This document shows, one piece after another, positions 1 through 64,000 of a stretch of DNA of 64,000 nucleotides (position 1 is the stretch's first letter; each line of letters starts with the position of its first letter). The translations under genes were made by a program, and so were the position numbers. The notes under the pieces were generated by a model that had not been told where the DNA came from, did not search any database, and saw only the letters and a program-made list of their open reading frames with translations. Source of the DNA: Anthoceros angustus (lineage: Eukaryota > Plantae > Anthocerotophyta). Location of the stretch: positions 1 through 64,000 of the forward strand of contig VJWM01000204.1 of NCBI GenBank assembly GCA_010909165.1, written 5' to 3'.

Positions 1-699
1 GAGGATCGAGGAGGATAAGGAAAAGGAGGAACATGGATAGCACTGGATCGACTGAGTATACCCGGACTGGAGTGGGCAACGACCTAACCCACTATGGCGT
101 GCACCGGACTACGCCGGGTAACGGGATAAGTCCGGACCCCACTCCGGGTCAAACAGATAAGTACGCCAGGAAAGTAACTTAGAAGTTGAGCCGTGAGGAT
201 GACCAGGCGGCGCCACGTGACGGCCCCGAGTGGAGGTCGGCATGCAGCAGCCAGACTGCGGGCCGCAGGCAGTGTATTCACGCCCGATCGCGCGGGCGCG
301 TAAGGCCGAGTACGCGCGCGAAGGCCGCAGGTAAGCGGAGGCGAAGGTCGGTAAGCCATGCACTCGCGCACGGACAGTGGAAGAGGCGCCCGCCGCCGTT
401 ACTCCCAAAGGCGCGTGGGGGAAGGTCATTTCTTACCGAGACACCGCAGCCTCTGCGCCCGCAACCCGCCTCGCGCTATCTCTTTGAGCGCCAAGCACCT
501 TCGAGCGTGGTTCACCGCCGGGTTGGAGCAGAACGCGCGAGGAGGGCGATCGTGCTGCCGACTCCGGCCAGCTACAAAGAACAAGGGGAGAAAGGCGATG
601 GCACCCAAAAGCTCATGGAGGTTTGGGAGCCATGGAACCTCGTGAGAGCGCAACATTGTGACCCGCCTATCCGGACTTTGGGCCCGGGCCGGAGGAAGC

Positions 700-3160
700 G
701 GAGAATTAGTTGAGGAGTGGCACCGGATGTGTTCCAGTGCCCGACGCTCGACAATTACCCGTCCGGAGTTCGCCCGAAGATGTTGGGCGGTCAACAAGGA
801 GGTTCGGTCCAAGAACCTCCGGAGGACCCGAGGCGATGGACCTTGAGGTCCCGAGGGCGCCTACAACCGCCCAAAGGAGGAAGAAGGGGGTGCCGAGCCC
901 CTCAAGGCTAAGGAAGATAGGGCCGCAATGCGGCGCCGAGGCTCGAACGCAGAGGACAACCAACGGCCGGTTGATATCCGACCGCCGATACCGAGTAAGG
1001 GCGGTAGCCCGATCATTGTCCATTGAACTCGCCACCAAGGTGGATCACCTTGGTGATAACTGGTATTCTCGCATGCGCCATGGGGGAAGAGGGCGGACTG
1101 GGAAGGATTATCTTCGCCTGCGGGCCAGAGGCCCGCAAGCAAGGGAGCGAGAAGCCTCGATCTGGGCCGCCCCCATACCGATCCATGTATGGGGACATTT
1201 CGAGCCCCTCAAGGAGGGAGAGCTTGAGCGCCCAAAGGACGGAGGCCCCGCCAAGTGGAGCGCAAGGGCGCCCGAGGTGGGGATCAAGGCCAAACGACCC
1301 GGAGGAGGACGACCGGGAGGATTCCGACTCCATACGTCCGAACGGACCCCTCACCACCTGTGGAAGTATGGGAGGAACCGCCTCCTCCTCCCGGTGCCCC
1401 ATGAGCCAAAGGCAGCAGAGGCGCCCCGACCCAATAGCCCACCACCACAACCACGAGCTCACCGACCGGAGGGAACCAAGAGACGCAAGACTGCAACAAA
1501 GCAGACTGTGACGGTGCCAAGGTTTACCCCCGCCCACGGAGTGGCAAGAAGTCAAGAGGCGTAAGGAGGGCGTAAAGGACGCCGCCAGGAGCAGGAGGTC
1601 ACCGCAGCCGCACTCGAGCCGCCCTGCCTCGATGCTGTGAAGAGGCAAAAGGGCTTGCTCCCGACTCTCACCTCCTCCTCCGAGCCCTGTGAGAAAAAGG
1701 GCGAGGAGCTCGCGCCAAAAGGGCCAAGGAGGGTGAAGCTCGAGCAAGACTCGTGACCTAAGGGTCCCGATTAGGTCCGGAGAACCCGACTTACTCCGAT
1801 CAAGGGTATGGAGGTCTCATGGCGATCTGAAATGCCCGCCTCCCACTACGGACTTTGTGGGAGCCTCACTATGGCGGCCGTGGAAGAAACACGGGTCAGC
1901 TACCGTCATGGACGGTATGCTTTGGGGTCTCTGGGATGGCCGAGAAGACCCGGAGGTAGAAGCCACCGGGCGTATGGTACTCCTCCGGGAGGCGGTTGGA
2001 GGGGGGAGGAGGAAGGCCGGCTCTCGGCCGGGTGAGAAGGAGGCCGAGGAGGAAGTCTGGTCCATTCGGGCCGGACTAAATTCCTTGGAGGAGGCGGTGA
2101 GGCAGCTAAGGAGGCCCAGCGGTGAGGACCTCTGCAGGCGGAGGGGTAGTGCGGGAGGCGGAAGAGGCCGGGCGCAGCGAGGAGCTCGGGACTGGCGGAG
2201 GCGGCCCTAGACCCGAGCCAGTGAAGCCCAGTGAAGGTGGCCGAGGCGGAAGCCGGGCCGCGATCACTATCGGCGTGATCGCCGGTGGAGGGAGGCGGTG
2301 GGGTAGTGCAGAAGGCCCGGCGGGCAGCGGCCAGCAAGAGCCGTGTGGAAACACTGGAGGCCAGCACCGGGAAATCGGGGACCTCAGTGCAGAAGAGGGC
2401 GGCGGGCTGGAGGGCAGCAAGGACACCTTGGTTACAACTCCAAGGCGCATTGAGGCACAAGGGTTCTCAGCAGAGTCCAAGACTTGACGGGAGATAGGCG
2501 CCTCCGGCTCTGCGAAGATGGAGGCGGGAGGCGGGCAGCGGACCAGCCATGCCAGGAAGCTCGCGACAAGGAGATGGAGGATCTCGGACTCGGCTCGTGA
2601 GGTGGAGGCGGCGGGGGAGATGGAAGACCGCAAGGAGACCTTGGGTCAGCCCAAACTACCATTGAGAGGAATGGTAGTCAGGCGTGATCGCGATCACGAA
2701 CGAGAAATAGAGCGGCCACACATGGACGGAGGCAAGACGGATGGAACAGGAGGTGGACGCCGAAATGGAGAAGGACTGGAAGCCCGCACCGCAGAGTTGC
2801 CCGACCGTCTGAGAGGGAGATGGCGGAGTTAACGCCTGATGACGGAGAGCGAAGCACCGGACGCAAAAGAAGTCACCGTCCATGAGAAAGGCGAAGGGAA
2901 CGCGCGCTATGGGGTAAGTCGCGGAGCGGAAACGACGGAGTTGGAGTGTGGAGCAACAAGCCGCATGGAGGTGACCGAGGCCGCCTTGTAGCCTCGCGGA
3001 TACGCCCGCATCACCGCCAAACCCGGCAGGAGGTGGTCCAACAAGCCGGGCAAGACGCCTCCCGAGCACCTATGGCGGGAGACGGTGCCCGGCACACGGA
3101 AGAGGCAATCCAACAAGTTGATCTGACTTTGCCTATTACCACGCCGAGCTCCTAAGACAG
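700..3160 (+). mobile_element. Frameshifted GC-rich accessory (env-position/ORF3-like) coding region, probably from a non-chromovirus Gypsy element
   Basis: Joining frames gives NGRLISD..VRAVARSL..SPPRWITLVITGILACAMGEE.(D)WG(R)IIF..EASIWAAPI.IHVWGHF, followed by an E/R/A-rich coiled-coil-like tail. From memory this resembles accessory ORFs of bryophyte/fern LTR elements; not verified by a search. Boundaries approximate. Confidence 0.4.
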
Positions 3161-3599
3161 CCTCCACTCACCGCAATAGACGGACCGGAAGGCCCAAGGG
3201 GAAGAAGGGCATGGGACAAAGACGGGACTCTAGTGGCCCCTGCGGAGACGACGGGGAGGAGCATCAAGAGGAGCGACGCCGCAACGGACCCTGTGGTAAG
3301 TTCACCGCAACCCTGGAGAAGAGGGGGGCCTGGAAGGAGGAGGAAGGAGGAGCCAACCCACCCAAGACAAGGGTCGGGTAGGGATGAGGACCCAGCAGAC
3401 GAGGTCTGCAGTAAGGGTCCGGAGCTGGGGACCGGACTGCAAAGTCTGACCCCGAGGTCCGAACCCCAGAGACGAGGCCGGACCCAGGACTGACTCAGAA
3501 ATAAGACTGACTGAGTTCGACCGGAGTCGAGACCGACCTCGAGGTCCCGGACAGCAAGAAGGAGGAGCCCCTTCGACTTACGCTTAGGGGAGCAGAGAA

Positions 3600-4290
3600 T
3601 GGGTGGCCCCACCGGAGGGGACCCACGGGAGGCTGGGAGGATGACGTTGGTAACGGGCGGCCGCCGATCACGCCGAGCCCAACCCGACAGTGATTCCGGA
3701 GAAGGAGGGGTCCCGCCACGGATCATCCGATTGCGCGCCGAATCTGTGACGGGAGATTGACCACCAATCCCAAGGAACCCGGACCTTCCCACACCGCCGA
3801 CGAAGGAGATAGGGGGAAATAGGATGGTAGGCGGCCGATTAGTATACCGAAATGGCCATCCCCGTAATAGGTGTAATAAAGACGCCGACTTGGCGTAGTA
3901 TAAGAGGGTCAGGCTCAATAAATCATCTTCTTGGTGTTGATGCCGCTTTGCACCGCGTGTGTCTTCTTGCTAACGTGAGTCCCGAGTCACCGAAAGGTGC
4001 ACGACCCGAGAGAGATCAAGGTCCCGTGACGGACCCCAACGGTTGTGGTGTGCGTGGAAGGGTGATCGGGACCTCGGCTCGCCCGCAGCCGCGCCCGGCC
4101 GAACGGACCGAACGTGAGCCGAGGGACCGGGAGGGCGTAGAGCCCGGACGAGAGGCCCAGAACGACGGAGGGGTCCTGACTGTAGCCCGCCTTCCCTAAG
4201 ACTGATAAGTGTAGTGTGAGTGGAGAGAGGAACGGACTAGAGGTGCGAGTGACGAACGTGAACGATACGGACGCGAACGGGTCCTTAAAC
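3600..4290 (+). repeat. Candidate LTR-like segment
   Basis: Purine-rich CTTAGGGGAGCAGAGAA just upstream, TATAAG and AATAAA at ~3900-3925, ends in GGGTCCTTA followed by TTTGGCC (PBS-like position). No second copy in the window to confirm it. Confidence 0.2.
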
Positions 4291-4579
4291 GTTTGGCCAC
4301 ACCGGCCCGCGTGCGAACGCTGAGTAGTTAGACGAACTTGAATGTGCGGAGACCGAATGACGCAAAGTAAGTGAGAATCGTCAAACGCTGCAAACGGAGC
4401 CTATCATTCCCTTGGGAACGGACTTCCTACAACGACACGGATTGTGCGCCGGCCGGCTGCCGAAAGTCGCTACCATAAACGCTCGGACTCCGGACAATCT
4501 GCATCGCCAAAGAATCCATGGCATTGAAGGCAGCATAACCCAAGAAGAGGCGGAGTCACCCCAAGGCCGAAACCCCTCA

Positions 4580-7500
4580 GAATATGGTGGCCATGGCTGA
4601 TCAGATGCCGAGCTGCAGATAGAAATCGGGATGTGTAATCAAGAAGGTGCCGCTAGATTCCGGTCGAGTCAACATCATGACAGAGGAGACCGCCTAAGCT
4701 TGGGTTGCGATAGAACATACATCAAAGGTGTTATGTGACATGTCCAAAATGGCGCCTGGGGAGTTGACGGAGTCCTAACCCATATTGGTACCATTCTGCA
4801 CTCATGGACTACGTGGTCATTAAACAAAAAGCGCCTGTGATATGAGGTTCTCATTGACTAACATGGATGTATGGGGCACGCTGCACCTTCAAATGGGCAA
4901 GGAAAGGAAGTGATTCAAACCTTGGACCGGGACCCCAAAATTAAGGAGGAAGGATATGTTTGACTTGGAGCAGATACGACGCAGGGAGACACCCACAAAC
5001 GGAGGGATACACTGTAAGATACCTGGGGAGGATGAGAAGGAGAAATTCCATTCGCATATTTCGTGGTCGATGAAGAGGACGATTACGAGAGATATTCCAC
5101 ATTCCATCAACCTATTAGGGTGCTATGGAGTCACAATTGATGAAGAGTGGGATCGGACCGTGGGGAACGACAAGGAACAGAAGGCGGTGGTCGAACCGGG
5201 AGCGACGATCCGACAAACTTCGGAGGGGTGCGAGGAGGGTGTCTCACGCTTTACGCAACCTATTCCGGAATGGGGAATGCCAAGGAGAACCAAGAACCGG
5301 AGGAAGGGTTCTGATCACATCCGCTGGAAAGAGAGGGTGGGATGAGGTCAAGACGTGGAAGGTGTTGCCCGGCAAGGTCCTTAAGTTTTAACATGAGCGC
5401 AAACTTGGGGGATGAAGCACTGTTGGAAATTTATCCATGCTTTTGCTTTTGACGTTATGACATGAAGGGTATACCGAGGAGTGGGGAGCACAAGATTGAT
5501 CTGAGCCGTGTCCGGATACCACAAGCTAAATCCAAAGTATTCATGAAGGTAAAGGAACAATTGAGCTTTACTTATGCTGGACGCCATATATCCTATTGTG
5601 ACATCGGAGGGTAGCCCCAATTGTGGTGGTCCCAAGAAGCGTATGGGAAGATACGGGTACGTCCAGATTGGAGGAAGTTAAACAAGGTGACCAAAAAGAC
5701 CACTACCCGCTTCCATTCATAGACAACATAATCGGACTTAGCGGAGAATGGTCTACCTGCCTCGGATGGGTATTCGGGTATAATCACCATCTCGTGGAGA
5801 GTGATTGGCCACACTTTCACTACTGATCGGGAACCTATGCCTACAAACGGAGCGCGCTCGATTAACAGGGCACCGTGTGATCCTTCATGCGATTGTCAAG
5901 ATTTTCAAGGAATACCTGGACTTCATGGAGGTCTTCCGATGACTTCGTGTTTAAAAAAGATCACCTCAACCACCTTCGCAAATGTTTGGAACGATGTCAC
6001 TGAGACCCTAATTGTGTCTACATCCCGAGAAATGTTATTTCATGCCGTAGGTATTTTGTTGGGGCACCGTGATTGCCGGGGATAGAGGTCGACCCGATAA
6101 GGTCAAAATCATCACCGCCACCTACCACATCAAGGAGCTTAGGGATTCTCGAATGGTAGGCTATTATCGAAGGTTTGTGAAGAATTGAAGGGCACGCTGT
6201 TGCTTCGCAAGGACCAGGAGTGGAATGGACGCAAAACGAGGAGGCCTTCAATGATCTTCAACCACCGATCACAAGACCCACGCGGGCCGGATCGAGCAAG
6301 AAACGGTGTTTGTAGACGCTTGCCTATGCAATCGGAACCATTCTAAGCCAAAGGGATGACAAGAAGCACGATTACCCAATCTATTATGCAGGAGGCACCA
6401 CCGACGCAGAAGAAGTATACCACCACCGAGGGAGGCGCTGGGATGGTGTACTGGTGCAAGTTTCGCCACTATTTGCTATCCCACGAGTTCGCCTTCCATG
6501 TGGACCACTTCGCCTCAAACACCGGTAAACAAACTGACTTGTCCGGACGCATAGCAAGATGGATCCTACTCGCAAGAATTCACGCTCACGGTGGAGACAA
6601 GGAGGGAGTAAACATGCAGTATTACATTTCGAGGTCAAGACAGAGGAGGTTACACAGACCAAAACGACGATTTTCCTGGCGAAGCTTTGTTCGCGCAGTA
6701 GTTAGAGGGGAAGCGCAACCATAAGGCGAGGGTAAATGGTGGCTCGGCAGAAATGAGAAGGGGAGGGATACACAAGGCCCACCCACGGGAGATGATGGAA
6801 TTCTGAAACGGGAAAATACCCGGATCTTTCAAACCGCAAGCGCTTTGTGCACTATATCCGCTTGTACGAACAATCAGCAAAGGGACCGGACGGATGGGCG
6901 GTGACAAGGAGCAAAGTTATCCGATGATGGAGATGCACGAGGAGAGCGGGGACATTTTGCAGACATATCACGTGCAAGAAGGTGCTCAAACGGGTATTGG
7001 TGGCAAACCATGCATCGTGATGCTAGGAGTTTGTTAAACGCTATGCTCGAGGGTTGGGAAACCATCCAACCACCCAATGGCCAATGGTTCCGATATTGGC
7101 CCCGCGCCATTCGAGAAATGGGGAATAGACTTTGTTGGTCCCATACACCAAGACGCGAATACATCCTCGTGCACCGACCATTGCACGCCAGATGGTGGAA
7201 GCACCGCAGTAGACACAAACATGTGGTGTGTGTTCTATGAATGATTATCACCGACACGTTTGAACTTGTCAATGGCTGTGAGGGTTCGCCAACGAAGTTA
7301 TATCTCATATGACGATCTACTTCAACGCTCGCCACAGAAAACGACTTATAATCCCAAGGCAAATGGCTTAACTAAAAGGCGAATGGGCTTTGTGCAGATC
7401 CTCAAAAGCTAACGTGGAATGCGCACGATCGATCTAAGCTTCACTCCGCCCGGGCATACAGGATCGCAGAAAATAACAACGCAACAAACACCCAGATTAC

Positions 7501-7856
7501 CTCACCTACGGCCATTCTCCTAATGCCTATTGAGTTTGAAATTCTACCGCGATCTGTGAAACTAACCGCAAGAGAGGAAAGTCACCGAACTGGTCGCCTT
7601 TAAACATACAGAGGATAGGGAACAAGGCGGAGCGAGATATTCAAAGCGGAAAATATGGCATGACAAGGCTAAGCAAGAGGGTAGTCCCCGTGACTTGGCC
7701 CCGCGCATAACAGGTATATGCACTTTCCGCAAGCTCCACCTTCGATGGATGGCAGAGTTCTCAAGTTTCACCAATGGATCCGCATAACCGCAAGAGTTAG
7801 GTGGCCCACTACCAACCCGAGTTAATGGGTGGAGGGTCAAGAAGTATTATACCTAA
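4580..7856 (+). mobile_element. Ty3/Gypsy non-chromovirus (Athila-like) pol: protease-RT-RNase H-integrase, frameshifted
   Basis: PR KVPLDSG-VNIM (~4645-4680); RT KDHYPLPFID (~5695), DGYSGYN, FMEVF.DDF (~5925-5945); RH VFVDA, KKYTTTE, HYLLSHEFAFHVDH, LSGRIARWILL; IN GHFA, GYWW, PFEKWGIDFVGP (~7107), YNPKANG; ends VNGWRVKKYYT-stop. No chromodomain seen. Confidence 0.9.
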
Positions 7857-8189
7857 GTTGGCGAGGACGCCAACAAATGAGAAGGGGAGTATGTAAACGA
7901 TCCGACTTGGAAACCCCTGGGACGTGCCTGAAGTGTTTTTTTTTGTTTTTTGGTCGAGTGGTGAAAATAAGTCGTTGATAGTAGGCAAGGGTATTTATAA
8001 AAGAAATGTCCTTGGCCTATGGTTTTCTTTGTTTTGATTTTTAGGTTAGAAAATAAATGGTCCGGAATTGTTCCTTGGCCCATGGACTTGGGAATGTTCC
8101 ACTAAAAGTCTATATATGTGAGGTAGGGGGTTGGTAATTAGAGTGATAGGTCTATAAGTTGGAGTCAACCGGGCAGAGTCGAATGAGTG

Positions 8190-10430
8190 TGGGGTTGTGG
8201 ATTGTGGGAGCGGAGAGTCTAACAGGGTAGGGGAACCCGGGAAACTTAACCCTAGGAAATCCGCTCAAACAACGGAGCGCGGCCGGAGGAGCGAGCCGGA
8301 GCGCAACGACGGCCGGAGCGACGAAGTCGAGGAGGTCCGGGGCACCGCGATCGCAGGAGGCGCGAGGCGCAACAGGGGAAGGAGCTCCAACCCCATCCGA
8401 CATCGCGAGGCGCGACGCAGAGGAGGAAGGCGCGACACGCGCTTGGCCGAGGAGGAACCTGAGAGACCCCGTGAAATTCGCAGCGAGGTGGCGATTTGAG
8501 GCGCGAGACCGTGAGACTGGAGGGATGGCGCCAAGGTCACCAGATTGTGCTTGCCCAATGGCCAAACATGGATCATTGGAAAGTTCGAAATGGGAAGGTG
8601 AAGGAGTCAAGCTTGGTTTCATGGAAGAACGGTGGAATTACATGAACTTGGACTGTGCAGAGTGTGCGCACGGACAAATAAACAAAGGGGATTTAGAGCG
8701 AAGCAGGATTGGGACCGGAAGGAGGGTGTATCGCAGAAGGAGGAGGCGGCTTGGTGATGGAGCCGTCCCAAAAAGGAGCACAAGAAGAAGCAGCACCGCC
8801 CGTTAAAGCGACCGGAACCCAACGTCGACGAGGATTTGGCAACAACAGCTTGATGGGTCCGCCGATGGTCCTATGTTTCGCAAAGACAAGAAGTGGATTA
8901 TTTGTCCGACCACTTGCCCTTCCATGAAGTGGTGGTCAAGCGAAGATCGATTGACCAATTCTCTCGACAAGTTGTGTGAAGAGAGGTTGAACTTGATTTC
9001 CCCCCTACCCCTCTCTAATCTCACCATTTCGTCCATCTTTATGTTTACGCTAACCGCTGAGGTGGAGATTGTAGCCTCCACATGTGGAAGCTAGGGAGGT
9101 GAAATGGAAGGAGGAGCCCAAGGAGGAAATCGAGGAAAAATCTGATAGCCGGGAGTCTGGCTGTGCGCCTGAGGAAGAGAAGGAAATTCTACCAAAGAAA
9201 AGAGGAAGACCGGGGTGAAAGACGGCATCAAAAAAAGGTGAATGCCACCACTGTGTCGAAAACTACCACACATGAAAAGGCCAAACGCTTGAGGTGGCGT
9301 AAGAGGAGGCGCGATCCGAGGACAATTTTGTCCGACTGGATGCGATGATGAATCAACCCGAGGGTTTAGGTCGACCTCGCGGACCCTCCTCAAAGATGGG
9401 AAGAGATTTTCAAGGGACTCCACCGGCAACAGAGGTGGATGCAACCGACTGGTGGAGGGTGCGACTGCCGGGAGGAAAGTTCTCGACAGAGGGATGGCGC
9501 GCGGGCCGCCACAACAAGTGGATTTGCGGTGAGCCGACCACATCGGCGATCCGCCCAAGCATTTGTTGGATCAAGCGGCTTTAGCTCTCACCGGCCTGGG
9601 CAGGGGCGACGGAGGAAGTGGTGAAGGCCAGTTTGATTAAGAGGAGGCCAAGCGCAAGCAATCGGAGGAAGACAAGCGAACCTAGAGGAAATAAGGGCCA
9701 AGATTCAAGAAGATTTGTGCAGGCCTGTGAGAAGTTGCAAGCCATGACGAGCACAGGAAGCACTCATGGCTCAAATTAAGGATGCCCACGAGACGAACCA
9801 GAGATGCAGGGAGTTGTTGCGAGCCCAGAGTGGAGGCGGCCTCGGGAAAAGGCCCATAAGTCGTGAGCGATAAACGGAGCGGATGAGGCACGTGGCCGAG
9901 CCGTAAAAGACAAAGGGAAGGGAAGCGGGTAGCAGTGACCACGATGAGTGGAAGGAACTACCGAGAAGGAAGCAAAGAACCGAGGTAGCCGAAACCTCAC
10001 CTACCGTGGTTGTCGAATGAACGACTGAGGAGTCCACTACCGCGTAGTGGAAACCGCACCGACATTGGCGCCCAACCCGCACATGAGCGGAGCAACAGAC
10101 GCGACGTGCACCCCGCTGAGGACATGGACCAGTGCAACTGTGTAGCCTACGGAGGAGGGGTAAGCACCTCAGCTGCAGCAGGGGGTCCTATTATATTGCG
10201 GCACATGGATGAGGAAACTTATGTTCCTGGTCTATATGTGAATGGAGAACGCGTGCTTAACTTCACTGTCCATGTGCGTGTGGAAATAGGAGGGATCAGG
10301 GCCTACCTACTGCAAGTGAGGACCCGGCGCATACTTCTACCATCGCGCCCGAGTGGGGGGGGGTTTTATTGGAGGCGACTTTGGAGGAGTTAAGTGAGGA
10401 GGAGGTCCAGTTGGGTGGACGAGGAACCAG
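8190..10430 (+). mobile_element. Probable 3' accessory ORF region of the same Gypsy element (frameshifted, cut off by the array)
   Basis: GC-rich, purine-biased coding-like sequence downstream of the pol stop and a short AT-rich spacer. Position matches Athila env-like ORFs. No 3' LTR before the array starts. Confidence 0.35.
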
Positions 10431-10559
10431 AATAATCCTCAAAGAAATTACCCAAAGAAAGGCGAGACCTAAATCGAAAGATTTCTCCGCACCATGAACT
10501 TAAAAATCTCACATTCTTGCAAATATCTTTTAATAATCGTGTGATCTACGGTTGTTAAG

Positions 10560-10664
10560 GTTTGTTCAATGAAGATTCATGTTCTCCTTTATAGAGGGAT
10601 GAGTTTATGCATGTATGTTCCTGTGTGTGCTAACGAATTCATTCTCTCTACTTGTTCCCTGTAG
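10560..10664 (+). other. Predicted 105-nt spliceosomal intron in the kinase 5' leader (example; one per 230-bp module)
   Basis: AAG|GTTTGT donor, GCTAAC branch site at 10629-10634, pyrimidine tract TTCTCTCTACTTGTTCCCT, TAG|G acceptor. Confidence 0.75.
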
Positions 10665-10746
10665 GTTTCCCTAGAGGGCACGTAAATTACCCAAAGGGCG
10701 GGACCTAAACCGAAAGAAATACTCCTATTTATCAATCTTTAAAATT

Positions 10747-11545
10747 ATGGAGTCCACAATGAAAATTGAAGTGAGAATGTTTGAAGAAAGATACATATGT
10801 GGAAAATGTATCGGTGAAGGAGGTTTTTCCAAAGTCTATGAATGCTATGACAAATATACGGAAAGATATTTGCCTGCAAAATTATGAAAAATCTAAAGAC
10901 ATAAATGATGCAATATGTAGAGAGATCAACACTCTTGATCTCTTCCAAAATATTCTCATATTATTAACACAAAAGTGTTCATGAGGATATTGAACATATT
11001 TATATTGTGATGGAGCTATGTACCAATGGTACAAAGGATGAACTGGGAGGGGAGCTTGTGAAGAGGATGCAAAATACTTATGTTTAACCTAATGGAGGCA
11101 ATCAATTTTGGCATAATGTTATGCATCGCGATTTGAAACCGCTAATATACTATTACTTAGCCGCTCTCAAAGTCATACTAGACTTTGGTTTATGCTTCCA
11201 TGTCTCCAAAGCGAACATGAATTATTGCTGGGAGCTGCAGGAACCCCATGTTACATGGCTCGGAGGTATTGAGTCAAGACGATGTAAACATAAGCTATAC
11301 TTCAAAAGCCGATATTTGGAGCGCAGGAGTCATTTTGTATGAAGTTTTAACGGAAATCGTCCTTATATAGGATATGAGTTCGACAAAAAGAAGAATGGAT
11401 AACTCAATTGGACCTAGATGAGTGGCCCAACATGTCACACAAGTGAAAGATCTACTACACTCAATGTTACATTTAGAACAAGAGTGTAGACCGGATGCAG
11501 CAAGTTCTAAACCATTCTTGGTTTTGCTCGCTATCTTATATATGA
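10747..11545 (+). CDS. Ser/Thr protein kinase, CAMK/CDPK/PPCK-like, kinase domain only (copy 1; frameshifts probably sequencing errors)
   Basis: Consensus across copies: MESTMK..IGEGGFSKVY..FACK..REINTL..IVMELC..HRDLKPANILL..LADFGL..GTPCYMAPEVL..DIWSAGVILYEVLTG..RPDAQQVLNHSWF..SYI*. Confidence 0.85.
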
Positions 11546-12039
11546 AAGATAGTAATTTTATTATATAAGAACTTTTATTTGTATTATATATTTTAATATA
11601 ATGATTTTTATTTTAACTTTATTCATAATTTCATTAAACCACTCTTCGCCTCTTTCTTGTGGAAAAGTCTTCAAGCCATGCTCATGAAATTGATGTAGTG
11701 AAGCTAAGATTGGAGTATATCGCTATGTGTTTAGCCGAGTGCTGTTTTGGTCATTGTCATAGCATGGCATAATAGCATCGGACAATTTCTTCTTCTATAG
11801 CTACGCATATTATAGTTACTAAATCGCATGTTAGAATCGACGGGTTCGCAAACCACGATTCTGCGGCTCTAAGCGGGCCTCAACGTGTTGTGGGACCACA
11901 CCAAGGGTGTGCGAATGTTTTGAATCATGAGCGAGTGAAACGTGGCCCGAGGCGGAGTGTGAAGATGGCGGCGTGCGAGAAGGAAAATTGGCATTTAGGG
12001 TGGAAACGGCTATTGTTGAAGTCCCACCTTGCGGCCCAG

Positions 12040-12700
12040 GAGAGAACTCCTAGCAGGGCAATGGACACCCGTTGCCCGAAAAGAAGCCATCACACAAAGG
12101 GGGGGCGGCCGTGGTAGGCTGCAGGCCTTGATGAACTGGAGAAATCCTTGCCCATGGCCCCGTGAGTCTCGATGGCAAGGGGATGAAGGCGTGGCCCTTC
12201 TTGCATGGGCGAGTACTTGTGAACGTTCGTTGTCGCGCATCTCTCCGCCACCCAACCTGGAGGGTTGATGATGACGTGCTTGCAGACGGTGTCCCGGGCA
12301 AGGTCTGTTACGGCCACATCCACAACGGAAACCTGGTCCCCCCTCGGCCGTCGAGAACATGGCGTCGCGGACGGCGTGATGCGTAGCAATGCGCTGCCCG
12401 CCAGCTGGAGAGCGAGGGGCTACGGCGACAGGTCTAAAGAGAGCAGGCCAAAGGTTGGACCAAACCCAGGCAGAACTTCATCGCGGTAGAAAACGAAGTC
12501 GGTGCGACTCGAAATACTTTGATGCAAGGTCGGGCTAGAAGCCATGAACCTGCTCCCTTCCCCGAGCAAGAGCGGAGGCGAGCTCGATGGTCAAGGAATG
12601 GAGGAATCGAGGAGCAAAGCCGTGACGTGCCCATACAAGTTTCTTCTCATGGAGGGAGGCCAAAGCCCCACGCAGCGTCAACGAGGACGACGCGCATGAC
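12040..12700 (-). mobile_element. Remnant of a CRE-like non-LTR retrotransposon C-terminus (post-RT/zinc-knuckle/restriction-like endonuclease region), unit 1
   Basis: ARLRSCSGKGAGSWLLARPCIKVFRV..FSTAMRF.LGLVQP..GGQRIATHHAVRDAMF..VVDVAVTD..GWVAERCATTNVHKY..AFIPLAIETHGAMGKDFLQFIK..QRVSIA (frames joined across copies). Motif order matches RLE-type elements. Confidence 0.75.
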
Positions 12701-13319
12701 CGCCTAGCCTCGGAGGATAGGACACCCCTAGCCAATCTTAAGGACAAGCATGCAGGAAGGCGCCTCCTCGACGCCCGAGACGAAGGCCTTGAAGATGCGG
12801 TAATCCCTGTGGATTAGGAAATGGGAGGCCTAGATGCGGGTTGAGAGGACCAAGCTGCCGTCGCGATGCCTTGGCGCACTCTAAGGGGCCGCTCTTGCGA
12901 GGTAAGCAATTGCATTCATGTGAGCACTTCCTCAACGGACAACCAAGCAAAACAAGTCTAATATGCAAATACCAATTTGTAACACTAGGAGAGAGTAGCT
13001 TGCACGTTGTGGTTTTCCTCCCACACTCTCCCACGAGAACAACACGCAAATTGTCGGCACATGGCTCTGAGTGATAGCTTTGGCCTCCTCACAACTCTCT
13101 GCATCAGCATGAGAGACAAGTTATGATGTGAGCTTGTCCTTTGTGAAAGGGTCTATATAGATATACTAGTTTGGCATTGGCATATTCCTAAGATATCCTA
13201 TTGGCAGACGATATGGGAAATATCCAAAGAATACATAATATGCAAGGAATATGCTAAAGCATATAACTTGTGTTTATCCACTTAGTTATTGCTAACCATG
13301 TTTAATTAATGATATGCTT

Positions 13320-13660
13320 AATTAACATAACCACTTCATATTAATTAATTAATACTAATACTTACTTAATGATAAGTCATTAGATTAATTAATGCTAGAT
13401 ATAAATGAATTTAACCACTTATATTAATTAATACTAATTACTTACTTAATGATAAGTCATTAGATTAATTAATGCTAGATATAAATGAATTTAACCACTG
13501 TTAATTAATTAATACTAATTACTTACTTAATGATAAGTCATTAGATTAATTAATGCTAGATATAAATGAATTTAACCACTTATATTAATTAATTAATACT
13601 AATTACTTACTTAATGATAAGTCATTAGATTAATTAATGCTGATATAAATGAATTTAACA
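13320..13660. repeat. AT-rich ~80-bp tandem repeat x4 (example; also ~24670-24920, 29215-29388, 33625-33885, 39250-39530, 43985-44240, 49825-50165, 54760-55017, 60235-60482; 2-4 copies each)
   Basis: Unit: TTAATTAATTAATACTAATAACTTACTTAATGATAAGTCATTAGATTAATTAATGCTAGATATAAATGAATTTAACCAC. Confidence 0.92.
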
Positions 13661-13749
13661 TAAATCAGCACTATCTCTTTCTAAAATAGATGCCAATATA
13701 CCAATCGACACCTTAAAATTTACCAATTTACTAGTCCAATTCATTCTAG

Positions 13750-14493
13750 TTTCCTGGGTAAATTACCCAAAGGGCGAGACCTAAATCAAAAGATTTCCTC
13801 CGCACCATGAACTTAAAAATCTCACATTCTTGCAAATATCTTTTAATAATTCTATGATCTACGGTTAAGGTTTGTTCAATGAAGATTCATGTTCTCCTTT
13901 ACGGAGGGATGAGTTTATGCATGTATTCCTATGTGCTAACGAATTCATTCTCTACTTGTTCTCGGTTTCCCTAGAGGGCACGTAAATTACCCAAAGGCGA
14001 GACCTAAACCGAAAGATTTCCTCCGCACCATGAACTTAAAAATCTCACATTCTTGCAAATATCTTTTAATAATCGTGTGATCTACGGTTGTTAAGGTATG
14101 TTCCATGAAGATTCATGTTCTCCTTTATAGAGGGATGGGTGTATGCATGTGTATTCCGTGTTAACGAATTCATTCTTTCTACTTGTTCTCGTTTCCCTAG
14201 AGGGCACGTAAATTACCCAAAGGCGAGACCTAAACCGAAAGATTTCCTCCGCACCATGAACTTAAAAATCTCACATTCTTGCAAATATCTTTTAATAATC
14301 GTGTGATCTACGGTTGTTAAGGTTTGTTCAATGAAGATTCATGTTCTCCTTTATAGAGGGATGAGTTTATGCATGTATGTTCCGTGTGTTAATTCATTCT
14401 CTCTACTTGTTCTCAGTTTCCCTAGAGGGCACGTAAATTACCCAAAGGGACCTAAACCGAAAGAAATACTCCTATTTATCAATCTTTAAAATT
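13750..14493 (+). repeat. ~230-bp exon/intron modules x3 (ABA), unit 2
   Basis: Donors at ~13870, 14096, 14322. Confidence 0.9.
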
Positions 14494-15305
14494 ATGGAGT
14501 CCACAATGAAAATTGAAGTGAGAATGTTTTGAAGAAAGATACATATGTGGAAAATGTATTGAAGGAGGTTTTTCCAAAGTCTATGAATGCTATGACAAAT
14601 ATACGGGAAAGATATTTGCCTGCAAAATTATGAAAAATCTAAAGACATAAATGATGCAATATGTAGAGAGATCAACACTCTTGATCTCTTCCAAAATATT
14701 CTCATATTATTAACACAAAAAGTGTTCATGAGGATATTGAACATATTTATATTGTGATGGAGCTATGTACCAATGGTACACTAAAGGATGAACTAAAAAG
14801 GGGAGCTTATTGTGAAGAGGATGCAAAAATACTTATGTTTAACCTAATGGAGGCAATCAATTTTGCCATGTATAATGTTATGCATCGCGATTTGAAACCG
14901 CTAATATACTATTATTTAGCCGTCTCAAAGTCATACTAGCGACTTTGGTTTGTCATTCCATGTCTCCAAAACGAACATGAATTATTGTGCAGGAGCTGCA
15001 GGAACCCCATGTTACATGGCTCGGAGGTATTGGAGTCAAGACGATGTAAACATAAGCTATACTTCAAAAGCCGATATTTGGAGCGCAGGAGTCATTTTGT
15101 ATGAAGTTTTAACCGGAAATCCCTTATATAGGATATGAGTTCGACGAAAGAAGAATGGATAACTCAATTGGACCTAGATGAGTGGCCCAACATGTCACAC
15201 CTAAGTGAAAGATCTACTACACTCAATGTTACATTTAGAACAAGAGTGTAGACCGGATGACAAGTTCTAAACCATTCTTGGTTTTGCTCGCTATCTTATA
15301 TATGA
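14494..15305 (+). CDS. Ser/Thr kinase copy 2
   Basis: Near-identical to copy 1; ORF pieces MMELCTNGTLKDELKRGAYCEEDAKILMFNLMEAINF..HRDLKP and AGAAGTPCYMA..DIWSAGVILYEVLTG. Confidence 0.85.
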
Positions 15306-15882
15306 AAGATAGTAATTTTATTATATAAGAACTTTTATTTGTATTATATATTTTTAATATAATGATTTTTATTTTAACTTTATTCATAATTTCATTAAAC
15401 CACTCTTGGCCTCTTTCTTGTGAAAGTCTTCAAGCCATGCAAGCGGACCATGAAATTGATGTAGTGAAGCTAAGATTGGAGTATATCGCTATGTGTTTAG
15501 CGTGAGTCTTGTTTTGGTCATTGTCATAGCATGGCATAATAGCATCGGACAATTTCTTCTTCTATAGCTACGCATATTATAGTTACTAAATCGCATGTTA
15601 GAATCTTGACGGGTTCGCAAACCCCGACCGGCTCTAAGCGGCTGCTCAACGTGCTTGTGGGACGACCACACCAAGGGTGTGCGAATGTTTTGAATCATGA
15701 GCCGAGCAAGTGAACGTGGCCGAGGCGGAGTGTGAAGATGGCGGCGCGAGAAGGAAAATTGGCATTTAGAAAACGCTATTGTTGAAGTCCCACCTGCGCC
15801 CCACGAGAGAGAACTCCCACCGGCAGGCAATGGACACCCGCTGTCAAAGAAGCCATCACACAAGAAAGGGGGGTGGTTGCAG

Positions 15883-16229
15883 TGTCAGCCTTGATGCATG
15901 GAGGAATCAAGCGTGGCCGCCTTGATGATAGATGCTAGCATGCGTGATCGGTGAGCAGATGGACCGCAGTTGAAGCGAGGAAGACTAGAACGATTAGGGT
16001 TGGAAGGTCAAGTTGAGGCAAATAGGCCAACCACGGTTAAATGGAAGTCGATTAGGCTAACCTAGATGACACTAACCTAGCTAGCTAGTAACGACTCGAA
16101 CCCCTCAAGGAGAAAAGGACACGTGCACGAGGAGCGGAGGCTACCACCCGCCTCCCAAGAATCAAGAGCCCTCTCGCATTCCATCCGCACTTCGTGTCTT
16201 GGTCTCCGCTCCGAGGAATGCCGATTACA
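15883..16229 (+). repeat. 5' LTR (347 bp)
   Basis: TGTCA...TTACA; shares an identical core AATAGGCCAACCACGGTTAAATGGAAGTCGATTAGGCTAACCTAGATGACACTAACCTAGCTAGCTAGTAAC with 23118-23464. Confidence 0.92.
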
Positions 16230-16232
16230 TCT

Positions 16233-16243
16233 TGGTATCGAGG
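16233..16243 (+). promoter_or_regulatory. Primer binding site, initiator tRNA-Met type
   Basis: TGGTATCGAG 3 nt after the LTR; canonical form is TGGTATCAGAGC. Confidence 0.8.
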
Positions 16244-16514
16244 ACGCGGTGCCGAATAATGGATCCGAATAGCTGAATGGATGACGGCGATTTGACCAAG
16301 AACACTGCCGAGTGGGGAAGTGACGGCTAGGGGCAAGGAATGTGGGGACTGTGGCGGGAAGTTGTTATTCACCGAGATGGATGGCGGTGGGGACAAGAGC
16401 ACGGACCTTTGAAGGTGCAGGAGCGTTTGCTCGAGGTCAAGTGAGTGCAAGGCGTTGGTGGTAGAGGATTGGGATCGAGTGGAAGAACGATGGGGAATTC
16501 ATTGCGATGCGCCG

Positions 16515-17962
16515 CAAGAAGGAAGGAAAAGCTGGAAAGAAAGGCAAGGAGGGACAAAAGAAGTGTTGGTTGGAGGAGGGCAGCGAGATTGTAATACCTT
16601 TCGGATTGATCAATGCGCCTACAATGATTCGAAGGTGTGTTTGCTTGAGCACAATCCTTGCTTTATGGCGCCTCTAGACGCAAGATAGAGTAAGAGGCCT
16701 CCAGGCCGGTCATTTCAGAATCATGTCGCAAGCGGAAGCCCAGAGCTCAAACTTGGCTTCTTGTGAGCACGTGTGCAAGACGATGTTCTTGAATAGTAGA
16801 GGAGCCGAACGGAGCGACAGAGCTTGGTGTCCGAAATGCCAATGAATGTGTCGTAGCGAAATTTGCCATTCCACATGCATGAGAAGCAATCGGTCGGTTT
16901 CCAGACCACCACGGTTTTAAGATCGGGTGTTTCGATCACCATTGATCAATACACGTGTGAGAGAGCAATTCTATTCGTGATGGTCAAACACGTTGAGCAC
17001 GCAAGAAGGAAGGAAAATGGAAAGAAAGGCAAGGAGGGACAAAAGAAGTGTTGGTTGGAGGAGGGCAGCGAGATTGTAATACCTTTGATTGATCAATGCG
17101 CCTACAATGATTCGAAGGTGTGTTTGCTTGAGCACAATCCTTGCTTTATGGCGTCTCTAGACGCAAGATAGAGTAAGAGGCCTCCAGGCCGGTCATTTCA
17201 GAATCATGTCGGCAAGCGGAAGCCCAGAGCTCAAACTTGGCTTCTTGTGAGCACGTGTGCAAGACGATGTTCTTGAATAGTAGAGGAGCCGAACGGAGCG
17301 ACAGAGCTTGGTGTCCGAAATGCCAATGAATGTGTCGTAGCGAAATTTGCCATTCCACATGCATGAGAAGCAATCGGTCGGTTTCCAGACCACCACGGTT
17401 TTAAGATCGGGTGTTTCGATCACCATTGATCAATACACGTGTGAGAGAGCAATTCTATTCGTGATGGTCAAACACGTTGAGCACGCAAGAAGGAAGGAAA
17501 AGCTGGAAAGAAAGGCAAGGAGGGACAAAAGAAGTGTTGGTTGGAGGAGGGCAGCGAGATTGTAATACCTTTCGATTGATCAATGCGCCTACAATGATTC
17601 GAAGGTGTGTTTGCTTGAGCACAATCCTTGCTTTATGGCGTCTCTAGACGCAAGATAGAGTAAGAGGCCTCCAGAGGCCGCAGTCGCTCAAAGAATCATG
17701 TCGCGGCGGAAGCCCATTGCTCAAACTTGGCTTCTTGTGAGCACCTGCAGACGACAGTTCTTGAATAGCTTGTAGAGGAGTAACGGAGCGACAGAGCTTG
17801 GTGTCCAAATGCCAATGAATGTGTCCGGTAGCCATTCCACATGCATGAGAAGCAATCGGTTTCACCAGACCAGCCACGAAGACTGGGTGTTTCGATCACC
17901 ATTGATCAATACACGTGAGAGAGCAATTATTCGTGATGGTCAAACACGTTGAGCACGCAAGA
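16515..17962 (+). repeat. Three ~485-bp direct repeats in the retrotransposon 5' leader
   Basis: GCAAGAAGGAAGGAAAA..GGGACAAAAGAAGTGTTGG starts at ~16515, ~17001 and ~17485; the third copy is more diverged. Confidence 0.92.
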
Positions 17963-18899
17963 ATGCGAGAACCGCCCATTGATCTTGGAGGATACGGAGT
18001 CAACATTTGTGACGCGAGTGGACCGTCATTGTGACTAGCCTTGCTACATGTGCGAGAGGCGAACCGGCGATTGTAGAGACACCGGCGATTTTGCGGTGAA
18101 GCGACATGGATAGCGACACTGCCTCCTCGAGGTGCAGAGAACAAGATCCTTGGCGATGTGAACCCGACTCGGATGTCGAGCCTCCAACCCTTCAGGTGTG
18201 AGGTCGAGAGGCGGCGAAGGCGCAAGAAAAGCCGCCGAGGAAGCCCAGTTGAGCCTCGAATGTAAAATGCTGCTACGCCGAGCGAGGTCAGCCGTGAGAA
18301 GGAATGTGGTAGAGGAAGGAGAGGTCGACTGCACTACTCAAGGAGTTGCGTAAATGGCACATGTGCTCAAAATATGAATGATGATGCGATGTGGATGCCA
18401 CGCGTGAGTTGGAGGTGCGAGCCGTGTGGAAGCCGAATTCCGATGATTCTTCAACGCACCTTGCGAACAACGAAGCACAAGAAAATTGATGGCAATTCTT
18501 GGCTCAGTCAAGGGGAGATGGCCCTACGAGAGAGATGTTGCAAGGAGGAATTCAACGCCCCGACTCGACAAGGCCTGCATTATGCCATATGTCAAGAGCG
18601 AGCCAATTCCAAATCGTGAAGCCGAGAGAAGAGTCGAGAGGGTAGCTAACGTGACGCGGAGAACTTGAAGGGCTTGTCAACATAACGACACGTAGCAACA
18701 CCCACCGCAAATCAAGAGACTCCAGAACTAAAACAGCGGATGATTCGGGTCTAGGTGAAGAAGAGCAAAGTGACCCACGCAGTCGACATGGCCGGAGGTC
18801 TAAGTTGCAAGACATGAACGGGCTCAAGCACGAGAGCTCAAGAACAAGGAAAGGGGAGGCGAGCATTCGATGAGGGTCCAGAGCCTACCAAGAACGATT

Positions 18900-19700
18900 T
18901 ATTTGAGGAAGAGAGCCAAGTTTGAGACATCGAGTCAAGATAGGAGTCCTACAAAGCCGCAAGAGTGGACTCAAGCTTTCGTATATTTTGAAGCGTGAAA
19001 ATGATCGAGAAAGAGAAAATCGATCTCACGCACATTATACTCATTTGGCGAGGGCGTGGTGGAGAATAGAAGAGAAGCCGCAAAGGGGAGAAGCCACCGT
19101 CCTCTCATGGGAAGTGATGAAAGTCAAGTCCTCCAAAATTTTCTGCCCAAGGACCACAAGGAACGTTGTTGGTCAAGATGGTATGCCCTCAAGCATACAG
19201 CTCCTTAGAGGAATTTCACTTGAGTTTCATGAAAACCATGCTCAAGTTACGACTTGGAGCAAGGTTAGCTAGATATTGTGATCTGTGCCAGTATAAGTTG
19301 GGAATTAAGAACGCGTTGCTCAGCTTGAAGAGGCCATGCCGCCATGGATATAGAAAATTATAGCGTGAAAACGTTAGCTCCAGGCCGCAATGGCAGCCAA
19401 TCCGTGCAAGGAGGGTGACCTTACCAAGCAAAGTATAGTGGCCAGCACATGGAAGCCAAGGTCGAGCGCACGAGCACCAACGCCAACCAACAAAGAAGAG
19501 TCAAGCCGATTGAATTCAAACAAAGAAGAAAGGGGAGAAGAAGGAATTCATGACGAAGGCCTATGCTTCATTTGCTCCCCGATCACATATCCGGACATCC
19601 ATATGGAGCCTTATACGGCAAGTGGTCGAGCAAGGAAGAGCACCATTGGCCTGCAGAGGCGTCAGCCAACGCATGGATAGATTGGCAAAATCGATCCGAA
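18900..19700 (+). mobile_element. gag: gag (frameshifted)
   Basis: ARAWWR..SWEVMK..F.P retrotransposon gag signature; GLCFIC zinc-knuckle start at ~19558. Confidence 0.7.
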
Positions 19701-19789
19701 TGTCATGACAGAAGAACAAAGGAGTAGAGATCGACTAGACAGAATGAGCAAGAAAGGTCCAAGTGTTATGAACACCTCAAGCACAGATC

Positions 19790-22700
19790 GCTGACAGTTG
19801 AGGGATTGTTGGGAGGCAAACGAGTCACTTTCTTAGTGGATGGAGGATCCTCACACAGCTACGTAAGAGCAGATGCGGCCAAAGACGCCCCAGAAGCCAT
19901 GTGGTATAGCACACAAACACAACAGCGAATGAAGTTAGCCAATGGCATGGTGGAGAAGGTAACCTTACACGAAATTCTGACCAGCATCAATATTTAGGGA
20001 TACACTGACCAGGTCAGACTTGAGGTTATCGATGCTCTAGCACATGAAGTGCTACTGGGGCAAGATTGGTTGTGGAAGGTTGACCCCAACATCTCGTGAA
20101 GCACGAAATAGCGTTGCAATGGCAAGGCAAAGAGTTGAAGTTGCAAGGAGCCTCCTTGCTAAGGACAAGTTGTTCTCAACAAGAAATGCTAGGAGGGCAC
20201 TCAAAAGAGGGAAGTTGAGTATGCTCGTTCTCACAATTGTTGCCAAGTAGAGCACGCATAAATTGGTCGGCCAGTGGGAGAGGTACCTTCGAGTTGCAAG
20301 AAGTCTTGGACGCCTTTGAAGATGTCTTCTCCGAGATGCGGCCCCAAGGAGAGACGTAGATCACGCTATAGACTGGTGGTGAGGCCCCAGAGGCCCCATA
20401 CAGCTTGCTCTGGAGAACATGCAGTCCAAGCAGAGATAGCTTGTTAAAGAAAGGGTTAGTAGAGCCATCTCAGATCACCATATCGCACTGCTCATCGTGA
20501 AACATAGAAACGGCAAAATCCGCATGTGCATTGACTATAGGGTCTGAATGCAACAACTCAAGAATCGCCCAAATGCCAAGAATAGAAGAGATACTTGACA
20601 ACCTAGTAGGCGCCAAGATTTTCAGCAAGGTTGATCTTCGTGGCTTTCACCGACACGATCCGGCTGGAGATGAGTATAAACCGCATTGACGAGAGGTACG
20701 GCCACTTGTTCTCGTGTTGCCTTCGGCATGACAAATGCACCAGCAACCTTCACAACGCTCATGACCAAGATATTGCGGCCCTACCTCGGAAATTTGTAGA
20801 AGTTTTCGTTGATGATATCTTAGTGTACTCCAAGGATGCCCGGAGCATAAGCAACACCTAGTATTAGTGCTCACCCGAGAGAACACCAATTGTATGCAAG
20901 GAAAGCAAAGTGCGAGTTCTTCCAAGAGGGTAAACTACCTTGGGTTCATCGCCTCGCGAGAGGTGGATCGTAAAGGTGCGTTGCATTGTGGAGTGGCCAG
21001 CCTAATGACTTGTCAGGTGCGCAATTCTTAGGCATGTGTGTACAAATGAGGAGTTTCATACCACAATATGCGAAGATAGAAGTCCGACAAACTTGACTTG
21101 CAAGGCATCCAAGTTTCCAATGTCAAGAGGCCAAAGTGGCATTTCAGATGAAGAAAGCGGTGACTAAGTCGCTATTCTTACCTTGGATATGGAGAAGCCA
21201 TTTGTGGTAAGAACCGACGCATCAAATCTAGCCCTAGGTGTCAGATCGCAACAAGATGGAAAGAGTGTAAGTTTCCTATCAAGGAAACTCCAAGGCGCAG
21301 AGTGCAATTACACAACTCACGATAAGGAGCTTGGGGTTTATGCACTAAAAGCTTGGAGACATTACCTCTATGGGAGTGAGTTTGTGGTATACATGCACCA
21401 TCGTAGCTTGGAGCATTTTTTCAAGCAACCTTTGTTGAACCCGATAAACAAGGTGGCGAGTACTGCGATTTCCACTTCACGATCTCCTACTCCCTGTAAG
21501 GCAAATTTAATGCCGATGCTCGAGCGTAAGAAGGTGTAGTGTCTTTGCTCAGTGGAGTCCGACATGTGGAAGGAGGTGAGGGAGTCGACCAAAGATGAGC
21601 ATTTGAGTAACATCCTACGCAAGTTGGAGGACGTGTCACTACCGGGCACCCTCGAGCTTGGGGGAGATACAAGACTCATCAAGGCATCTATATAGAAAGG
21701 GAAGCTTTGCATACCCGCATGTTGCTCAAGCTTGAAGCTAACCTTGCTCCATGATGCACATGATGCTCCTACAGCAGGGCACATGGGCATGGAACTTATC
21801 AGCGTTTGAAGGAACATGTGTGGTGGAAGGGCATGCGAGCAGAGTGTATAGAGTATGTAAGAACATGCTTACCTTGTCAGCAAACGAAGGTTGAAAGGAA
21901 GTCTCCAGTAGGACTCTTGATGCATGCAAGTCCTCCGAGAAGTGGCAAAGCATGTCATGCGATTTCGTGACTTGCCTTCCCAAGACTCAAGAGGAAATGA
22001 CGCCATCCGGTTTGCATGGACAGAGCTACTAAATTGGCTCACTTTATTCCGAAGGGTACTATAAAGGCCAAGTCATTAGCTCCCATTTTCCTCAAGGTGA
22101 GACCGCACGGGTGCCACAGGAGATAGTGAGCGATCGAGATTCCAAGTTCACATCGAGTTTTGACCGCCGCAAGAGCCTAGGCATCAAGCAATGTCGAGCT
22201 CGCTACCATGCACTGATGGAGCCGAGAAGTTGAACTGACCATGGAGGACTTGCTCGACCTTACGCCATGACAAGCAAGTGGGAAGAAGTGCGCCTTGGTG
22301 GAGTTTGCCTACAACTCGCAAAGCATTCAAAGAACGGATACTCACCCTTCAAAATGATTTATGGCAAGAACTTGCCCTCCGTGTCTGGGCTGTTGGGTGG
22401 CGAGCCAAAGTCGACGGAGCTAAGTGAAGAGATGCATGAAGCCCTTAACGATGCCATCCTGCGTATGCAAGTCGTGAATCAGCACAGAGCCACACACGCC
22501 AACAAGAAGAGACGCGATGAGCAGCACGAGGTAGGAGATCTGGTATGGCTGAGAGTCAAGCCAAATCGTTACTCCTGTCTACAAGAAGGTAAGGCAAAGT
22601 TGGCATACAGGTATGTGGGACCTTTTGCCGTGAGTAAGAAAATTTCTGCAGTTGCTTACCAGCTCGACTTGCCCACCAGGAAGATGTGCAGCTTTTGTCC

Positions 22701-23079
22701 TTGCTTAAGAAGTTTGTGGGAGAGCCTCCACAAGTTCCTAGACGATGGACCCACCGGCCAAGCATCGCCTAAGAAGAGCGCAACATCGGCCGATGGAGGG
22801 TACTGTTGCAACGAATTTCTACAACCTAGGAGAGAAGGACCCAACGCCAAGCTGAGCTGCCAGAAGAAGGAGGAGGGAGTGCGAACTTGCAGAAGACGCA
22901 AGTTCAAGCTGTGTGACCAGCTCATCTTCCAACCAGAGATTCTCGACGCCGAGCGAGTGTTGCAGGCAGACCGTGAAGGAATACTTGGTGAGGAGGCGAC
23001 CATCAAGAGGACCCGAGTTGGGAAACCAAGCCTTCATCGAAACTTTTCAACACCTCAAGAAACCCAAAGCGGAGAATGA
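19790..23079 (+). mobile_element. pol: pol: protease-RT-RNase H-integrase-chromodomain (frameshifted)
   Basis: FLVDGGSSHSYV; RMCIDYR; FVEVFVDDILVYS; FVVRTDASNLALG; NYTTHDKEL; WRHYLYG; HDAPTAGHMG; IVSDRDSKFTS; GYSPF; VGDLVWL..YVGPFAV..AYQLDLP; EILDA..VKEYLVR (chromodomain-like). Confidence 0.93.
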
Positions 23080-23101
23080 AGCGAGGCCCTCGATGCTCGC
23101 T

Positions 23102-23117
23102 AGAGGAAGGAAGAGGA
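23102..23117 (+). promoter_or_regulatory. Polypurine tract
   Basis: AGAGGAAGGAAGAGGA immediately before the 3' LTR TG. Confidence 0.88.
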
Positions 23118-23464
23118 TGTCACGTCATAAATGCGAGGGAGCGGACAAGCGAGACAAGCCCGACTTGATGATAGATGCTAGCTATGTGATCGGTAGCTAC
23201 CCAGAGCTAGCGTAGGAAGGCGCGACAAAGCGGACTAGGCGCGCATTAGGAAGCTGGTTGAGGCAAATAGGCCAACCACGGTTAAATGGAAGTCGATTAG
23301 GCTAACCTAGATGACACTAACCTAGCTAGCTAGTAACCCGACTCGAGAACCCGGTCAAGGAGAAAGGACACGTGCAGACGAGGCGGAGGCTACTTGCTCC
23401 CAAGAATCAAGACGGCTCTCGCATTCCATCTGCAGGCCTTGTGTCTTGGTGTGGAATGCCGACA
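23118..23464 (+). repeat. 3' LTR (347 bp)
   Basis: TGTCA...GACA; homologous to 15883-16229. Confidence 0.92.
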
Positions 23465-24050
23465 GGCAGTAGGCTTTAGCACAGCCTTGATGAACTCGAG
23501 AAATCCTTGCCCATGGCCCGTGAGTCTCGATGGCAGGGGATGAAGGCGTGGCCCTTCTTGCATGGGCGAGTACTTGTGAGCGTTCGTTGTCGCATCTCCG
23601 CCACCCAACTGGAGGGTTGATGATGACGATGCTTGCAGACGGTGTCCGGCAAGGTCATTGCACCACATCCACGGAAACTGGTCCCCCCTCGGCCGTCGAG
23701 AACATGGCGTCGCAGACGGCGTGATCACGTGTGCTGGCGCCCGCCCTGGAGGCGAGGGCTACGGCAGTCTAAAGAGAGCGAGCCAAAGGTTGGACCAAAC
23801 CAGGCGGAACCTCATCGCGGTAGAAAAGAAGCCGGTGCGACTCGAAATACCTTGATGCAAGGTCGGGCTAGAAGCCATGAACACTCCCTTCCCGAGCAAG
23901 AGCGGAGGCGAGCTCGAGCTGGTCAAGGAATGGAGGAATCGAGGAGCAAAGCCAGTGCGTGCCCATACAAGTTTCTTCTCATGGAGGGAGGCCAAAGCCT
24001 GTGACCCGTCCAGAGCGAGGCAGAATGCGGCATGACCGCCCTAGCCTCGG
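23465..24050 (-). mobile_element. CRE-like remnant, unit 2 (the rest lies at ~15810-15882, on the other side of the chromovirus)
   Basis: Same nucleotide sequence as the unit 1 remnant. Confidence 0.75.
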
Positions 24051-24955
24051 ATAGGACACCCTAGCCAATCTTAAGGACAAGCATGCAAGGGAAGGCGCCC
24101 TCCTCGGCCCGAGGCCTTGAAGATGCGGTAATCCCAGGATTAGGAAATGGGAGGCCTAGATGCGGGTTGAGAGGACCAAGCTCAAGCGTCGTGCGGATGC
24201 CTTGCGGCGCACTCTAAGGGCCGCTCTTGTGAGGTAAGCAATTGCATTCATGTGAGCACTTCCTCAACGGACAACCAAGCAAAACAAGTCTAATATGCAA
24301 ATACCAATTTGTAACACTAGGAGAGTAGCACACGTTGTGGTTTTCCTCCCACACTCTCCCACGAGAACAACACGCAAATTCGCACATGGCTCTCGGAGTG
24401 ATAGCTTTGGCCTCCTCACAACTCTCTTGCATTGCATATGTAGAGGACAAGGACAAGTTATGATGTGAGCTTGTCCTTTGTGAAAGGGTCTATATAGATA
24501 TACTAGGCCTTGGCATTGGCATATTCCTAAGATATCCTATTGGCATGCATGTGCCGAAATATCCAAAGAATACACCATAATATGCAAGGAATATGCTAAA
24601 GCATATAACTTGTGTTTATCCACTTAGTTATTGCTAACCGTGTTTAATTAACGAATCGATGCTTAATTAACATAACCACTTATATTAATTAATACTAACT
24701 TACTTAATGATAAGTCATTAGATTAATTAATGCTAGATATAAATGAATTTAACCACTTATATTAATTAATTAATACTAATAACTTACTTAATGATAAGTC
24801 ATTAGATTAATTAATGCTAGATATAAATGAATTTAACCACTTATTAATTAATTAATACTAATTACTTACTTAATGATAAGTCATTAGATTAATTAATGCT
24901 AGATATAAATGAATTTAACATAAATCAGCAGCACTATCTCTTTCTAAAATAGATG

Positions 24956-25042
24956 CCAATATACCAATCGACACACGGCTGAAAATTTACCAATTTACTA
25001 GTTGCCAATATGAAGCCCGGTAGTTTCTCATGGGGTATAAAT
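24956..25042 (+). promoter_or_regulatory. Candidate Pol II core promoter of the kinase gene: four CCAAT motifs plus TATAAAT (example; TATA also at 29504, 33999, 39643, 44354, 50284, 55130, 60599)
   Basis: CCAAT at 24956, 24964, 24990, 25005; TATAAAT at 25036-25042, about 110 bp before the first splice donor. Confidence 0.6.
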
Positions 25043-26663
25043 GGGCGAGACTTAAAATCAAAATGCCTCCGGACTCGAACTTGAAATCTTGTTATCCATT
25101 CTTCTTGCATGTAACTTTTCATAATTCTATGATCTACATTGTTAAGGTTTGTTCAATGAAGATTGATGTTCTCCTTTACGGAGGGATGAGTTTATGCATG
25201 TATATTCCTATGTGTGCTAACAATTCATTCTCTACTTGTTCTCTGAGTTTCCCTAGAGGGCACGTAAATTACCCAAAGGCGAGACCTAAACCGAAAGATT
25301 TCCTCCGCCATGAACTTAAAAATCTCACATTCTTGCAAATATCTTTTAATAATCGTGTGATCTACGGTTGTTAAGGTATGTTCCATGAAGATTCATGTTC
25401 TCCTTTATAGAGGGATGGGTGTATGCATGTGTATTCCGCGTGTTAACGAATTCATTCTACTTGTTCCCTCTGAGTTTCCCTAGAGGGCACGTAAATTACC
25501 CAAAGGCGAGACCTAAACCGAAAGATTTCCTCCGCACCATGAACTTAAAAATCTCACATTCTTGCAAATATCTTTTAATAATCGTGTGATCTCTAGTTGT
25601 TAAGGTTTGTTCAATGAAGATTCATGTTCTCCTTTACGGAGGGATGAGTTTATGCATGTATATTCCTATGTGTGCTAGCAATTCATTCTCTCTACTTGTT
25701 CTCTCAGGTTTCCCTAGAGGGCACGTACCCAAAGGGCGAGACCTAAACCGAAAGATTCCTCCGCACCATGAACTTAAAAATCTCACATTCTTGCAAATAT
25801 CTTTTAATAATCGTGTGATCTACTGTTGTTAAGGTATGTTCCATGAAGATTCATGTTCTCCTTTATAGAGGGATGGGTGTATGCATGTGTATTCCTGTTA
25901 ATTCATTCTCTCTACTTGTTCCCTACAGTTTCCCTAGAGGGCACGTAAATTACCCAAAGGCGAGACCTAAACCGAAAGATTTCCTCCGCACCATGAACTT
26001 AAAAATCTCACATTCTTGCAAATATCTTTTAATAATCGTGTGATCTCTGTTGTTAAGGTTTGTTCAATGAAGATTCATGTTCTCCTTTATAGAGGGATGA
26101 GTTTATGCATGTATGTTCCTGTGTGTGCTAATTCATTCTCTCTACTTGTTCAGGTTTCCCTAGAGGGCACGTAAATTACCCAAAGGCGAGACCTAAACCG
26201 AAAGATTTCCTCCATGAACTTAAAAATCTATTCTTGCAAATATCTTTTAATAATTATGATCTATTGTTAAGGTATGTTCCATGAAGATTCATGTTCTATA
26301 GAGGGATGGGTGTATGCATGTGTATTCCGTGTTAACGAATTCATTCTTTCTACTTGTTCTCGGGTTTCTAGAGGGCACGTAAATTACCCAAAGGCGAGAC
26401 CTAAACCGAAAGATTTCCTCCGCACCATGAACTTAAAAATCTCACATTCTTGCAAATATCTTTTAATAATTGTGTGATCTCGATTGTTAAGGTTTGTTCA
26501 ATGAAGATTCATGTTCTCCTTTATAGAGGATGAGTTTATGCATGTATGTTCCTGTGTGCTAACGAATTCATTCTCTCTACTTGTTCCTGGAGTTTCCCTA
26601 GAATTACCCAAAGGGCGAGACCTAAACCGAAAGAAATACTCCTATTTATCAATCTTTAAAATT
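25020..26663 (+). repeat. ~230-bp modules x7 (ABABABA), unit 3
   Basis: Seven TTAAGGT(T/A)TGTTC donors spaced ~215-230 bp apart. Confidence 0.9.
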
Positions 26664-27460
26664 ATGGAGTCCACAATGAAAATTGAAGTGAGAATGTTTG
26701 AAGAAAGATACATATGTGGAAAATGTATCGGTGAGGTTTTTCCAAAGTCTATGAATGCTATGACAAATATACGGAAAGATATTTGCCTGCAAAATTATGA
26801 AAAATCTAAAGACATAAATGATGCAATATGTAGAGAGATCAACACTCTTGATCTCTTCCAAAATATTCTCATATTATTAACACAAAAGTGTTCATGAGGA
26901 TATTGAACATATTTATATTGTGATGGAGCTATGTACCAATGGTACACTAAAGGATGAACTAAAAAGGGGAGCTTATTGTGAAGAGGATGCAAAAATACTT
27001 ATGTTTAACCTAATGGAGGCAATCAATTTTGCCACAGGCATAATGTTATGCATCGCGATTTGAAACCGCTAATATACTATTACTTGCCTCAAGTCATACT
27101 AGCGAGACTTTGGTTTTTCCTTCCATGTCTCCAAAACGAACATGAATTATTATGCGAGTGGAACCCCATGTTACATGGCTCGAGGTATTGGAGTCGGACG
27201 ATGTAAACATAAGCTATACTTCAAAAGCCGATATTTGGAGCGCAGGAGTCATTTTGTATGAAGTTTTAACCGAAATCGTCCTTATATAGGATATGAGTTC
27301 GAACAAAAGAAGAATGGATAACTCAATTGGACCTAGATGAGTGGCCCAACATGTCACAGTGAAAGATCTACTACACTCAATGTTACATTTAGAACAAGAG
27401 TGTAGACGGATCTGTACAGTTCTAAACCATTCTTGGTTTTGCTCGCTATCTTATATATGA
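26664..27460 (+). CDS. Ser/Thr kinase copy 3
   Basis: Same ATGGAGTCCACAATG start and TCTTATATATGA end; kinase motifs present across frames. Confidence 0.85.
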
Positions 27461-27959
27461 AAGATAGTAATTTTATTACATAAGAACTTTTATTTGTATT
27501 ATATATTTTTAATATAATGATTTTTATTTTAACTTTATTCATAATTTCATTAAACCACTCTTGATTACTCTTTCTTGTGGAAAGTCTTCAAGCCATGCAA
27601 GCGATCATGAAAATTGATGTAGTGAAGCTAAGATTGGAGTATATCGCTATGTGTTTAGCTTGATGAGTCTTTGTTTTGGTCATTGTCATAGCATGGCATA
27701 ATAGCATCGGACAATTTCTTCTTCTATAGCTACGCATATTATAGTTACTAAATCGCATGTTAGAATCTTGACGTTCGACCACGATTTTACTCTGGCCGCT
27801 TCTCACGTGCTAGGGACGACCACACCAAGGGTGTGCGAATGTTTTGAATCATGAGCAAGGCGAACGTGGCACAGGCGGAGTGTGAAGATGGCGGCGTGCG
27901 AGAAGGAAAATTGGCATTTAGGGTGAAACGGCTATTGTTGAAGTCCCACCTTGCAGTCC

Positions 27960-28600
27960 ACGGAGAGAACTCCCCTGCACAATGGCAATGGACACCGTTG
28001 CTGAAGAAGCCATCACACAAGAAAGGCGCTGGTAGGCTTTAGCACAGCCTTGATGAACTGGAGAAATCCTTGCCCATGGCCCCGTGAGTCTCGATGGCAA
28101 GGGGATGAAGGCGTGGCCCTTCTTGCATGGGCGAGTACTTGTGAACGCTCGTTGTCGCGCATCTCTCCGCCACCCAACCGGAGGGTTGATGATGGCGTGC
28201 TTGCAGCATGTCCGCAAGGTGCATTACACATCCACACTACCGTCCCCCTCGGTGTCGAGAACATGGCGTCGTGGACGGCGTGATGCGAGCAATGCCCGCC
28301 AATTTGGAGGCGAGGGCTACGGCGTCTAAAGAGAGCAGCCAAAGGTTGGACCAAACCCGGTGAACCTCATCGCGGTAGAAAAGAAGCCGGTCACTCGAAA
28401 TACCTTGATGCAAGGTCGGGCTAGAAGCCATGAACTGCTCCTTCCCGAGCAAGAGCGGAGGCGAGCTCGAGTGGTCAAGGAATGGAGGAATCGAGGAGCA
28501 AAGCCCAGCGTGCCCATACAAGTTTCTTCTCATGGAGGGAGGCCAAAGCCCCACGCAGCCCGTCCATGAGAACGAGGACGAATGCGGCATGACCGCCCTA
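27960..28600 (-). mobile_element. CRE-like remnant, unit 3
   Basis: PLAIETHGAMGKDF and SWLLARPCIKVFRV present. Confidence 0.75.
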
Positions 28601-29489
28601 GCCTCGAGGATAGGACACCCCTAGCCAATCTTAAGGACAAGCATGCAAGGAAGGCGCCTCCTCGGCCGAGGCGAAGGCCTTGAAGATGCGGTAATCCCTG
28701 GATTAGGAAATGGGAGGCCTAGATGCGGGTTGAGAGGACCAAGCTCAAGCGTCGTGCGGATGCCTTGGCGCACTCTAAGGGCCGCTCTTGCGAGGTAAGC
28801 AATTGCATTCATGTGAGCACTTCCTCAACGGACAACCAAGCAAAACAAGTCTAATATGCAAATACCAATTTGTAACACTAGGAGAGAGTAGAGCGTTGTG
28901 GTTTTCCTCCCTCTCCCACGAGAACAACACGCAAATTGTCGGCACATGGCTCTGAGTGATAGCTTTGGCCTCCTCACAACTCTCATATGTAGAGGACAAG
29001 GACAAGATGATGTGAGCTTGTCCTTTGAAAGGGTCTATATAGATATACTAGGCCTTGGCATTGGCATATTCCTAAGATATCCTATCGCATCGGCATATGC
29101 AAATATCCAAAGAATACACCATAATATGCAAGGAATATGCTAAAGCATATAACTTGTGTTTATCCACTTAGTTATTGCTAACCGTGTTTAATTAGATGTC
29201 GATGCTTAATTAACATAACCATTATATTAATTAATTAATACTAATAACTTACTTAATGATAAGTCATTAGATTAATTAATGCTAGATATAAATGAATTTA
29301 ACCACTTCATATTAATTAATTAATACTAATTACTTACTTAATGATAAGTCATTAGATTAATTAATGCTAGATATAAATGAATTTAACATAAATCAGCAGC
29401 ACTATCTCTTTCTAAAATAGATGCCAATATACCAATCGACACACGTAGTTGAAAATTTACCAATTTACTAGTTGCCAATATGAACTGGT

Positions 29490-31135
29490 AGTTTCTCATG
29501 GGGTATAAATGGTGAGACTTAAATCGAAACTCCGGACTACGAACAAATCTTGTTATCCATTCTTCTTGCATGTAACTTTTCATAATTCTATGATCTATTG
29601 TTAAGGTTTGTTCAATGAAGATTGATGTTCTCCTTTACGGAGGGATGAGTTTATGCATGTATATTCCTATGTGTGCTAACGAATTCATTCTCTACTTGTT
29701 CTCTGGGTTTCCCTAGAGGGCACGTAAATTACCCAAAGGCGAGACCTAAACCGAAAGATTTCCTCCGCCCCATGAACTTAAAAATCTCACATTCTTGCAA
29801 ATATCTTTTAATAATCGTGTGATCTCACATTGTTAAGGTATGTTCCATGAAGATTCATGTTCTCCTTTATAGAGGGATGGGTGTATGCATGTGTATTCCT
29901 GCATGTTAACTAATTCATTCTTTCTACTTGTTCCCTGGGTTTCTAGAGGGCACGTAAATTACCCAAAGGGGAGACCTAAACCGAAAGATTTCCTCCGCCA
30001 TGAACTTAAAAATCTCACATTCTTGCAAATATCTTTTAATAATCGTGTGATCTACGGTTGTTAAGGTTTGTTCAATGAAGATTCATGTTCTCCTTTACGG
30101 AGGATGAGTTTATGCATGTATATTCCTATGTGCTAACGAATTCATTCTCTCTACTTGTTCTCTGGTTTCCCTAGAGGGCACGTAAATTACCCAAAGGGCG
30201 AGACCTAAACCGAAAGATTCCTCCGCATCATGAACTTAAAAATCTCACATTCTTGCAAATATCTTTTAATAATCGTGTGATCTACTTGTTAAGGTATGTT
30301 CCATGAAGATTCATGTTCTCCTTTATAGAGGGATGGTGTATGCATGTGTATTCCTAGCGTGTTAACGAATTCATTCTTTCTACTTGTTCCCATGTGTTTC
30401 TAGAGGGCACGTAAATTACCCAAAGGGCGAGACCTAAACCGAAAGATTTCGACCATGAACTTAAAAATCTCACATTCTTGCAAATATCCTTTAATAATCG
30501 TGTGATCTACTGTTAAGGTTTGTTCAATGAAGATTCATGTTCTCCTTACGAGGGATGAGTTTATGCATGTATATTCCTATGTGTGCTAACGAATTCATTC
30601 TCTCTACTTGTTCTCTGGGTTTCCTAGAGGGCACGAAATTACCCAAAGGGCGAGACCTAAACCAAAGATTCCCTCCACCATGAACTTAAAAATCTCACAT
30701 TCTTGCAAATATCTTTTAATAATCGTGATCTACTAAGGTATGTTCCATGAAGATTCATGTTCTCCTTTATAGAGGGATGGGTGTATGCATGTATTCCATT
30801 AATTAATTCATTCTTTCTACTTGTTCCTCATGTTTCCCTAGAGGGCACGTAAATTACCCAAAGGGCGAGACCTAAACCGAAAGATTTCCTCCGACCATGA
30901 ACTTAAAAATCTCACATTCTTGCAAATATCTTTTAATAATCGTGTGATCTACGGTTGTTAAGGTTTGTTCAATGAAGATTCATGTTCTCCTTTACGGAGG
31001 GATGAGTTTATGCATGTATGTTCCTATGTGTGCTAGCAATTCATTCTCTACTTGTTCAGGGTTTCCTAGAGACGTAAATTACCCAAAGGCGGGACCTAAA
31101 AGAAGAAATACTCCTATTTATCAATCTTTAAAATT
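29490..31135 (+). repeat. ~230-bp modules x7, unit 4
   Basis: Seven donors with alternating variants. Confidence 0.9.
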
Positions 31136-31944
31136 ATGGAGTCCACAATGAAAATTGAAGTGAGAATGTTTGAAGAAAGATACATATGTGGAAAATGTAT
31201 CGGTGAAGGAGGTTTTTCCAAAGTCTATGAATGCTATGACAAATATACGGAAAGATATTTGCCTGCAAAATTATGAAAAATCTAAAGACATAAATGATGC
31301 AATATGTAGAGAGATCAACACTCTTGATCTCTTCCAAAATATTCTCATATTATTAACACAAAAGTGTTCATGAGGATATTGAACATATTTATATTGTGAT
31401 GGAGCTATGTACCAATGGTACACTAAAGGATGAACTAAAAAGGGGAGCTTATTGTGAAGAGGATGCAAAATACTTATGTTTAACCTAATGGAGGCAATCA
31501 ATTTTGCCAGGCATAATGTTATGCATCGCGATTTGAAACCGGCTAATATACTATTACTTAGCCGCTCAAAGTCATACTAGCGACTTTGGTTTGTCTGCTC
31601 CATGTCTCCAAAACGAACATGAATTATTGTGTGGGAGTCGCAGAACCCCATGTTACATGGACCGGAGGTATTGAGTCGAGACGATGTAAACATAAGCTAT
31701 ACTTCAAAAGCCGATATTTGGAGCGCAGGAGTCATTTTGTATGAAGTTTTAACGAAATCGTCCTTATATAGGATATGAGTTCGATAAAAAGAAGAATGGA
31801 TAACTCAATTGGACCTAGATGAGTGGCCCAACATGTCACCAAGTGAAGATCTACTACACTCAATGTTACATTTAGAACAAGAGTGTAGACCGGATGCAGC
31901 AAGTTCTAAACCATTCTTGGTTTTGCTCGCTATCTTATATATGA
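31136..31944 (+). CDS. Ser/Thr kinase copy 4
   Basis: Same start and stop; HRDLKPANILL intact (CATCGCGATTTGAAACCGGCTAATATA). Confidence 0.85.
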
Positions 31945-32429
31945 AAGATAGTAATTTTATTATATAAGAACTTTTATTTGTATTATATATTTTAATATAA
32001 TGATTTTTATTTTAACTTTATTCATAATTTCATTAAACCACTCTTGGCCTCTTTCTTGTGGAAAGTCTTCAAGCCATGCAAGCGGTCATGAAAATTGATG
32101 TAGTGAAGCTAAGATTGGAGTATATCGCTATGTGTTTAGTGAGTCTTTTGGTCATTGTCATAGCATGGCATAATAGCATCGGACAATTTCTTCTTCTATA
32201 GCTACGCATATTATAGTTACTAAATCGCATGTTAGAATCTTGACGGGTTCGCAAACCCCGATTCTGCGGCTCTAAGCGGCGCTCAGCGTGCTTAGGACGA
32301 CCACCAAGGGTGTGCGAATGTTTTGAATCATGAGCCGGAGCAAAATGGCGAGGCGGAGTGTGAAGATGGCGGCGAGAAGGAAAATTGGCATTTAGGGCTA
32401 TTGTTGAAGTCCCACCTTGCAGCATCACG

Positions 32430-33040
32430 GAGAGAACTCCTAGCAGGCAATGGACACCCGTTCGAAGAAGCCATCACACAAGAGGGGGGCGGTGGTAGGC
32501 TTTAGCACAGCCTTGATGAACTGAGAAATCCTTGCCCATGGCCCCGTGAGTCTCGATGGCAAGGGGATGAAGGCGTGGCCCTTCTTGCATGGGCGAGTAC
32601 TTGTGAACGCTCGTTGTCGCGCATCTCTCCGCCACCCAACCCGGAGGGTTGATGATGGCGTGCTTGGCGGCGGGTCTGCAGGCCACATCCACAAACGGTC
32701 CCCCTCGGCCGTGAACATGGCGTCGCGGCGTGATCACGTAACAATGCGCTGCCCATGGAGCGAGGGGCTACTGGCAGTCTAAAGAGAGCAGCCAAAGGTT
32801 GGACCAAACCGTGAACCTCATCAAGTAGAAAAAAGCGGTGCGACTCAAATACCTTGATGCAAGGTCGGGCTAGAAGCCATGAACTGCTCCCTTCCCCGAG
32901 CAAGAGCGGAGGCGAGCTCGAGCTGGTCAAGGAATGGAGGAATCGAGGAGCAAAGCCACCGTGCCCATACAAGTTTCTTCTCATGGAGGGAGGCCAAAAG
33001 CACCCTCCCAGCGAGAAGATGCGGCATGACCGCCCTAGCC
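32430..33040 (-). mobile_element. CRE-like remnant, unit 4
   Basis: Same motifs. Confidence 0.75.
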
Positions 33041-33984
33041 TCGGGAGGATAGGACACCCCTAGCCAATCTTAAGGACAAGCAAAGGCGCCTCCTCGGCCG
33101 ACAAGGCCTTGAAGATGCGTAATCCCTGTGGGATTAGGAAATGGGAGGCCTAGATGCGGGTTGAGAGGACCAAGCTGCGTCGTGCCATGCCTTGCGGCGC
33201 CTCTAAGGGGCCGCTCTTGAGGTAAGCAATTGCATTCATGTGAGCACTTCCTCAACCCAACCAAGCAAAACAAGTCTAATATGCAAATACCAATTTGTAA
33301 CACTAGGAGAGTAAGCTTGTGGTTTTCCTCCTCTCCCCACGAACAACACGCAAATTGTCGGCACATGGCTCGGTGATAGCTTTGGCCTCCTCACAACTCT
33401 CTTGCATTGCATATGTAGACAAGTTATGATGAGCTTGGCTGTGAAAGGTCTATATAGACATATAGGCCTTGGCATTGGCATATTCCTAAGATATCCTATT
33501 GGCACGATATGCCGGAAATATCCAAAGAATACACCATAATATGCAAGGAATATGCTAAAGCATATAACTTGTGTTTATCCACTTAGTTGCTAACCGTGTT
33601 TAATTAACGATGTCGATGCTTAATTAACATAACCACTTATATTAATTAATTAATACTAATAACTTACTTAATGATAAGTCATTAGATTAATTAATGCTAG
33701 ATATAAATGAATTTAACCACTTATTAATTAATTAATACTAATAACTTACTTAATGATAGGTCATTAGATTAATTAATGCTAGATATAAATGAATTTAACC
33801 ACTTATATTAATTAATTAATACTAATAACTTACTTAATGATAAGTCATTAGATTAATTAATGCTAGATATAAATGAATTTAACATAAATCAGCAGCACTA
33901 TCTCTTTCTAAAATAGATGCCAATATACCAATCGACACACCGTTGAAAATTTACCAATTTACTAGTTGCCAATATGAAGCCCGT

Positions 33985-36082
33985 AGTTTCTCATGGGGTA
34001 TAAATGAGACTTAAAATCGAAACGCTGACTCGAACTTCAAATCTTGTTATCCATTCTTCTTGCATGTAACTTTTCATAATTCTATGATCTACGGTTGTTA
34101 AGGTTTGTTCAATGAAGATTGATGTTCTCCTTACGGAGGGATGAGTTTATGCATGTATATTCCTATGTGTGCTAATTCATTCTCTCTACTTGTTCTCTCA
34201 GTTTCCCTAGAGGGCACGTAAATTACCCAAAGGCGAGACCTAAACCGAAAGATTTCCTCCGCGCCATGAACTTAAAAATCACATTCTTGCAAATATCTTT
34301 TAATAATCGTGTGATCTACGGTTGTTAAGGTATGTTCCATGAAGATTCATGTTCTCCTTTATAGAGGGATGGGTGTATGCATGTATATTCGCGTGTTAAC
34401 GAATTCATTCTTTCTACTTGTTCCCTCTGAGGTTTCTAGAGGGCACGTAAATTACCCAAAGGGCGAGACCTAAACCGAAAGATTTCCTCCGCACCATGAA
34501 CTTAAAAATCTCACATTCTTGCAAATATCTTTTAATAATCGTGTGATCTACTTGTTAAGGTTTGTTCAATGAAGATTCATGTTCTCCTTACGGAGGGATG
34601 AGTTTATGCATGTATTCCTATGTGTGCTAATTCATTCTCTCTACTTGTTCTCTGAGTTTCCTAGAGGGCACGTAAATTACCCAAAGGGCGAGACCTAAAC
34701 CGAAAGATTTCCTCCATGAACTTAAAAATCTCACATTCTTGCAAATATCTTTTAATAATAATGATCTACGGTTGTTAAGGTATGTTCCATGAAGATTCAT
34801 GTTCTCCTTTATAGAGGGATGGGTGTATGCATGTATATTCCTATGTGTGCTAGCAATTCATTCTTCTACTTGTTCTCAGTTTCTAGAGGCACGAATTACC
34901 CAAAGGCGAGACCTAAACCAAAGATTTCCTCCGCACCATGAACTTAAAAATCTCACATTCTTGCAAATATCTTTTAATAATCGTGTGATCTATTGTTAAG
35001 GTTTGTTCAATGAAGATTCATGTTCTCCTTTATAGAGGGATGAGTTTATGCATGTATATTCCTATGTGTGCTAATGAATTCATTCTCTACTTGTTCTCTG
35101 TTTCCCTAGAGGGCACGTAAATTACCCAAAGGGCGACCTAAACCGAAAGATTTCCTCCGCCATGAACTTAAAAATCTCACATTCTTGCAAATATCTTTTA
35201 ATAATCGTGTGATCTACTTGTTAAGGTATGTTCCATGAAGATTCATGTTCTCCTTTATAGAGGGATGGGTGTATGCATGTATTCCTATGTGTGCTAACGA
35301 ATTCATTCTTTCTACTTGTTCTCTGGGTTTCCCTAGAGGGCACGTAAATTACCCAAAGGGCGAGACCTAAACCGAAAGATTTCCTCCGCACCATGAACTT
35401 AAAAATCTCACATTCTTGCAAATATCTTTTAATAATCGTGTGATCTACTTGTTAAGGTTTGTTCAATGAAGATTCATGTTCTCCTTTATAGAGGGATGAG
35501 TTTATGCATGTATTTCCCGTGTTAACGAATTCATTCTCTCTACTTGTTCTCTGGGTTTCCCTAGAGGGCACGTAAATTACCCAAAGGGCGAGACCTAAAC
35601 CGAAAGATTTCCTCCGCACCATGAACTTAAAAATCTCACATTCTTGCAAATATCTTTTAATAATCGTGATCTACGGTTGTTAAGGTTTGTTCATGAAGAT
35701 TCATGTTCTCCTTTATAGAGGGATGGGTGTATGCATGTATATTCCTAGCAACGAATTCATTCTTCTACTTGTTCTCAGGTTTCCCTAGAGGCACGTAAAT
35801 TACCCAAAGGGCGAGACCTAAACCGAAAGATTTCCTCCGCACCATGAACTTAAAAATCTCACATTCTTGCAAATATCTTTTAATAATCGTGTGATCTACT
35901 TGTTAAGGTTTGTTCAATGAAGATTCATGTTCTCCTTTATAGAGGGATGAGTTTATGCATGTATGTTCTGTAGCACAATTCATTCTCTACTTGTTCCCCG
36001 GGTTTCCCTAGAGGGCACGTAAATTACCCAAAGGCGGACCTAAACCGAAAGAAATACTCCTATTTATCAATCTTTTAAAATT
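33985..36082 (+). repeat. ~230-bp modules x9, unit 5
   Basis: Nine donors; 2-3 further degraded modules at 36412-36963. Confidence 0.9.
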
Positions 36083-36411
36083 ATGGAGTCCACAATGAAA
36101 ATTGAAGTGAGAATGTTTGAAGAAAGATACATATGTGGAAAATGTATCGAAGGAGGTTTTTCCAAAGTCTATGAATGCTATGACAAATATACGGAAAGAT
36201 ATTTGCCTGCAAAATTATGAAAAATCTAAAGACATAAATGATGCAATATGTAGAGAGATCAACACTCTTCGATCTCTTCCAAAATATTCTCATATTATTA
36301 ACACAAAAGTGTTCATGAGGATATTGAACATATTTATATTGTGATGGAGCTATGTACCAATGGTACACTAAAGGATGAACTAAAAAAGGGGAGCTTATTG
36401 TGAAGAGGATG
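36083..36411 (+). pseudogene. 5' part of kinase, truncated, jumping back into a 230-bp module
   Basis: Kinase sequence runs to GAAGAGGATG then continues as module sequence GGTGTATGCATG. Confidence 0.75.
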
Positions 36412-36963
36412 GGTGTATGCATGTGTGTATTGTAGTGTTAACGAATTCATTCTTTCTACTTGTTCTCAGTTTCCCTAGAGGGCAAATTACCCAAAGGCGA
36501 GACCTAAACCGAAAGATTTCCTCCGCACATGAACTTAAAAATCTCAAAAATATCTTTTAATAATCGTGTGATCTCATTGATTTGTTCAATGAAGATTCAT
36601 GTTCTCCTCCTTTATAGAGGATGAGTTTATGTATATTCCTATGTGTTGAATTCATTCTCTCTACTTGTTCCTGGAGTTTTAGAGGCACGTAAATTACCCA
36701 AAGGCGGACCTAAACCGAAAGATTTTGAATGAACTTAAAAATCTCACATTCTTGCAAATATCTTTTAATAATCGTGTGATCTACTTGTTAAGGTTTGTTC
36801 AATGAATTCATGTTCTCCTTTATAGAGGGATGAGTTTATGCATGTATGTTTGGTGCTGAATTCATTCTCTCTACTTGTTCTCTGTTTCCTAGAGGGCACG
36901 TAAATTACCCAAAGGCGGACCTAAACCGAAAGAAATACTCCTATTTATCAATCTTTTAAAATT

Positions 36964-37552
36964 ATGGAGTCCACAATGAAAATTGAGTGAGAATGTTTGA
37001 AGAAAGATACATATGTGGAAAATGTATCGGTGAAGGAGGTTTTTCCAAAGTCTATGAAGCTATGACAAATATATAAAGATATTTGCCTGCAAAATTATGA
37101 AAAATCTAAAGACATAAATGATGCAATATGTAGAGAGATCAACACTCTTCGATCTCTTCCAAAATATTCTCATATTATTAACACAAAAGTGTTCATGAGG
37201 ATATTGAACATATTTATATTGTGATGGAGCTATGTACCAATGGTACACTAAAGGATGAACTAAAAAGGGGAGCTTATTGTGAAGAGGATGCAAAATACTT
37301 ATGTTTAACCTAATCAATATTTTTAATATAATGATTTTTATTTTAACTTTATTCATAAATGACTAAGCCCAAAAGCTTGATATTTGATATGTTTTGAGAA
37401 GAATGGATAACTCAATTGGACCTAGATGAGTGGCCCAACATGTCTGCAGTGAAAGATCTACTACACTCAATGTTACATTTAGAACAAGAGTGTAGACCGG
37501 ATGCGCACAAGTTCTAAACCATTCTTGGTTTTGCTCGCTATCTTATATATGA
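36964..37552 (+). pseudogene. Kinase copy missing the HRD-DFG-APE segment
   Basis: At ~37313-37397 the catalytic-loop region is replaced by 3'-region-like AT-rich and scrambled sequence; could be an assembly artefact. Confidence 0.65.
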
Positions 37553-38044
37553 AAGATAGTAATTTTATTATATAAGAACTTTTATTTGTATTATATATTT
37601 TTAATATAATGATTTTTATTTTAACTTTATTCATAATTTCATTAAACCACTCTTGATCTCTTTCTTGTGAGAAAGTCTTCAAGCCATGCAAGCGGTCATG
37701 AAATTGATGTAGTGAAGCGAGATTGGAGTATATCGCTATGTGTTTAGCCGTGAGTTGTTTTGGTCATTGTCATAGCATGGCATAATAGCATCGGACAATT
37801 TCTTCTTCTATAGCTACGCATATTATAGTTACTAAATCGCATGTTAGAATCTTGTGGTTCGCAAACCCCGATTTCTGGCTCTAAGCGGTGCTCAACGTGC
37901 TGGGACGACCACACCAAGGGTGTGCGAATGTTTTGAATCATGAGCCGAGCACGAACGTGGCCCGAGGCGGAGTGTGAAGATGGCGGTATCGAGAAGGAAA
38001 ATTGGCATTTAGGGGTGACGCTATTGAAGTCCCACCTTGCCCAC

Positions 38045-38660
38045 GAGAGAACTCCTAGCAGGCAATGGACACCCGTTGCAAAGAAGCCATCACACAAGAA
38101 AAGGGGCGGTAGGCTTTAGCACAGCCTTGATGAACCGAGAAATCCTTGCCCATGGCCCCGTGAGTCTCGATGGCAAGGGGATGAAGGCGTGGCCCTTCTT
38201 GCATGGGCGAGTACTTGTGAACGTTCGTTGTCGCGCATCTCTCCGCCACCCAACCGGAGGGTTGATGATGACGTCTTGCGAGACGGTGTCCCGCAAGGTC
38301 TGTTCCACATCCCCTGGTCCATCGAGAACATGGCGTCGCGGGCGGCGTGATGCGTGGCAATGCGCTGCCCGCCCGGTTGGAGGCACTAAAGAGAGCGAGC
38401 CAAAGGTTGGACCAAACCAGTGAACCTCATGCGGTAGAAAAAGAAGCCGTGCGACTCAAATACCTTGATGCAAGGTCGGGCTAGAAGCCATGAACCTCCC
38501 TTCCCCGAGCAAGAGCGAGGCGAGCTCGAGCTGGTCAAGGAATGGAGGAATCGAGGAGCAAAGCCACGCGTGCCCATACAAGTTTCTTCTCATGGAGGGA
38601 GGCCAAAGCCCCCAGCCCGTCCAGAGACGAGGACGAATGCGGCATGACCGCCTAGCCTCG
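38045..38660 (-). mobile_element. CRE-like remnant, unit 5
   Basis: Same motifs. Confidence 0.75.
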
Positions 38661-39629
38661 AGGAGGATAGGACACCCCTAGCCAATCTTAAGGACAAGCA
38701 TGCAGGGAAGGCGCCTCCTCGACGCCCGAGACGAAGGCCTTGAAGATGCGTAATCCCGATTAGGAAATGGGAGGCCTAGATGCGGGTTGAGAGGACCAAG
38801 CTCAAGCGTCGTGCGGATGCCTTGCGACTCTGAGGCCGCTCTTGAGGTAAGCAATTGCATTCATGTGAGCACTTCCTCGGACAACCAAGCAAAACAAGTC
38901 TAATATGCAAATACCAATTTGTAACACTAGGAGAGTAGCTTGCGTTGTGGTTTTCCTCCCACACTCTCCCCACGAGAACAACACGCAAATTCGGCACATG
39001 GCTCTGAGTGATAGCTTTGGCCTCCTCACAACTCTCTTGCATTGCATATGTGACAAGGACAAGTTATGATGTGAGCTTGTCCTTTGTGAAAGGGTCTATA
39101 TAGATATAGCCTTGGCATTGGCATATTCCTAAGATATCCTATTGGCATCGGCATATCGGAAATATCCAAAGAATACACCATAATATGCAAGGAATATGCT
39201 AAAGCATATAACTTGTGTTTATCCACTTAGTTATTGCTAACCGTGTTTAATTAATTAATTAATGCTAGATATAAATGAATTTAACATAACCACTTCATAT
39301 TAATTAATACTAATAACTTAATGATAAGTCATTAGATTAATTAATGCTAGATAAATGAATTTAACCACTTCATATTAATTAATTAATACTAATAACTTAC
39401 TTAATGATAGGTCATTAGATTAATTAATGCTAGATATAAATGAATTTAATTAATTAATTAATTAATACTAATAACTTACTTAATGATAAGTCATTAGATT
39501 AATTAATGCTAGATATAAATGAATTTAACATAAATCAGCACTATCTCTTTCTAAAATAGATGCCAATATACCAATCGACACACTGTTGAAAATTTACCAA
39601 TTTACTAGTTGCCAATATGAAGCCCGGTA

Positions 39630-41069
39630 GTTTCTCATGGGGTATAAATAAATGAGACTTAAATCGAAGCTATCTCCGGACTCGAACTTGAAATCTTGTT
39701 ATCCATTCTTCTTGCATGTAACTTTTCATAATTCTATGATCTACTGATTTGTTAAGGTTTGTTCAATGAAGATTGATGTTCTCCTTTACGGAGGGATGAG
39801 TTTATGCATGTATATTCCTATGTGTGCTAATTCATTCTCTCTACTTGTTCTCTCTGAGGTTTCCCTAGAGGGCACGTAAATTACCCAAAGGGCGAGACCT
39901 AAACCAAAGATTTCCTCCGCCATGAACTTAAAAATCTCACATTCTTGCAAATATCTTTTAATAATCGTGTGATCTGTTGTTAAGGTATGTTCCATGAAGA
40001 TTCATGTTCTCCTTTATAGAGGGATGGGTGTATGCATGTGTATTCCGGCTGTTAACGAATTCATTCTTTCTACTTGTTCCCTGAGTTTCCCTAGAGGGCA
40101 CGTAAATTACCCAAAGGAGACCTAAACCGAAAGATTTCCTCCACCATGAACTTAAAAATCTCACATTCTTGCAAATATCTTTTAATAATCGTGTGATCTA
40201 CGGTTGTTAAGGTTTGTTCAATGAAGATTCATGTTCTCCTTTACGGAGGGATGAGTTTATGCATGTATGTTCCTATGTGTGCTAATGAATTCATTCTCTA
40301 CTTGTTCTCTGGGTTTCCCTAGAGGGCACGTAAATTACCCAAAGGAGACCTAAACCGAAAGATTCCTCCGCACCATGAACTTAAAAATCTCACATTCTTG
40401 CAAATATCTTTTAATAATCGTGATCTACTATTGTTAAGGTTTGTTCAATGAAGATTCATGTTCTCCTTTACGAGGGATGAGTTTATGCATGTATGTTCCT
40501 ATGTGTGCTAATGAATTCATTCTCTCTACTTGTTCTCTGTGTTTCCCTAGAGGGCACGAATTACCCAAAGGCGAGACCTAAACCGAAAGATTCCTCCGCA
40601 CCATGAACTTAAAAATCTCACATTCTTGCAAATATCTTTTAATAATCGTGATCTACTGTTGTTAAGGTATGTTCCATGAAGATTCATGTTCTCCTTTATA
40701 GAGGGATGGGTGTATGCATGTGTATTCCGCGTGTTAACGAATTCATTCTTTCTACTTGTTCCCCAGTTTCCTAGAGGGCACGTAAATTACCCAAAGTAGA
40801 CCTAAACCAAAGATTTCCTCCGCACCATGAACTTAAAAATCTCACATTCTTGCAAATATCTTTTAATAATCGTGTGATCTACGGTTGTTAAGGTTTGTTC
40901 AATGAAGATTCATGTTCTCCTTTATAGAGGGATGAGTTTATGCATGTATGTTCTGTGTGCTAACGAATTCATTCTCTACTTGTTCCTAGTTTCCCTAGAG
41001 GGCACGTAAATTACCCAAAGGGGCGGACCTAAACCGAAGAAATACTCCTATTTATCAATCTTTAAAATT
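39630..41069 (+). repeat. ~230-bp modules x6 (ABAABA), unit 6
   Basis: Six donors. Confidence 0.9.
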
Positions 41070-41881
41070 ATGGAGTCCACAATGAAAATTGAAGTGAGAA
41101 TGTTTGAAGAAAGATACATATGTGGAAAATGTATCGGTGAAGGAGGTTTTTCCAAAGTCTATGAATGCTATGACAAATATACGGAAAGATATTTGCCTGC
41201 AAAATTATGAAAAATCTAAAGACATAAATGATGCAATATGTAGAGATCAACACTCTTCGATCTCTTCCAAAATATTCTCATATTATTAACACAAAAGTGT
41301 TCATGAGGATATTGAACATATTTATATTGTGATGGAGCTATGTACCAATGGTACACTAAAGGATGAACTAAAAAGGGGAGCTTATTGTGAAGAGGATGCA
41401 AAAATACTTATGTTTAACCTAATGGAGGCAATCAATTTTGCCATGGCATAATGTTATGCATCGCGATTTGAAACCGCTAATATACTATTACTTAGCCGTC
41501 TCAAAGTCATACTAGCGAGACTTTGGTTTGTCCCTCCATGTCTCCAAAACGAACATGAATTATTGCAGGAGCAGAACCCCATGTTACATGGCTCGGAGGT
41601 ATTGAGTCGGAAGACGATGTAAACATAAGCTATACTTCAAAAGCCGATATTTGGAGCGCAGGAGTCATTTTGTATGAAGTTTTAACCGAAATCGTCCTTA
41701 TATAGGATATGAGTTCACGTAAAAGAAGAATGGATAACTCAATTGGACCTAGATGAGTGGCCCAACATGTCACACAGTGAAAGATCTACTACACTCAATG
41801 TTACATTTAGAACAAGAGTGTAGACCGGATGCTGTGCAAGTTCTAAACCATTCTTGGTTTTGCTCGCTATCTTATATATGA
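41070..41881 (+). CDS. Ser/Thr kinase copy (unit 6)
   Basis: Same start, stop and motifs as the other copies. Confidence 0.85.
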
Positions 41882-42384
41882 AAGATAGTAATTTTATTAT
41901 ATAAGAACTTTTATTTGTATTATATATTTTAATATAATGATTTTTATTTTAACTTTATTCATAATTTCATTAAACCACTCTTCAGGCCTCTTTCTTGTGA
42001 GAAAGTCTTCAAGCCATGCAAGCGGTCATGAAATTGATGTAGTGAAGATTGGAGTATATCGCTATGTGTTTAGCCGGTGAGTCTTTGTTTGGTCATTGTC
42101 ATAGCATGGCATAATAGCATCGGACAATTTCTTCTTCTATAGCTACGCATATTATAGTTACTAAATCGCATGTTAGAATCTTGACGGGTTCGCAAACCCC
42201 GATTTCTGCGGCTCTAAGCGGCCGCTCAACGTGCTTGTGGGACGACACCAAGGGTGTGCGAATGTTTTGAATCATGAGCCGAGCAAGGTGACGTGGCGGA
42301 GTGTGAAGATGGCGGCGCGAGAAGGAAAATTGGCATTTAGGGCGGAAACGGCTGAAGTCCCACCTTGCGGCGCCCCACGGAGAG

Positions 42385-43370
42385 AACTCCTAGCAGGCAA
42401 TGGACACCGTCAAAGAAGCCATCACACAAGAAAAGGGGGGCGGCGGCTTTATACGCCTTGATGAACTGGAGAAATCCTTGCCCATGGCCCCGTGAGTCTC
42501 GATGGCAAGGGGATGAAGGCGTGGCCCTTCTTGCATGGGCGAGTACTTGCAGAACGCTCGTTGTCGCGCATCTCTCCGCCACCCAACCCGGAGGGTTGAT
42601 GATGACGTGCTTGTGGGACGACCACACCAAGGGTGTGCGAATGTTTTGAATCATGAGCCGAGCAAGGGAGCGTGGCACGAGGCGGAGTGTGAAGATGGCG
42701 GCGAGAAGGAAAATTGGCATTTAGGGCTATTGTTGAAGTCCCACCTTGCGTAGCCCACGGAGAGAACTCCTAGCAGGCAATGGACACCGTTGCACGAAAA
42801 GAAGCCATCACACAAGAAAAGGGTGGTAGGCTTTAGCACAGCCTTGATGAACTGGAGAAATCCTTGCCCATGGCCCCGTGAGTCTCGATGGCAAGGGGAT
42901 GAAGGCGTCTTCTTGCATGGGCGAGTACTTGTGAACGTTGTTGTCGCGCATCTCCGCCACCCAACCCGGAGGGTTGATGATGGCGTCGCAGCTCGGGCAA
43001 GGTGCATACGGCCACATCCACAGGCTGAAACACTCGGCCTCGAGAACATGGCGTCATGGGGCGGCGTGATCGATGTGCTGCCCGCCTGGAGAGCGAGGGC
43101 TACGGCGCGAGTCTAAAGAGAGCGTGCCAAAGGTTGGACCAAACCAGTGAACCTCATCGGTAGAAAAGAAGCGTGCGACTCAAATACCTTGATGCAAGGT
43201 CGGGCTAGAAGCCATGAACTGCCCTTCCCGAGCAAGGCGGAGGAAGCTCAGCTGGTGAATGGAGGAATCGAGGAGCAAAGCCACGCGTGCCATACAAGTT
43301 TCTTCTCATGGAGGAGGCCAAAGCCCCAGCCGTCCGCGAGAACGAATCGGCATGACCGCCTAGCCTCGGA
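42385..43370 (-). mobile_element. CRE-like remnant, unit 6, with a ~380-bp internal duplication
   Basis: AIETHGAMGKDF occurs twice (~42480 and ~42870). Confidence 0.72.
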
Positions 43371-44339
43371 GGATAGGACACCTAGCCAATCTTGGGACAA
43401 GCATGCAAGGGGCGCCTCGACGCCCGAGACGAAGGCCTTGAAGATGCGGTAATCCCTGTGGGATTAGGAAATGGAGGCCTAGATGCGGGTTGAGAGGACC
43501 AAGCTCAAGCGTCGTGCCGGATGCCTTGCGGGCGCACTCTAGGGGCCGCTCTTGAGGTAAGCAATTGCATTCATGTGAGCACTTCCTCAACGGACAACCA
43601 AGCAAAACAAGTCTAATATGCAAATACCAATTTGTAACACTAGGAGAGAGTAGCACGCGTTGTGGTTTTCCTCCCACACCTCCCACGAGAACAACACGCA
43701 AAATGTGGCACATGGCTCTGAGTGATGGCTTTGGCCTCCTCACAACTCTCTTGCATTGCATATGTAGAGGACAAGTTATGATGTGAGCTTGTCCTTTGTG
43801 AAAGGGTCTATATAGATATACTAGGCCTTGGCATTGGCATATTCCTAAGATATCCTATTGGCATCAGATATGCGAAATATCCAAAGAATACACCATAATA
43901 TGCAATAATATGCTAAAGCATATAACTTGTGTTTATCCACTTAGTTATTGCTAACCGTGTTTAATTAATGTCGATGCTTAATTAACATAACCACTTATAT
44001 TAATTAATTAATACTAATTACTTACTTAATGATAAGTCATTAGATTAATTAATGCTAGATATAAATGAATTTAACCACTTATATTAATTAATTAATACTA
44101 ATAACTTACTTAATGATAGTCATTAGATTAATTAATGCTAGATATAAATGAATTTAACCACTTTAATTAATTAATACTAATTACTTACTTAATGATAAGT
44201 CATTAGATTAATTAATGCTAGATATAAATGAATTTAACATAAATCAGCACTATCTCTTTCTAAAATAGATGCCAATATACCAATCGACACACGTAGTTGA
44301 AAATTTACCAATTTACTAGTTGCCAATATGAAGCCCGGT

Positions 44340-46427
44340 AGTTTCTCATGGGGTATAAATGGGCGAGACTTAAATGCTGCTCGACTACGAACTTCAAATC
44401 TTGTTATCCATTCTTCTTGCATGTAACTTTTCATAATTCTATGATCTACTACGGTTATTAAGGTTTGTTCAATGAAGATTGATGTTCTCCTTTACGAGGG
44501 ATGAGTTTATGCATGTATATTCCTATGTGTGCTAACGAATTCATTCTCTCTACTTGTTCTCTCTGTTTCCTAGAGGGCACGTAATTACCCAAAGGGCTAG
44601 ACCTAAACCAAAGATTTCCTCCGCCATGAACTTAAAAATCTCACATTCTTGCAAATATCTTTTAATAATCGTGTGATCTACTTGTTAAGGTATGTTCCAT
44701 GAAGATTCATGTTCTCCTTTATAGAGGATGGGTGTATGCATGTGTATTCCTATGTGTGCTAACTAATTCATTCTTTCTACTTGTTCCCTCTGGTTTTCCT
44801 AGAGGGCACGTGAATTACCCAAAGGGCGAGACCTAAACCGAAAGATTTCCTCCGCACCATGAACTTAAAAATCTCACATTCTTGCAAATATCTTTTAATA
44901 ATCGTGTGATCTACGTTGTTAAGGTTTGTTCAATGAAGATTCATGTTCTCCTTTACGGAGGGATGAGTTTATGCATGTATTCCTATGTGTGCTAACGAAT
45001 TCATTCTCTACTTGTTCTCACAGTTTCCTAGAGGGCACGAATTACCCAAAGGGCGAGACCTAAACCAAAGATTCCTCCGACCATGAACTTAAAAATCTCA
45101 CATTCTTGCAAATATCTTTTAATAATCGTGTGATCATTTTGTTAAGGTATGTTCCATGAAGATTCATGTTCTCCTTTATAGAGGATGGGTGTATGCATGT
45201 ATTAGTTATCTAATTCATTCTTTCTACTTGTTCTCACAGGTTTCCTAGAGGGCACGAATTACCCAAAGGGCGAGACCTAAACCAAAGATTTCCTCCGACC
45301 ATGAACTTAAAAATCTCACATTCTTGCAAATATCTTTTAATAATCGTGTGATCTACGGTTGTTAAGGTTTGTTCAATGAAGATTCATGTTCTCCTTTATA
45401 GAGGGATGAGTTTATGCATGTATGTTCCTGTGTGCTAACGAATTCATTCTCTCTACTTGTTCTCTCAGTTTCTAGAGGCGTAAATTACCCAAAAGACCTA
45501 AACCGAAAGATTTCCTCCGCCATGAACTTAAAAATCTCACATTCTTGCAAATATCTTTTAATAATCGTGATCTACGGTTGTTAAGGTATGTTCCATGAAG
45601 ATTCATGTTCTCCTTTATAGAGGGATGGTGTATGCATGTGTATTCCGGTAACTAATTCATTCTTTCTACTTGTTCCCTCTGAGGTTTCCTAGAGGGCACG
45701 AATTACCCAAAGGCGAGACCTAAACCGAAAGATTTCCTCCGCACCATGAACTTAAAAATCTCACATTCTTGCAAATATCTTTTAATAATCGTGTGATCTA
45801 CGTTGTTAAGGTTTGTTCAATGAAGATTCATGTTCTCCTTAGAGGGATGAGTTTATGCATGTATATTCCTATGTGTGCTAATGAATTCATTCTCTCTACT
45901 TGTTCTCTCTAGTTTCCTAGAGGCACGTAAATTACCCAAAGGGCGAGACCTAAACCGAAAGATTTACAACCATGAACTTAAAAATCTCACATTCTTGCAA
46001 ATATCTTTTAATAATCGTGTGATCTACGTTGTTAAGGTATGTTCCATGAAGATTCATGTCTCCTTTATAGAGGGATGGGTGTATGCATGTATATTGTGAT
46101 TCATTCTTTCTACTTGTTCCCTGGTTTCCTAGAGGGCACGTAAATTACCCAAAGGCGAGACCTAAACCGAAAGATTTCCTCCGCACCATGAACTTAAAAA
46201 TCTCACATTCTTGCAAATATCTTTTAATAATCGTGTGATCTCGGTTGTTAAGGTTTGTTCAATGAAGATTCATGTTCTCCTTTATAGAGGGATGAGTTTA
46301 TGCATGTATGTTCCTGTGTGCTAACGAATTCATTCTCTACTTGTTTGAGGTTTCCTAGAGGCGTAAATTACCCAAAGGCGAGACCTAAACCGAAAGAAAT
46401 ACTCCTATTTATCAATCTTTTAAAATT
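44340..46427 (+). repeat. ~230-bp modules x9, unit 7
   Basis: Nine donors in strict A/B alternation. Confidence 0.9.
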
Positions 46428-47232
46428 ATGGAGTCCACAATGAAAATTGAAGAAGAATGTTTGAAGAAAGATACATATGTGGAAAATGTATCGGTGAAGG
46501 AGGTTTTTCCAAAGTCTATGAATGCTATGACAAATATATGGGAAAGATATTTTGCCCAAAATTATGAAAAATCTAAAGACATAAATGATGCAATATGTAG
46601 AGATCAACACTCTTGATCTCTTCCAAAATATTCTCATATTATTAACACAAAAGTGTTCATGAGGATATTGAACATATTTATATTGTGATGGAGCTATGTA
46701 CCAATGGTACACTAAAGGATGAACTAAAAAGGGGAGCTTATTGTGAAGAGGATGCAAAATACTTATGTTTAACCTAATGGAGGCAATCAATTTTGCCACA
46801 GGCATAATGTTATGCATCGCGATTTGAAATAGGTAATATACTATTACTTAGCCGTCTCAAAGTCATACTAGCGAGACTTTGGTTTTATACTTCCATGTCT
46901 CCAAACGAACATGAATTATTATGCGGGGCTGCGAACCCCATGTTACATGGCTCGAGGTATTGGAGTCGGACGATGTAAACATAAGCTATACTTCAAAAGC
47001 CGATATTTGGAGCCAGTCATTTTGTATGAAGTTTTAACCTAAATCGTCCTTATATAGGATATGAGTTCTAACGTAAAAGAAGAATGGATAACTCAATTGG
47101 ACCTAGATGAGTGGCCCAACATGTCACGAATGAAAGATCTACTACACTCAATGTTACATTTAGAACAAGAGTGTACCGGATTTGTGACAAGTTCTAAACC
47201 ATTCTTGGTTTTGCTCGCTATCTTATATATGA
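46428..47232 (+). CDS. Ser/Thr kinase copy (unit 7)
   Basis: ORF track start MESTMKIE at 46428; same stop context. Confidence 0.85.
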
Positions 47233-47729
47233 AGATAGTAATTTTATTATATAAGAACTTTTATTTGTATTATATATTTTAATATAATGATTTTTATTTT
47301 AACTTTATTCATAATTTCATTAAACCACTCTTGGGGCTCTTTCTTGTGAAAGTCTTCAAGCCATCTGCGGCGCATGAAAATTGATGTAGTGAAGCTAAGA
47401 TTGGAGTATATCGCTATGTGTTTAGCCTTGAGTGTCTTTTGGTCATTGTCATAGCATGGCATAATAGCATCGGACAATTTCTTCTTCTATAGCTACGCAT
47501 ATTATAGTTACTAAATCGCATGTTAGAATCTTGACGGGTTCGCAAACCCCGATCTGCGGCTCTAAGCGCTCACGTGTTTGGACGACCACACCAAGGGTGT
47601 GCGAATGTTTTGAATCATGAGCGAGCAAGTGAGCGTGGCGGAGTGTGAAGATGGCGGCGTCGAGAAGGAAAATTGGCATTTAGGGCTGGAAACTATTGTT
47701 GAAGTCCCACCTTGCGAGCCGTCCACGAG

Positions 47730-49210
47730 AACTCCCCACCAGGCAATGGACACCCGTGCAGAAGCCATCACACAAAAGCATGGTAGGCTTTAGCACAGCC
47801 TTGATGAACTGGAGAAATCCTTGCCCATGGCCCCGTGAGTCTCGATGGCAAGGGGATGAAGGCGTGGCCCTTCTTGCATGGGCGAGTACTTGTGAGCTCG
47901 TTGTCGCGCATCTCCGCCACCCAACCCGGAGGGTTGATGATGGCGTGCTGCGCGGTGTCCCTGTCCCCATTACGGCCACATCCACACGACACGGTCCCCT
48001 CGTGAGAACATGGCGTCGCGGACGGGCGTGATGCGTGGCAATGCGCTGCCCGTTGGAGAGCGAGGGCTACGTGACAGTCTAAAGAGAGCAAAGGTTGGAC
48101 CAAACCAGGCGGAACCTCATTCGGTAGAAAAAGAAGCCGACTCGAAATACCTTGATGCAAGGTCGGGCTAGAAGCCATGAACACGCTCCCTTCCCGAGCA
48201 AGAGCGGGCGAGCTCGGAGTCAAGGAATGGAGGAATCGAGGAGCAAAGCCATGCAAGCGATCATGAAATTGATGTAGTGAAGCTAAGATTGGAGTATATC
48301 GCTATGTGTTTAGCTGAGTGCGTTTTGGTCATTGTCATAGCATGGCATAATAGCATCGGACAATTTCTTCTTCTATAGCTACGATATTATAGTTACTAAA
48401 TCGCATGTTAGAATCTTGACGGGTTCGCAAACCCCGATTCTGCTCTAAGCACTCAACGTGCTAGGGGCGACCACACCAAGGGTGTGCGAATGTTTTGAAT
48501 CATGAGCCGAGCAAGGTGACGTGGCTGGCGGAGTGTGAAGATGGCGCGCGAGAAGGAAAATTGGCATTTAGGGGGCATTGTTGAAGTCCCACCTTGCGCC
48601 ACGAGAGAACTCCTAGCTGCGGCAATGGACACCCGTTGCTGAAAAATCACACAAGAAAAGGGGGGGCGGCTTGGTAGGCTTTAGCACAGCCTTGATGAAC
48701 TGGAGAAATCCTTGCCCATGGCCCCGTGAGTCTCGATGGCAAGGGGATGAAGGCGTGGCCCTTCTTGCATGGGCGAGTACTTGTGAGCTCGTTGTCGCGC
48801 ATCTCCGCCACCCAACCCGGAGGGTTGATGATGGCGTGCTGCGCAGTCGGGCAAGGTGCATTGCACCCACATCTGGCACTGGTCCCCTCGCCGAGAACAT
48901 GGCGTCGCGGCGTGATGCGTGGCAATGCGCTGCCCGTTGGAGAGCGAGGGCTACGTGACAGTCTAAAGAGAGCCAAAGGTTGGACCAAACCAAAGTGAAC
49001 CTCATGTAGAAAAAGAAGCCGGGCACTCGAAATACCTTGATGCAAGGTCGGGCTAGAAGCCATGAACACTGCTCCTTCCCGAGCAAAACAGAGAGGCGAG
49101 CTCTGGTCAAGGAATGGAGGAATCGAGGAGCAAAGCCAGCGTGCCCATACAAGTTTCTTCTCATGGAGGCCAAAAACGGCCGTCTGAGCGAGGGCCGATG
49201 ACCGCCCTAG
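47730..49210 (-). mobile_element. CRE-like remnant, unit 7, within a ~890-bp duplication (two copies)
   Basis: Copies at ~47730-48250 and ~48600-49210. Confidence 0.72.
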
Positions 49211-50269
49211 CCTCGGGAGGATAGGACACTAGCCAATCTTAAGGACAAGCATGCAAGGGAAGGCGCCTCCTCGGCCGAGGGCGAAGGCCTTGAAGATGCG
49301 GTAATCCCTGTGGGATTAGGAAATGGGAGGCCTAGATGCGGGTTGAGAGGACCAAGCTCGTTGCGGATGCCTTGCGGCGCACTCTAAGGGGCTCTTGGGC
49401 GGTAAGCAATTGCATTCATGTGAGCACTTCCTCAACGGACAACCAAGCAAAACAAGTCTAATATGCAAATACCAATTTGTAACACTAGGAGAGAGTAGCT
49501 TGCGTTGTGGTTTTCCTCCCACACTCTCCCCACGAGAACAACACGCAAATCGGCATGGCTCTGCGTGATAGCTTTGGCCTCCTCACAACTCTCTTGCAGT
49601 ATATGTAGAGGACAAGGACAAGTTATGATGTGAGCTTGTCCTTTGTGAAAGGGTCTATATAGATATACTAGGCCGCATTGGCATATTCCTAAGATATCCT
49701 ATGGCGGATAGGAAATATCCAAAGAATACACCATAATATGCAAGGAATATGCTAAAGCATATAACTTGTGTTTATCCACTTAGTTATTGCTAACCGTGTT
49801 TAATTAAGAATGATGCTTAATTAACATAACCACTTATATTAATTAATTAATACTAATAACTTACTTAATGATAAGTCATTAGATTAATTAATGCTAGATA
49901 TAAATGAATTTAACCACTATATTAATTAATTAATACTAATACTTACTTAATGATAAGTCATTAGATTAATTAATGCTAGATATAAATGAATTTAACCACT
50001 TCATATTAATTAATTAATACTAATACTTACTTAATGATAAGTCATTAGATTAATTAATGCTAGATATAAATGAATTTAACCACTTCATATTAATTAATTA
50101 ATACTAATTACTTACTTAATGATAAGTCATTAGATTAATTAATGCTAGATATAAATGAATTTAACATAAATCAGCAGCACTATCTCTTTCTAAAATAGAT
50201 GCCAATATACCAATCGACACACAGCCGTTGAAAATTTACCAATTTACTAGTTGCCAATATGAAGCCCGT

Positions 50270-52232
50270 AGTTTCTCATGGGGTATAAATGGGCGAGACT
50301 TAAAATCGCTCGGACTCGAACTTCAAATCTTGTTATCCATTCTTCTTGCATGTAACTTTTCATAATTCTATGATCTACTGATTGTTAAGGTTTGTTCAAT
50401 GAAGATTGATGTTCTCCTTCAGAGGGATGAGTTTATGCATGTATATTCCTATGTGTGCTACGAATTCATTCTCTCTACTTGTTCTCTGAGTTTCCCTAGA
50501 GGGCACGTAATTACCCAAAGGCGAGACCTAAACCGAAAGATTTCCTCCCATGAACTTAAAAATCTCACATTCTTGCAAATATCTTTTAATAATCGTGTGA
50601 TCTACGGTTGTTAAGGTATGTTCCATGAAGATTCATGTTCTCCTTTATAGAGGGATGGGTGTATGCATGTGTATTCAGTGTTAATTCATTCTTTCTACTT
50701 GTTCCCTCGGGTTTCCTAGAGGGCACGAATTACCCAAAGGCGAGACCTAAACCGAAAGATTTCCTCGCACCATGAACTTAAAAATCTCACATTCTTGCAA
50801 ATATCTTTTAATAATCGTGTGATCTACTTGTTAAGGTTTGTTCAATGAAGATTCATGTTCTCCTTTATAGAGGGATGAGTTTATGCATGTATATTCCTAT
50901 GTGTGCTAACGATTCATTCTCTCTACTTGTTCCTATGAGGTTTCCCTAGAGGGCACGGTACCCAAAGGCGAGACCTAAACCGAAGATTTCCTCCGCACCA
51001 TGAACTTAAAAATCTCACATTCTTGCAAATATCTTTTAATAATCGTGATCTACTTGTTAAGGTTTGTTCATGAAGATTCATGTTCTCCTTTATAGAGGAT
51101 GAGTTTATGCATGTATACGTGTGGAAGAATTCATTCTCTCTACTTGTTCCTAGTTTCTAGAACGTAAATTACCCAAAGGGGACCTAAACCGAAGAAATAC
51201 TCCTATTTATCAATCTTTTAAAATTATGGAGTCCACAATGAAAATTGAAGTGAGAATGTTTGAAGAAAGATACATATGTGGAAAATGTATCGGTGAAGGA
51301 GGTTTTTCCAAAGTCTATGAATGCTATGACAAATATACGGAAAGATATTTGCCTGCAAAATTATGATCTACTATTGTTAAGGTTTGTTCAATGAAGATTG
51401 ATGTTCTCCTTACGGAGGGATGAGTTTATGCATGTATATTATTATGTGCTTCGAATTCATTCTCTCTACTTGTTCTCTGAGTTTCCCTAGAGGGCACGTA
51501 AATTACCCAAAGGCGAGACCTAAACCGAAAGATTTCCTCCGCCATGAACTTAAAAATCTCACATTCTTGCAAATATCTTTTAATAATCGTGTGATCTAAG
51601 TTAAGGTATGTTCCATGAAGATTCATGTTCTCCTTTATAGAGGGATGGGTGTATGCATGTGTATTCGGCGTGTTGAATTCATTCTTTCTACTTGTTCCCC
51701 TGGGTTTCCTAGAGGGCACGTAAATTACCCAAAGGCGAGACCTAAACCGAAAGATTTCCTCCCCACCATGAACTTAAAAATCTCACATTCTTGCAAATAT
51801 CTTTTAATAATCGTGATCTACTGATTGTTAAGGTTTGTTCAATGAAGATTCATGTTCTCCTTTATAGAGGGATGAGTTTATGCATGTATGTTCCTATGTG
51901 CTAACGAATTCATTCTCTCTACTTGTTCTCTGAGTTTCCCTAGAGGCACGTAAATTACCCAAAGGCGAGACCTAAACCAAAGATTTCCTCCGCACCATGA
52001 ACTTAAAAATCTCACATTCTTGCAAATATCTTTTAATAATCGTGTGATCTACTATTGTTGAGGTATGTTCCATGAAGATTCATGTTCTCCTTTATAGAGG
52101 ATGAGTTTATGCATGTATGTGTGCTAACGATTCATTCTTTCTACTTGTTCCTGGGTTTCCCTAGAGGGCACGTAAATTACCCAAAGGGACCTAAACCAAA
52201 GAAATACTCCTATTTATCAATCTTTTAAAATT
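50270..52232 (+). repeat. ~230-bp modules 4+4, split by a kinase 5' fragment, unit 8
   Basis: Four donors before 51226 and four after 51367. Confidence 0.85.
51226..51366 (+). pseudogene. 5' fragment of kinase joined back to the first 230-bp module
   Basis: ...GCAAAATTATGA then TCTACTATTGTTAAGGTTTG with the first-module variant AAGATTGATG. Confidence 0.75.
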
Positions 52233-53043
52233 ATGGAGTCCACAATGAAAATTGAAGTGAGAATGTTTGAAGAAAGATACATATGGAAAATGTATCGGTG
52301 AGGTTTTTCCAAAGTCTATGAATGCTATGACAAATGCGGAAAGATATTTGCCTGCAAAATTATGAAAAATCTAAAGACATAAATGATGCAATATGTAGAG
52401 AGATCAACACTCTTGATCTCTTCCAAAATATTCTCATATTATTAACACAAAAAGTGTTCATGAGGATATTGAACATATTTATATTGTGATGGAGCTATGT
52501 ACCAATGGTACACTAAAGGATGAACTAAAAAGGGGAGCTTATTGTGAAGAGGATGCAAAAATACTTATGTTTAACCTAATGGAGGCAATCAATTTTGCCA
52601 TGGCATAATGTTATGCATCGCGATTTGAAACCGCTAATATACTATTACTTAGCCGCCTCAAAGTCATACTAGCGAGACTTTGGTTTGTCTTCCATGTCTC
52701 CAAAACGAACATGAATTATTGTATGCAGAACCCCATGTTACATGGCTCGGAGGTATTGGAGTCGGAAGACGATGTAAACATAAGCTATACTTCAGAAGCC
52801 GATATTTGGAGCGCAGGAGTCATTTTGTATGAAGTTTTAACCGAAAATCGTCCTTACATAGGATATGAGTTCGACGCCGAAAAAGAAGAATGGATAACTC
52901 AATTGGACCTAGATGAGTGGCCCAACATCTCACACGAAGTGAAAGATCTACTACACTCAATGTTACATTTAGAACAAGAGTGTAGACCGGATGCGCAGCA
53001 AGTTCTAAACCATTCTTGGTTTTGCTCGCTATCTTATATATGA
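52233..53043 (+). CDS. Ser/Thr kinase copy (unit 8)
   Basis: C-lobe open in one frame: EVLESEDDVNISYTSEADIWSAGVILYEVLT..RPDAQQVLNHSWFCSLSYI*. Confidence 0.88.
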
Positions 53044-53549
53044 AAGATAGTAATTTTATTATATAAGAACTTTTATTTGTATTATATATTTTTAATATAA
53101 TGATTTTTTATTTTAACTTTATTCATAATTTCATTAAACCACTCTTCAGTGCCTCTTTCTTGTGAGAAAGTCTTCAAGCCATGCAAGCGATCATGAAAAT
53201 TGATGTAGTGAAGATTGGAGTATATCGCTATGTGTTTAGCCTGAGTCTTGTTTGGTCATTGTCATGGCAGCATAATAGCATCGGACAATTTCTTCTTCTA
53301 TAGCTACGCATATTATAGTTACTAAATCGCATGTTAGAATCTTGACGGGTTCGCAAACCCCGATTTCTCGGCTCTAAGCGGGCGCTCAACGTAAGGGACG
53401 ACCACACCAAGGGTGTGCGAATGTTTTGAATCATGAGCGAGCAAGGTGAGCGGCGAGGCGGAGTGTGAAGATGGCGGCGTAGAAGGAAAATTGGCATTTA
53501 GGGTGGAACGGCTATTGTTGAAGTCCCACCTTGCGTCATCCACGGGGAG

Positions 53550-54175
53550 AACTCCTAGCCTGCGGGCAATGGACACCGTTGCAGAAGCCATCACACAAGA
53601 AAAGGGGGAGGCGGTAGGTAGCGCCTTGATGAACTGGAGAAATCCTTGCCCATGGCCCCGTGAGTCTCGATGGCAATGGGGATGAAGGCGTGGCCCTTCT
53701 TGCATGGGCGAGTACTTGTGAACGTTCGTTGTCGCGCATCTCTCCGCCACCCAACCGGAGGGTTGATGATGGCGATGCTGCGCGGTGTCCCGCAAGGTGC
53801 ATTACGGCACATCCACAACGTCCCCCCCTGGTCGAGAACATGGCGTCGCGGACGGCGTGATCTTGCAACGCCACATTGGTGGAGCGAGGGCTCTGGGTCT
53901 AAAGAGAGCGCCAAAGGTTGGACCAAACCAGTGAACCTCATCGCAGTAGAAAAAGAAGCCGGTGAGACTCGAACTACCTTGATGCAAGGTCGCGCTAGAA
54001 GCCATGAACCTGCTCCTTCCCGAGCAAGAGCGGAGGCGAGCTCGAGCTGGTCAAGGAATGGAGGAATCGAGGAGCAAAGCCCGGTGCCGTGCCCATACAA
54101 GTTTCTTCTCATGGAGGAGGCCAAAAGCCTTACGTCGCAGAGAACGAGGACGAATGCGGCATGACCGCCTAGCCT
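53550..54175 (-). mobile_element. CRE-like remnant, unit 8
   Basis: EGAGSWLLARPCIKVVRVSPASFSTAMRF and AFIPIAIETHGAMGKDF in ORF 53591-54190. Confidence 0.78.
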
Positions 54176-55116
54176 CGGAGGATAGGACACTAGCCAATCT
54201 TAAGGACAAGCATGCAAGGGAAGGCGCCTCCTCGGCCGAGACGAAGGCCTTGAAGATGCGGTAATCCCTGGATTAGGAAATGGGAGGCCTAGATGCGGGT
54301 TGAGAGGACCAGCTCAGGCCTGCCGATGCCTTGCAGGCGTGGCCGCTCTTCGAGTAGCAATTGCATTCATGTGAGCACTTCCTCAACGGACAACCAAGCA
54401 AAACAAGTCTAATATGCAAATACCAATTTGTAACACTAGGAGAGAGTAGCTTGCGTTGTGGTTTTCCTCCTCACGAGAACAACACGCAAATTCGTACATG
54501 GCTCTGGGGTGATAGCTTTGGCCTCCTCACAACTCTCATTGCATATGTAGAGGACAAGTTATGATGTGAGCTTGTCCTGTGAAGGGTCTATATAGATATA
54601 CTAGGCCTTGGCGTTGGCATATTCCTAAGATATCCTATTGGCATATACGAAATATCCAAAGAATACACCATAATATGCAAGGAATATGCTAAAGCATATA
54701 ACTTGTGTTTATCCACTTAGTTATTGCTAACCGTGTTTAATTAATTGATCGATGCTTAATTAACCACTTCATATTAATTAATTAATACTAATAACTTACT
54801 TAATGATAAGTCATTAGATTAATTAATGCTAGATATAAATGAATTTAACCACTTCATATTAATTAATTAATACTAATAACTTACTTAATGATAAGTCATT
54901 AGATTAATTAATGAATATAAATGAATTTAACCACTTCATATTAATTAATTAATACTAATAACTTACTTAATGATAAGTCATTAGATTAATTAATGCTAGA
55001 TATAAATGAATTTAACATAAATCAGCAGCACTATCTCTTTCTAAAATAGATGCCAATATACCAATCGACAATTGAAAATTTACCAATTTACTAGTTGCCA
55101 ATATATGAAGCCGGTA

Positions 55117-56300
55117 GTTTCTCATGGGGTATAAATGGGCGAGACTTAAAATCCAAGCTGCTCGACTCGAACTTCAAATCTTGTTATCCATTCTTCTTGC
55201 ATGTAACTTTTCATAATTCTATGATCTACGGTTGTTAAGGTTTGTTCAATGAAGATTGATGTTCTCCTTACGAGGGATGAGTTTATGCATGTATATTCCT
55301 ATGTGCTAACAATTCATTCTCTCTACTTGTTGTTTCTAGAGGGCACGTAAATTACCCAAAGGCGAGACCTAAAGATTTCCTCCGCCATGAACTTAAAAAT
55401 CTCACATTCTTGCAAATATCTTTTAATAATCGGTGATCTACTGTTGTTAAGGTATGTTCCATGAAGATTCATGTTCTCCTTTATAGAGGGATGGGTGTAT
55501 GCATGTGTATTCCGCGTGTTAATTCATTCTTTCTACTTGTTCCCTGGGTTTCCTAGAGGGCACGTAAATTACCCAAAGGCGAGACCTAAACCGAAAGATT
55601 TCCTCACCATGAACTTAAAAATCTCACATTCTTGCAAATATCCTTTAATAATCGTGTGATCTACATTGTTAAGGTTTGTTCAATGAAGATTCATGTTCTC
55701 CTTTATAGAGGGATGAGTTTATGCATGTATGTTCCTGTGTGCTAACGATTCATTCTCTCTACTTGTTCTCCTGCGGTTTCCCTAGAGGGCACGAATTACC
55801 CAAAGGGCGAGACCTAAACCGAAGATTTCCTCCGCACCATGAACTTAAAAATCTCACATTCTTGCAAATATCTTTTAATCGTGTGATCTATTGTTAAGGT
55901 ATGTTCCATGAAGATTCATGTTCTCCTTTATAGAGGATGGGTGTATGCATGTGTATTCGGTGTTAACGAATTCATTCTTTCTACTTGTTCTCTGGGTTTC
56001 CCTAGAGGGCACGTCGTACCCAAAGGGCGAGACCTAAACCAAAGATTTCCTCCGCACCATGAACTTAAAAATCTCACATTCTTGCAAATATCTTTTAATA
56101 ATCGTGTGATCTATTGTTAAGGTTTGTTCAATGAAGATTCATGTTCTCCTTTATAGAGGATGAGTTTATGCATGTATGTTCCTGTGTGCTAACGAATTCA
56201 TTCTCTCTACTTGTTCCCTGAGTTTCCCTAGAGACGTAAATTACCCAAAGGCGGGACCTAAACCAAAAGAAATACTCCTATTTATCAATCTTTTAAAATT
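55117..56300 (+). repeat. ~230-bp modules x5, unit 9
   Basis: ABABA pattern. Confidence 0.9.
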
Positions 56301-57092
56301 ATGGAGTCCACAATGAAAATTGAAGTGAGAATGTTTGAAGAAAGATACATATGTGGAAAATGTATCGGTGAAGGAGGTTTTTCCAAAGTCTATGAATGCT
56401 ATGACAAATATACGGAAAGATATTTGCCTGCAAAATTATGAAAAATCTAAAGACATAAATGATGCAATATGTAGAGATCAACACTCTTCGATCTCTTCCA
56501 AAATATTCTCATATTATTAACACAAAAGTGTTCATGAGGATATTGAACATATTTATATTGTGATGGAGCTATGTACCAATGGTACACTAAAGGATGAACT
56601 AAAAAGGGGAGCTTATTGTGAAGAGGATGCAAAATACTTATGTTTAACCTAATGGAGGCAATCAATTTTGCCAGGCATAATGTTATGCATCGCGATTTGA
56701 AACCGGCTAATATACTATTATTTAGCCGCTCAAAGTCATACTAGCAGACTTTGTTCTCCATGTCTCCAAAACGAACATGAATTATTAAGTAGGAACCCCA
56801 TGTTACATGGCTGGAGGTATTGGAGTCGAGAAGGATGTAAACATAAGCTATACTTCAAAAGCCGATATTTGGAGCGCAGGAGTCATTTTGTATGAAGTTT
56901 TAACCGAAATCGTCCTTATATAGGATATGAGTTCGAAAAAAGAAGAATGGATAACTCAATTGGACCTAGATGAGTGGCCCAACATGTCACAGTGAAAGAT
57001 CTACTACACTCAATGTTACATTTAGAACAAGAGTGTAGATCTTGTGACAAGTTCTAAACCATTCTTGGTTTTGCTCGCTATCTTATATATGA
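56301..57092 (+). CDS. Ser/Thr kinase copy (unit 9)
   Basis: Same start, stop and motifs. Confidence 0.85.
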
Positions 57093-57707
57093 AAGATAGT
57101 AATTTTATTATATAAGAACTTTTATTTGTATTATATATTTTTAATATAATGATTTTTTATTTTAACTTTATTCATAATTTCATTAAACCACTCTTCAGTG
57201 CCTCTTTCTTGTGAGAAAGTCTTCAAGCCATGCAAGCGGCAGTCATGAAATTGATGTAGTGAAGCTGAGATTGGAGTATATCGCTATGTATTTAGCCAGT
57301 GAGTGCTGTTTTGGTCATTGTCATAGCATGGCATAATAGCATCGGGACAATTTCTTCTTCTATAGCTACGCATATTATAGTTACTAAATCGCATGTTAGA
57401 ATCTTGACGGGTTCGCAAACCCCGACTACTCTCGCTCAACGTGCTTGTGGGACGATCACACCAAGGGTGTGCGAATGTTTTGAATCATGAGCGAGCAAGT
57501 GAAACGTGGCCGAGGCGGAGTGTGAAGATGGCGGCGCGAGAAGGAAAATTGGCATTTAGGGTGGAAACGGCTATTGTTGAAGTCCCACCTTGCGGCCCAG
57601 AGAGAACTCCTAGCACAGGGCAATGGACACCTGCGAAGAAGCCATCACACAAGAAAAGGCGGGACCTAAACCGAAAGAAATACTCCTATTTATCAATCTT
57701 TAAAATT

Positions 57708-58514
57708 ATGGAGTCCACAATGAAATTGAAGTGAGAATGTTTGAAGAAAGATACATATGTGGAAAATGTATCGGTGAAGGAGGTTTTTCCAAAGTCTATG
57801 AATGCTATGACAAATATACGGAAAGATATTTGCCTGCAAAATTATGAAAAATCTAAAGACATAAATGATGCAATATGTAGAGAGATCAACACTCTTGATC
57901 TCTTCCAAAATATTCTCATATTATTAACACAAAAGTGTTCATGAGGATATTGAACATATTTATATTGTGATGGAGCTATGTACCAATGGTACACTAAAGG
58001 ATGAACTAAAAAGGGGAGCTTATTGTGAAGAGGATGCAAAATACTTATGTTTAACCTAATGGAGGCAATCAATTTTGCCAGGGCATAATGTTATGCATCG
58101 CGATTTGAAACCGCTAATATACTATTACTTAGCTCAAAGTCATACTAGCAGACTTTGGTTTGTCTGCTCCATGTCTCCAAAACGAACATGAATTATTGTG
58201 TGGGAGCTAGAACCCCATGTTACATGGCTCCGGAGGTATTGGAGTCAAGACGATGTAAACATAAGCTATACTTCAAAAGCCGATATTTGGAGCGCAGAGT
58301 CATTTTGTATGAAGTTTTAACCGAAATCGTCCTTATATAGGATATGAGTTCGACGAAAAGAAGAATGGATAACTCAATTGGACCTAGATGAGTGGCCCAA
58401 CATGTCACACGGTGAAAGATCTACTACACTCAATGTTACATTTAGAACAAGAGTGTAGACCGGATGCAGCAAGTTCTAAACCATTCTTGGTTTTGCTCGC
58501 TATCTTATATATGA
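57708..58514 (+). CDS. Ser/Thr kinase copy (unit 10), lacking its own promoter and leader modules
   Basis: CTAGCAGACTTTGGT (LADFG) and TACATGGCTCCGGAGGTATTG (YMAPEVL) intact; only ~50 bp of leader upstream. Confidence 0.85.
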
Positions 58515-59009
58515 AAGATAGTAATTTTATTATATAAGAACTTTTATTTGTATTATATATTTTAATATAATGATTTTTATTTTAACTTTATTCATAATTT
58601 CATTAAACCACTCTTGATTTCTTGTGAGAAAGTCTTCAAGCCATGCCGGCAAATCATGAAATTGATGTAGTGAGATTGGAGTATATCGCTATGTGTTTAG
58701 CTGAGTGCTGTTTGGTCATTGTCATAGCATGGCATAATAGCATCGGGACAATTTCTTCTTCTATAGCTACGCATATTATAGTTACTAAATCGCATGTTAG
58801 AATCTTGACGGGTTCGCAAACCCCGATTACCGCGGGCCGCTCAACGCGTTTAGACACCACACCAAGGGTGTGCGAATGTTTTGAATCATGAGCGAGCAAG
58901 GTCAACGTGGCCGAGGCGGAGTGTGAAGATGGCGGCGTGCAGAAGGAAAATTGGCATTTAGGGTGGAAACGGCTATTGTTGAAGTCCCACCTTGCCGCCC
59001 GCTGTGAGA

Positions 59010-59620
59010 GAACTCCTAGCAGTGGCAATTGCTCGAAAAGCCATCACACAAGAAAAGGGGCGGTGGTAGGCTTTAGCACAGCCTTGATGAACTGGAGAAA
59101 TCCTTGCCCATGGCCCCGTGAGTCTCGATGGCAATGGGATGAAGGCGTGGCCCTTCTTGCATGGGCGAGTACTTGTGAACGCTCGTTGTCGCGCATCTCC
59201 GCCACCCAACCCGGAGGGTTGATGATGGTTTTGCGGTGTCCGCAAGGTCCTGCACCACATCCACAACTGGTCCCCTCGGCGTCGAGAACATGGCGTCGCG
59301 GACGGGCGTGATCAGGCAATGCGCCGCGCCGGAGAGCGAGCTCGGACAGTCTAAAGAGAGCGAGGCCAAAGGTTGGACCAAACCCCGGAACCTCATCGGT
59401 AGAAAAGAAGCAGCGACTGAAATACCTTGATGCAAGGTCGGGCTAGAAGCCATGAACCGCCCCTTCCCCGAGCAAGAGCGGAGGCGAGCTCGGTAGTCAA
59501 GGAATGGAGGAATCGAGGAGCAAAGCCAGCGCGTGCCCATACAAGTTTCTTCTCATGGAGGGAGGCCAAAGCCCCACGCACCGTCCAGAGAGCAGACGAT
59601 GCGGCGCGCCCGCCTAGCCT
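59010..59620 (-). mobile_element. CRE-like remnant, unit 10
   Basis: RARLRSCSGKG, VRDAMFS, VVDV and IAIETHGAMGKDF in ORF 59073-59540. Confidence 0.78.
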
Positions 59621-60584
59621 CAGGAGGATAGGACACCCCTAGCCAATCTTAAGGACAAGCATGCAAGGAAGGCGCCTCCTCGGCCGAGACGAAGGCCTTG
59701 AAGATGCGGTAATCCCTGTGGGATTAGGAAATGGGAGGCCTAGATGCGGGTTGAGAGGACCAAGCTCGTGTGCGGATGCCTTGGGCGCCTCTGCACTTCT
59801 TGGGAGGTAAGCAATTGCATTCATGTGAGCACTTCCTCAACGGACAACCAAGCAAAACAAGTCTAATATGCAAATACCAATTTGTAACACTAGGAGAGAG
59901 TAGCTTGCGCGTTGTGGTTTTCCTCCCACACCTCCCACGGAACAACACGCAAATGGCGCATGGCTCTGAGTGATAGCTTTGGCCTCCTCACAACTCTCTT
60001 GCATTGCATATGTAGAGACAACAGTTATGATGTGAGCTTGTCCTGTGAAAGGGTCTATATAGATATACTAGGCCTTGGCATTGGCATATTCCTAAGATAT
60101 CCTATTGGCATCGTATCTAAAATATCCAAAGAATACACCATAATATGCAAGGAATATGCTAAAGCATATAACTTGTGTTTATCCACTTAGTTATTGCTAA
60201 CCGTGTTTAATTAAGATGTCGATGCTTAATTAACATAACCACTATTAATTAATTAATACTAATAACTTACTTAATGATAAGTCATTAGATTAATTAATGC
60301 TAGATATAAATGAATTTAACCACTTCATATTAATTAATTAATACTAATAACTTACTTAATGATAGTCATTAGATTAATTAATGCTAGATATAAATGAATT
60401 TAACCACTTCATATTAATTAATACTAATAACTTAATGATAAGTCATTAGATTAATTAATGCTAGATATAAATGAATTTAACATAAATCAGCAGCACTATC
60501 TCTTTCTAAAATAGATGCCAATATACCAATCGACAACCGACCGTTGAAAATTTACCAATTTACTAGTTGCCAATATGAAGCTGT

Positions 60585-61794
60585 AGTTTCTCATGGGGTA
60601 TAAATGGGCGAGACTTAAAATCAGCTAGCACTCGGACTCGAACAAATCTTGTTATCCATTCTTCTTGCATGTAACTTTTCATAATTCTATGATCTACGGT
60701 TGTTAAGGTTTGTTCAATGAAGATTGATGTTCTCCTTTACGGAGGGATGAGTTTATGCATGTATATTCCTATGTGTGCTAACGAATTCATTCTCTCTACT
60801 TGTTCTCTGAGGTTTCCCTAGAGGGCACGTAAATTACCCAAAAGACCTAAACCGAAAGATTTCCTCCGCCATGAACTTAAAAATCTCACATTCTTGCAAA
60901 TATCTTTTAATAATCGTGTGATCTACTTGTTAAGGTATGTTCCATGAAGATTCATGTTCTCCTTTATAGAGGGATGGGTGTATGCATGTGTATTCCTAGC
61001 GTGTTAACGAATTCATTCTTTCTACTTGTTCCCTCTGAGGTTTCCCTAGAGGGCACGTAAATTACCCAAAGGGCGAGACCTAAACCGAAAGATTTCCTCC
61101 GCACCATGAACTTAAAAATCTCACATTCTTGCAAATATCTTTTAATAATCGTGTGATCTCTGTTGTTAAGGTTTGTTCAATGAAGATTCATGTTCTCCTT
61201 TATAGAGGGATGAGTTTATGCATGTATGTTCCGTGTGCTAACGAATTCATTCTCTCTACTTGTTCTACAGTTTCCCTAGAGGGCACGTAAATTACCCAAA
61301 GGGCGAGACCTAAACCGAAGATTCCTCCCATGAACTTAAAAATCTCACATTCTTGCAAATATCTTTTAATAATCGTGTGATCTACGGTTGTTAAGGTATG
61401 TTCCATGAAGATTCATGTTCTCCTTTATAGAGGGATGGTGTATGCATGTGTATTCGCGTGTTAATTCATTCTTTCTACTTGTTCCCTGGGTTTCCCTAGA
61501 GGGCACGTAAATTACCCAAAGGCGAGACCTAAACCGAAAGATTTCCTCCGCACCATGAACTTAAAAATCTCACATTCTTGCAAATATCTTTTAATAATCG
61601 TGTGATCTACTATTGTTAAGGTTTGTTCAATGAAGATTCATGTTCTCCTTTATAGAGGGATGAGTTTATGCATGTATGTTCTGTGTGCTAACGATTCTCT
61701 CTACTTGTTCCCTGTTTCCTAGAGGGCACGTAAATTACCCAAAGGCGGGACCTAAACCGAAAGAAATACTCCTATTTATCAATCTTTTAAAATT
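60585..61794 (+). repeat. ~230-bp modules x5, unit 11
   Basis: ABABA pattern. Confidence 0.9.
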
Positions 61795-62612
61795 ATGGAG
61801 TCCACAATGAAAATTGAAGTGAGAATGTTTGAAGAAAGATACATATGTGGAAAATGTATCGGTGAAGGAGGTTTTTCCAAAGTCTATGAATGCTATGACA
61901 AATATATGGGAAAGATATTTGCCTGCAAAATTATGAAAAAATCTAAAGACATAAATGATGCAATATGTAGAGAGATCAACACTCTTCGATCTCTTCCAAA
62001 ATATTCTCATATTATTAACACAAAAGTGTTCATGAGGATATTGAACATATTTATATTGTGATGGAGCTATGTACCAATGGTACACTAAAGGATGAACTAA
62101 AAAAGGGGAGCTTATTGTGAAGAGGATGCAAAAATACTTATGTTTAACCTAATGGAGGCAATCAATTTTGCCACAGCATAATGTTATGCATCGCGATTTG
62201 AAACCGGCTAATATACTATTACTTAGCCGTCTCAAAGTCATACTAGGACTTTGGTTTATGCTTCCATGTCTCCAAAACGAACATGAATTATTGTATGCAG
62301 GAGGCTGGGGAACCCCATGTTACATGGCTCGGAGGTATTGGAGTCAAGACGATGTAAACATAAGCTATACTTCAAAAGCCGATATTTGGAGCCGAGTCAT
62401 TTTGTATGAAGTTTTAACCGAAATCGTCCTTATATAGGATATGAGTTCGACGAAAAGAAGAATGGATAACTCAATTGGACCTAGATGAGTGGCCCAACAT
62501 GTCACACAGTGAAAGATCTACTACACTCAATGTTACATTTAGAACAAGAGTGTAGACCGGATCTTGACAAGTTCTAAACCATTCTTGGTTTTGCTCGCTA
62601 TCTTATATATGA
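61795..62612 (+). CDS. Ser/Thr kinase copy (unit 11)
   Basis: N-lobe open: MESTMKIEVRMFEERYICGKCIGEGGFSKVYECYDKYMGKIFACKIMKKSKDINDAICREINTLRSLPKYSHIINTK; then HNVMHRDLKPANILLL. Confidence 0.9.
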
Positions 62613-63119
62613 AAGATAGTAATTTTATTATATAAGAACTTTTATTTGTATTATATATTTTAATATAATGATTTTTATTTTAACTTTATTCATAATTTCA
62701 TTAAACCACTCTTGATTGCCTCTTTCTTGTGAGAAAGTCTTCAAGCCATGCAAGCTCATGAAATTGATGTAGTGAAGGATTGGAGTATATCGCTATGTGT
62801 TTAGCTGAGTGCTTTTGGTCATTGTCATAGCATGGCATAATAGCATCGGACAATTTCTTCTTCTATAGCTACGCATATTATAGTTACTAAATCGCATGTT
62901 AGAATCTTGACGGGTTCGCAAACCCCGATTACCGGCTCTAAGCGGGCTGCTCAACGTGCTTGTGGGGCGACCACACCAAGGGTGTGCGAATGTTTTGAAT
63001 CATGAGCCGAGCAAGGCGAACGTGGCACAGGCGGAGTGTGAAGATGGCGTCACGAGAAGGAAAATTGGCATTTAGTGGAAACGGCTATTGTTGAAGTCCC
63101 ACCTTGTTGCCGTCCACAG

Positions 63120-63770
63120 AGAACTCCTACCGCAGGGCAATGGACACCGTTGCACGAAAGAAGCCATCACACAAGAAAAGGGGGCGGTGGTAGGCTTTAG
63201 CAGGCCTTGATGAACTGGAGAAATCCTTGCCCATGGCCCCGTGAGTCTCGATGGCAAGGGGATGAAGGCATGGCCCTTCTTGCATGGGCGAGTACTTGTG
63301 AACGCTCGTTGTCGCGCATCTCTCCGCCACCCAACCCGGAGGGTTGATGATGGCGTTGCGCAGAGTGTCCCGGGCAAGGTCTTCAGCCACATCCACAACA
63401 CTCCCCTCGGCCGAGAACATGGCGTCAGCGGGCGGCGTGATGCGTGTAATGCGCTGCCCGCCCGGAGAGCGAGGGCTACGGCGGCAGTCTAAAGAGAGCG
63501 AGCCAAAGGTTGGACCAAACCCGGAACCTCATCGCGGTAGAAAAGAAGCCGGTCGACTCGAAATACCTTGATGCAAGGTCGGGCTAGAAGCCATGAACCT
63601 CCCTTCCCGAGCAAGAGCGGAGGCGAGCTCGAGCTGGTCAAGGAATGGAGGAATCGAGGAGCAAAGCCAGCACGTGCCCATACAAGTTTCTTCTCATGGA
63701 GGGAGGCCAAAGCCCCACAGCCTGGGTCCGCAGAGAACGAGGACGAATGCGGCATGACCGCCTAGCCTCT
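63120..63770 (-). mobile_element. CRE-like remnant, unit 11
   Basis: VVDVAEDLARDT..PLAIETHGAMGKDF. Confidence 0.75.
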
Positions 63771-64000
63771 GAGGATAGGACACCCCTAGCCAATCTTAAG
63801 GACAAGCATGCAAGGGGAAGGCGCCCTCCTCGACGCCCGAGACGAAGGCCTTGAAGATGCGGTAATCCCTAGGGGATTAGGAAATGGGAGGCCTAGATGC
63901 GGGTTGAGAGGACCAAGCTCAAGCGTCGTGCCAGATGCCTTGCGGCGCACTCTAAGGGGCCGCTCTTCGGCGAGGTAAGCAATTGCATTCATGTGAGCAC

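What the first reader, a model, noticed from the sequence alone, without database searches (positions are those of the whole stretch)
10440..64000. Ampliconic kinase macrosatellite: a complete transcription unit amplified head-to-tail
Seen: about 11 near-identical 4-6 kb units over more than 53 kb, still open at the window end. An intact unit has upstream repeats, CCAAT/TATA, a spliced leader, a kinase ORF and an antisense retroelement remnant. A consensus across copies keeps all catalytic motifs (GEGGFSKV, FACK lysine, alpha-C Glu, HRDLKPAN, DFG, APE, DIWS, subdomain XI Arg), and I found no shared stop codon. Known: homogenised protein-coding macro-arrays are rare and often germline or conflict related (D4Z4/DUX4, Drosophila Stellate/Su(Ste), mouse Smok/Tcr kinases, ORF162 repeats on the Marchantia male chromosome). 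Inference: this may be a dosage-amplified or selfish/sex-linked kinase array; I do not recognise a described plant equivalent.
Basis: partly seen in the sequence, partly recalled or inferred. Interest (0 to 1): 0.9.

Follow-up and report, generated by a model that had tools for sequence, protein, structure and literature searches.

The report
Tandem kinase-gene repeat, error-ridden assembly
A bryophyte (probably hornwort) chromosome carries at least ten head-to-tail 4.4-5.8 kb repeats, each with a copy of a small calcium-kinase-like gene; every copy looks broken, but the breaks look mostly like sequencing errors at methylated DNA, so whether the genes work is still open.

Summary
The array is real. 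Ten units of 4.4-5.8 kb run from 10440 to the window end. Each has an 84-bp satellite, a 228-bp satellite, an intronless CAMK/CDPK-like kinase-only gene and a GC-rich tail. One LTR retrotransposon interrupts the array at 15878-23468.

As assembled, units are only 87-95% alike, and none of the ten full kinase copies has an open frame (8-16 frame-breaking junctions each).

The differences are not ordinary decay:
- They cluster at CG and CHG motifs (odds ratio 7-10).
- Indel columns outnumber substitution columns, and the frame-breaking variants are mostly deletions.
- Away from those motifs, from homopolymers and from gaps, the copies differ by about 0.25%.

This fits nanopore base-calling error at methylated cytosines in a repeat that short reads could not polish. 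It implies near-identical, heavily methylated copies.

A stop-free 274-residue mosaic with all catalytic motifs can be built from observed variants. Twelve of 25 junctions are in frame in only a minority of copies, so intactness is unresolved.

No reads could be obtained, and no close relative exists in public protein sets. Dosage, selfish or sex-linked roles are untested.

The scan has noted other gene-bearing tandem arrays elsewhere in this genome (ELF1, TFIIB, MADS, a thymidine-kinase relic), but not this kinase. The closest known kind is an ORF-bearing macrosatellite such as human RS447/USP17.

The parts
10440..64000 (+). Whole tandem array: ten units, the first lacking the 84-bp block and the last cut by the window end. 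Unit starts: 10440, 13341, 24673, 29216, 33630, 39250, 43988, 49827, 54760, 60242.
   Evidence: blastn of unit 29216-33629 against the window; TRF
29216..33629 (+). Reference unit (4414 bp): 84-bp satellite 29216-29387, 228-bp satellite 29563-31100, kinase about 31136-31944, AT-rich spacer, GC-rich tail about 32230-33629.
13341..13659 (+). 84-bp AT-rich satellite block (2-4 copies), which marks each unit start. Other blocks: 24673-24919, 29216-29387, 33630-33883, 39250-39531, 43988-44238, 49827-50165, 54760-55016, 60242-60481.
   Evidence: TRF, 86-98% matches
34057..36052 (+). 228-bp satellite (3-9 copies per unit), directly upstream of the kinase ATG and sharing its last about 30 nt with the kinase 5' flank. 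Other blocks: 10440-10700, 13758-14464, 25102-26602, 29563-31100, 36443-36933, 39709-41038, 44449-46397, 50343-51193, 51364-52202, 55194-56267, 60662-61764.
   Evidence: TRF; sequence read
10747..11545 (+). Kinase copy 1 (full length, frame broken as assembled)
14494..15305 (+). Kinase copy 2 (full length, frame broken)
26664..27460 (+). Kinase copy 3 (full length, frame broken)
31136..31944 (+). Kinase copy 4 (full length, frame broken)
41070..41881 (+). Kinase copy 5 (full length, frame broken)
46428..47231 (+). Kinase copy 6 (full length, frame broken; the most altered copy)
52233..53043 (+). Kinase copy 7 (full length, fewest frame breaks). It holds the longest in-frame stretch, 52747-53040, which covers the C-lobe up to the stop.
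56301..57092 (+). Kinase copy 8 (first of two kinases in unit 54760-60241)
57708..58514 (+). Kinase copy 9 (second kinase of the same unit, from an internal segmental duplication)
61795..62612 (+). Kinase copy 10. The N-lobe 61795-62025 is in frame from the ATG.
36038..37845 (+). Damaged kinase of unit 5. Two N-lobe fragments (36038-36411, 36919-37314) are separated by 228-bp repeats, followed by a C-terminal fragment (37397-37845). Kinase positions about 404-707, which hold the catalytic loop, are missing.
51182..51366 (+). Short N-terminal kinase fragment (first 187 nt) followed again by 228-bp repeats. A further 3' fragment lies at 48246-48409.
15878..23468 (+). LTR retrotransposon inserted cleanly into the tail of unit 2 (unit position 3280/3281). 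It has terminal direct repeats at 16012-16203 and 23257-23450, an internal 484-bp tandem repeat at 16513-17963, and an integrase-type SH3 domain at 22267-23079.
53591..54190 (-). Longest minus-strand ORF in the GC-rich tail (199 aa). Its origin is not identified and retroelement ancestry is not confirmed.
   Evidence: no Pfam hit; weak protein-atlas lead only

Best explanation
This is a young or strongly homogenised gene-bearing macrosatellite.

Origin (inferred): a mosaic unit was amplified head to tail by out-of-register recombination. The unit is an 84-bp satellite, a 228-bp satellite derived from the kinase's own 5' flank, an intronless CAMK/CDPK-like kinase-domain-only gene of about 274-285 codons, and a GC-rich tail. 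The internal satellites provide the homology for the recombination.

State of the copies: the true copies are nearly identical. Most of the 5-13% apparent divergence, and most of the frameshifts, are base-calling and consensus errors of a nanopore-type assembly at methylated cytosines (CG and CHG, above all CAG/CTG) and in A-runs. Short-read polishing could not correct them in a multi-copy repeat.

Consequence (inferred): the array, ORF included, is probably densely CG+CHG methylated, so it is heterochromatin-like and probably silent in the tissue that was sequenced.

Open question: whether the kinase ORF is truly intact. I put it near even odds.
For: Shown:
- Array structure and unit variants.
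- Kinase identity. Three in-frame pieces each pass Pfam Pkinase (39, 44 and 61 bits against a 31.7-bit cut-off). The best solved relatives are CDPK, CaMK1 and DCLK1. The pieces tile a whole kinase domain with the G-loop, the lysine of FACK, the alpha-C Glu, HRDLKPAN, DFG, APE, DIWSAG and the subdomain XI Arg.
- Variable alignment columns lie within 2 nt of CG/CHG motifs with odds ratio 7-10, p < 1e-32, even when the motifs are taken from one copy and variation is scored in the other nine.
- Between copies, CAG/CTG is altered in 79% of cells, CCG in 43% and CG in 29%, against 3% for AT-rich 3-mers and 12% for G/C 3-mers outside motifs.
- Indel cells number 447 against 392 substitution cells, with Ts:Tv about 1.1.
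- At some 4-10 nt spots all ten copies differ, while the flanks are invariant for tens of bases.
- In columns away from motifs, homopolymers and gaps, mean pairwise difference is 0.25%, against 9.8% overall.
- Frame-breaking variants are shorter than the in-frame variant in 98 of 124 cells, and -1 is the commonest class.
- CCGG is depleted in the array (observed/expected 0.66, against 1.02 in the flank).
- The invariant blocks hold 184 codons with no stop in the kinase frame.
- A stop-free 274-aa mosaic exists.

From papers:
- Methylation motifs and then homopolymers dominate nanopore consensus errors (PMC6591954).
- Published hornwort assemblies used R9 flow cells, Albacore, racon and Pilon (PMC8075897).

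Lead from earlier notes, not tested here: the same genome has proven assembly frameshifts in an expressed single-copy gene (s1-253383), and another gene array was judged too error-ridden to read (s1-262041).
Against: - No reads could be laid, so the error reading is inferred from pattern alone.
- I could not verify which assembly or sequencing platform the window comes from.
- In 12 of 25 junctions the in-frame state is held by a minority of copies, and in four of them by a single copy. One or more real shared frameshifts would look the same.
- Several majority frame breaks sit in A4-A6 runs rather than at methylation motifs.
- Two of the three 484-bp repeats inside the LTR element are almost clean although they hold many CG sites, so noise is not uniform across CG-bearing DNA.
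- Methylation and silencing are second-order inferences.
- No near-identical protein from any other public assembly was found to arbitrate.
Confidence: 0.7

Rival explanations
1. Functional ampliconic kinase family. The copies are truly intact and transcribed, perhaps in a restricted stage such as gametangia or sperm. They would be kept alike by gene conversion for dosage, or as a selfish or sex-linked element.
For: - Copies are near-identical in reliable columns.
- All catalytic motifs are present, with no stop in 184 invariant codons.
- Every junction is in frame in at least one copy.
- Each copy sits behind repeats of its own 5' flank.
- The kinase is a lineage-specific orphan, at most 49% identical to anything among 1.84 billion cluster representatives.
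Against: - No expression, depth or sex data are available.
- The error hot spots imply CHG methylation across the ORF, which in land plants marks silenced DNA (inference).
- The array tolerates a gutted copy, N-lobe fragments and an LTR insertion.
- Too few reliable substitutions exist to test selection: about 5 non-synonymous to 1 synonymous.
- Earlier notes report genes shortly beyond the window, not a large sex-specific block.
Confidence: 0.17
2. A truly decayed pseudogene array. The frameshifts are real, and the unit is ordinary satellite DNA that happened to include a dead kinase retrocopy.
For: - No copy is open as assembled, with 8-16 frame-breaking junctions per copy.
- The majority consensus is frameshifted.
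- Twelve junctions have the in-frame state only in a minority of copies.
- Real large lesions exist.
Against: - Real decay would not put more indels than substitutions into the copies while leaving 485 reliable columns 99.75% identical.
- It would not confine the changes to CG/CHG motifs with Ts:Tv near 1.
- It would not give ten different variants at one 4-nt spot.
- It would not bias frame breaks 98:26 towards deletions.
- There are no in-frame stops in the invariant blocks.
Confidence: 0.1
3. Assembly expansion: only one or two units exist, and the assembler multiplied them.
For: Noisy long-read assemblies can misjudge tandem copy number, and no depth data were available.
Against: The units differ by large, unit-specific structural features:
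- between 3.2 and 8.9 copies of the 228-bp repeat;
- a 7.6-kb LTR element in one unit only;
- a duplicated kinase in one unit;
- a deleted kinase in another;
- tail duplications of about 380 and 890 bp.
Each assembled unit is therefore distinct.
Confidence: 0.03

Closest known systems
Human RS447 megasatellite (USP17), with the TAF11-like and D4Z4/DUX4 macrosatellites (review PMC5687341)
   Same: - Head-to-tail units of 3.3-4.7 kb, each carrying one whole intronless ORF.
- In RS447 the unit has its own promoter activity.
- In the TAF11-like array the ORF lies beside transposon pieces.
- Arrays are copy-number variable and are partly methylated (RS447) or heterochromatic and normally silenced (D4Z4).
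- The unit size here (4.4-5.8 kb) and the mosaic make-up match well.
   Different: - This is a plant, not a mammal.
- The cargo is a CAMK-type kinase.
- The unit also contains two internal satellites whose copy number varies from unit to unit.
- Promoter activity, transcription, copy-number polymorphism and ORF intactness are all untested here.
Plant CDPK / PPCK-type CAMK kinases
   Same: - The kinase pieces align over the whole catalytic domain.
- A locally built mosaic is 37-38% identical to plant CDPK kinase domains (E about 1e-46).
- Like PPCK, it would be a kinase domain with almost nothing else (that comparison rests on my own knowledge).
   Different: - There is no autoinhibitory junction and no EF-hands; the frame ends six codons after the kinase domain.
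- No protein above 49% identity exists in the public sets searched.
- There is no intron within the domain.
Ampliconic or selfish germline arrays (Drosophila Stellate/Su(Ste), mouse Smok/Tcr, TSPY, Marchantia Y ORF162 repeats). Cited from my own knowledge; not retrieved here.
   Same: A protein-coding unit amplified in tandem with very high identity between copies.
   Different: Sex linkage, germline expression and a conflict role are the defining points, and none could be tested. Earlier notes suggest ordinary genes lie close by.
Other gene-bearing tandem arrays noted by this scan in the same genome (ELF1-like s1-262041, TFIIB s1-688635, MADS-box s1-267883, 7-kb mosaic with thymidine-kinase relic s1-313416)
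   Same: Kilobase-scale units arranged head to tail, each with a divergent, apparently intronless gene copy. At least one was also judged too error-ridden to read.
   Different: The cargo genes differ, and no sequence similarity to this array was found (where a blank carries little weight). I did not examine those loci.

Membership tests
Eukaryotic protein kinase superfamily (Pfam PF00069), CAMK group | Significant match to the Pkinase profile across the domain | tested here: met
   Three in-frame pieces score 39, 44.2 and 61 bits against a 31.7-bit cut-off and cover profile positions 4-63, 58-126 and 173-263. The best solved relatives are CDPK, CaMK1 and DCLK1.
Eukaryotic protein kinase superfamily (Pfam PF00069), CAMK group | Catalytic residues: G-loop, VAIK Lys, alpha-C Glu, HRD..N, DFG, APE, subdomain XI Arg | tested here: met
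   All are present in at least one copy in local frame and align to the expected columns.
Eukaryotic protein kinase superfamily (Pfam PF00069), CAMK group | One uninterrupted reading frame across the domain | tested here: inconclusive
   No assembled copy has one. A stop-free mosaic exists. The breaks look like sequencing errors, but no reads were available.
Calcium-dependent protein kinase (CDPK) | C-terminal autoinhibitory junction plus calmodulin-like EF-hand domain | tested here: not met
   The frame stops six codons after the kinase domain (52747-53040 and the stop that follows). AT-rich non-coding sequence comes next.
ORF-bearing macrosatellite (RS447/USP17 type) | Head-to-tail units of several kb in an array of tens of kb | tested here: met
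   Ten units of 4.4-5.8 kb span more than 53 kb.
ORF-bearing macrosatellite (RS447/USP17 type) | A complete coding sequence in each unit | tested here: inconclusive
   Nine of ten units carry a full-length kinase sequence, one unit has two, and one has a gutted copy. Whether the frames are open is unresolved.
ORF-bearing macrosatellite (RS447/USP17 type) | Copy-number polymorphism and transcription from the unit | not testable with these tools
Sex-linked or selfish ampliconic gene array | Very high identity between copies (homogenisation) | tested here: met
   Mean pairwise difference is 0.25% in 485 reliable columns.
Sex-linked or selfish ampliconic gene array | Sex or accessory-chromosome linkage and germline-restricted expression | not testable with these tools
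   There is no chromosome context and no reads. Earlier notes place housekeeping genes about 23 kb beyond the window (not checked here).

The most novel reading that the evidence does not exclude
The kinase copies are truly intact. In that reading this is one of a genome-wide class of recently amplified, epigenetically silenced, intronless gene arrays in this bryophyte (kinase, ELF1, TFIIB, MADS). The arrays would be switched on only in a restricted stage such as gametangia, sperm or the sporophyte. That would be a plant counterpart of animal ampliconic germline gene families, here with a lineage-specific CAMK-type kinase as cargo.
Probability: 0.13. Interest if true: 0.75.

Novelty: new member of a known kind. 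Interest (0 to 1): 0.4.

Why it matters
If the copies are intact and used, this is a rare plant example of a macrosatellite that encodes an enzyme. With the other gene arrays noted in this genome, it would point to a general route by which bryophytes amplify single genes.

There is also a practical lesson. In this assembly, differences between repeat copies and broken frames inside repeats cannot be taken at face value. Their placement at CG and CHG motifs is itself a usable indirect read-out of methylation.

Tried and rejected
- Protein searches with the C-lobe piece and the N-lobe piece found no near-identical fragment in the length ranges those tools can see.
- The exhaustive representative search gave nothing above 49% identity. 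Its top hits are multi-kinase proteins of unrelated eukaryotes.
- A profile of four distant kinases plus the window pieces (A1), used to reach full-length candidates, was flooded by ordinary CDPKs.
- The majority-rule consensus is frameshifted.
- A first dynamic-programming run without frame constraints took stop-free detours through wrong frames. Frame votes taken from HMM hits were unreliable.
I redid the step from window coordinates only.
- The mosaic ORF has no reference. It was used only in local scripts and was not sent to any search or folding tool. Structure prediction and remote searches of the joined protein were left out.
- The minus-strand ORFs of the GC-rich tail gave no Pfam hit even at E = 10, and only weak protein-atlas leads to LINE-type families.
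- Ten ORFs in the first 10.4 kb gave no Pfam hit.
- No Rfam family or tRNA was found.
- The by-sequence look-up in earlier findings was blank.
- dN/dS was abandoned because only about six reliable substitutions exist.


Full report
**1. What is there**

A blastn of one unit (29216-33629) against the window shows a head-to-tail array from about 10440 to the window end, all on the + strand. Tandem Repeats Finder shows two satellites inside every unit. One is an AT-rich 84-bp repeat of 2-4 copies. The other is a 228-bp repeat of 3.2-8.9 copies.

With the 84-bp block as the boundary there are ten units, starting at 10440, 13341, 24673, 29216, 33630, 39250, 43988, 49827, 54760 and 60242. They measure 4.4-5.8 kb. 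The first lacks the 84-bp block and the last is cut by the window.

Unit 2 is split at unit position 3280/3281 by a 7.6-kb insertion (15878-23468). The insertion has terminal direct repeats, an internal 484-bp repeat and a Tf2-type integrase SH3 domain, so it is an LTR retrotransposon.

Units differ by large rearrangements:
- two whole kinases in unit 9;
- a gutted kinase with duplicated N-lobe pieces in unit 5;
- a short N-terminal fragment in unit 8;
- tail duplications of about 380 bp (unit 6) and 890 bp (unit 7).

These unit-specific features argue against a simple assembly duplication.

**2. The gene**

Ten full-length copies and several fragments of about 0.8 kb match each other at 94-95%.

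In-frame pieces pass Pfam's Pkinase threshold. Their closest solved relatives are CDPK, CaMK1 and DCLK1.

Pieces taken from different copies tile a complete kinase domain when aligned with four distant CAMK-type kinases. The G-loop, the lysine of FACK, the alpha-C glutamate, HRDLKPAN, DFG, APE, DIWSAG and the subdomain XI arginine all fall in the expected columns.

The domain has no intron. The frame starts 12 codons before the domain and stops six codons after it. This is therefore a kinase-only protein, without the junction and EF-hands of a CDPK.

An exhaustive search of 1.84 billion cluster representatives found nothing above 49% identity. The better hits include streptophyte algae and a fern. 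Earlier notes of this scan call the genome a hornwort or bryophyte. I did not verify the species.

**3. No copy is open as assembled**

No ORF above 144 codons overlaps any copy. Chaining three-frame HMM hits needs three to seven frame switches per copy. Between 25 pairs of invariant anchor blocks, each copy has 8-16 frame-breaking junctions. A majority-rule consensus is also frameshifted.

**4. Why I think most breaks are errors**

The alignment of the ten copies is unusual. Stretches of up to about 60 bases are identical in all ten copies. They are interrupted by short spots where most or all copies differ, mainly by small indels.

- *Placement.* Variable columns lie within 2 nt of CG or CHG motifs with odds ratios of 7-10 (p < 1e-32). 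This holds when motifs are defined in one copy and variation is scored in the other nine.
- *Motif by motif.* CAG/CTG is altered between copies in 79% of comparisons, CCG in 43% and CG in 29%. The figures are 3% for AT-rich 3-mers and 12% for G/C-containing 3-mers outside motifs.
- *Spectrum.* Indel cells (447) outnumber substitution cells (392), and Ts:Tv is about 1.1.
- *Hot spots.* At some CCGG-type sites ten copies show up to ten different variants within ten bases.
- *Reliable columns.* In 485 columns away from motifs, homopolymers and gaps, the mean pairwise difference is 0.25%, against 9.8% over all columns. Half of that 0.25% comes from one misaligned stretch.
- *Deletion bias.* Frame-breaking variants are shorter than the frame-keeping variant in 98 of 124 cases, most often by one base.
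- *Motif depletion.* CCGG is depleted in the array (observed/expected 0.66) but not in the flank (1.02).
- *GC dependence.* Apparent divergence rises with GC content along the unit. The AT-rich kinase is 94-95% identical and the GC-rich tail 86-87%.

Natural decay would give mostly substitutions spread over the sequence, and methyl-cytosine deamination would give transitions. Neither is what is seen.

The pattern matches what is known of nanopore consensus errors. Methylation motifs the base-caller was not trained on come first and homopolymers second (PMC6591954). Published hornwort assemblies were made with R9 flow cells, Albacore, racon and Pilon (PMC8075897). Short-read polishing is weak in multi-copy repeats; that last point is my own knowledge.

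Earlier follow-ups in this genome reported a proven assembly frameshift in an expressed single-copy gene (s1-253383) and another gene array too error-ridden to read (s1-262041). I treat both as leads, not as tests.

**5. What follows**

If this reading is right, the true copies are about 99.7% or more identical. The array is then very young or actively homogenised. It is also methylated at CG and CHG across the ORF, which in land plants is the mark of silenced repeats. That last step is inference on inference.

**6. Is the gene intact?**

The invariant blocks hold 184 codons without a stop in the kinase frame, against 13 and 17 stops in the other two frames.

A dynamic programme chose, at each variable block, among variants actually seen in the ten copies. 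It forced every invariant block into the kinase frame. It finds a stop-free path of 274 codons, but 13 of 49 variable blocks need a minority variant.

By junction, 10 of 25 are in frame in most copies, 3 are split and 12 are in frame only in a minority. Four of those 12 rest on a single copy, and none of the 25 has zero in-frame copies. With this much noise, a single in-frame copy could itself be an error. One or a few real shared frameshifts therefore cannot be excluded.

The mosaic is 37-38% identical to plant CDPK kinase domains in a local blastp. It has no reference, so it was not sent to any remote search or folding tool.

Only about six reliable substitutions exist in the ORF, roughly five non-synonymous to one synonymous. 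That gives no power to test selection.

**7.

- *Upstream repeats.* These are real. The last 228-bp unit ends about 60 nt before the ATG and shares its final bases with the kinase 5' flank, so the satellite arose from that flank.
- *CCAAT/TATA boxes and spliced leader.* These cannot be checked without RNA.
- *Antisense retroelement remnant in the GC-rich tail.* This is not confirmed. Its minus-strand ORFs have no Pfam match even at E = 10. The protein atlas gives only weak leads to LINE-type zf-RVT/RVT_1 clusters.
- *RNA genes.* No Rfam family or tRNA lies in the window.

**8. Mechanism**

The differences between units are what out-of-register exchange between internal repeats produces. They are changes in the number of 228-bp repeats, segmental duplications with breakpoints inside units, and modules of an N-lobe followed by 228-bp repeats. 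I infer that the array grew and is kept alike by unequal exchange and conversion.

The single LTR insertion and the gutted copy show that individual units are not protected.

**9. Comparison and novelty**

The closest known kind is the ORF-bearing macrosatellite (PMC5687341):
- human RS447: 4.7-kb units with an intronless USP17 gene, 20-103 copies, partly methylated;
- the TAF11-like array: 3.4-kb units with an ORF plus transposon pieces;
- D4Z4/DUX4.

This array has the same architecture, with a different cargo and in a plant. Membership in the sex-linked or selfish ampliconic class cannot be tested here.

Earlier notes list several other gene-bearing arrays in this genome and a "poly-N-lobe" kinase ORF finding about 4 kb beyond the window. 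I did not inspect those loci.

I therefore file this as a new member of a known kind. Interest is moderate until reads settle whether the gene is intact and expressed.

**10. Limits**

There is therefore no read depth, no read-level check of the indels and no expression evidence.

Noticed in passing
window 1-10440: The left flank is GC-rich (49-62%) and strongly purine-skewed on the + strand. It has long ORFs on both strands, but ten ORFs gave no Pfam match and there are no tandem repeats. It may be a low-complexity Gly/Glu/Arg-rich coding region or a transposon part.
   Followed up: partly
window 15878-23468: An LTR retrotransposon carries an internal 484-bp tandem repeat (16513-17963, three copies). 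Copies 1 and 2 are almost identical despite many CG sites, and copy 3 is noisy. Assembly noise is therefore uneven even among CG-rich repeats.
   Followed up: partly
window 36038-37314 and 51182-52202: Kinase N-lobe fragments of 187, 379 and 404 nt are each followed again by 228-bp repeats. An earlier first-reader note (s1-655551) reports ORFs made only of tandem kinase N-lobes about 4 kb beyond the window end. This may be the same module taken further.
   Followed up: no
whole array, for example alignment sites around 11100-11300 and 62180-62400: CAG/CTG motifs differ between copies in 79% of comparisons, more than CG (29%). If this is base-calling error at 5mC, error density could serve as a crude map of CHG methylation in this assembly.
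   Followed up: partly
same genome, other pieces (earlier notes s1-262041, s1-688635, s1-267883, s1-313416): Several other kilobase-unit tandem arrays, each carrying a divergent gene copy (ELF1, TFIIB, MADS-box, a thymidine-kinase relic), have been noted. Gene-bearing macrosatellites may be a general feature of this genome.
   Followed up: no

Follow-up and report, generated by a model that had tools for sequence, protein, structure and literature searches.

A repeated, probable exon+intron module in the predicted 5' leader of an arrayed CDPK-derived kinase gene in the hornwort Anthoceros angustus

Organization of the kinase array and its coding sequence

The window analysed here, which is the whole 64-kb stretch of Anthoceros angustus DNA, contains a head-to-tail array of kinase genes on the + strand that starts at ~10.4 kb and runs to the end of the window (10445–64000). 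The units of the array are ~4.5–5.5 kb long and include 13 kinase starts, 3 of which are truncated or internally deleted. A complete unit is composed of an 84-bp AT-rich tandem, a TATA-like box, the repeat modules, an intronless kinase, a non-LTR endonuclease remnant on the opposite strand to the kinase, and an AT-rich element that is high-copy. In the unit displayed above, TRF detects three copies of the 84-bp tandem (24673–24919, unstranded) within a dispersed, high-copy element that precedes the promoter and over which the depth of short-read contigs from a DNA run reaches thousands. The TATA-like box (TATAAAT, 25036–25042, + strand) has a putative promoter role, and the spacing between it and the first donor site is 102–114 nt in all 8 complete units.

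The gene copies differ in their number of modules, as the sequence-only reading had stated, and with it in the number of predicted introns and uORFs. Counted by kinase copy, the modules number 1, 3, 7, 7, 9, (2–3, partial), 6, 9, 4, 4, 5, 0 and 5, i.e. from 0 to 9; in most complete units the predicted introns number 5, 7 or 9. The earlier counts agree with these, but they omitted the first group, which has a single module, and the partial group located near 36400–36960.

The array is interrupted in unit 2 by a Ty3/Gypsy-like insertion of ~7.5 kb (15909–23463), which is probably a Ty3/Gypsy element. It contains an ORF with a Tf2-type SH3 (integrase) at 22267–23079 and a 484-bp tandem at 16513–17963, and a ~200-nt direct repeat lies near both of its ends (16012–16203 and 23257–23450). 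The 5' end of the same unit (13690–13790) combines promoter-type with module-type sequence and lacks the TATA box; it could be either a real intermediate or a polishing chimera. Downstream of the displayed kinase, the remnant of a restriction-like endonuclease from a CRE/R2-type non-LTR element (28000–28450, − strand), recognized by eye in translation, is convergent with the kinase and has equivalents in each unit; Pfam returned no match for the ORFs overlapping it, tested in other copies. Rearranged units are found at 36390–36420, 37310–37400, 51355–51385 and 57650–57670, where the kinase is joined back into a module or is internally deleted with a short insert, or where a unit has lost the promoter and all modules. 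In the partial units the kinase is fused to a module, or a transposon remnant to the last exon, at short microhomologies, and the junctions into modules and the last exon have 5–8 nt of microhomology.

The coding sequence (26664–27460, + strand) specifies a kinase catalytic domain that, after correction for read errors, would be ~280 aa long. Pfam recognizes Pkinase on the copy at 52.7k, calcium-dependent protein kinase 3 is the best PDB match, with other CDPKs next, and the Gly loop, Lys, HRD, DFG and APE motifs of a CAMK-group catalytic domain can be made out in anchor blocks or in one or more copies. In the consensus of the 10 full copies a stop follows right after the catalytic domain, with no junction domain and no set of four EF-hands, therefore the kinase is CDPK-derived and not a CDPK.

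None of the 21 anchor blocks across ten copies (724 nt) contains a stop in the kinase frame before the terminal one, and the frame breaks fall between the anchors, at homopolymers or CG/CHG sites. Wherever the kinase frame fixes the right length, the frame-keeping length is present in at least one copy, and a few sites, e.g. in the activation loop, are ambiguous in length. Among the wrong readings at the hot spots, 71 fall short of the frame-keeping length and 1 exceeds it. Furthermore, the short-read DNA contigs correct the window at 26732, 26991 and 27406–27417, and at the last of these positions they match 1 of the 10 assembled copies and keep the frame. The apparent frameshifts are probably long-read errors, and the kinase is probably intact.

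No close relatives of this kinase have been found. The best single-domain matches are at most 46% identical, a word search with its N- and C-terminal pieces, which covers proteins of similar length to the piece, returned no relatives, and the full scan and the Atlas gave only distant kinases. In viral contigs there was one weak kinase match of 37 aa and no sign of a viral origin. An open frame in a kinase so far from its relatives suggests that it was under selection until recently. Contigs from the DNA run and from an RNA-like run are ~88–90% alike to the kinase at 26642–27085 and 27196–27358, which indicates diverged paralogs elsewhere; the paralog piece from the RNA-like run differs mostly by G-to-A changes and is preceded by unrelated sequence. 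In addition, a 16-nt perfect inverted match connects the first exon and the kinase coding sequence (60651–60666 and 62455–62470, also 25091 and 27307). It is present in 8 of 8 first exons and in the 10 full kinases, is reached in 2 of 2000 shuffles, and could be due to chance, a fold-back relic or pairing between leader and coding sequence.

The leader module: anatomy, predicted intron types and probable derivation

Between the TATA-like box and the kinase lie the modules, which the sequence-only reading had taken for an exon+intron cassette in the 5' leader of the kinase. The motifs, the TATA spacing, the partition of ATGs, the confinement of divergence to the intron and the chimeric make-up of the internal exon all bear this out, and the modules are probably exon+intron units of the 5' leader, the introns being predicted from sequence features. 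Each is composed of a GT-AG-type intron of ~105 nt, the length proposed before, and a non-coding exon. The exon and module sizes given earlier (~125 and 230 nt) are too small because the assembled copies are shortened by deletions; once these are allowed for, the exon is 132 nt and the module ~235–239 nt (~237 nt). The donors read AAG/GTTTGT (type A) and AAG/GTATGT (type B) in ~60 copies, i.e. AG/GT with a G at +5, and in the displayed unit they are found, in the form originally described, at seven sites (25147, 25376, 25605, 25834, 26058, 26272 and 26492). The branch-like motif noted at the outset, GCTAAC in type A and GTTAAC in type B, is likewise readable, followed by a pyrimidine tract without AG, and the motif and the C/T tract fall within the 15–50 nt before the acceptor that are expected for a U2 intron. 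The intron is 43% T and contains 5 ATGs, and the exon has 1. Stops occur in all three frames of the exon with either acceptor candidate.

In the displayed unit, the first-exon region (25043–25146), with a predicted start at ~25065–25075, is without the module uATG and contains two different short uORFs. Predicted intron 1 (25147–25246) is of type A1, seen at the first position only, and internal exon 2 (25247–25375) has its uORF at 25310. Then follow intron 2 of type B (25376–25473), exon 3 (25474–25604, uORF at 25539), intron 3 of type A (25605–25707), exon 4 (25708–25833, uORF at 25768), intron 4 of type B (25834–25927), exon 5 (25928–26057, uORF at 25993), intron 5 of type A (26058–26153), exon 6 (26154–26271, with a garbled uORF at 26214), intron 6 of type B (26272–26363) and exon 7 (26364–26491, uORF at 26427), all predicted on the + strand, the acceptors of introns 3 and 5 reading CAG/GT. 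The last predicted intron, 7, is of type A (26492–26591), and the untranslated part of the last exon (26592–26663, + strand) has no uATG; in the consensus its first ~55 nt are nearly identical to the internal exon, after which the two diverge. Two metagenome matches to the module (L001:3844–3865 and L002:4585–4606) were discarded, as they represent the same bacterial gene and a chance 22-nt match with no flanking similarity.

The least certain part of the module is the acceptor. A clean YAG/GT is present in 5 of 63 copies, 12 read YAG/T, 17 read GAG and 28 have no AG; the five include the three sites that had been called clear (10664, ~25707 and ~45239), but also ~26153 and ~35780. The stretch, which is flanked by CTACTTGTT and TTTCCCTAG, is an error hot spot with 43 different readings in the 63 copies, and across the array the readings of CAG and CTG amount to roughly one third of the number expected. 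Readings such as CTGTAGG, CTGCGG and CTACAG are probably best explained by a true CTGCAG/G acceptor. A second candidate, CCCTAG/AG, lies 10 nt downstream, and its TAG is present in 63 of 63 scored copies, as the search pattern required. By way of this TAG the prediction of an intron survives, but that of the exact junction does not, and the junction read that had been proposed for RNA searches may be wrong if the acceptor is the TAG 10 nt further on.

The introns are position-specific in type, the private variant A1 coming first, after which A and B alternate. All 10 diagnostic substitutions between A and B are in the intron and 0 in the 132-nt exon (binomial p 2.9e-4), and together with an indel of ~3 nt they span the intron from position +3 to ~8 nt before the acceptor. 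The intron thus diverges faster than the flanking exon (10 vs 0 substitutions), a contrast that is weaker, with p ~0.04, under a model of one conversion tract. The sole A/B difference in the exon is an indel reading just before the uATG, mainly in exon 2. Near-total invariance of the exon beside 10% divergence of the intron exceeds the prediction of neutral turnover and could reflect selection on the leader.

The first and last exons are degenerate or partial copies of the module in which the corresponding position has no uATG. Homology between the first exon and the internal exon begins at the GGGCGAGAC motif, which immediately follows the TATA box, and extends as far as the donor (0 of 1000 shuffles); from the common ~22-mer onward the first exon is a roughly 70% diverged copy of the module exon. 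It has a ~22-nt semi-repeat in common with the last exon, at the overlap. The internal exon is a chimera of last and first exon joined at the ~22-mer, and therefore the product expected of unequal crossing-over, to which the position of the joint also points as the origin of the repeat. Upstream of the TATA box there is weak similarity in register (61 of 1000 shuffles), a borderline homology that may mean that the repeat is older than a simple crossover model has it. An origin of the intron as an old duplicate of the exon was rejected (355 of 1000 shuffles).

On this basis the ancestor would have been a kinase-only, CDPK-derived gene with one leader intron, i.e. a TATA box, exon 1, the intron and exon 2 with the ATG, whose two exons had the ~22-nt semi-repeat in common. 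Unequal crossing-over at this semi-repeat would have duplicated the intron and created the chimeric internal exon from the 5' end of the last exon and most of the first. Divergence of the resulting ~237-nt module could then have given the two intron types, and repeated unequal exchange could have lengthened and shortened runs of the AB pair, leaving mostly 5, 7 or 9 introns; these numbers and the alternation of A and B are expected if the pair was the expanding entity. The whole gene would have been amplified head-to-tail together with its flanking transposon debris.

Putative methylation, expression and upstream ORFs

The copies of the array are ~87–92% identical and gap-rich, and their differences are concentrated. 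Positions no more than a few bases from CG/CHG account for 95% of the disagreement between copies in the promoter/first exon, 74% in the internal exon and 84% in the kinase, where columns near CG/CHG make up 39%, 46% and 30%, respectively. We infer base-calling errors at methylated cytosines and homopolymers, a pattern that implies CG/CHG methylation over the promoter, gene and coding sequence, and that would be compatible with early nanopore data assembled as has been described for Anthoceros (PMC8075897). CG and CHG methylation with little CHH has been reported for a hornwort, in which non-expressed, CG/CHG-methylated genes are a described class (PMC10952607).

Expression can be assessed in the RNA-like run, which is from the same sample as the DNA run and, like it, kept as contigs; it represents one sample, its RNA nature is a guess, and contigs drop rare molecules. 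A contig of 1788 nt with a depth of 608 reads like a canonical CDPK, which fits this run being RNA. Its contigs contain neither modules nor this kinase, only pieces of paralogs that are less than 90% alike, and they include no spliced joint with GT..AG ends, the pieces having been searched singly. This absence is a weak indication that the array is not expressed, and the array appears to be both methylated and silent in the sampled tissue. A more general implication is that genes of methylated arrays may be intact even if an unpolished long-read assembly makes them look 'broken'.

The uORF previously noticed in the internal exons is readily found: MNLKISHSCKYLLIIV and its stop, 16 codons, are legible in 37 of 53 copies, and position −3 of the uATG is a purine in 45 of 53. 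Neither the first nor the last exon has the uATG at the homologous position, nor does one paralogous contig of the DNA run, and a single ATG within 132 AT-rich bases does not exceed chance expectation. If the array is transcribed, each copy would have a spliced leader of 0.7–1.2 kb whose 6–10 short uORFs would be expected to reduce translation strongly, in a kinase that is without its calcium switch. An unspliced leader would hold 31–55 ATGs, hence damping is predicted for spliced and unspliced leaders alike.

Taken together, we favour an account, with a probability of roughly 0.6, in which the leader-intron repeats were made by crossing-over, the array is CG/CHG-methylated and silent in the sequenced tissue, and the variation in module number is a by-product of array turnover and not a tuned dial. 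Even as a by-product, the locus would illustrate how a leader intron is multiplied by unequal crossing-over into what appears to be a plain satellite, and it provides a set of nearly identical natural genes in which the leader introns and uORFs range from 0 to 9. Should the array prove to be expressed, this set would allow a direct test of how expression depends on the number of introns and uORFs.

An unlikely but consequential alternative is that an intact, calcium-independent kinase array is expressed at some stage, such as the sporophyte or the sex organs, and that the number of spliced uORF exons, possibly through exon skipping, acts as a translational rheostat of kinase output, the exon being kept invariant by selection or RNA-templated conversion. 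This would be a new way of tuning a kinase without its calcium switch. It would suit the open kinase frame with its readable catalytic motifs, the exon that is invariant while the introns diverge, and the purine at −3 of most uATGs; a kinase without EF-hands would also be controllable only through its amount, and in a hornwort 9.3% of the genes in the methylated, silent class are expressed in sporophytes (PMC10952607). However, the RNA-like run offers no support for it, the uATG stands at chance level and is missing from the homologous positions just named, and the same array includes units with 0 modules, without a TATA box or with truncated kinases. The sequence-only reading had proposed that repeat number could set kinase translation, and this is not supported, given an RNA-like run without modules, the implied methylation and the lack of uATG conservation. 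Its suggestions of exon skipping and of back-splicing into circles likewise found no RNA evidence in that run.

Other readings of the module and comparison with known systems

It is also improbable that the module is a transposon end (MULE/MITE-like) or another non-genic satellite, with coincidental and unused splice-like motifs. Such motifs are common when loosely defined, as the loose set is met in 49% of dinucleotide shuffles. The strict textbook set of donor, branch, tract and YAG is rare (2 of 5000 dinucleotide shuffles, by criteria that are textbook but were chosen after the sequence had been seen), and in the real module it is found on the kinase strand only and is absent from the reverse strand. 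The module copies count here as one event and not as 60, because all descend from one ancestor. The motifs of the first-exon region and the module exon may resemble MULE/MITE-type terminal repeats, degenerate edge copies are typical of any satellite, and the unit is full of transposon debris. Against this, the boundaries of divergence coincide with the intron, the TATA spacing is constant, the ATGs partition to the intron, and no second, inverted copy flanks the kinase. Pack-MULE/MITE ends in particular were rejected, since the module matches on the + strand only and no unit has a long inverted repeat.

A further and quite unlikely view is that unpolished long-read assembly of a repeat created both the differences in module number and the partial units. 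The modest identity and many gaps of the copies, the chimeric look of the 5' end of unit 2 and the fact that no short-read contig spans the array speak for it. It is opposed by the regular, position-specific alternation of the intron types, by a unit length of <6 kb, which should be below typical long-read length, and by junction microhomology that is typical of real deletions.

It is very unlikely that the repeated intron is kept for a small hairpin RNA, as in repeated snoRNA/miRNA host arrays. The intron does contain a hairpin of ~60 nt, with a z of −3.2 for a chosen 66-nt piece of type A, and four A/B changes keep its pairs. Over the whole intron, however, z is just −0.7 to −1.2, and it is −1.4 for the B hairpin; the changes are one-sided G-C/G-U or A-U/G-U swaps and not true covariation, and the intron is the very part that diverges. 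Rfam gave no match. The hairpin, which is found in every intron (e.g. 60735–60800) and has weak statistics, includes the branch motif, engages a portion of the pyrimidine tract in base pairs and might hinder splicing.

That the modules are coding repeats extending the N-terminus of the kinase, as a 114-aa frame through one module as assembled (25030–25374) might suggest, is most improbable, since after splicing at either acceptor no frame of the exon is free of stops, stop-free runs on the + strand of rebuilt modules reach at most 53 aa, the 25030 frame depends on short readings of the kind that make up nearly all wrong readings at the kinase hot spots (71 vs 1), and a short-read DNA contig adds a G at 25277 that closes it.

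The reading of a crossover-made, silent array of leader introns can be set beside several known systems. In Anthoceros agrestis, the Cluster P2 genes are short, non-expressed, CG+CHG-methylated and protein-coding, and often overlap transposon sequence (PMC10952607), and the kinase genes of the array resemble them in being short and, apparently, silent and CG+CHG-methylated, among transposon sequence. Unlike in that class, the methylation of the kinase array is deduced from read errors.

PEPC kinase (PPCK) is a minimal CDPK-related kinase, and the array kinase is similar to it in design, as a kinase-only protein of ~280 aa whose best solved relative is calcium-dependent protein kinase 3. It differs from CDPKs and PPCK in that it combines the lack of EF-hands and junction domain with an intronless coding sequence and no close relative (≤46% identical).

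Plant genes with leader introns and uORF leaders have a TATA box, a short first exon, a U-rich GT-AG intron and the ATG in the next exon. The kinase genes are comparable in their TATA box, short first exon, U-rich intron of ~105 nt and leader uORFs, but here intron and exon are repeated up to 9 times and their number varies between neighbouring gene copies.

Tandem genomic duplication is listed as a mechanism of intron gain (PMC3296678), and there, as here, duplication within a gene raises its intron number. In that mechanism the duplicated segment becomes the intron, whereas here an existing intron is copied with its flanking exon. The parts and the mechanism of an untranslated exon+intron repeat are already known; narrow word searches of the literature for repeated untranslated exon+intron units found no precedent, a result that does not in itself prove novelty.

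Finally, variable-number exon+intron repeats are present in LPA (kringle IV-2) and NBPF, and repeated non-coding exon/intron units in the SNORD115/116 host. These have in common with the kinase leader that they are head-to-tail cassettes with identical splice sites, the copy number of which changes through unequal crossing-over. They differ in that they code for protein or host snoRNAs, whereas the modules described here are untranslated, bear uORFs and match nothing in Rfam, and are cassettes that sit within a second-level array of genes in a plant.
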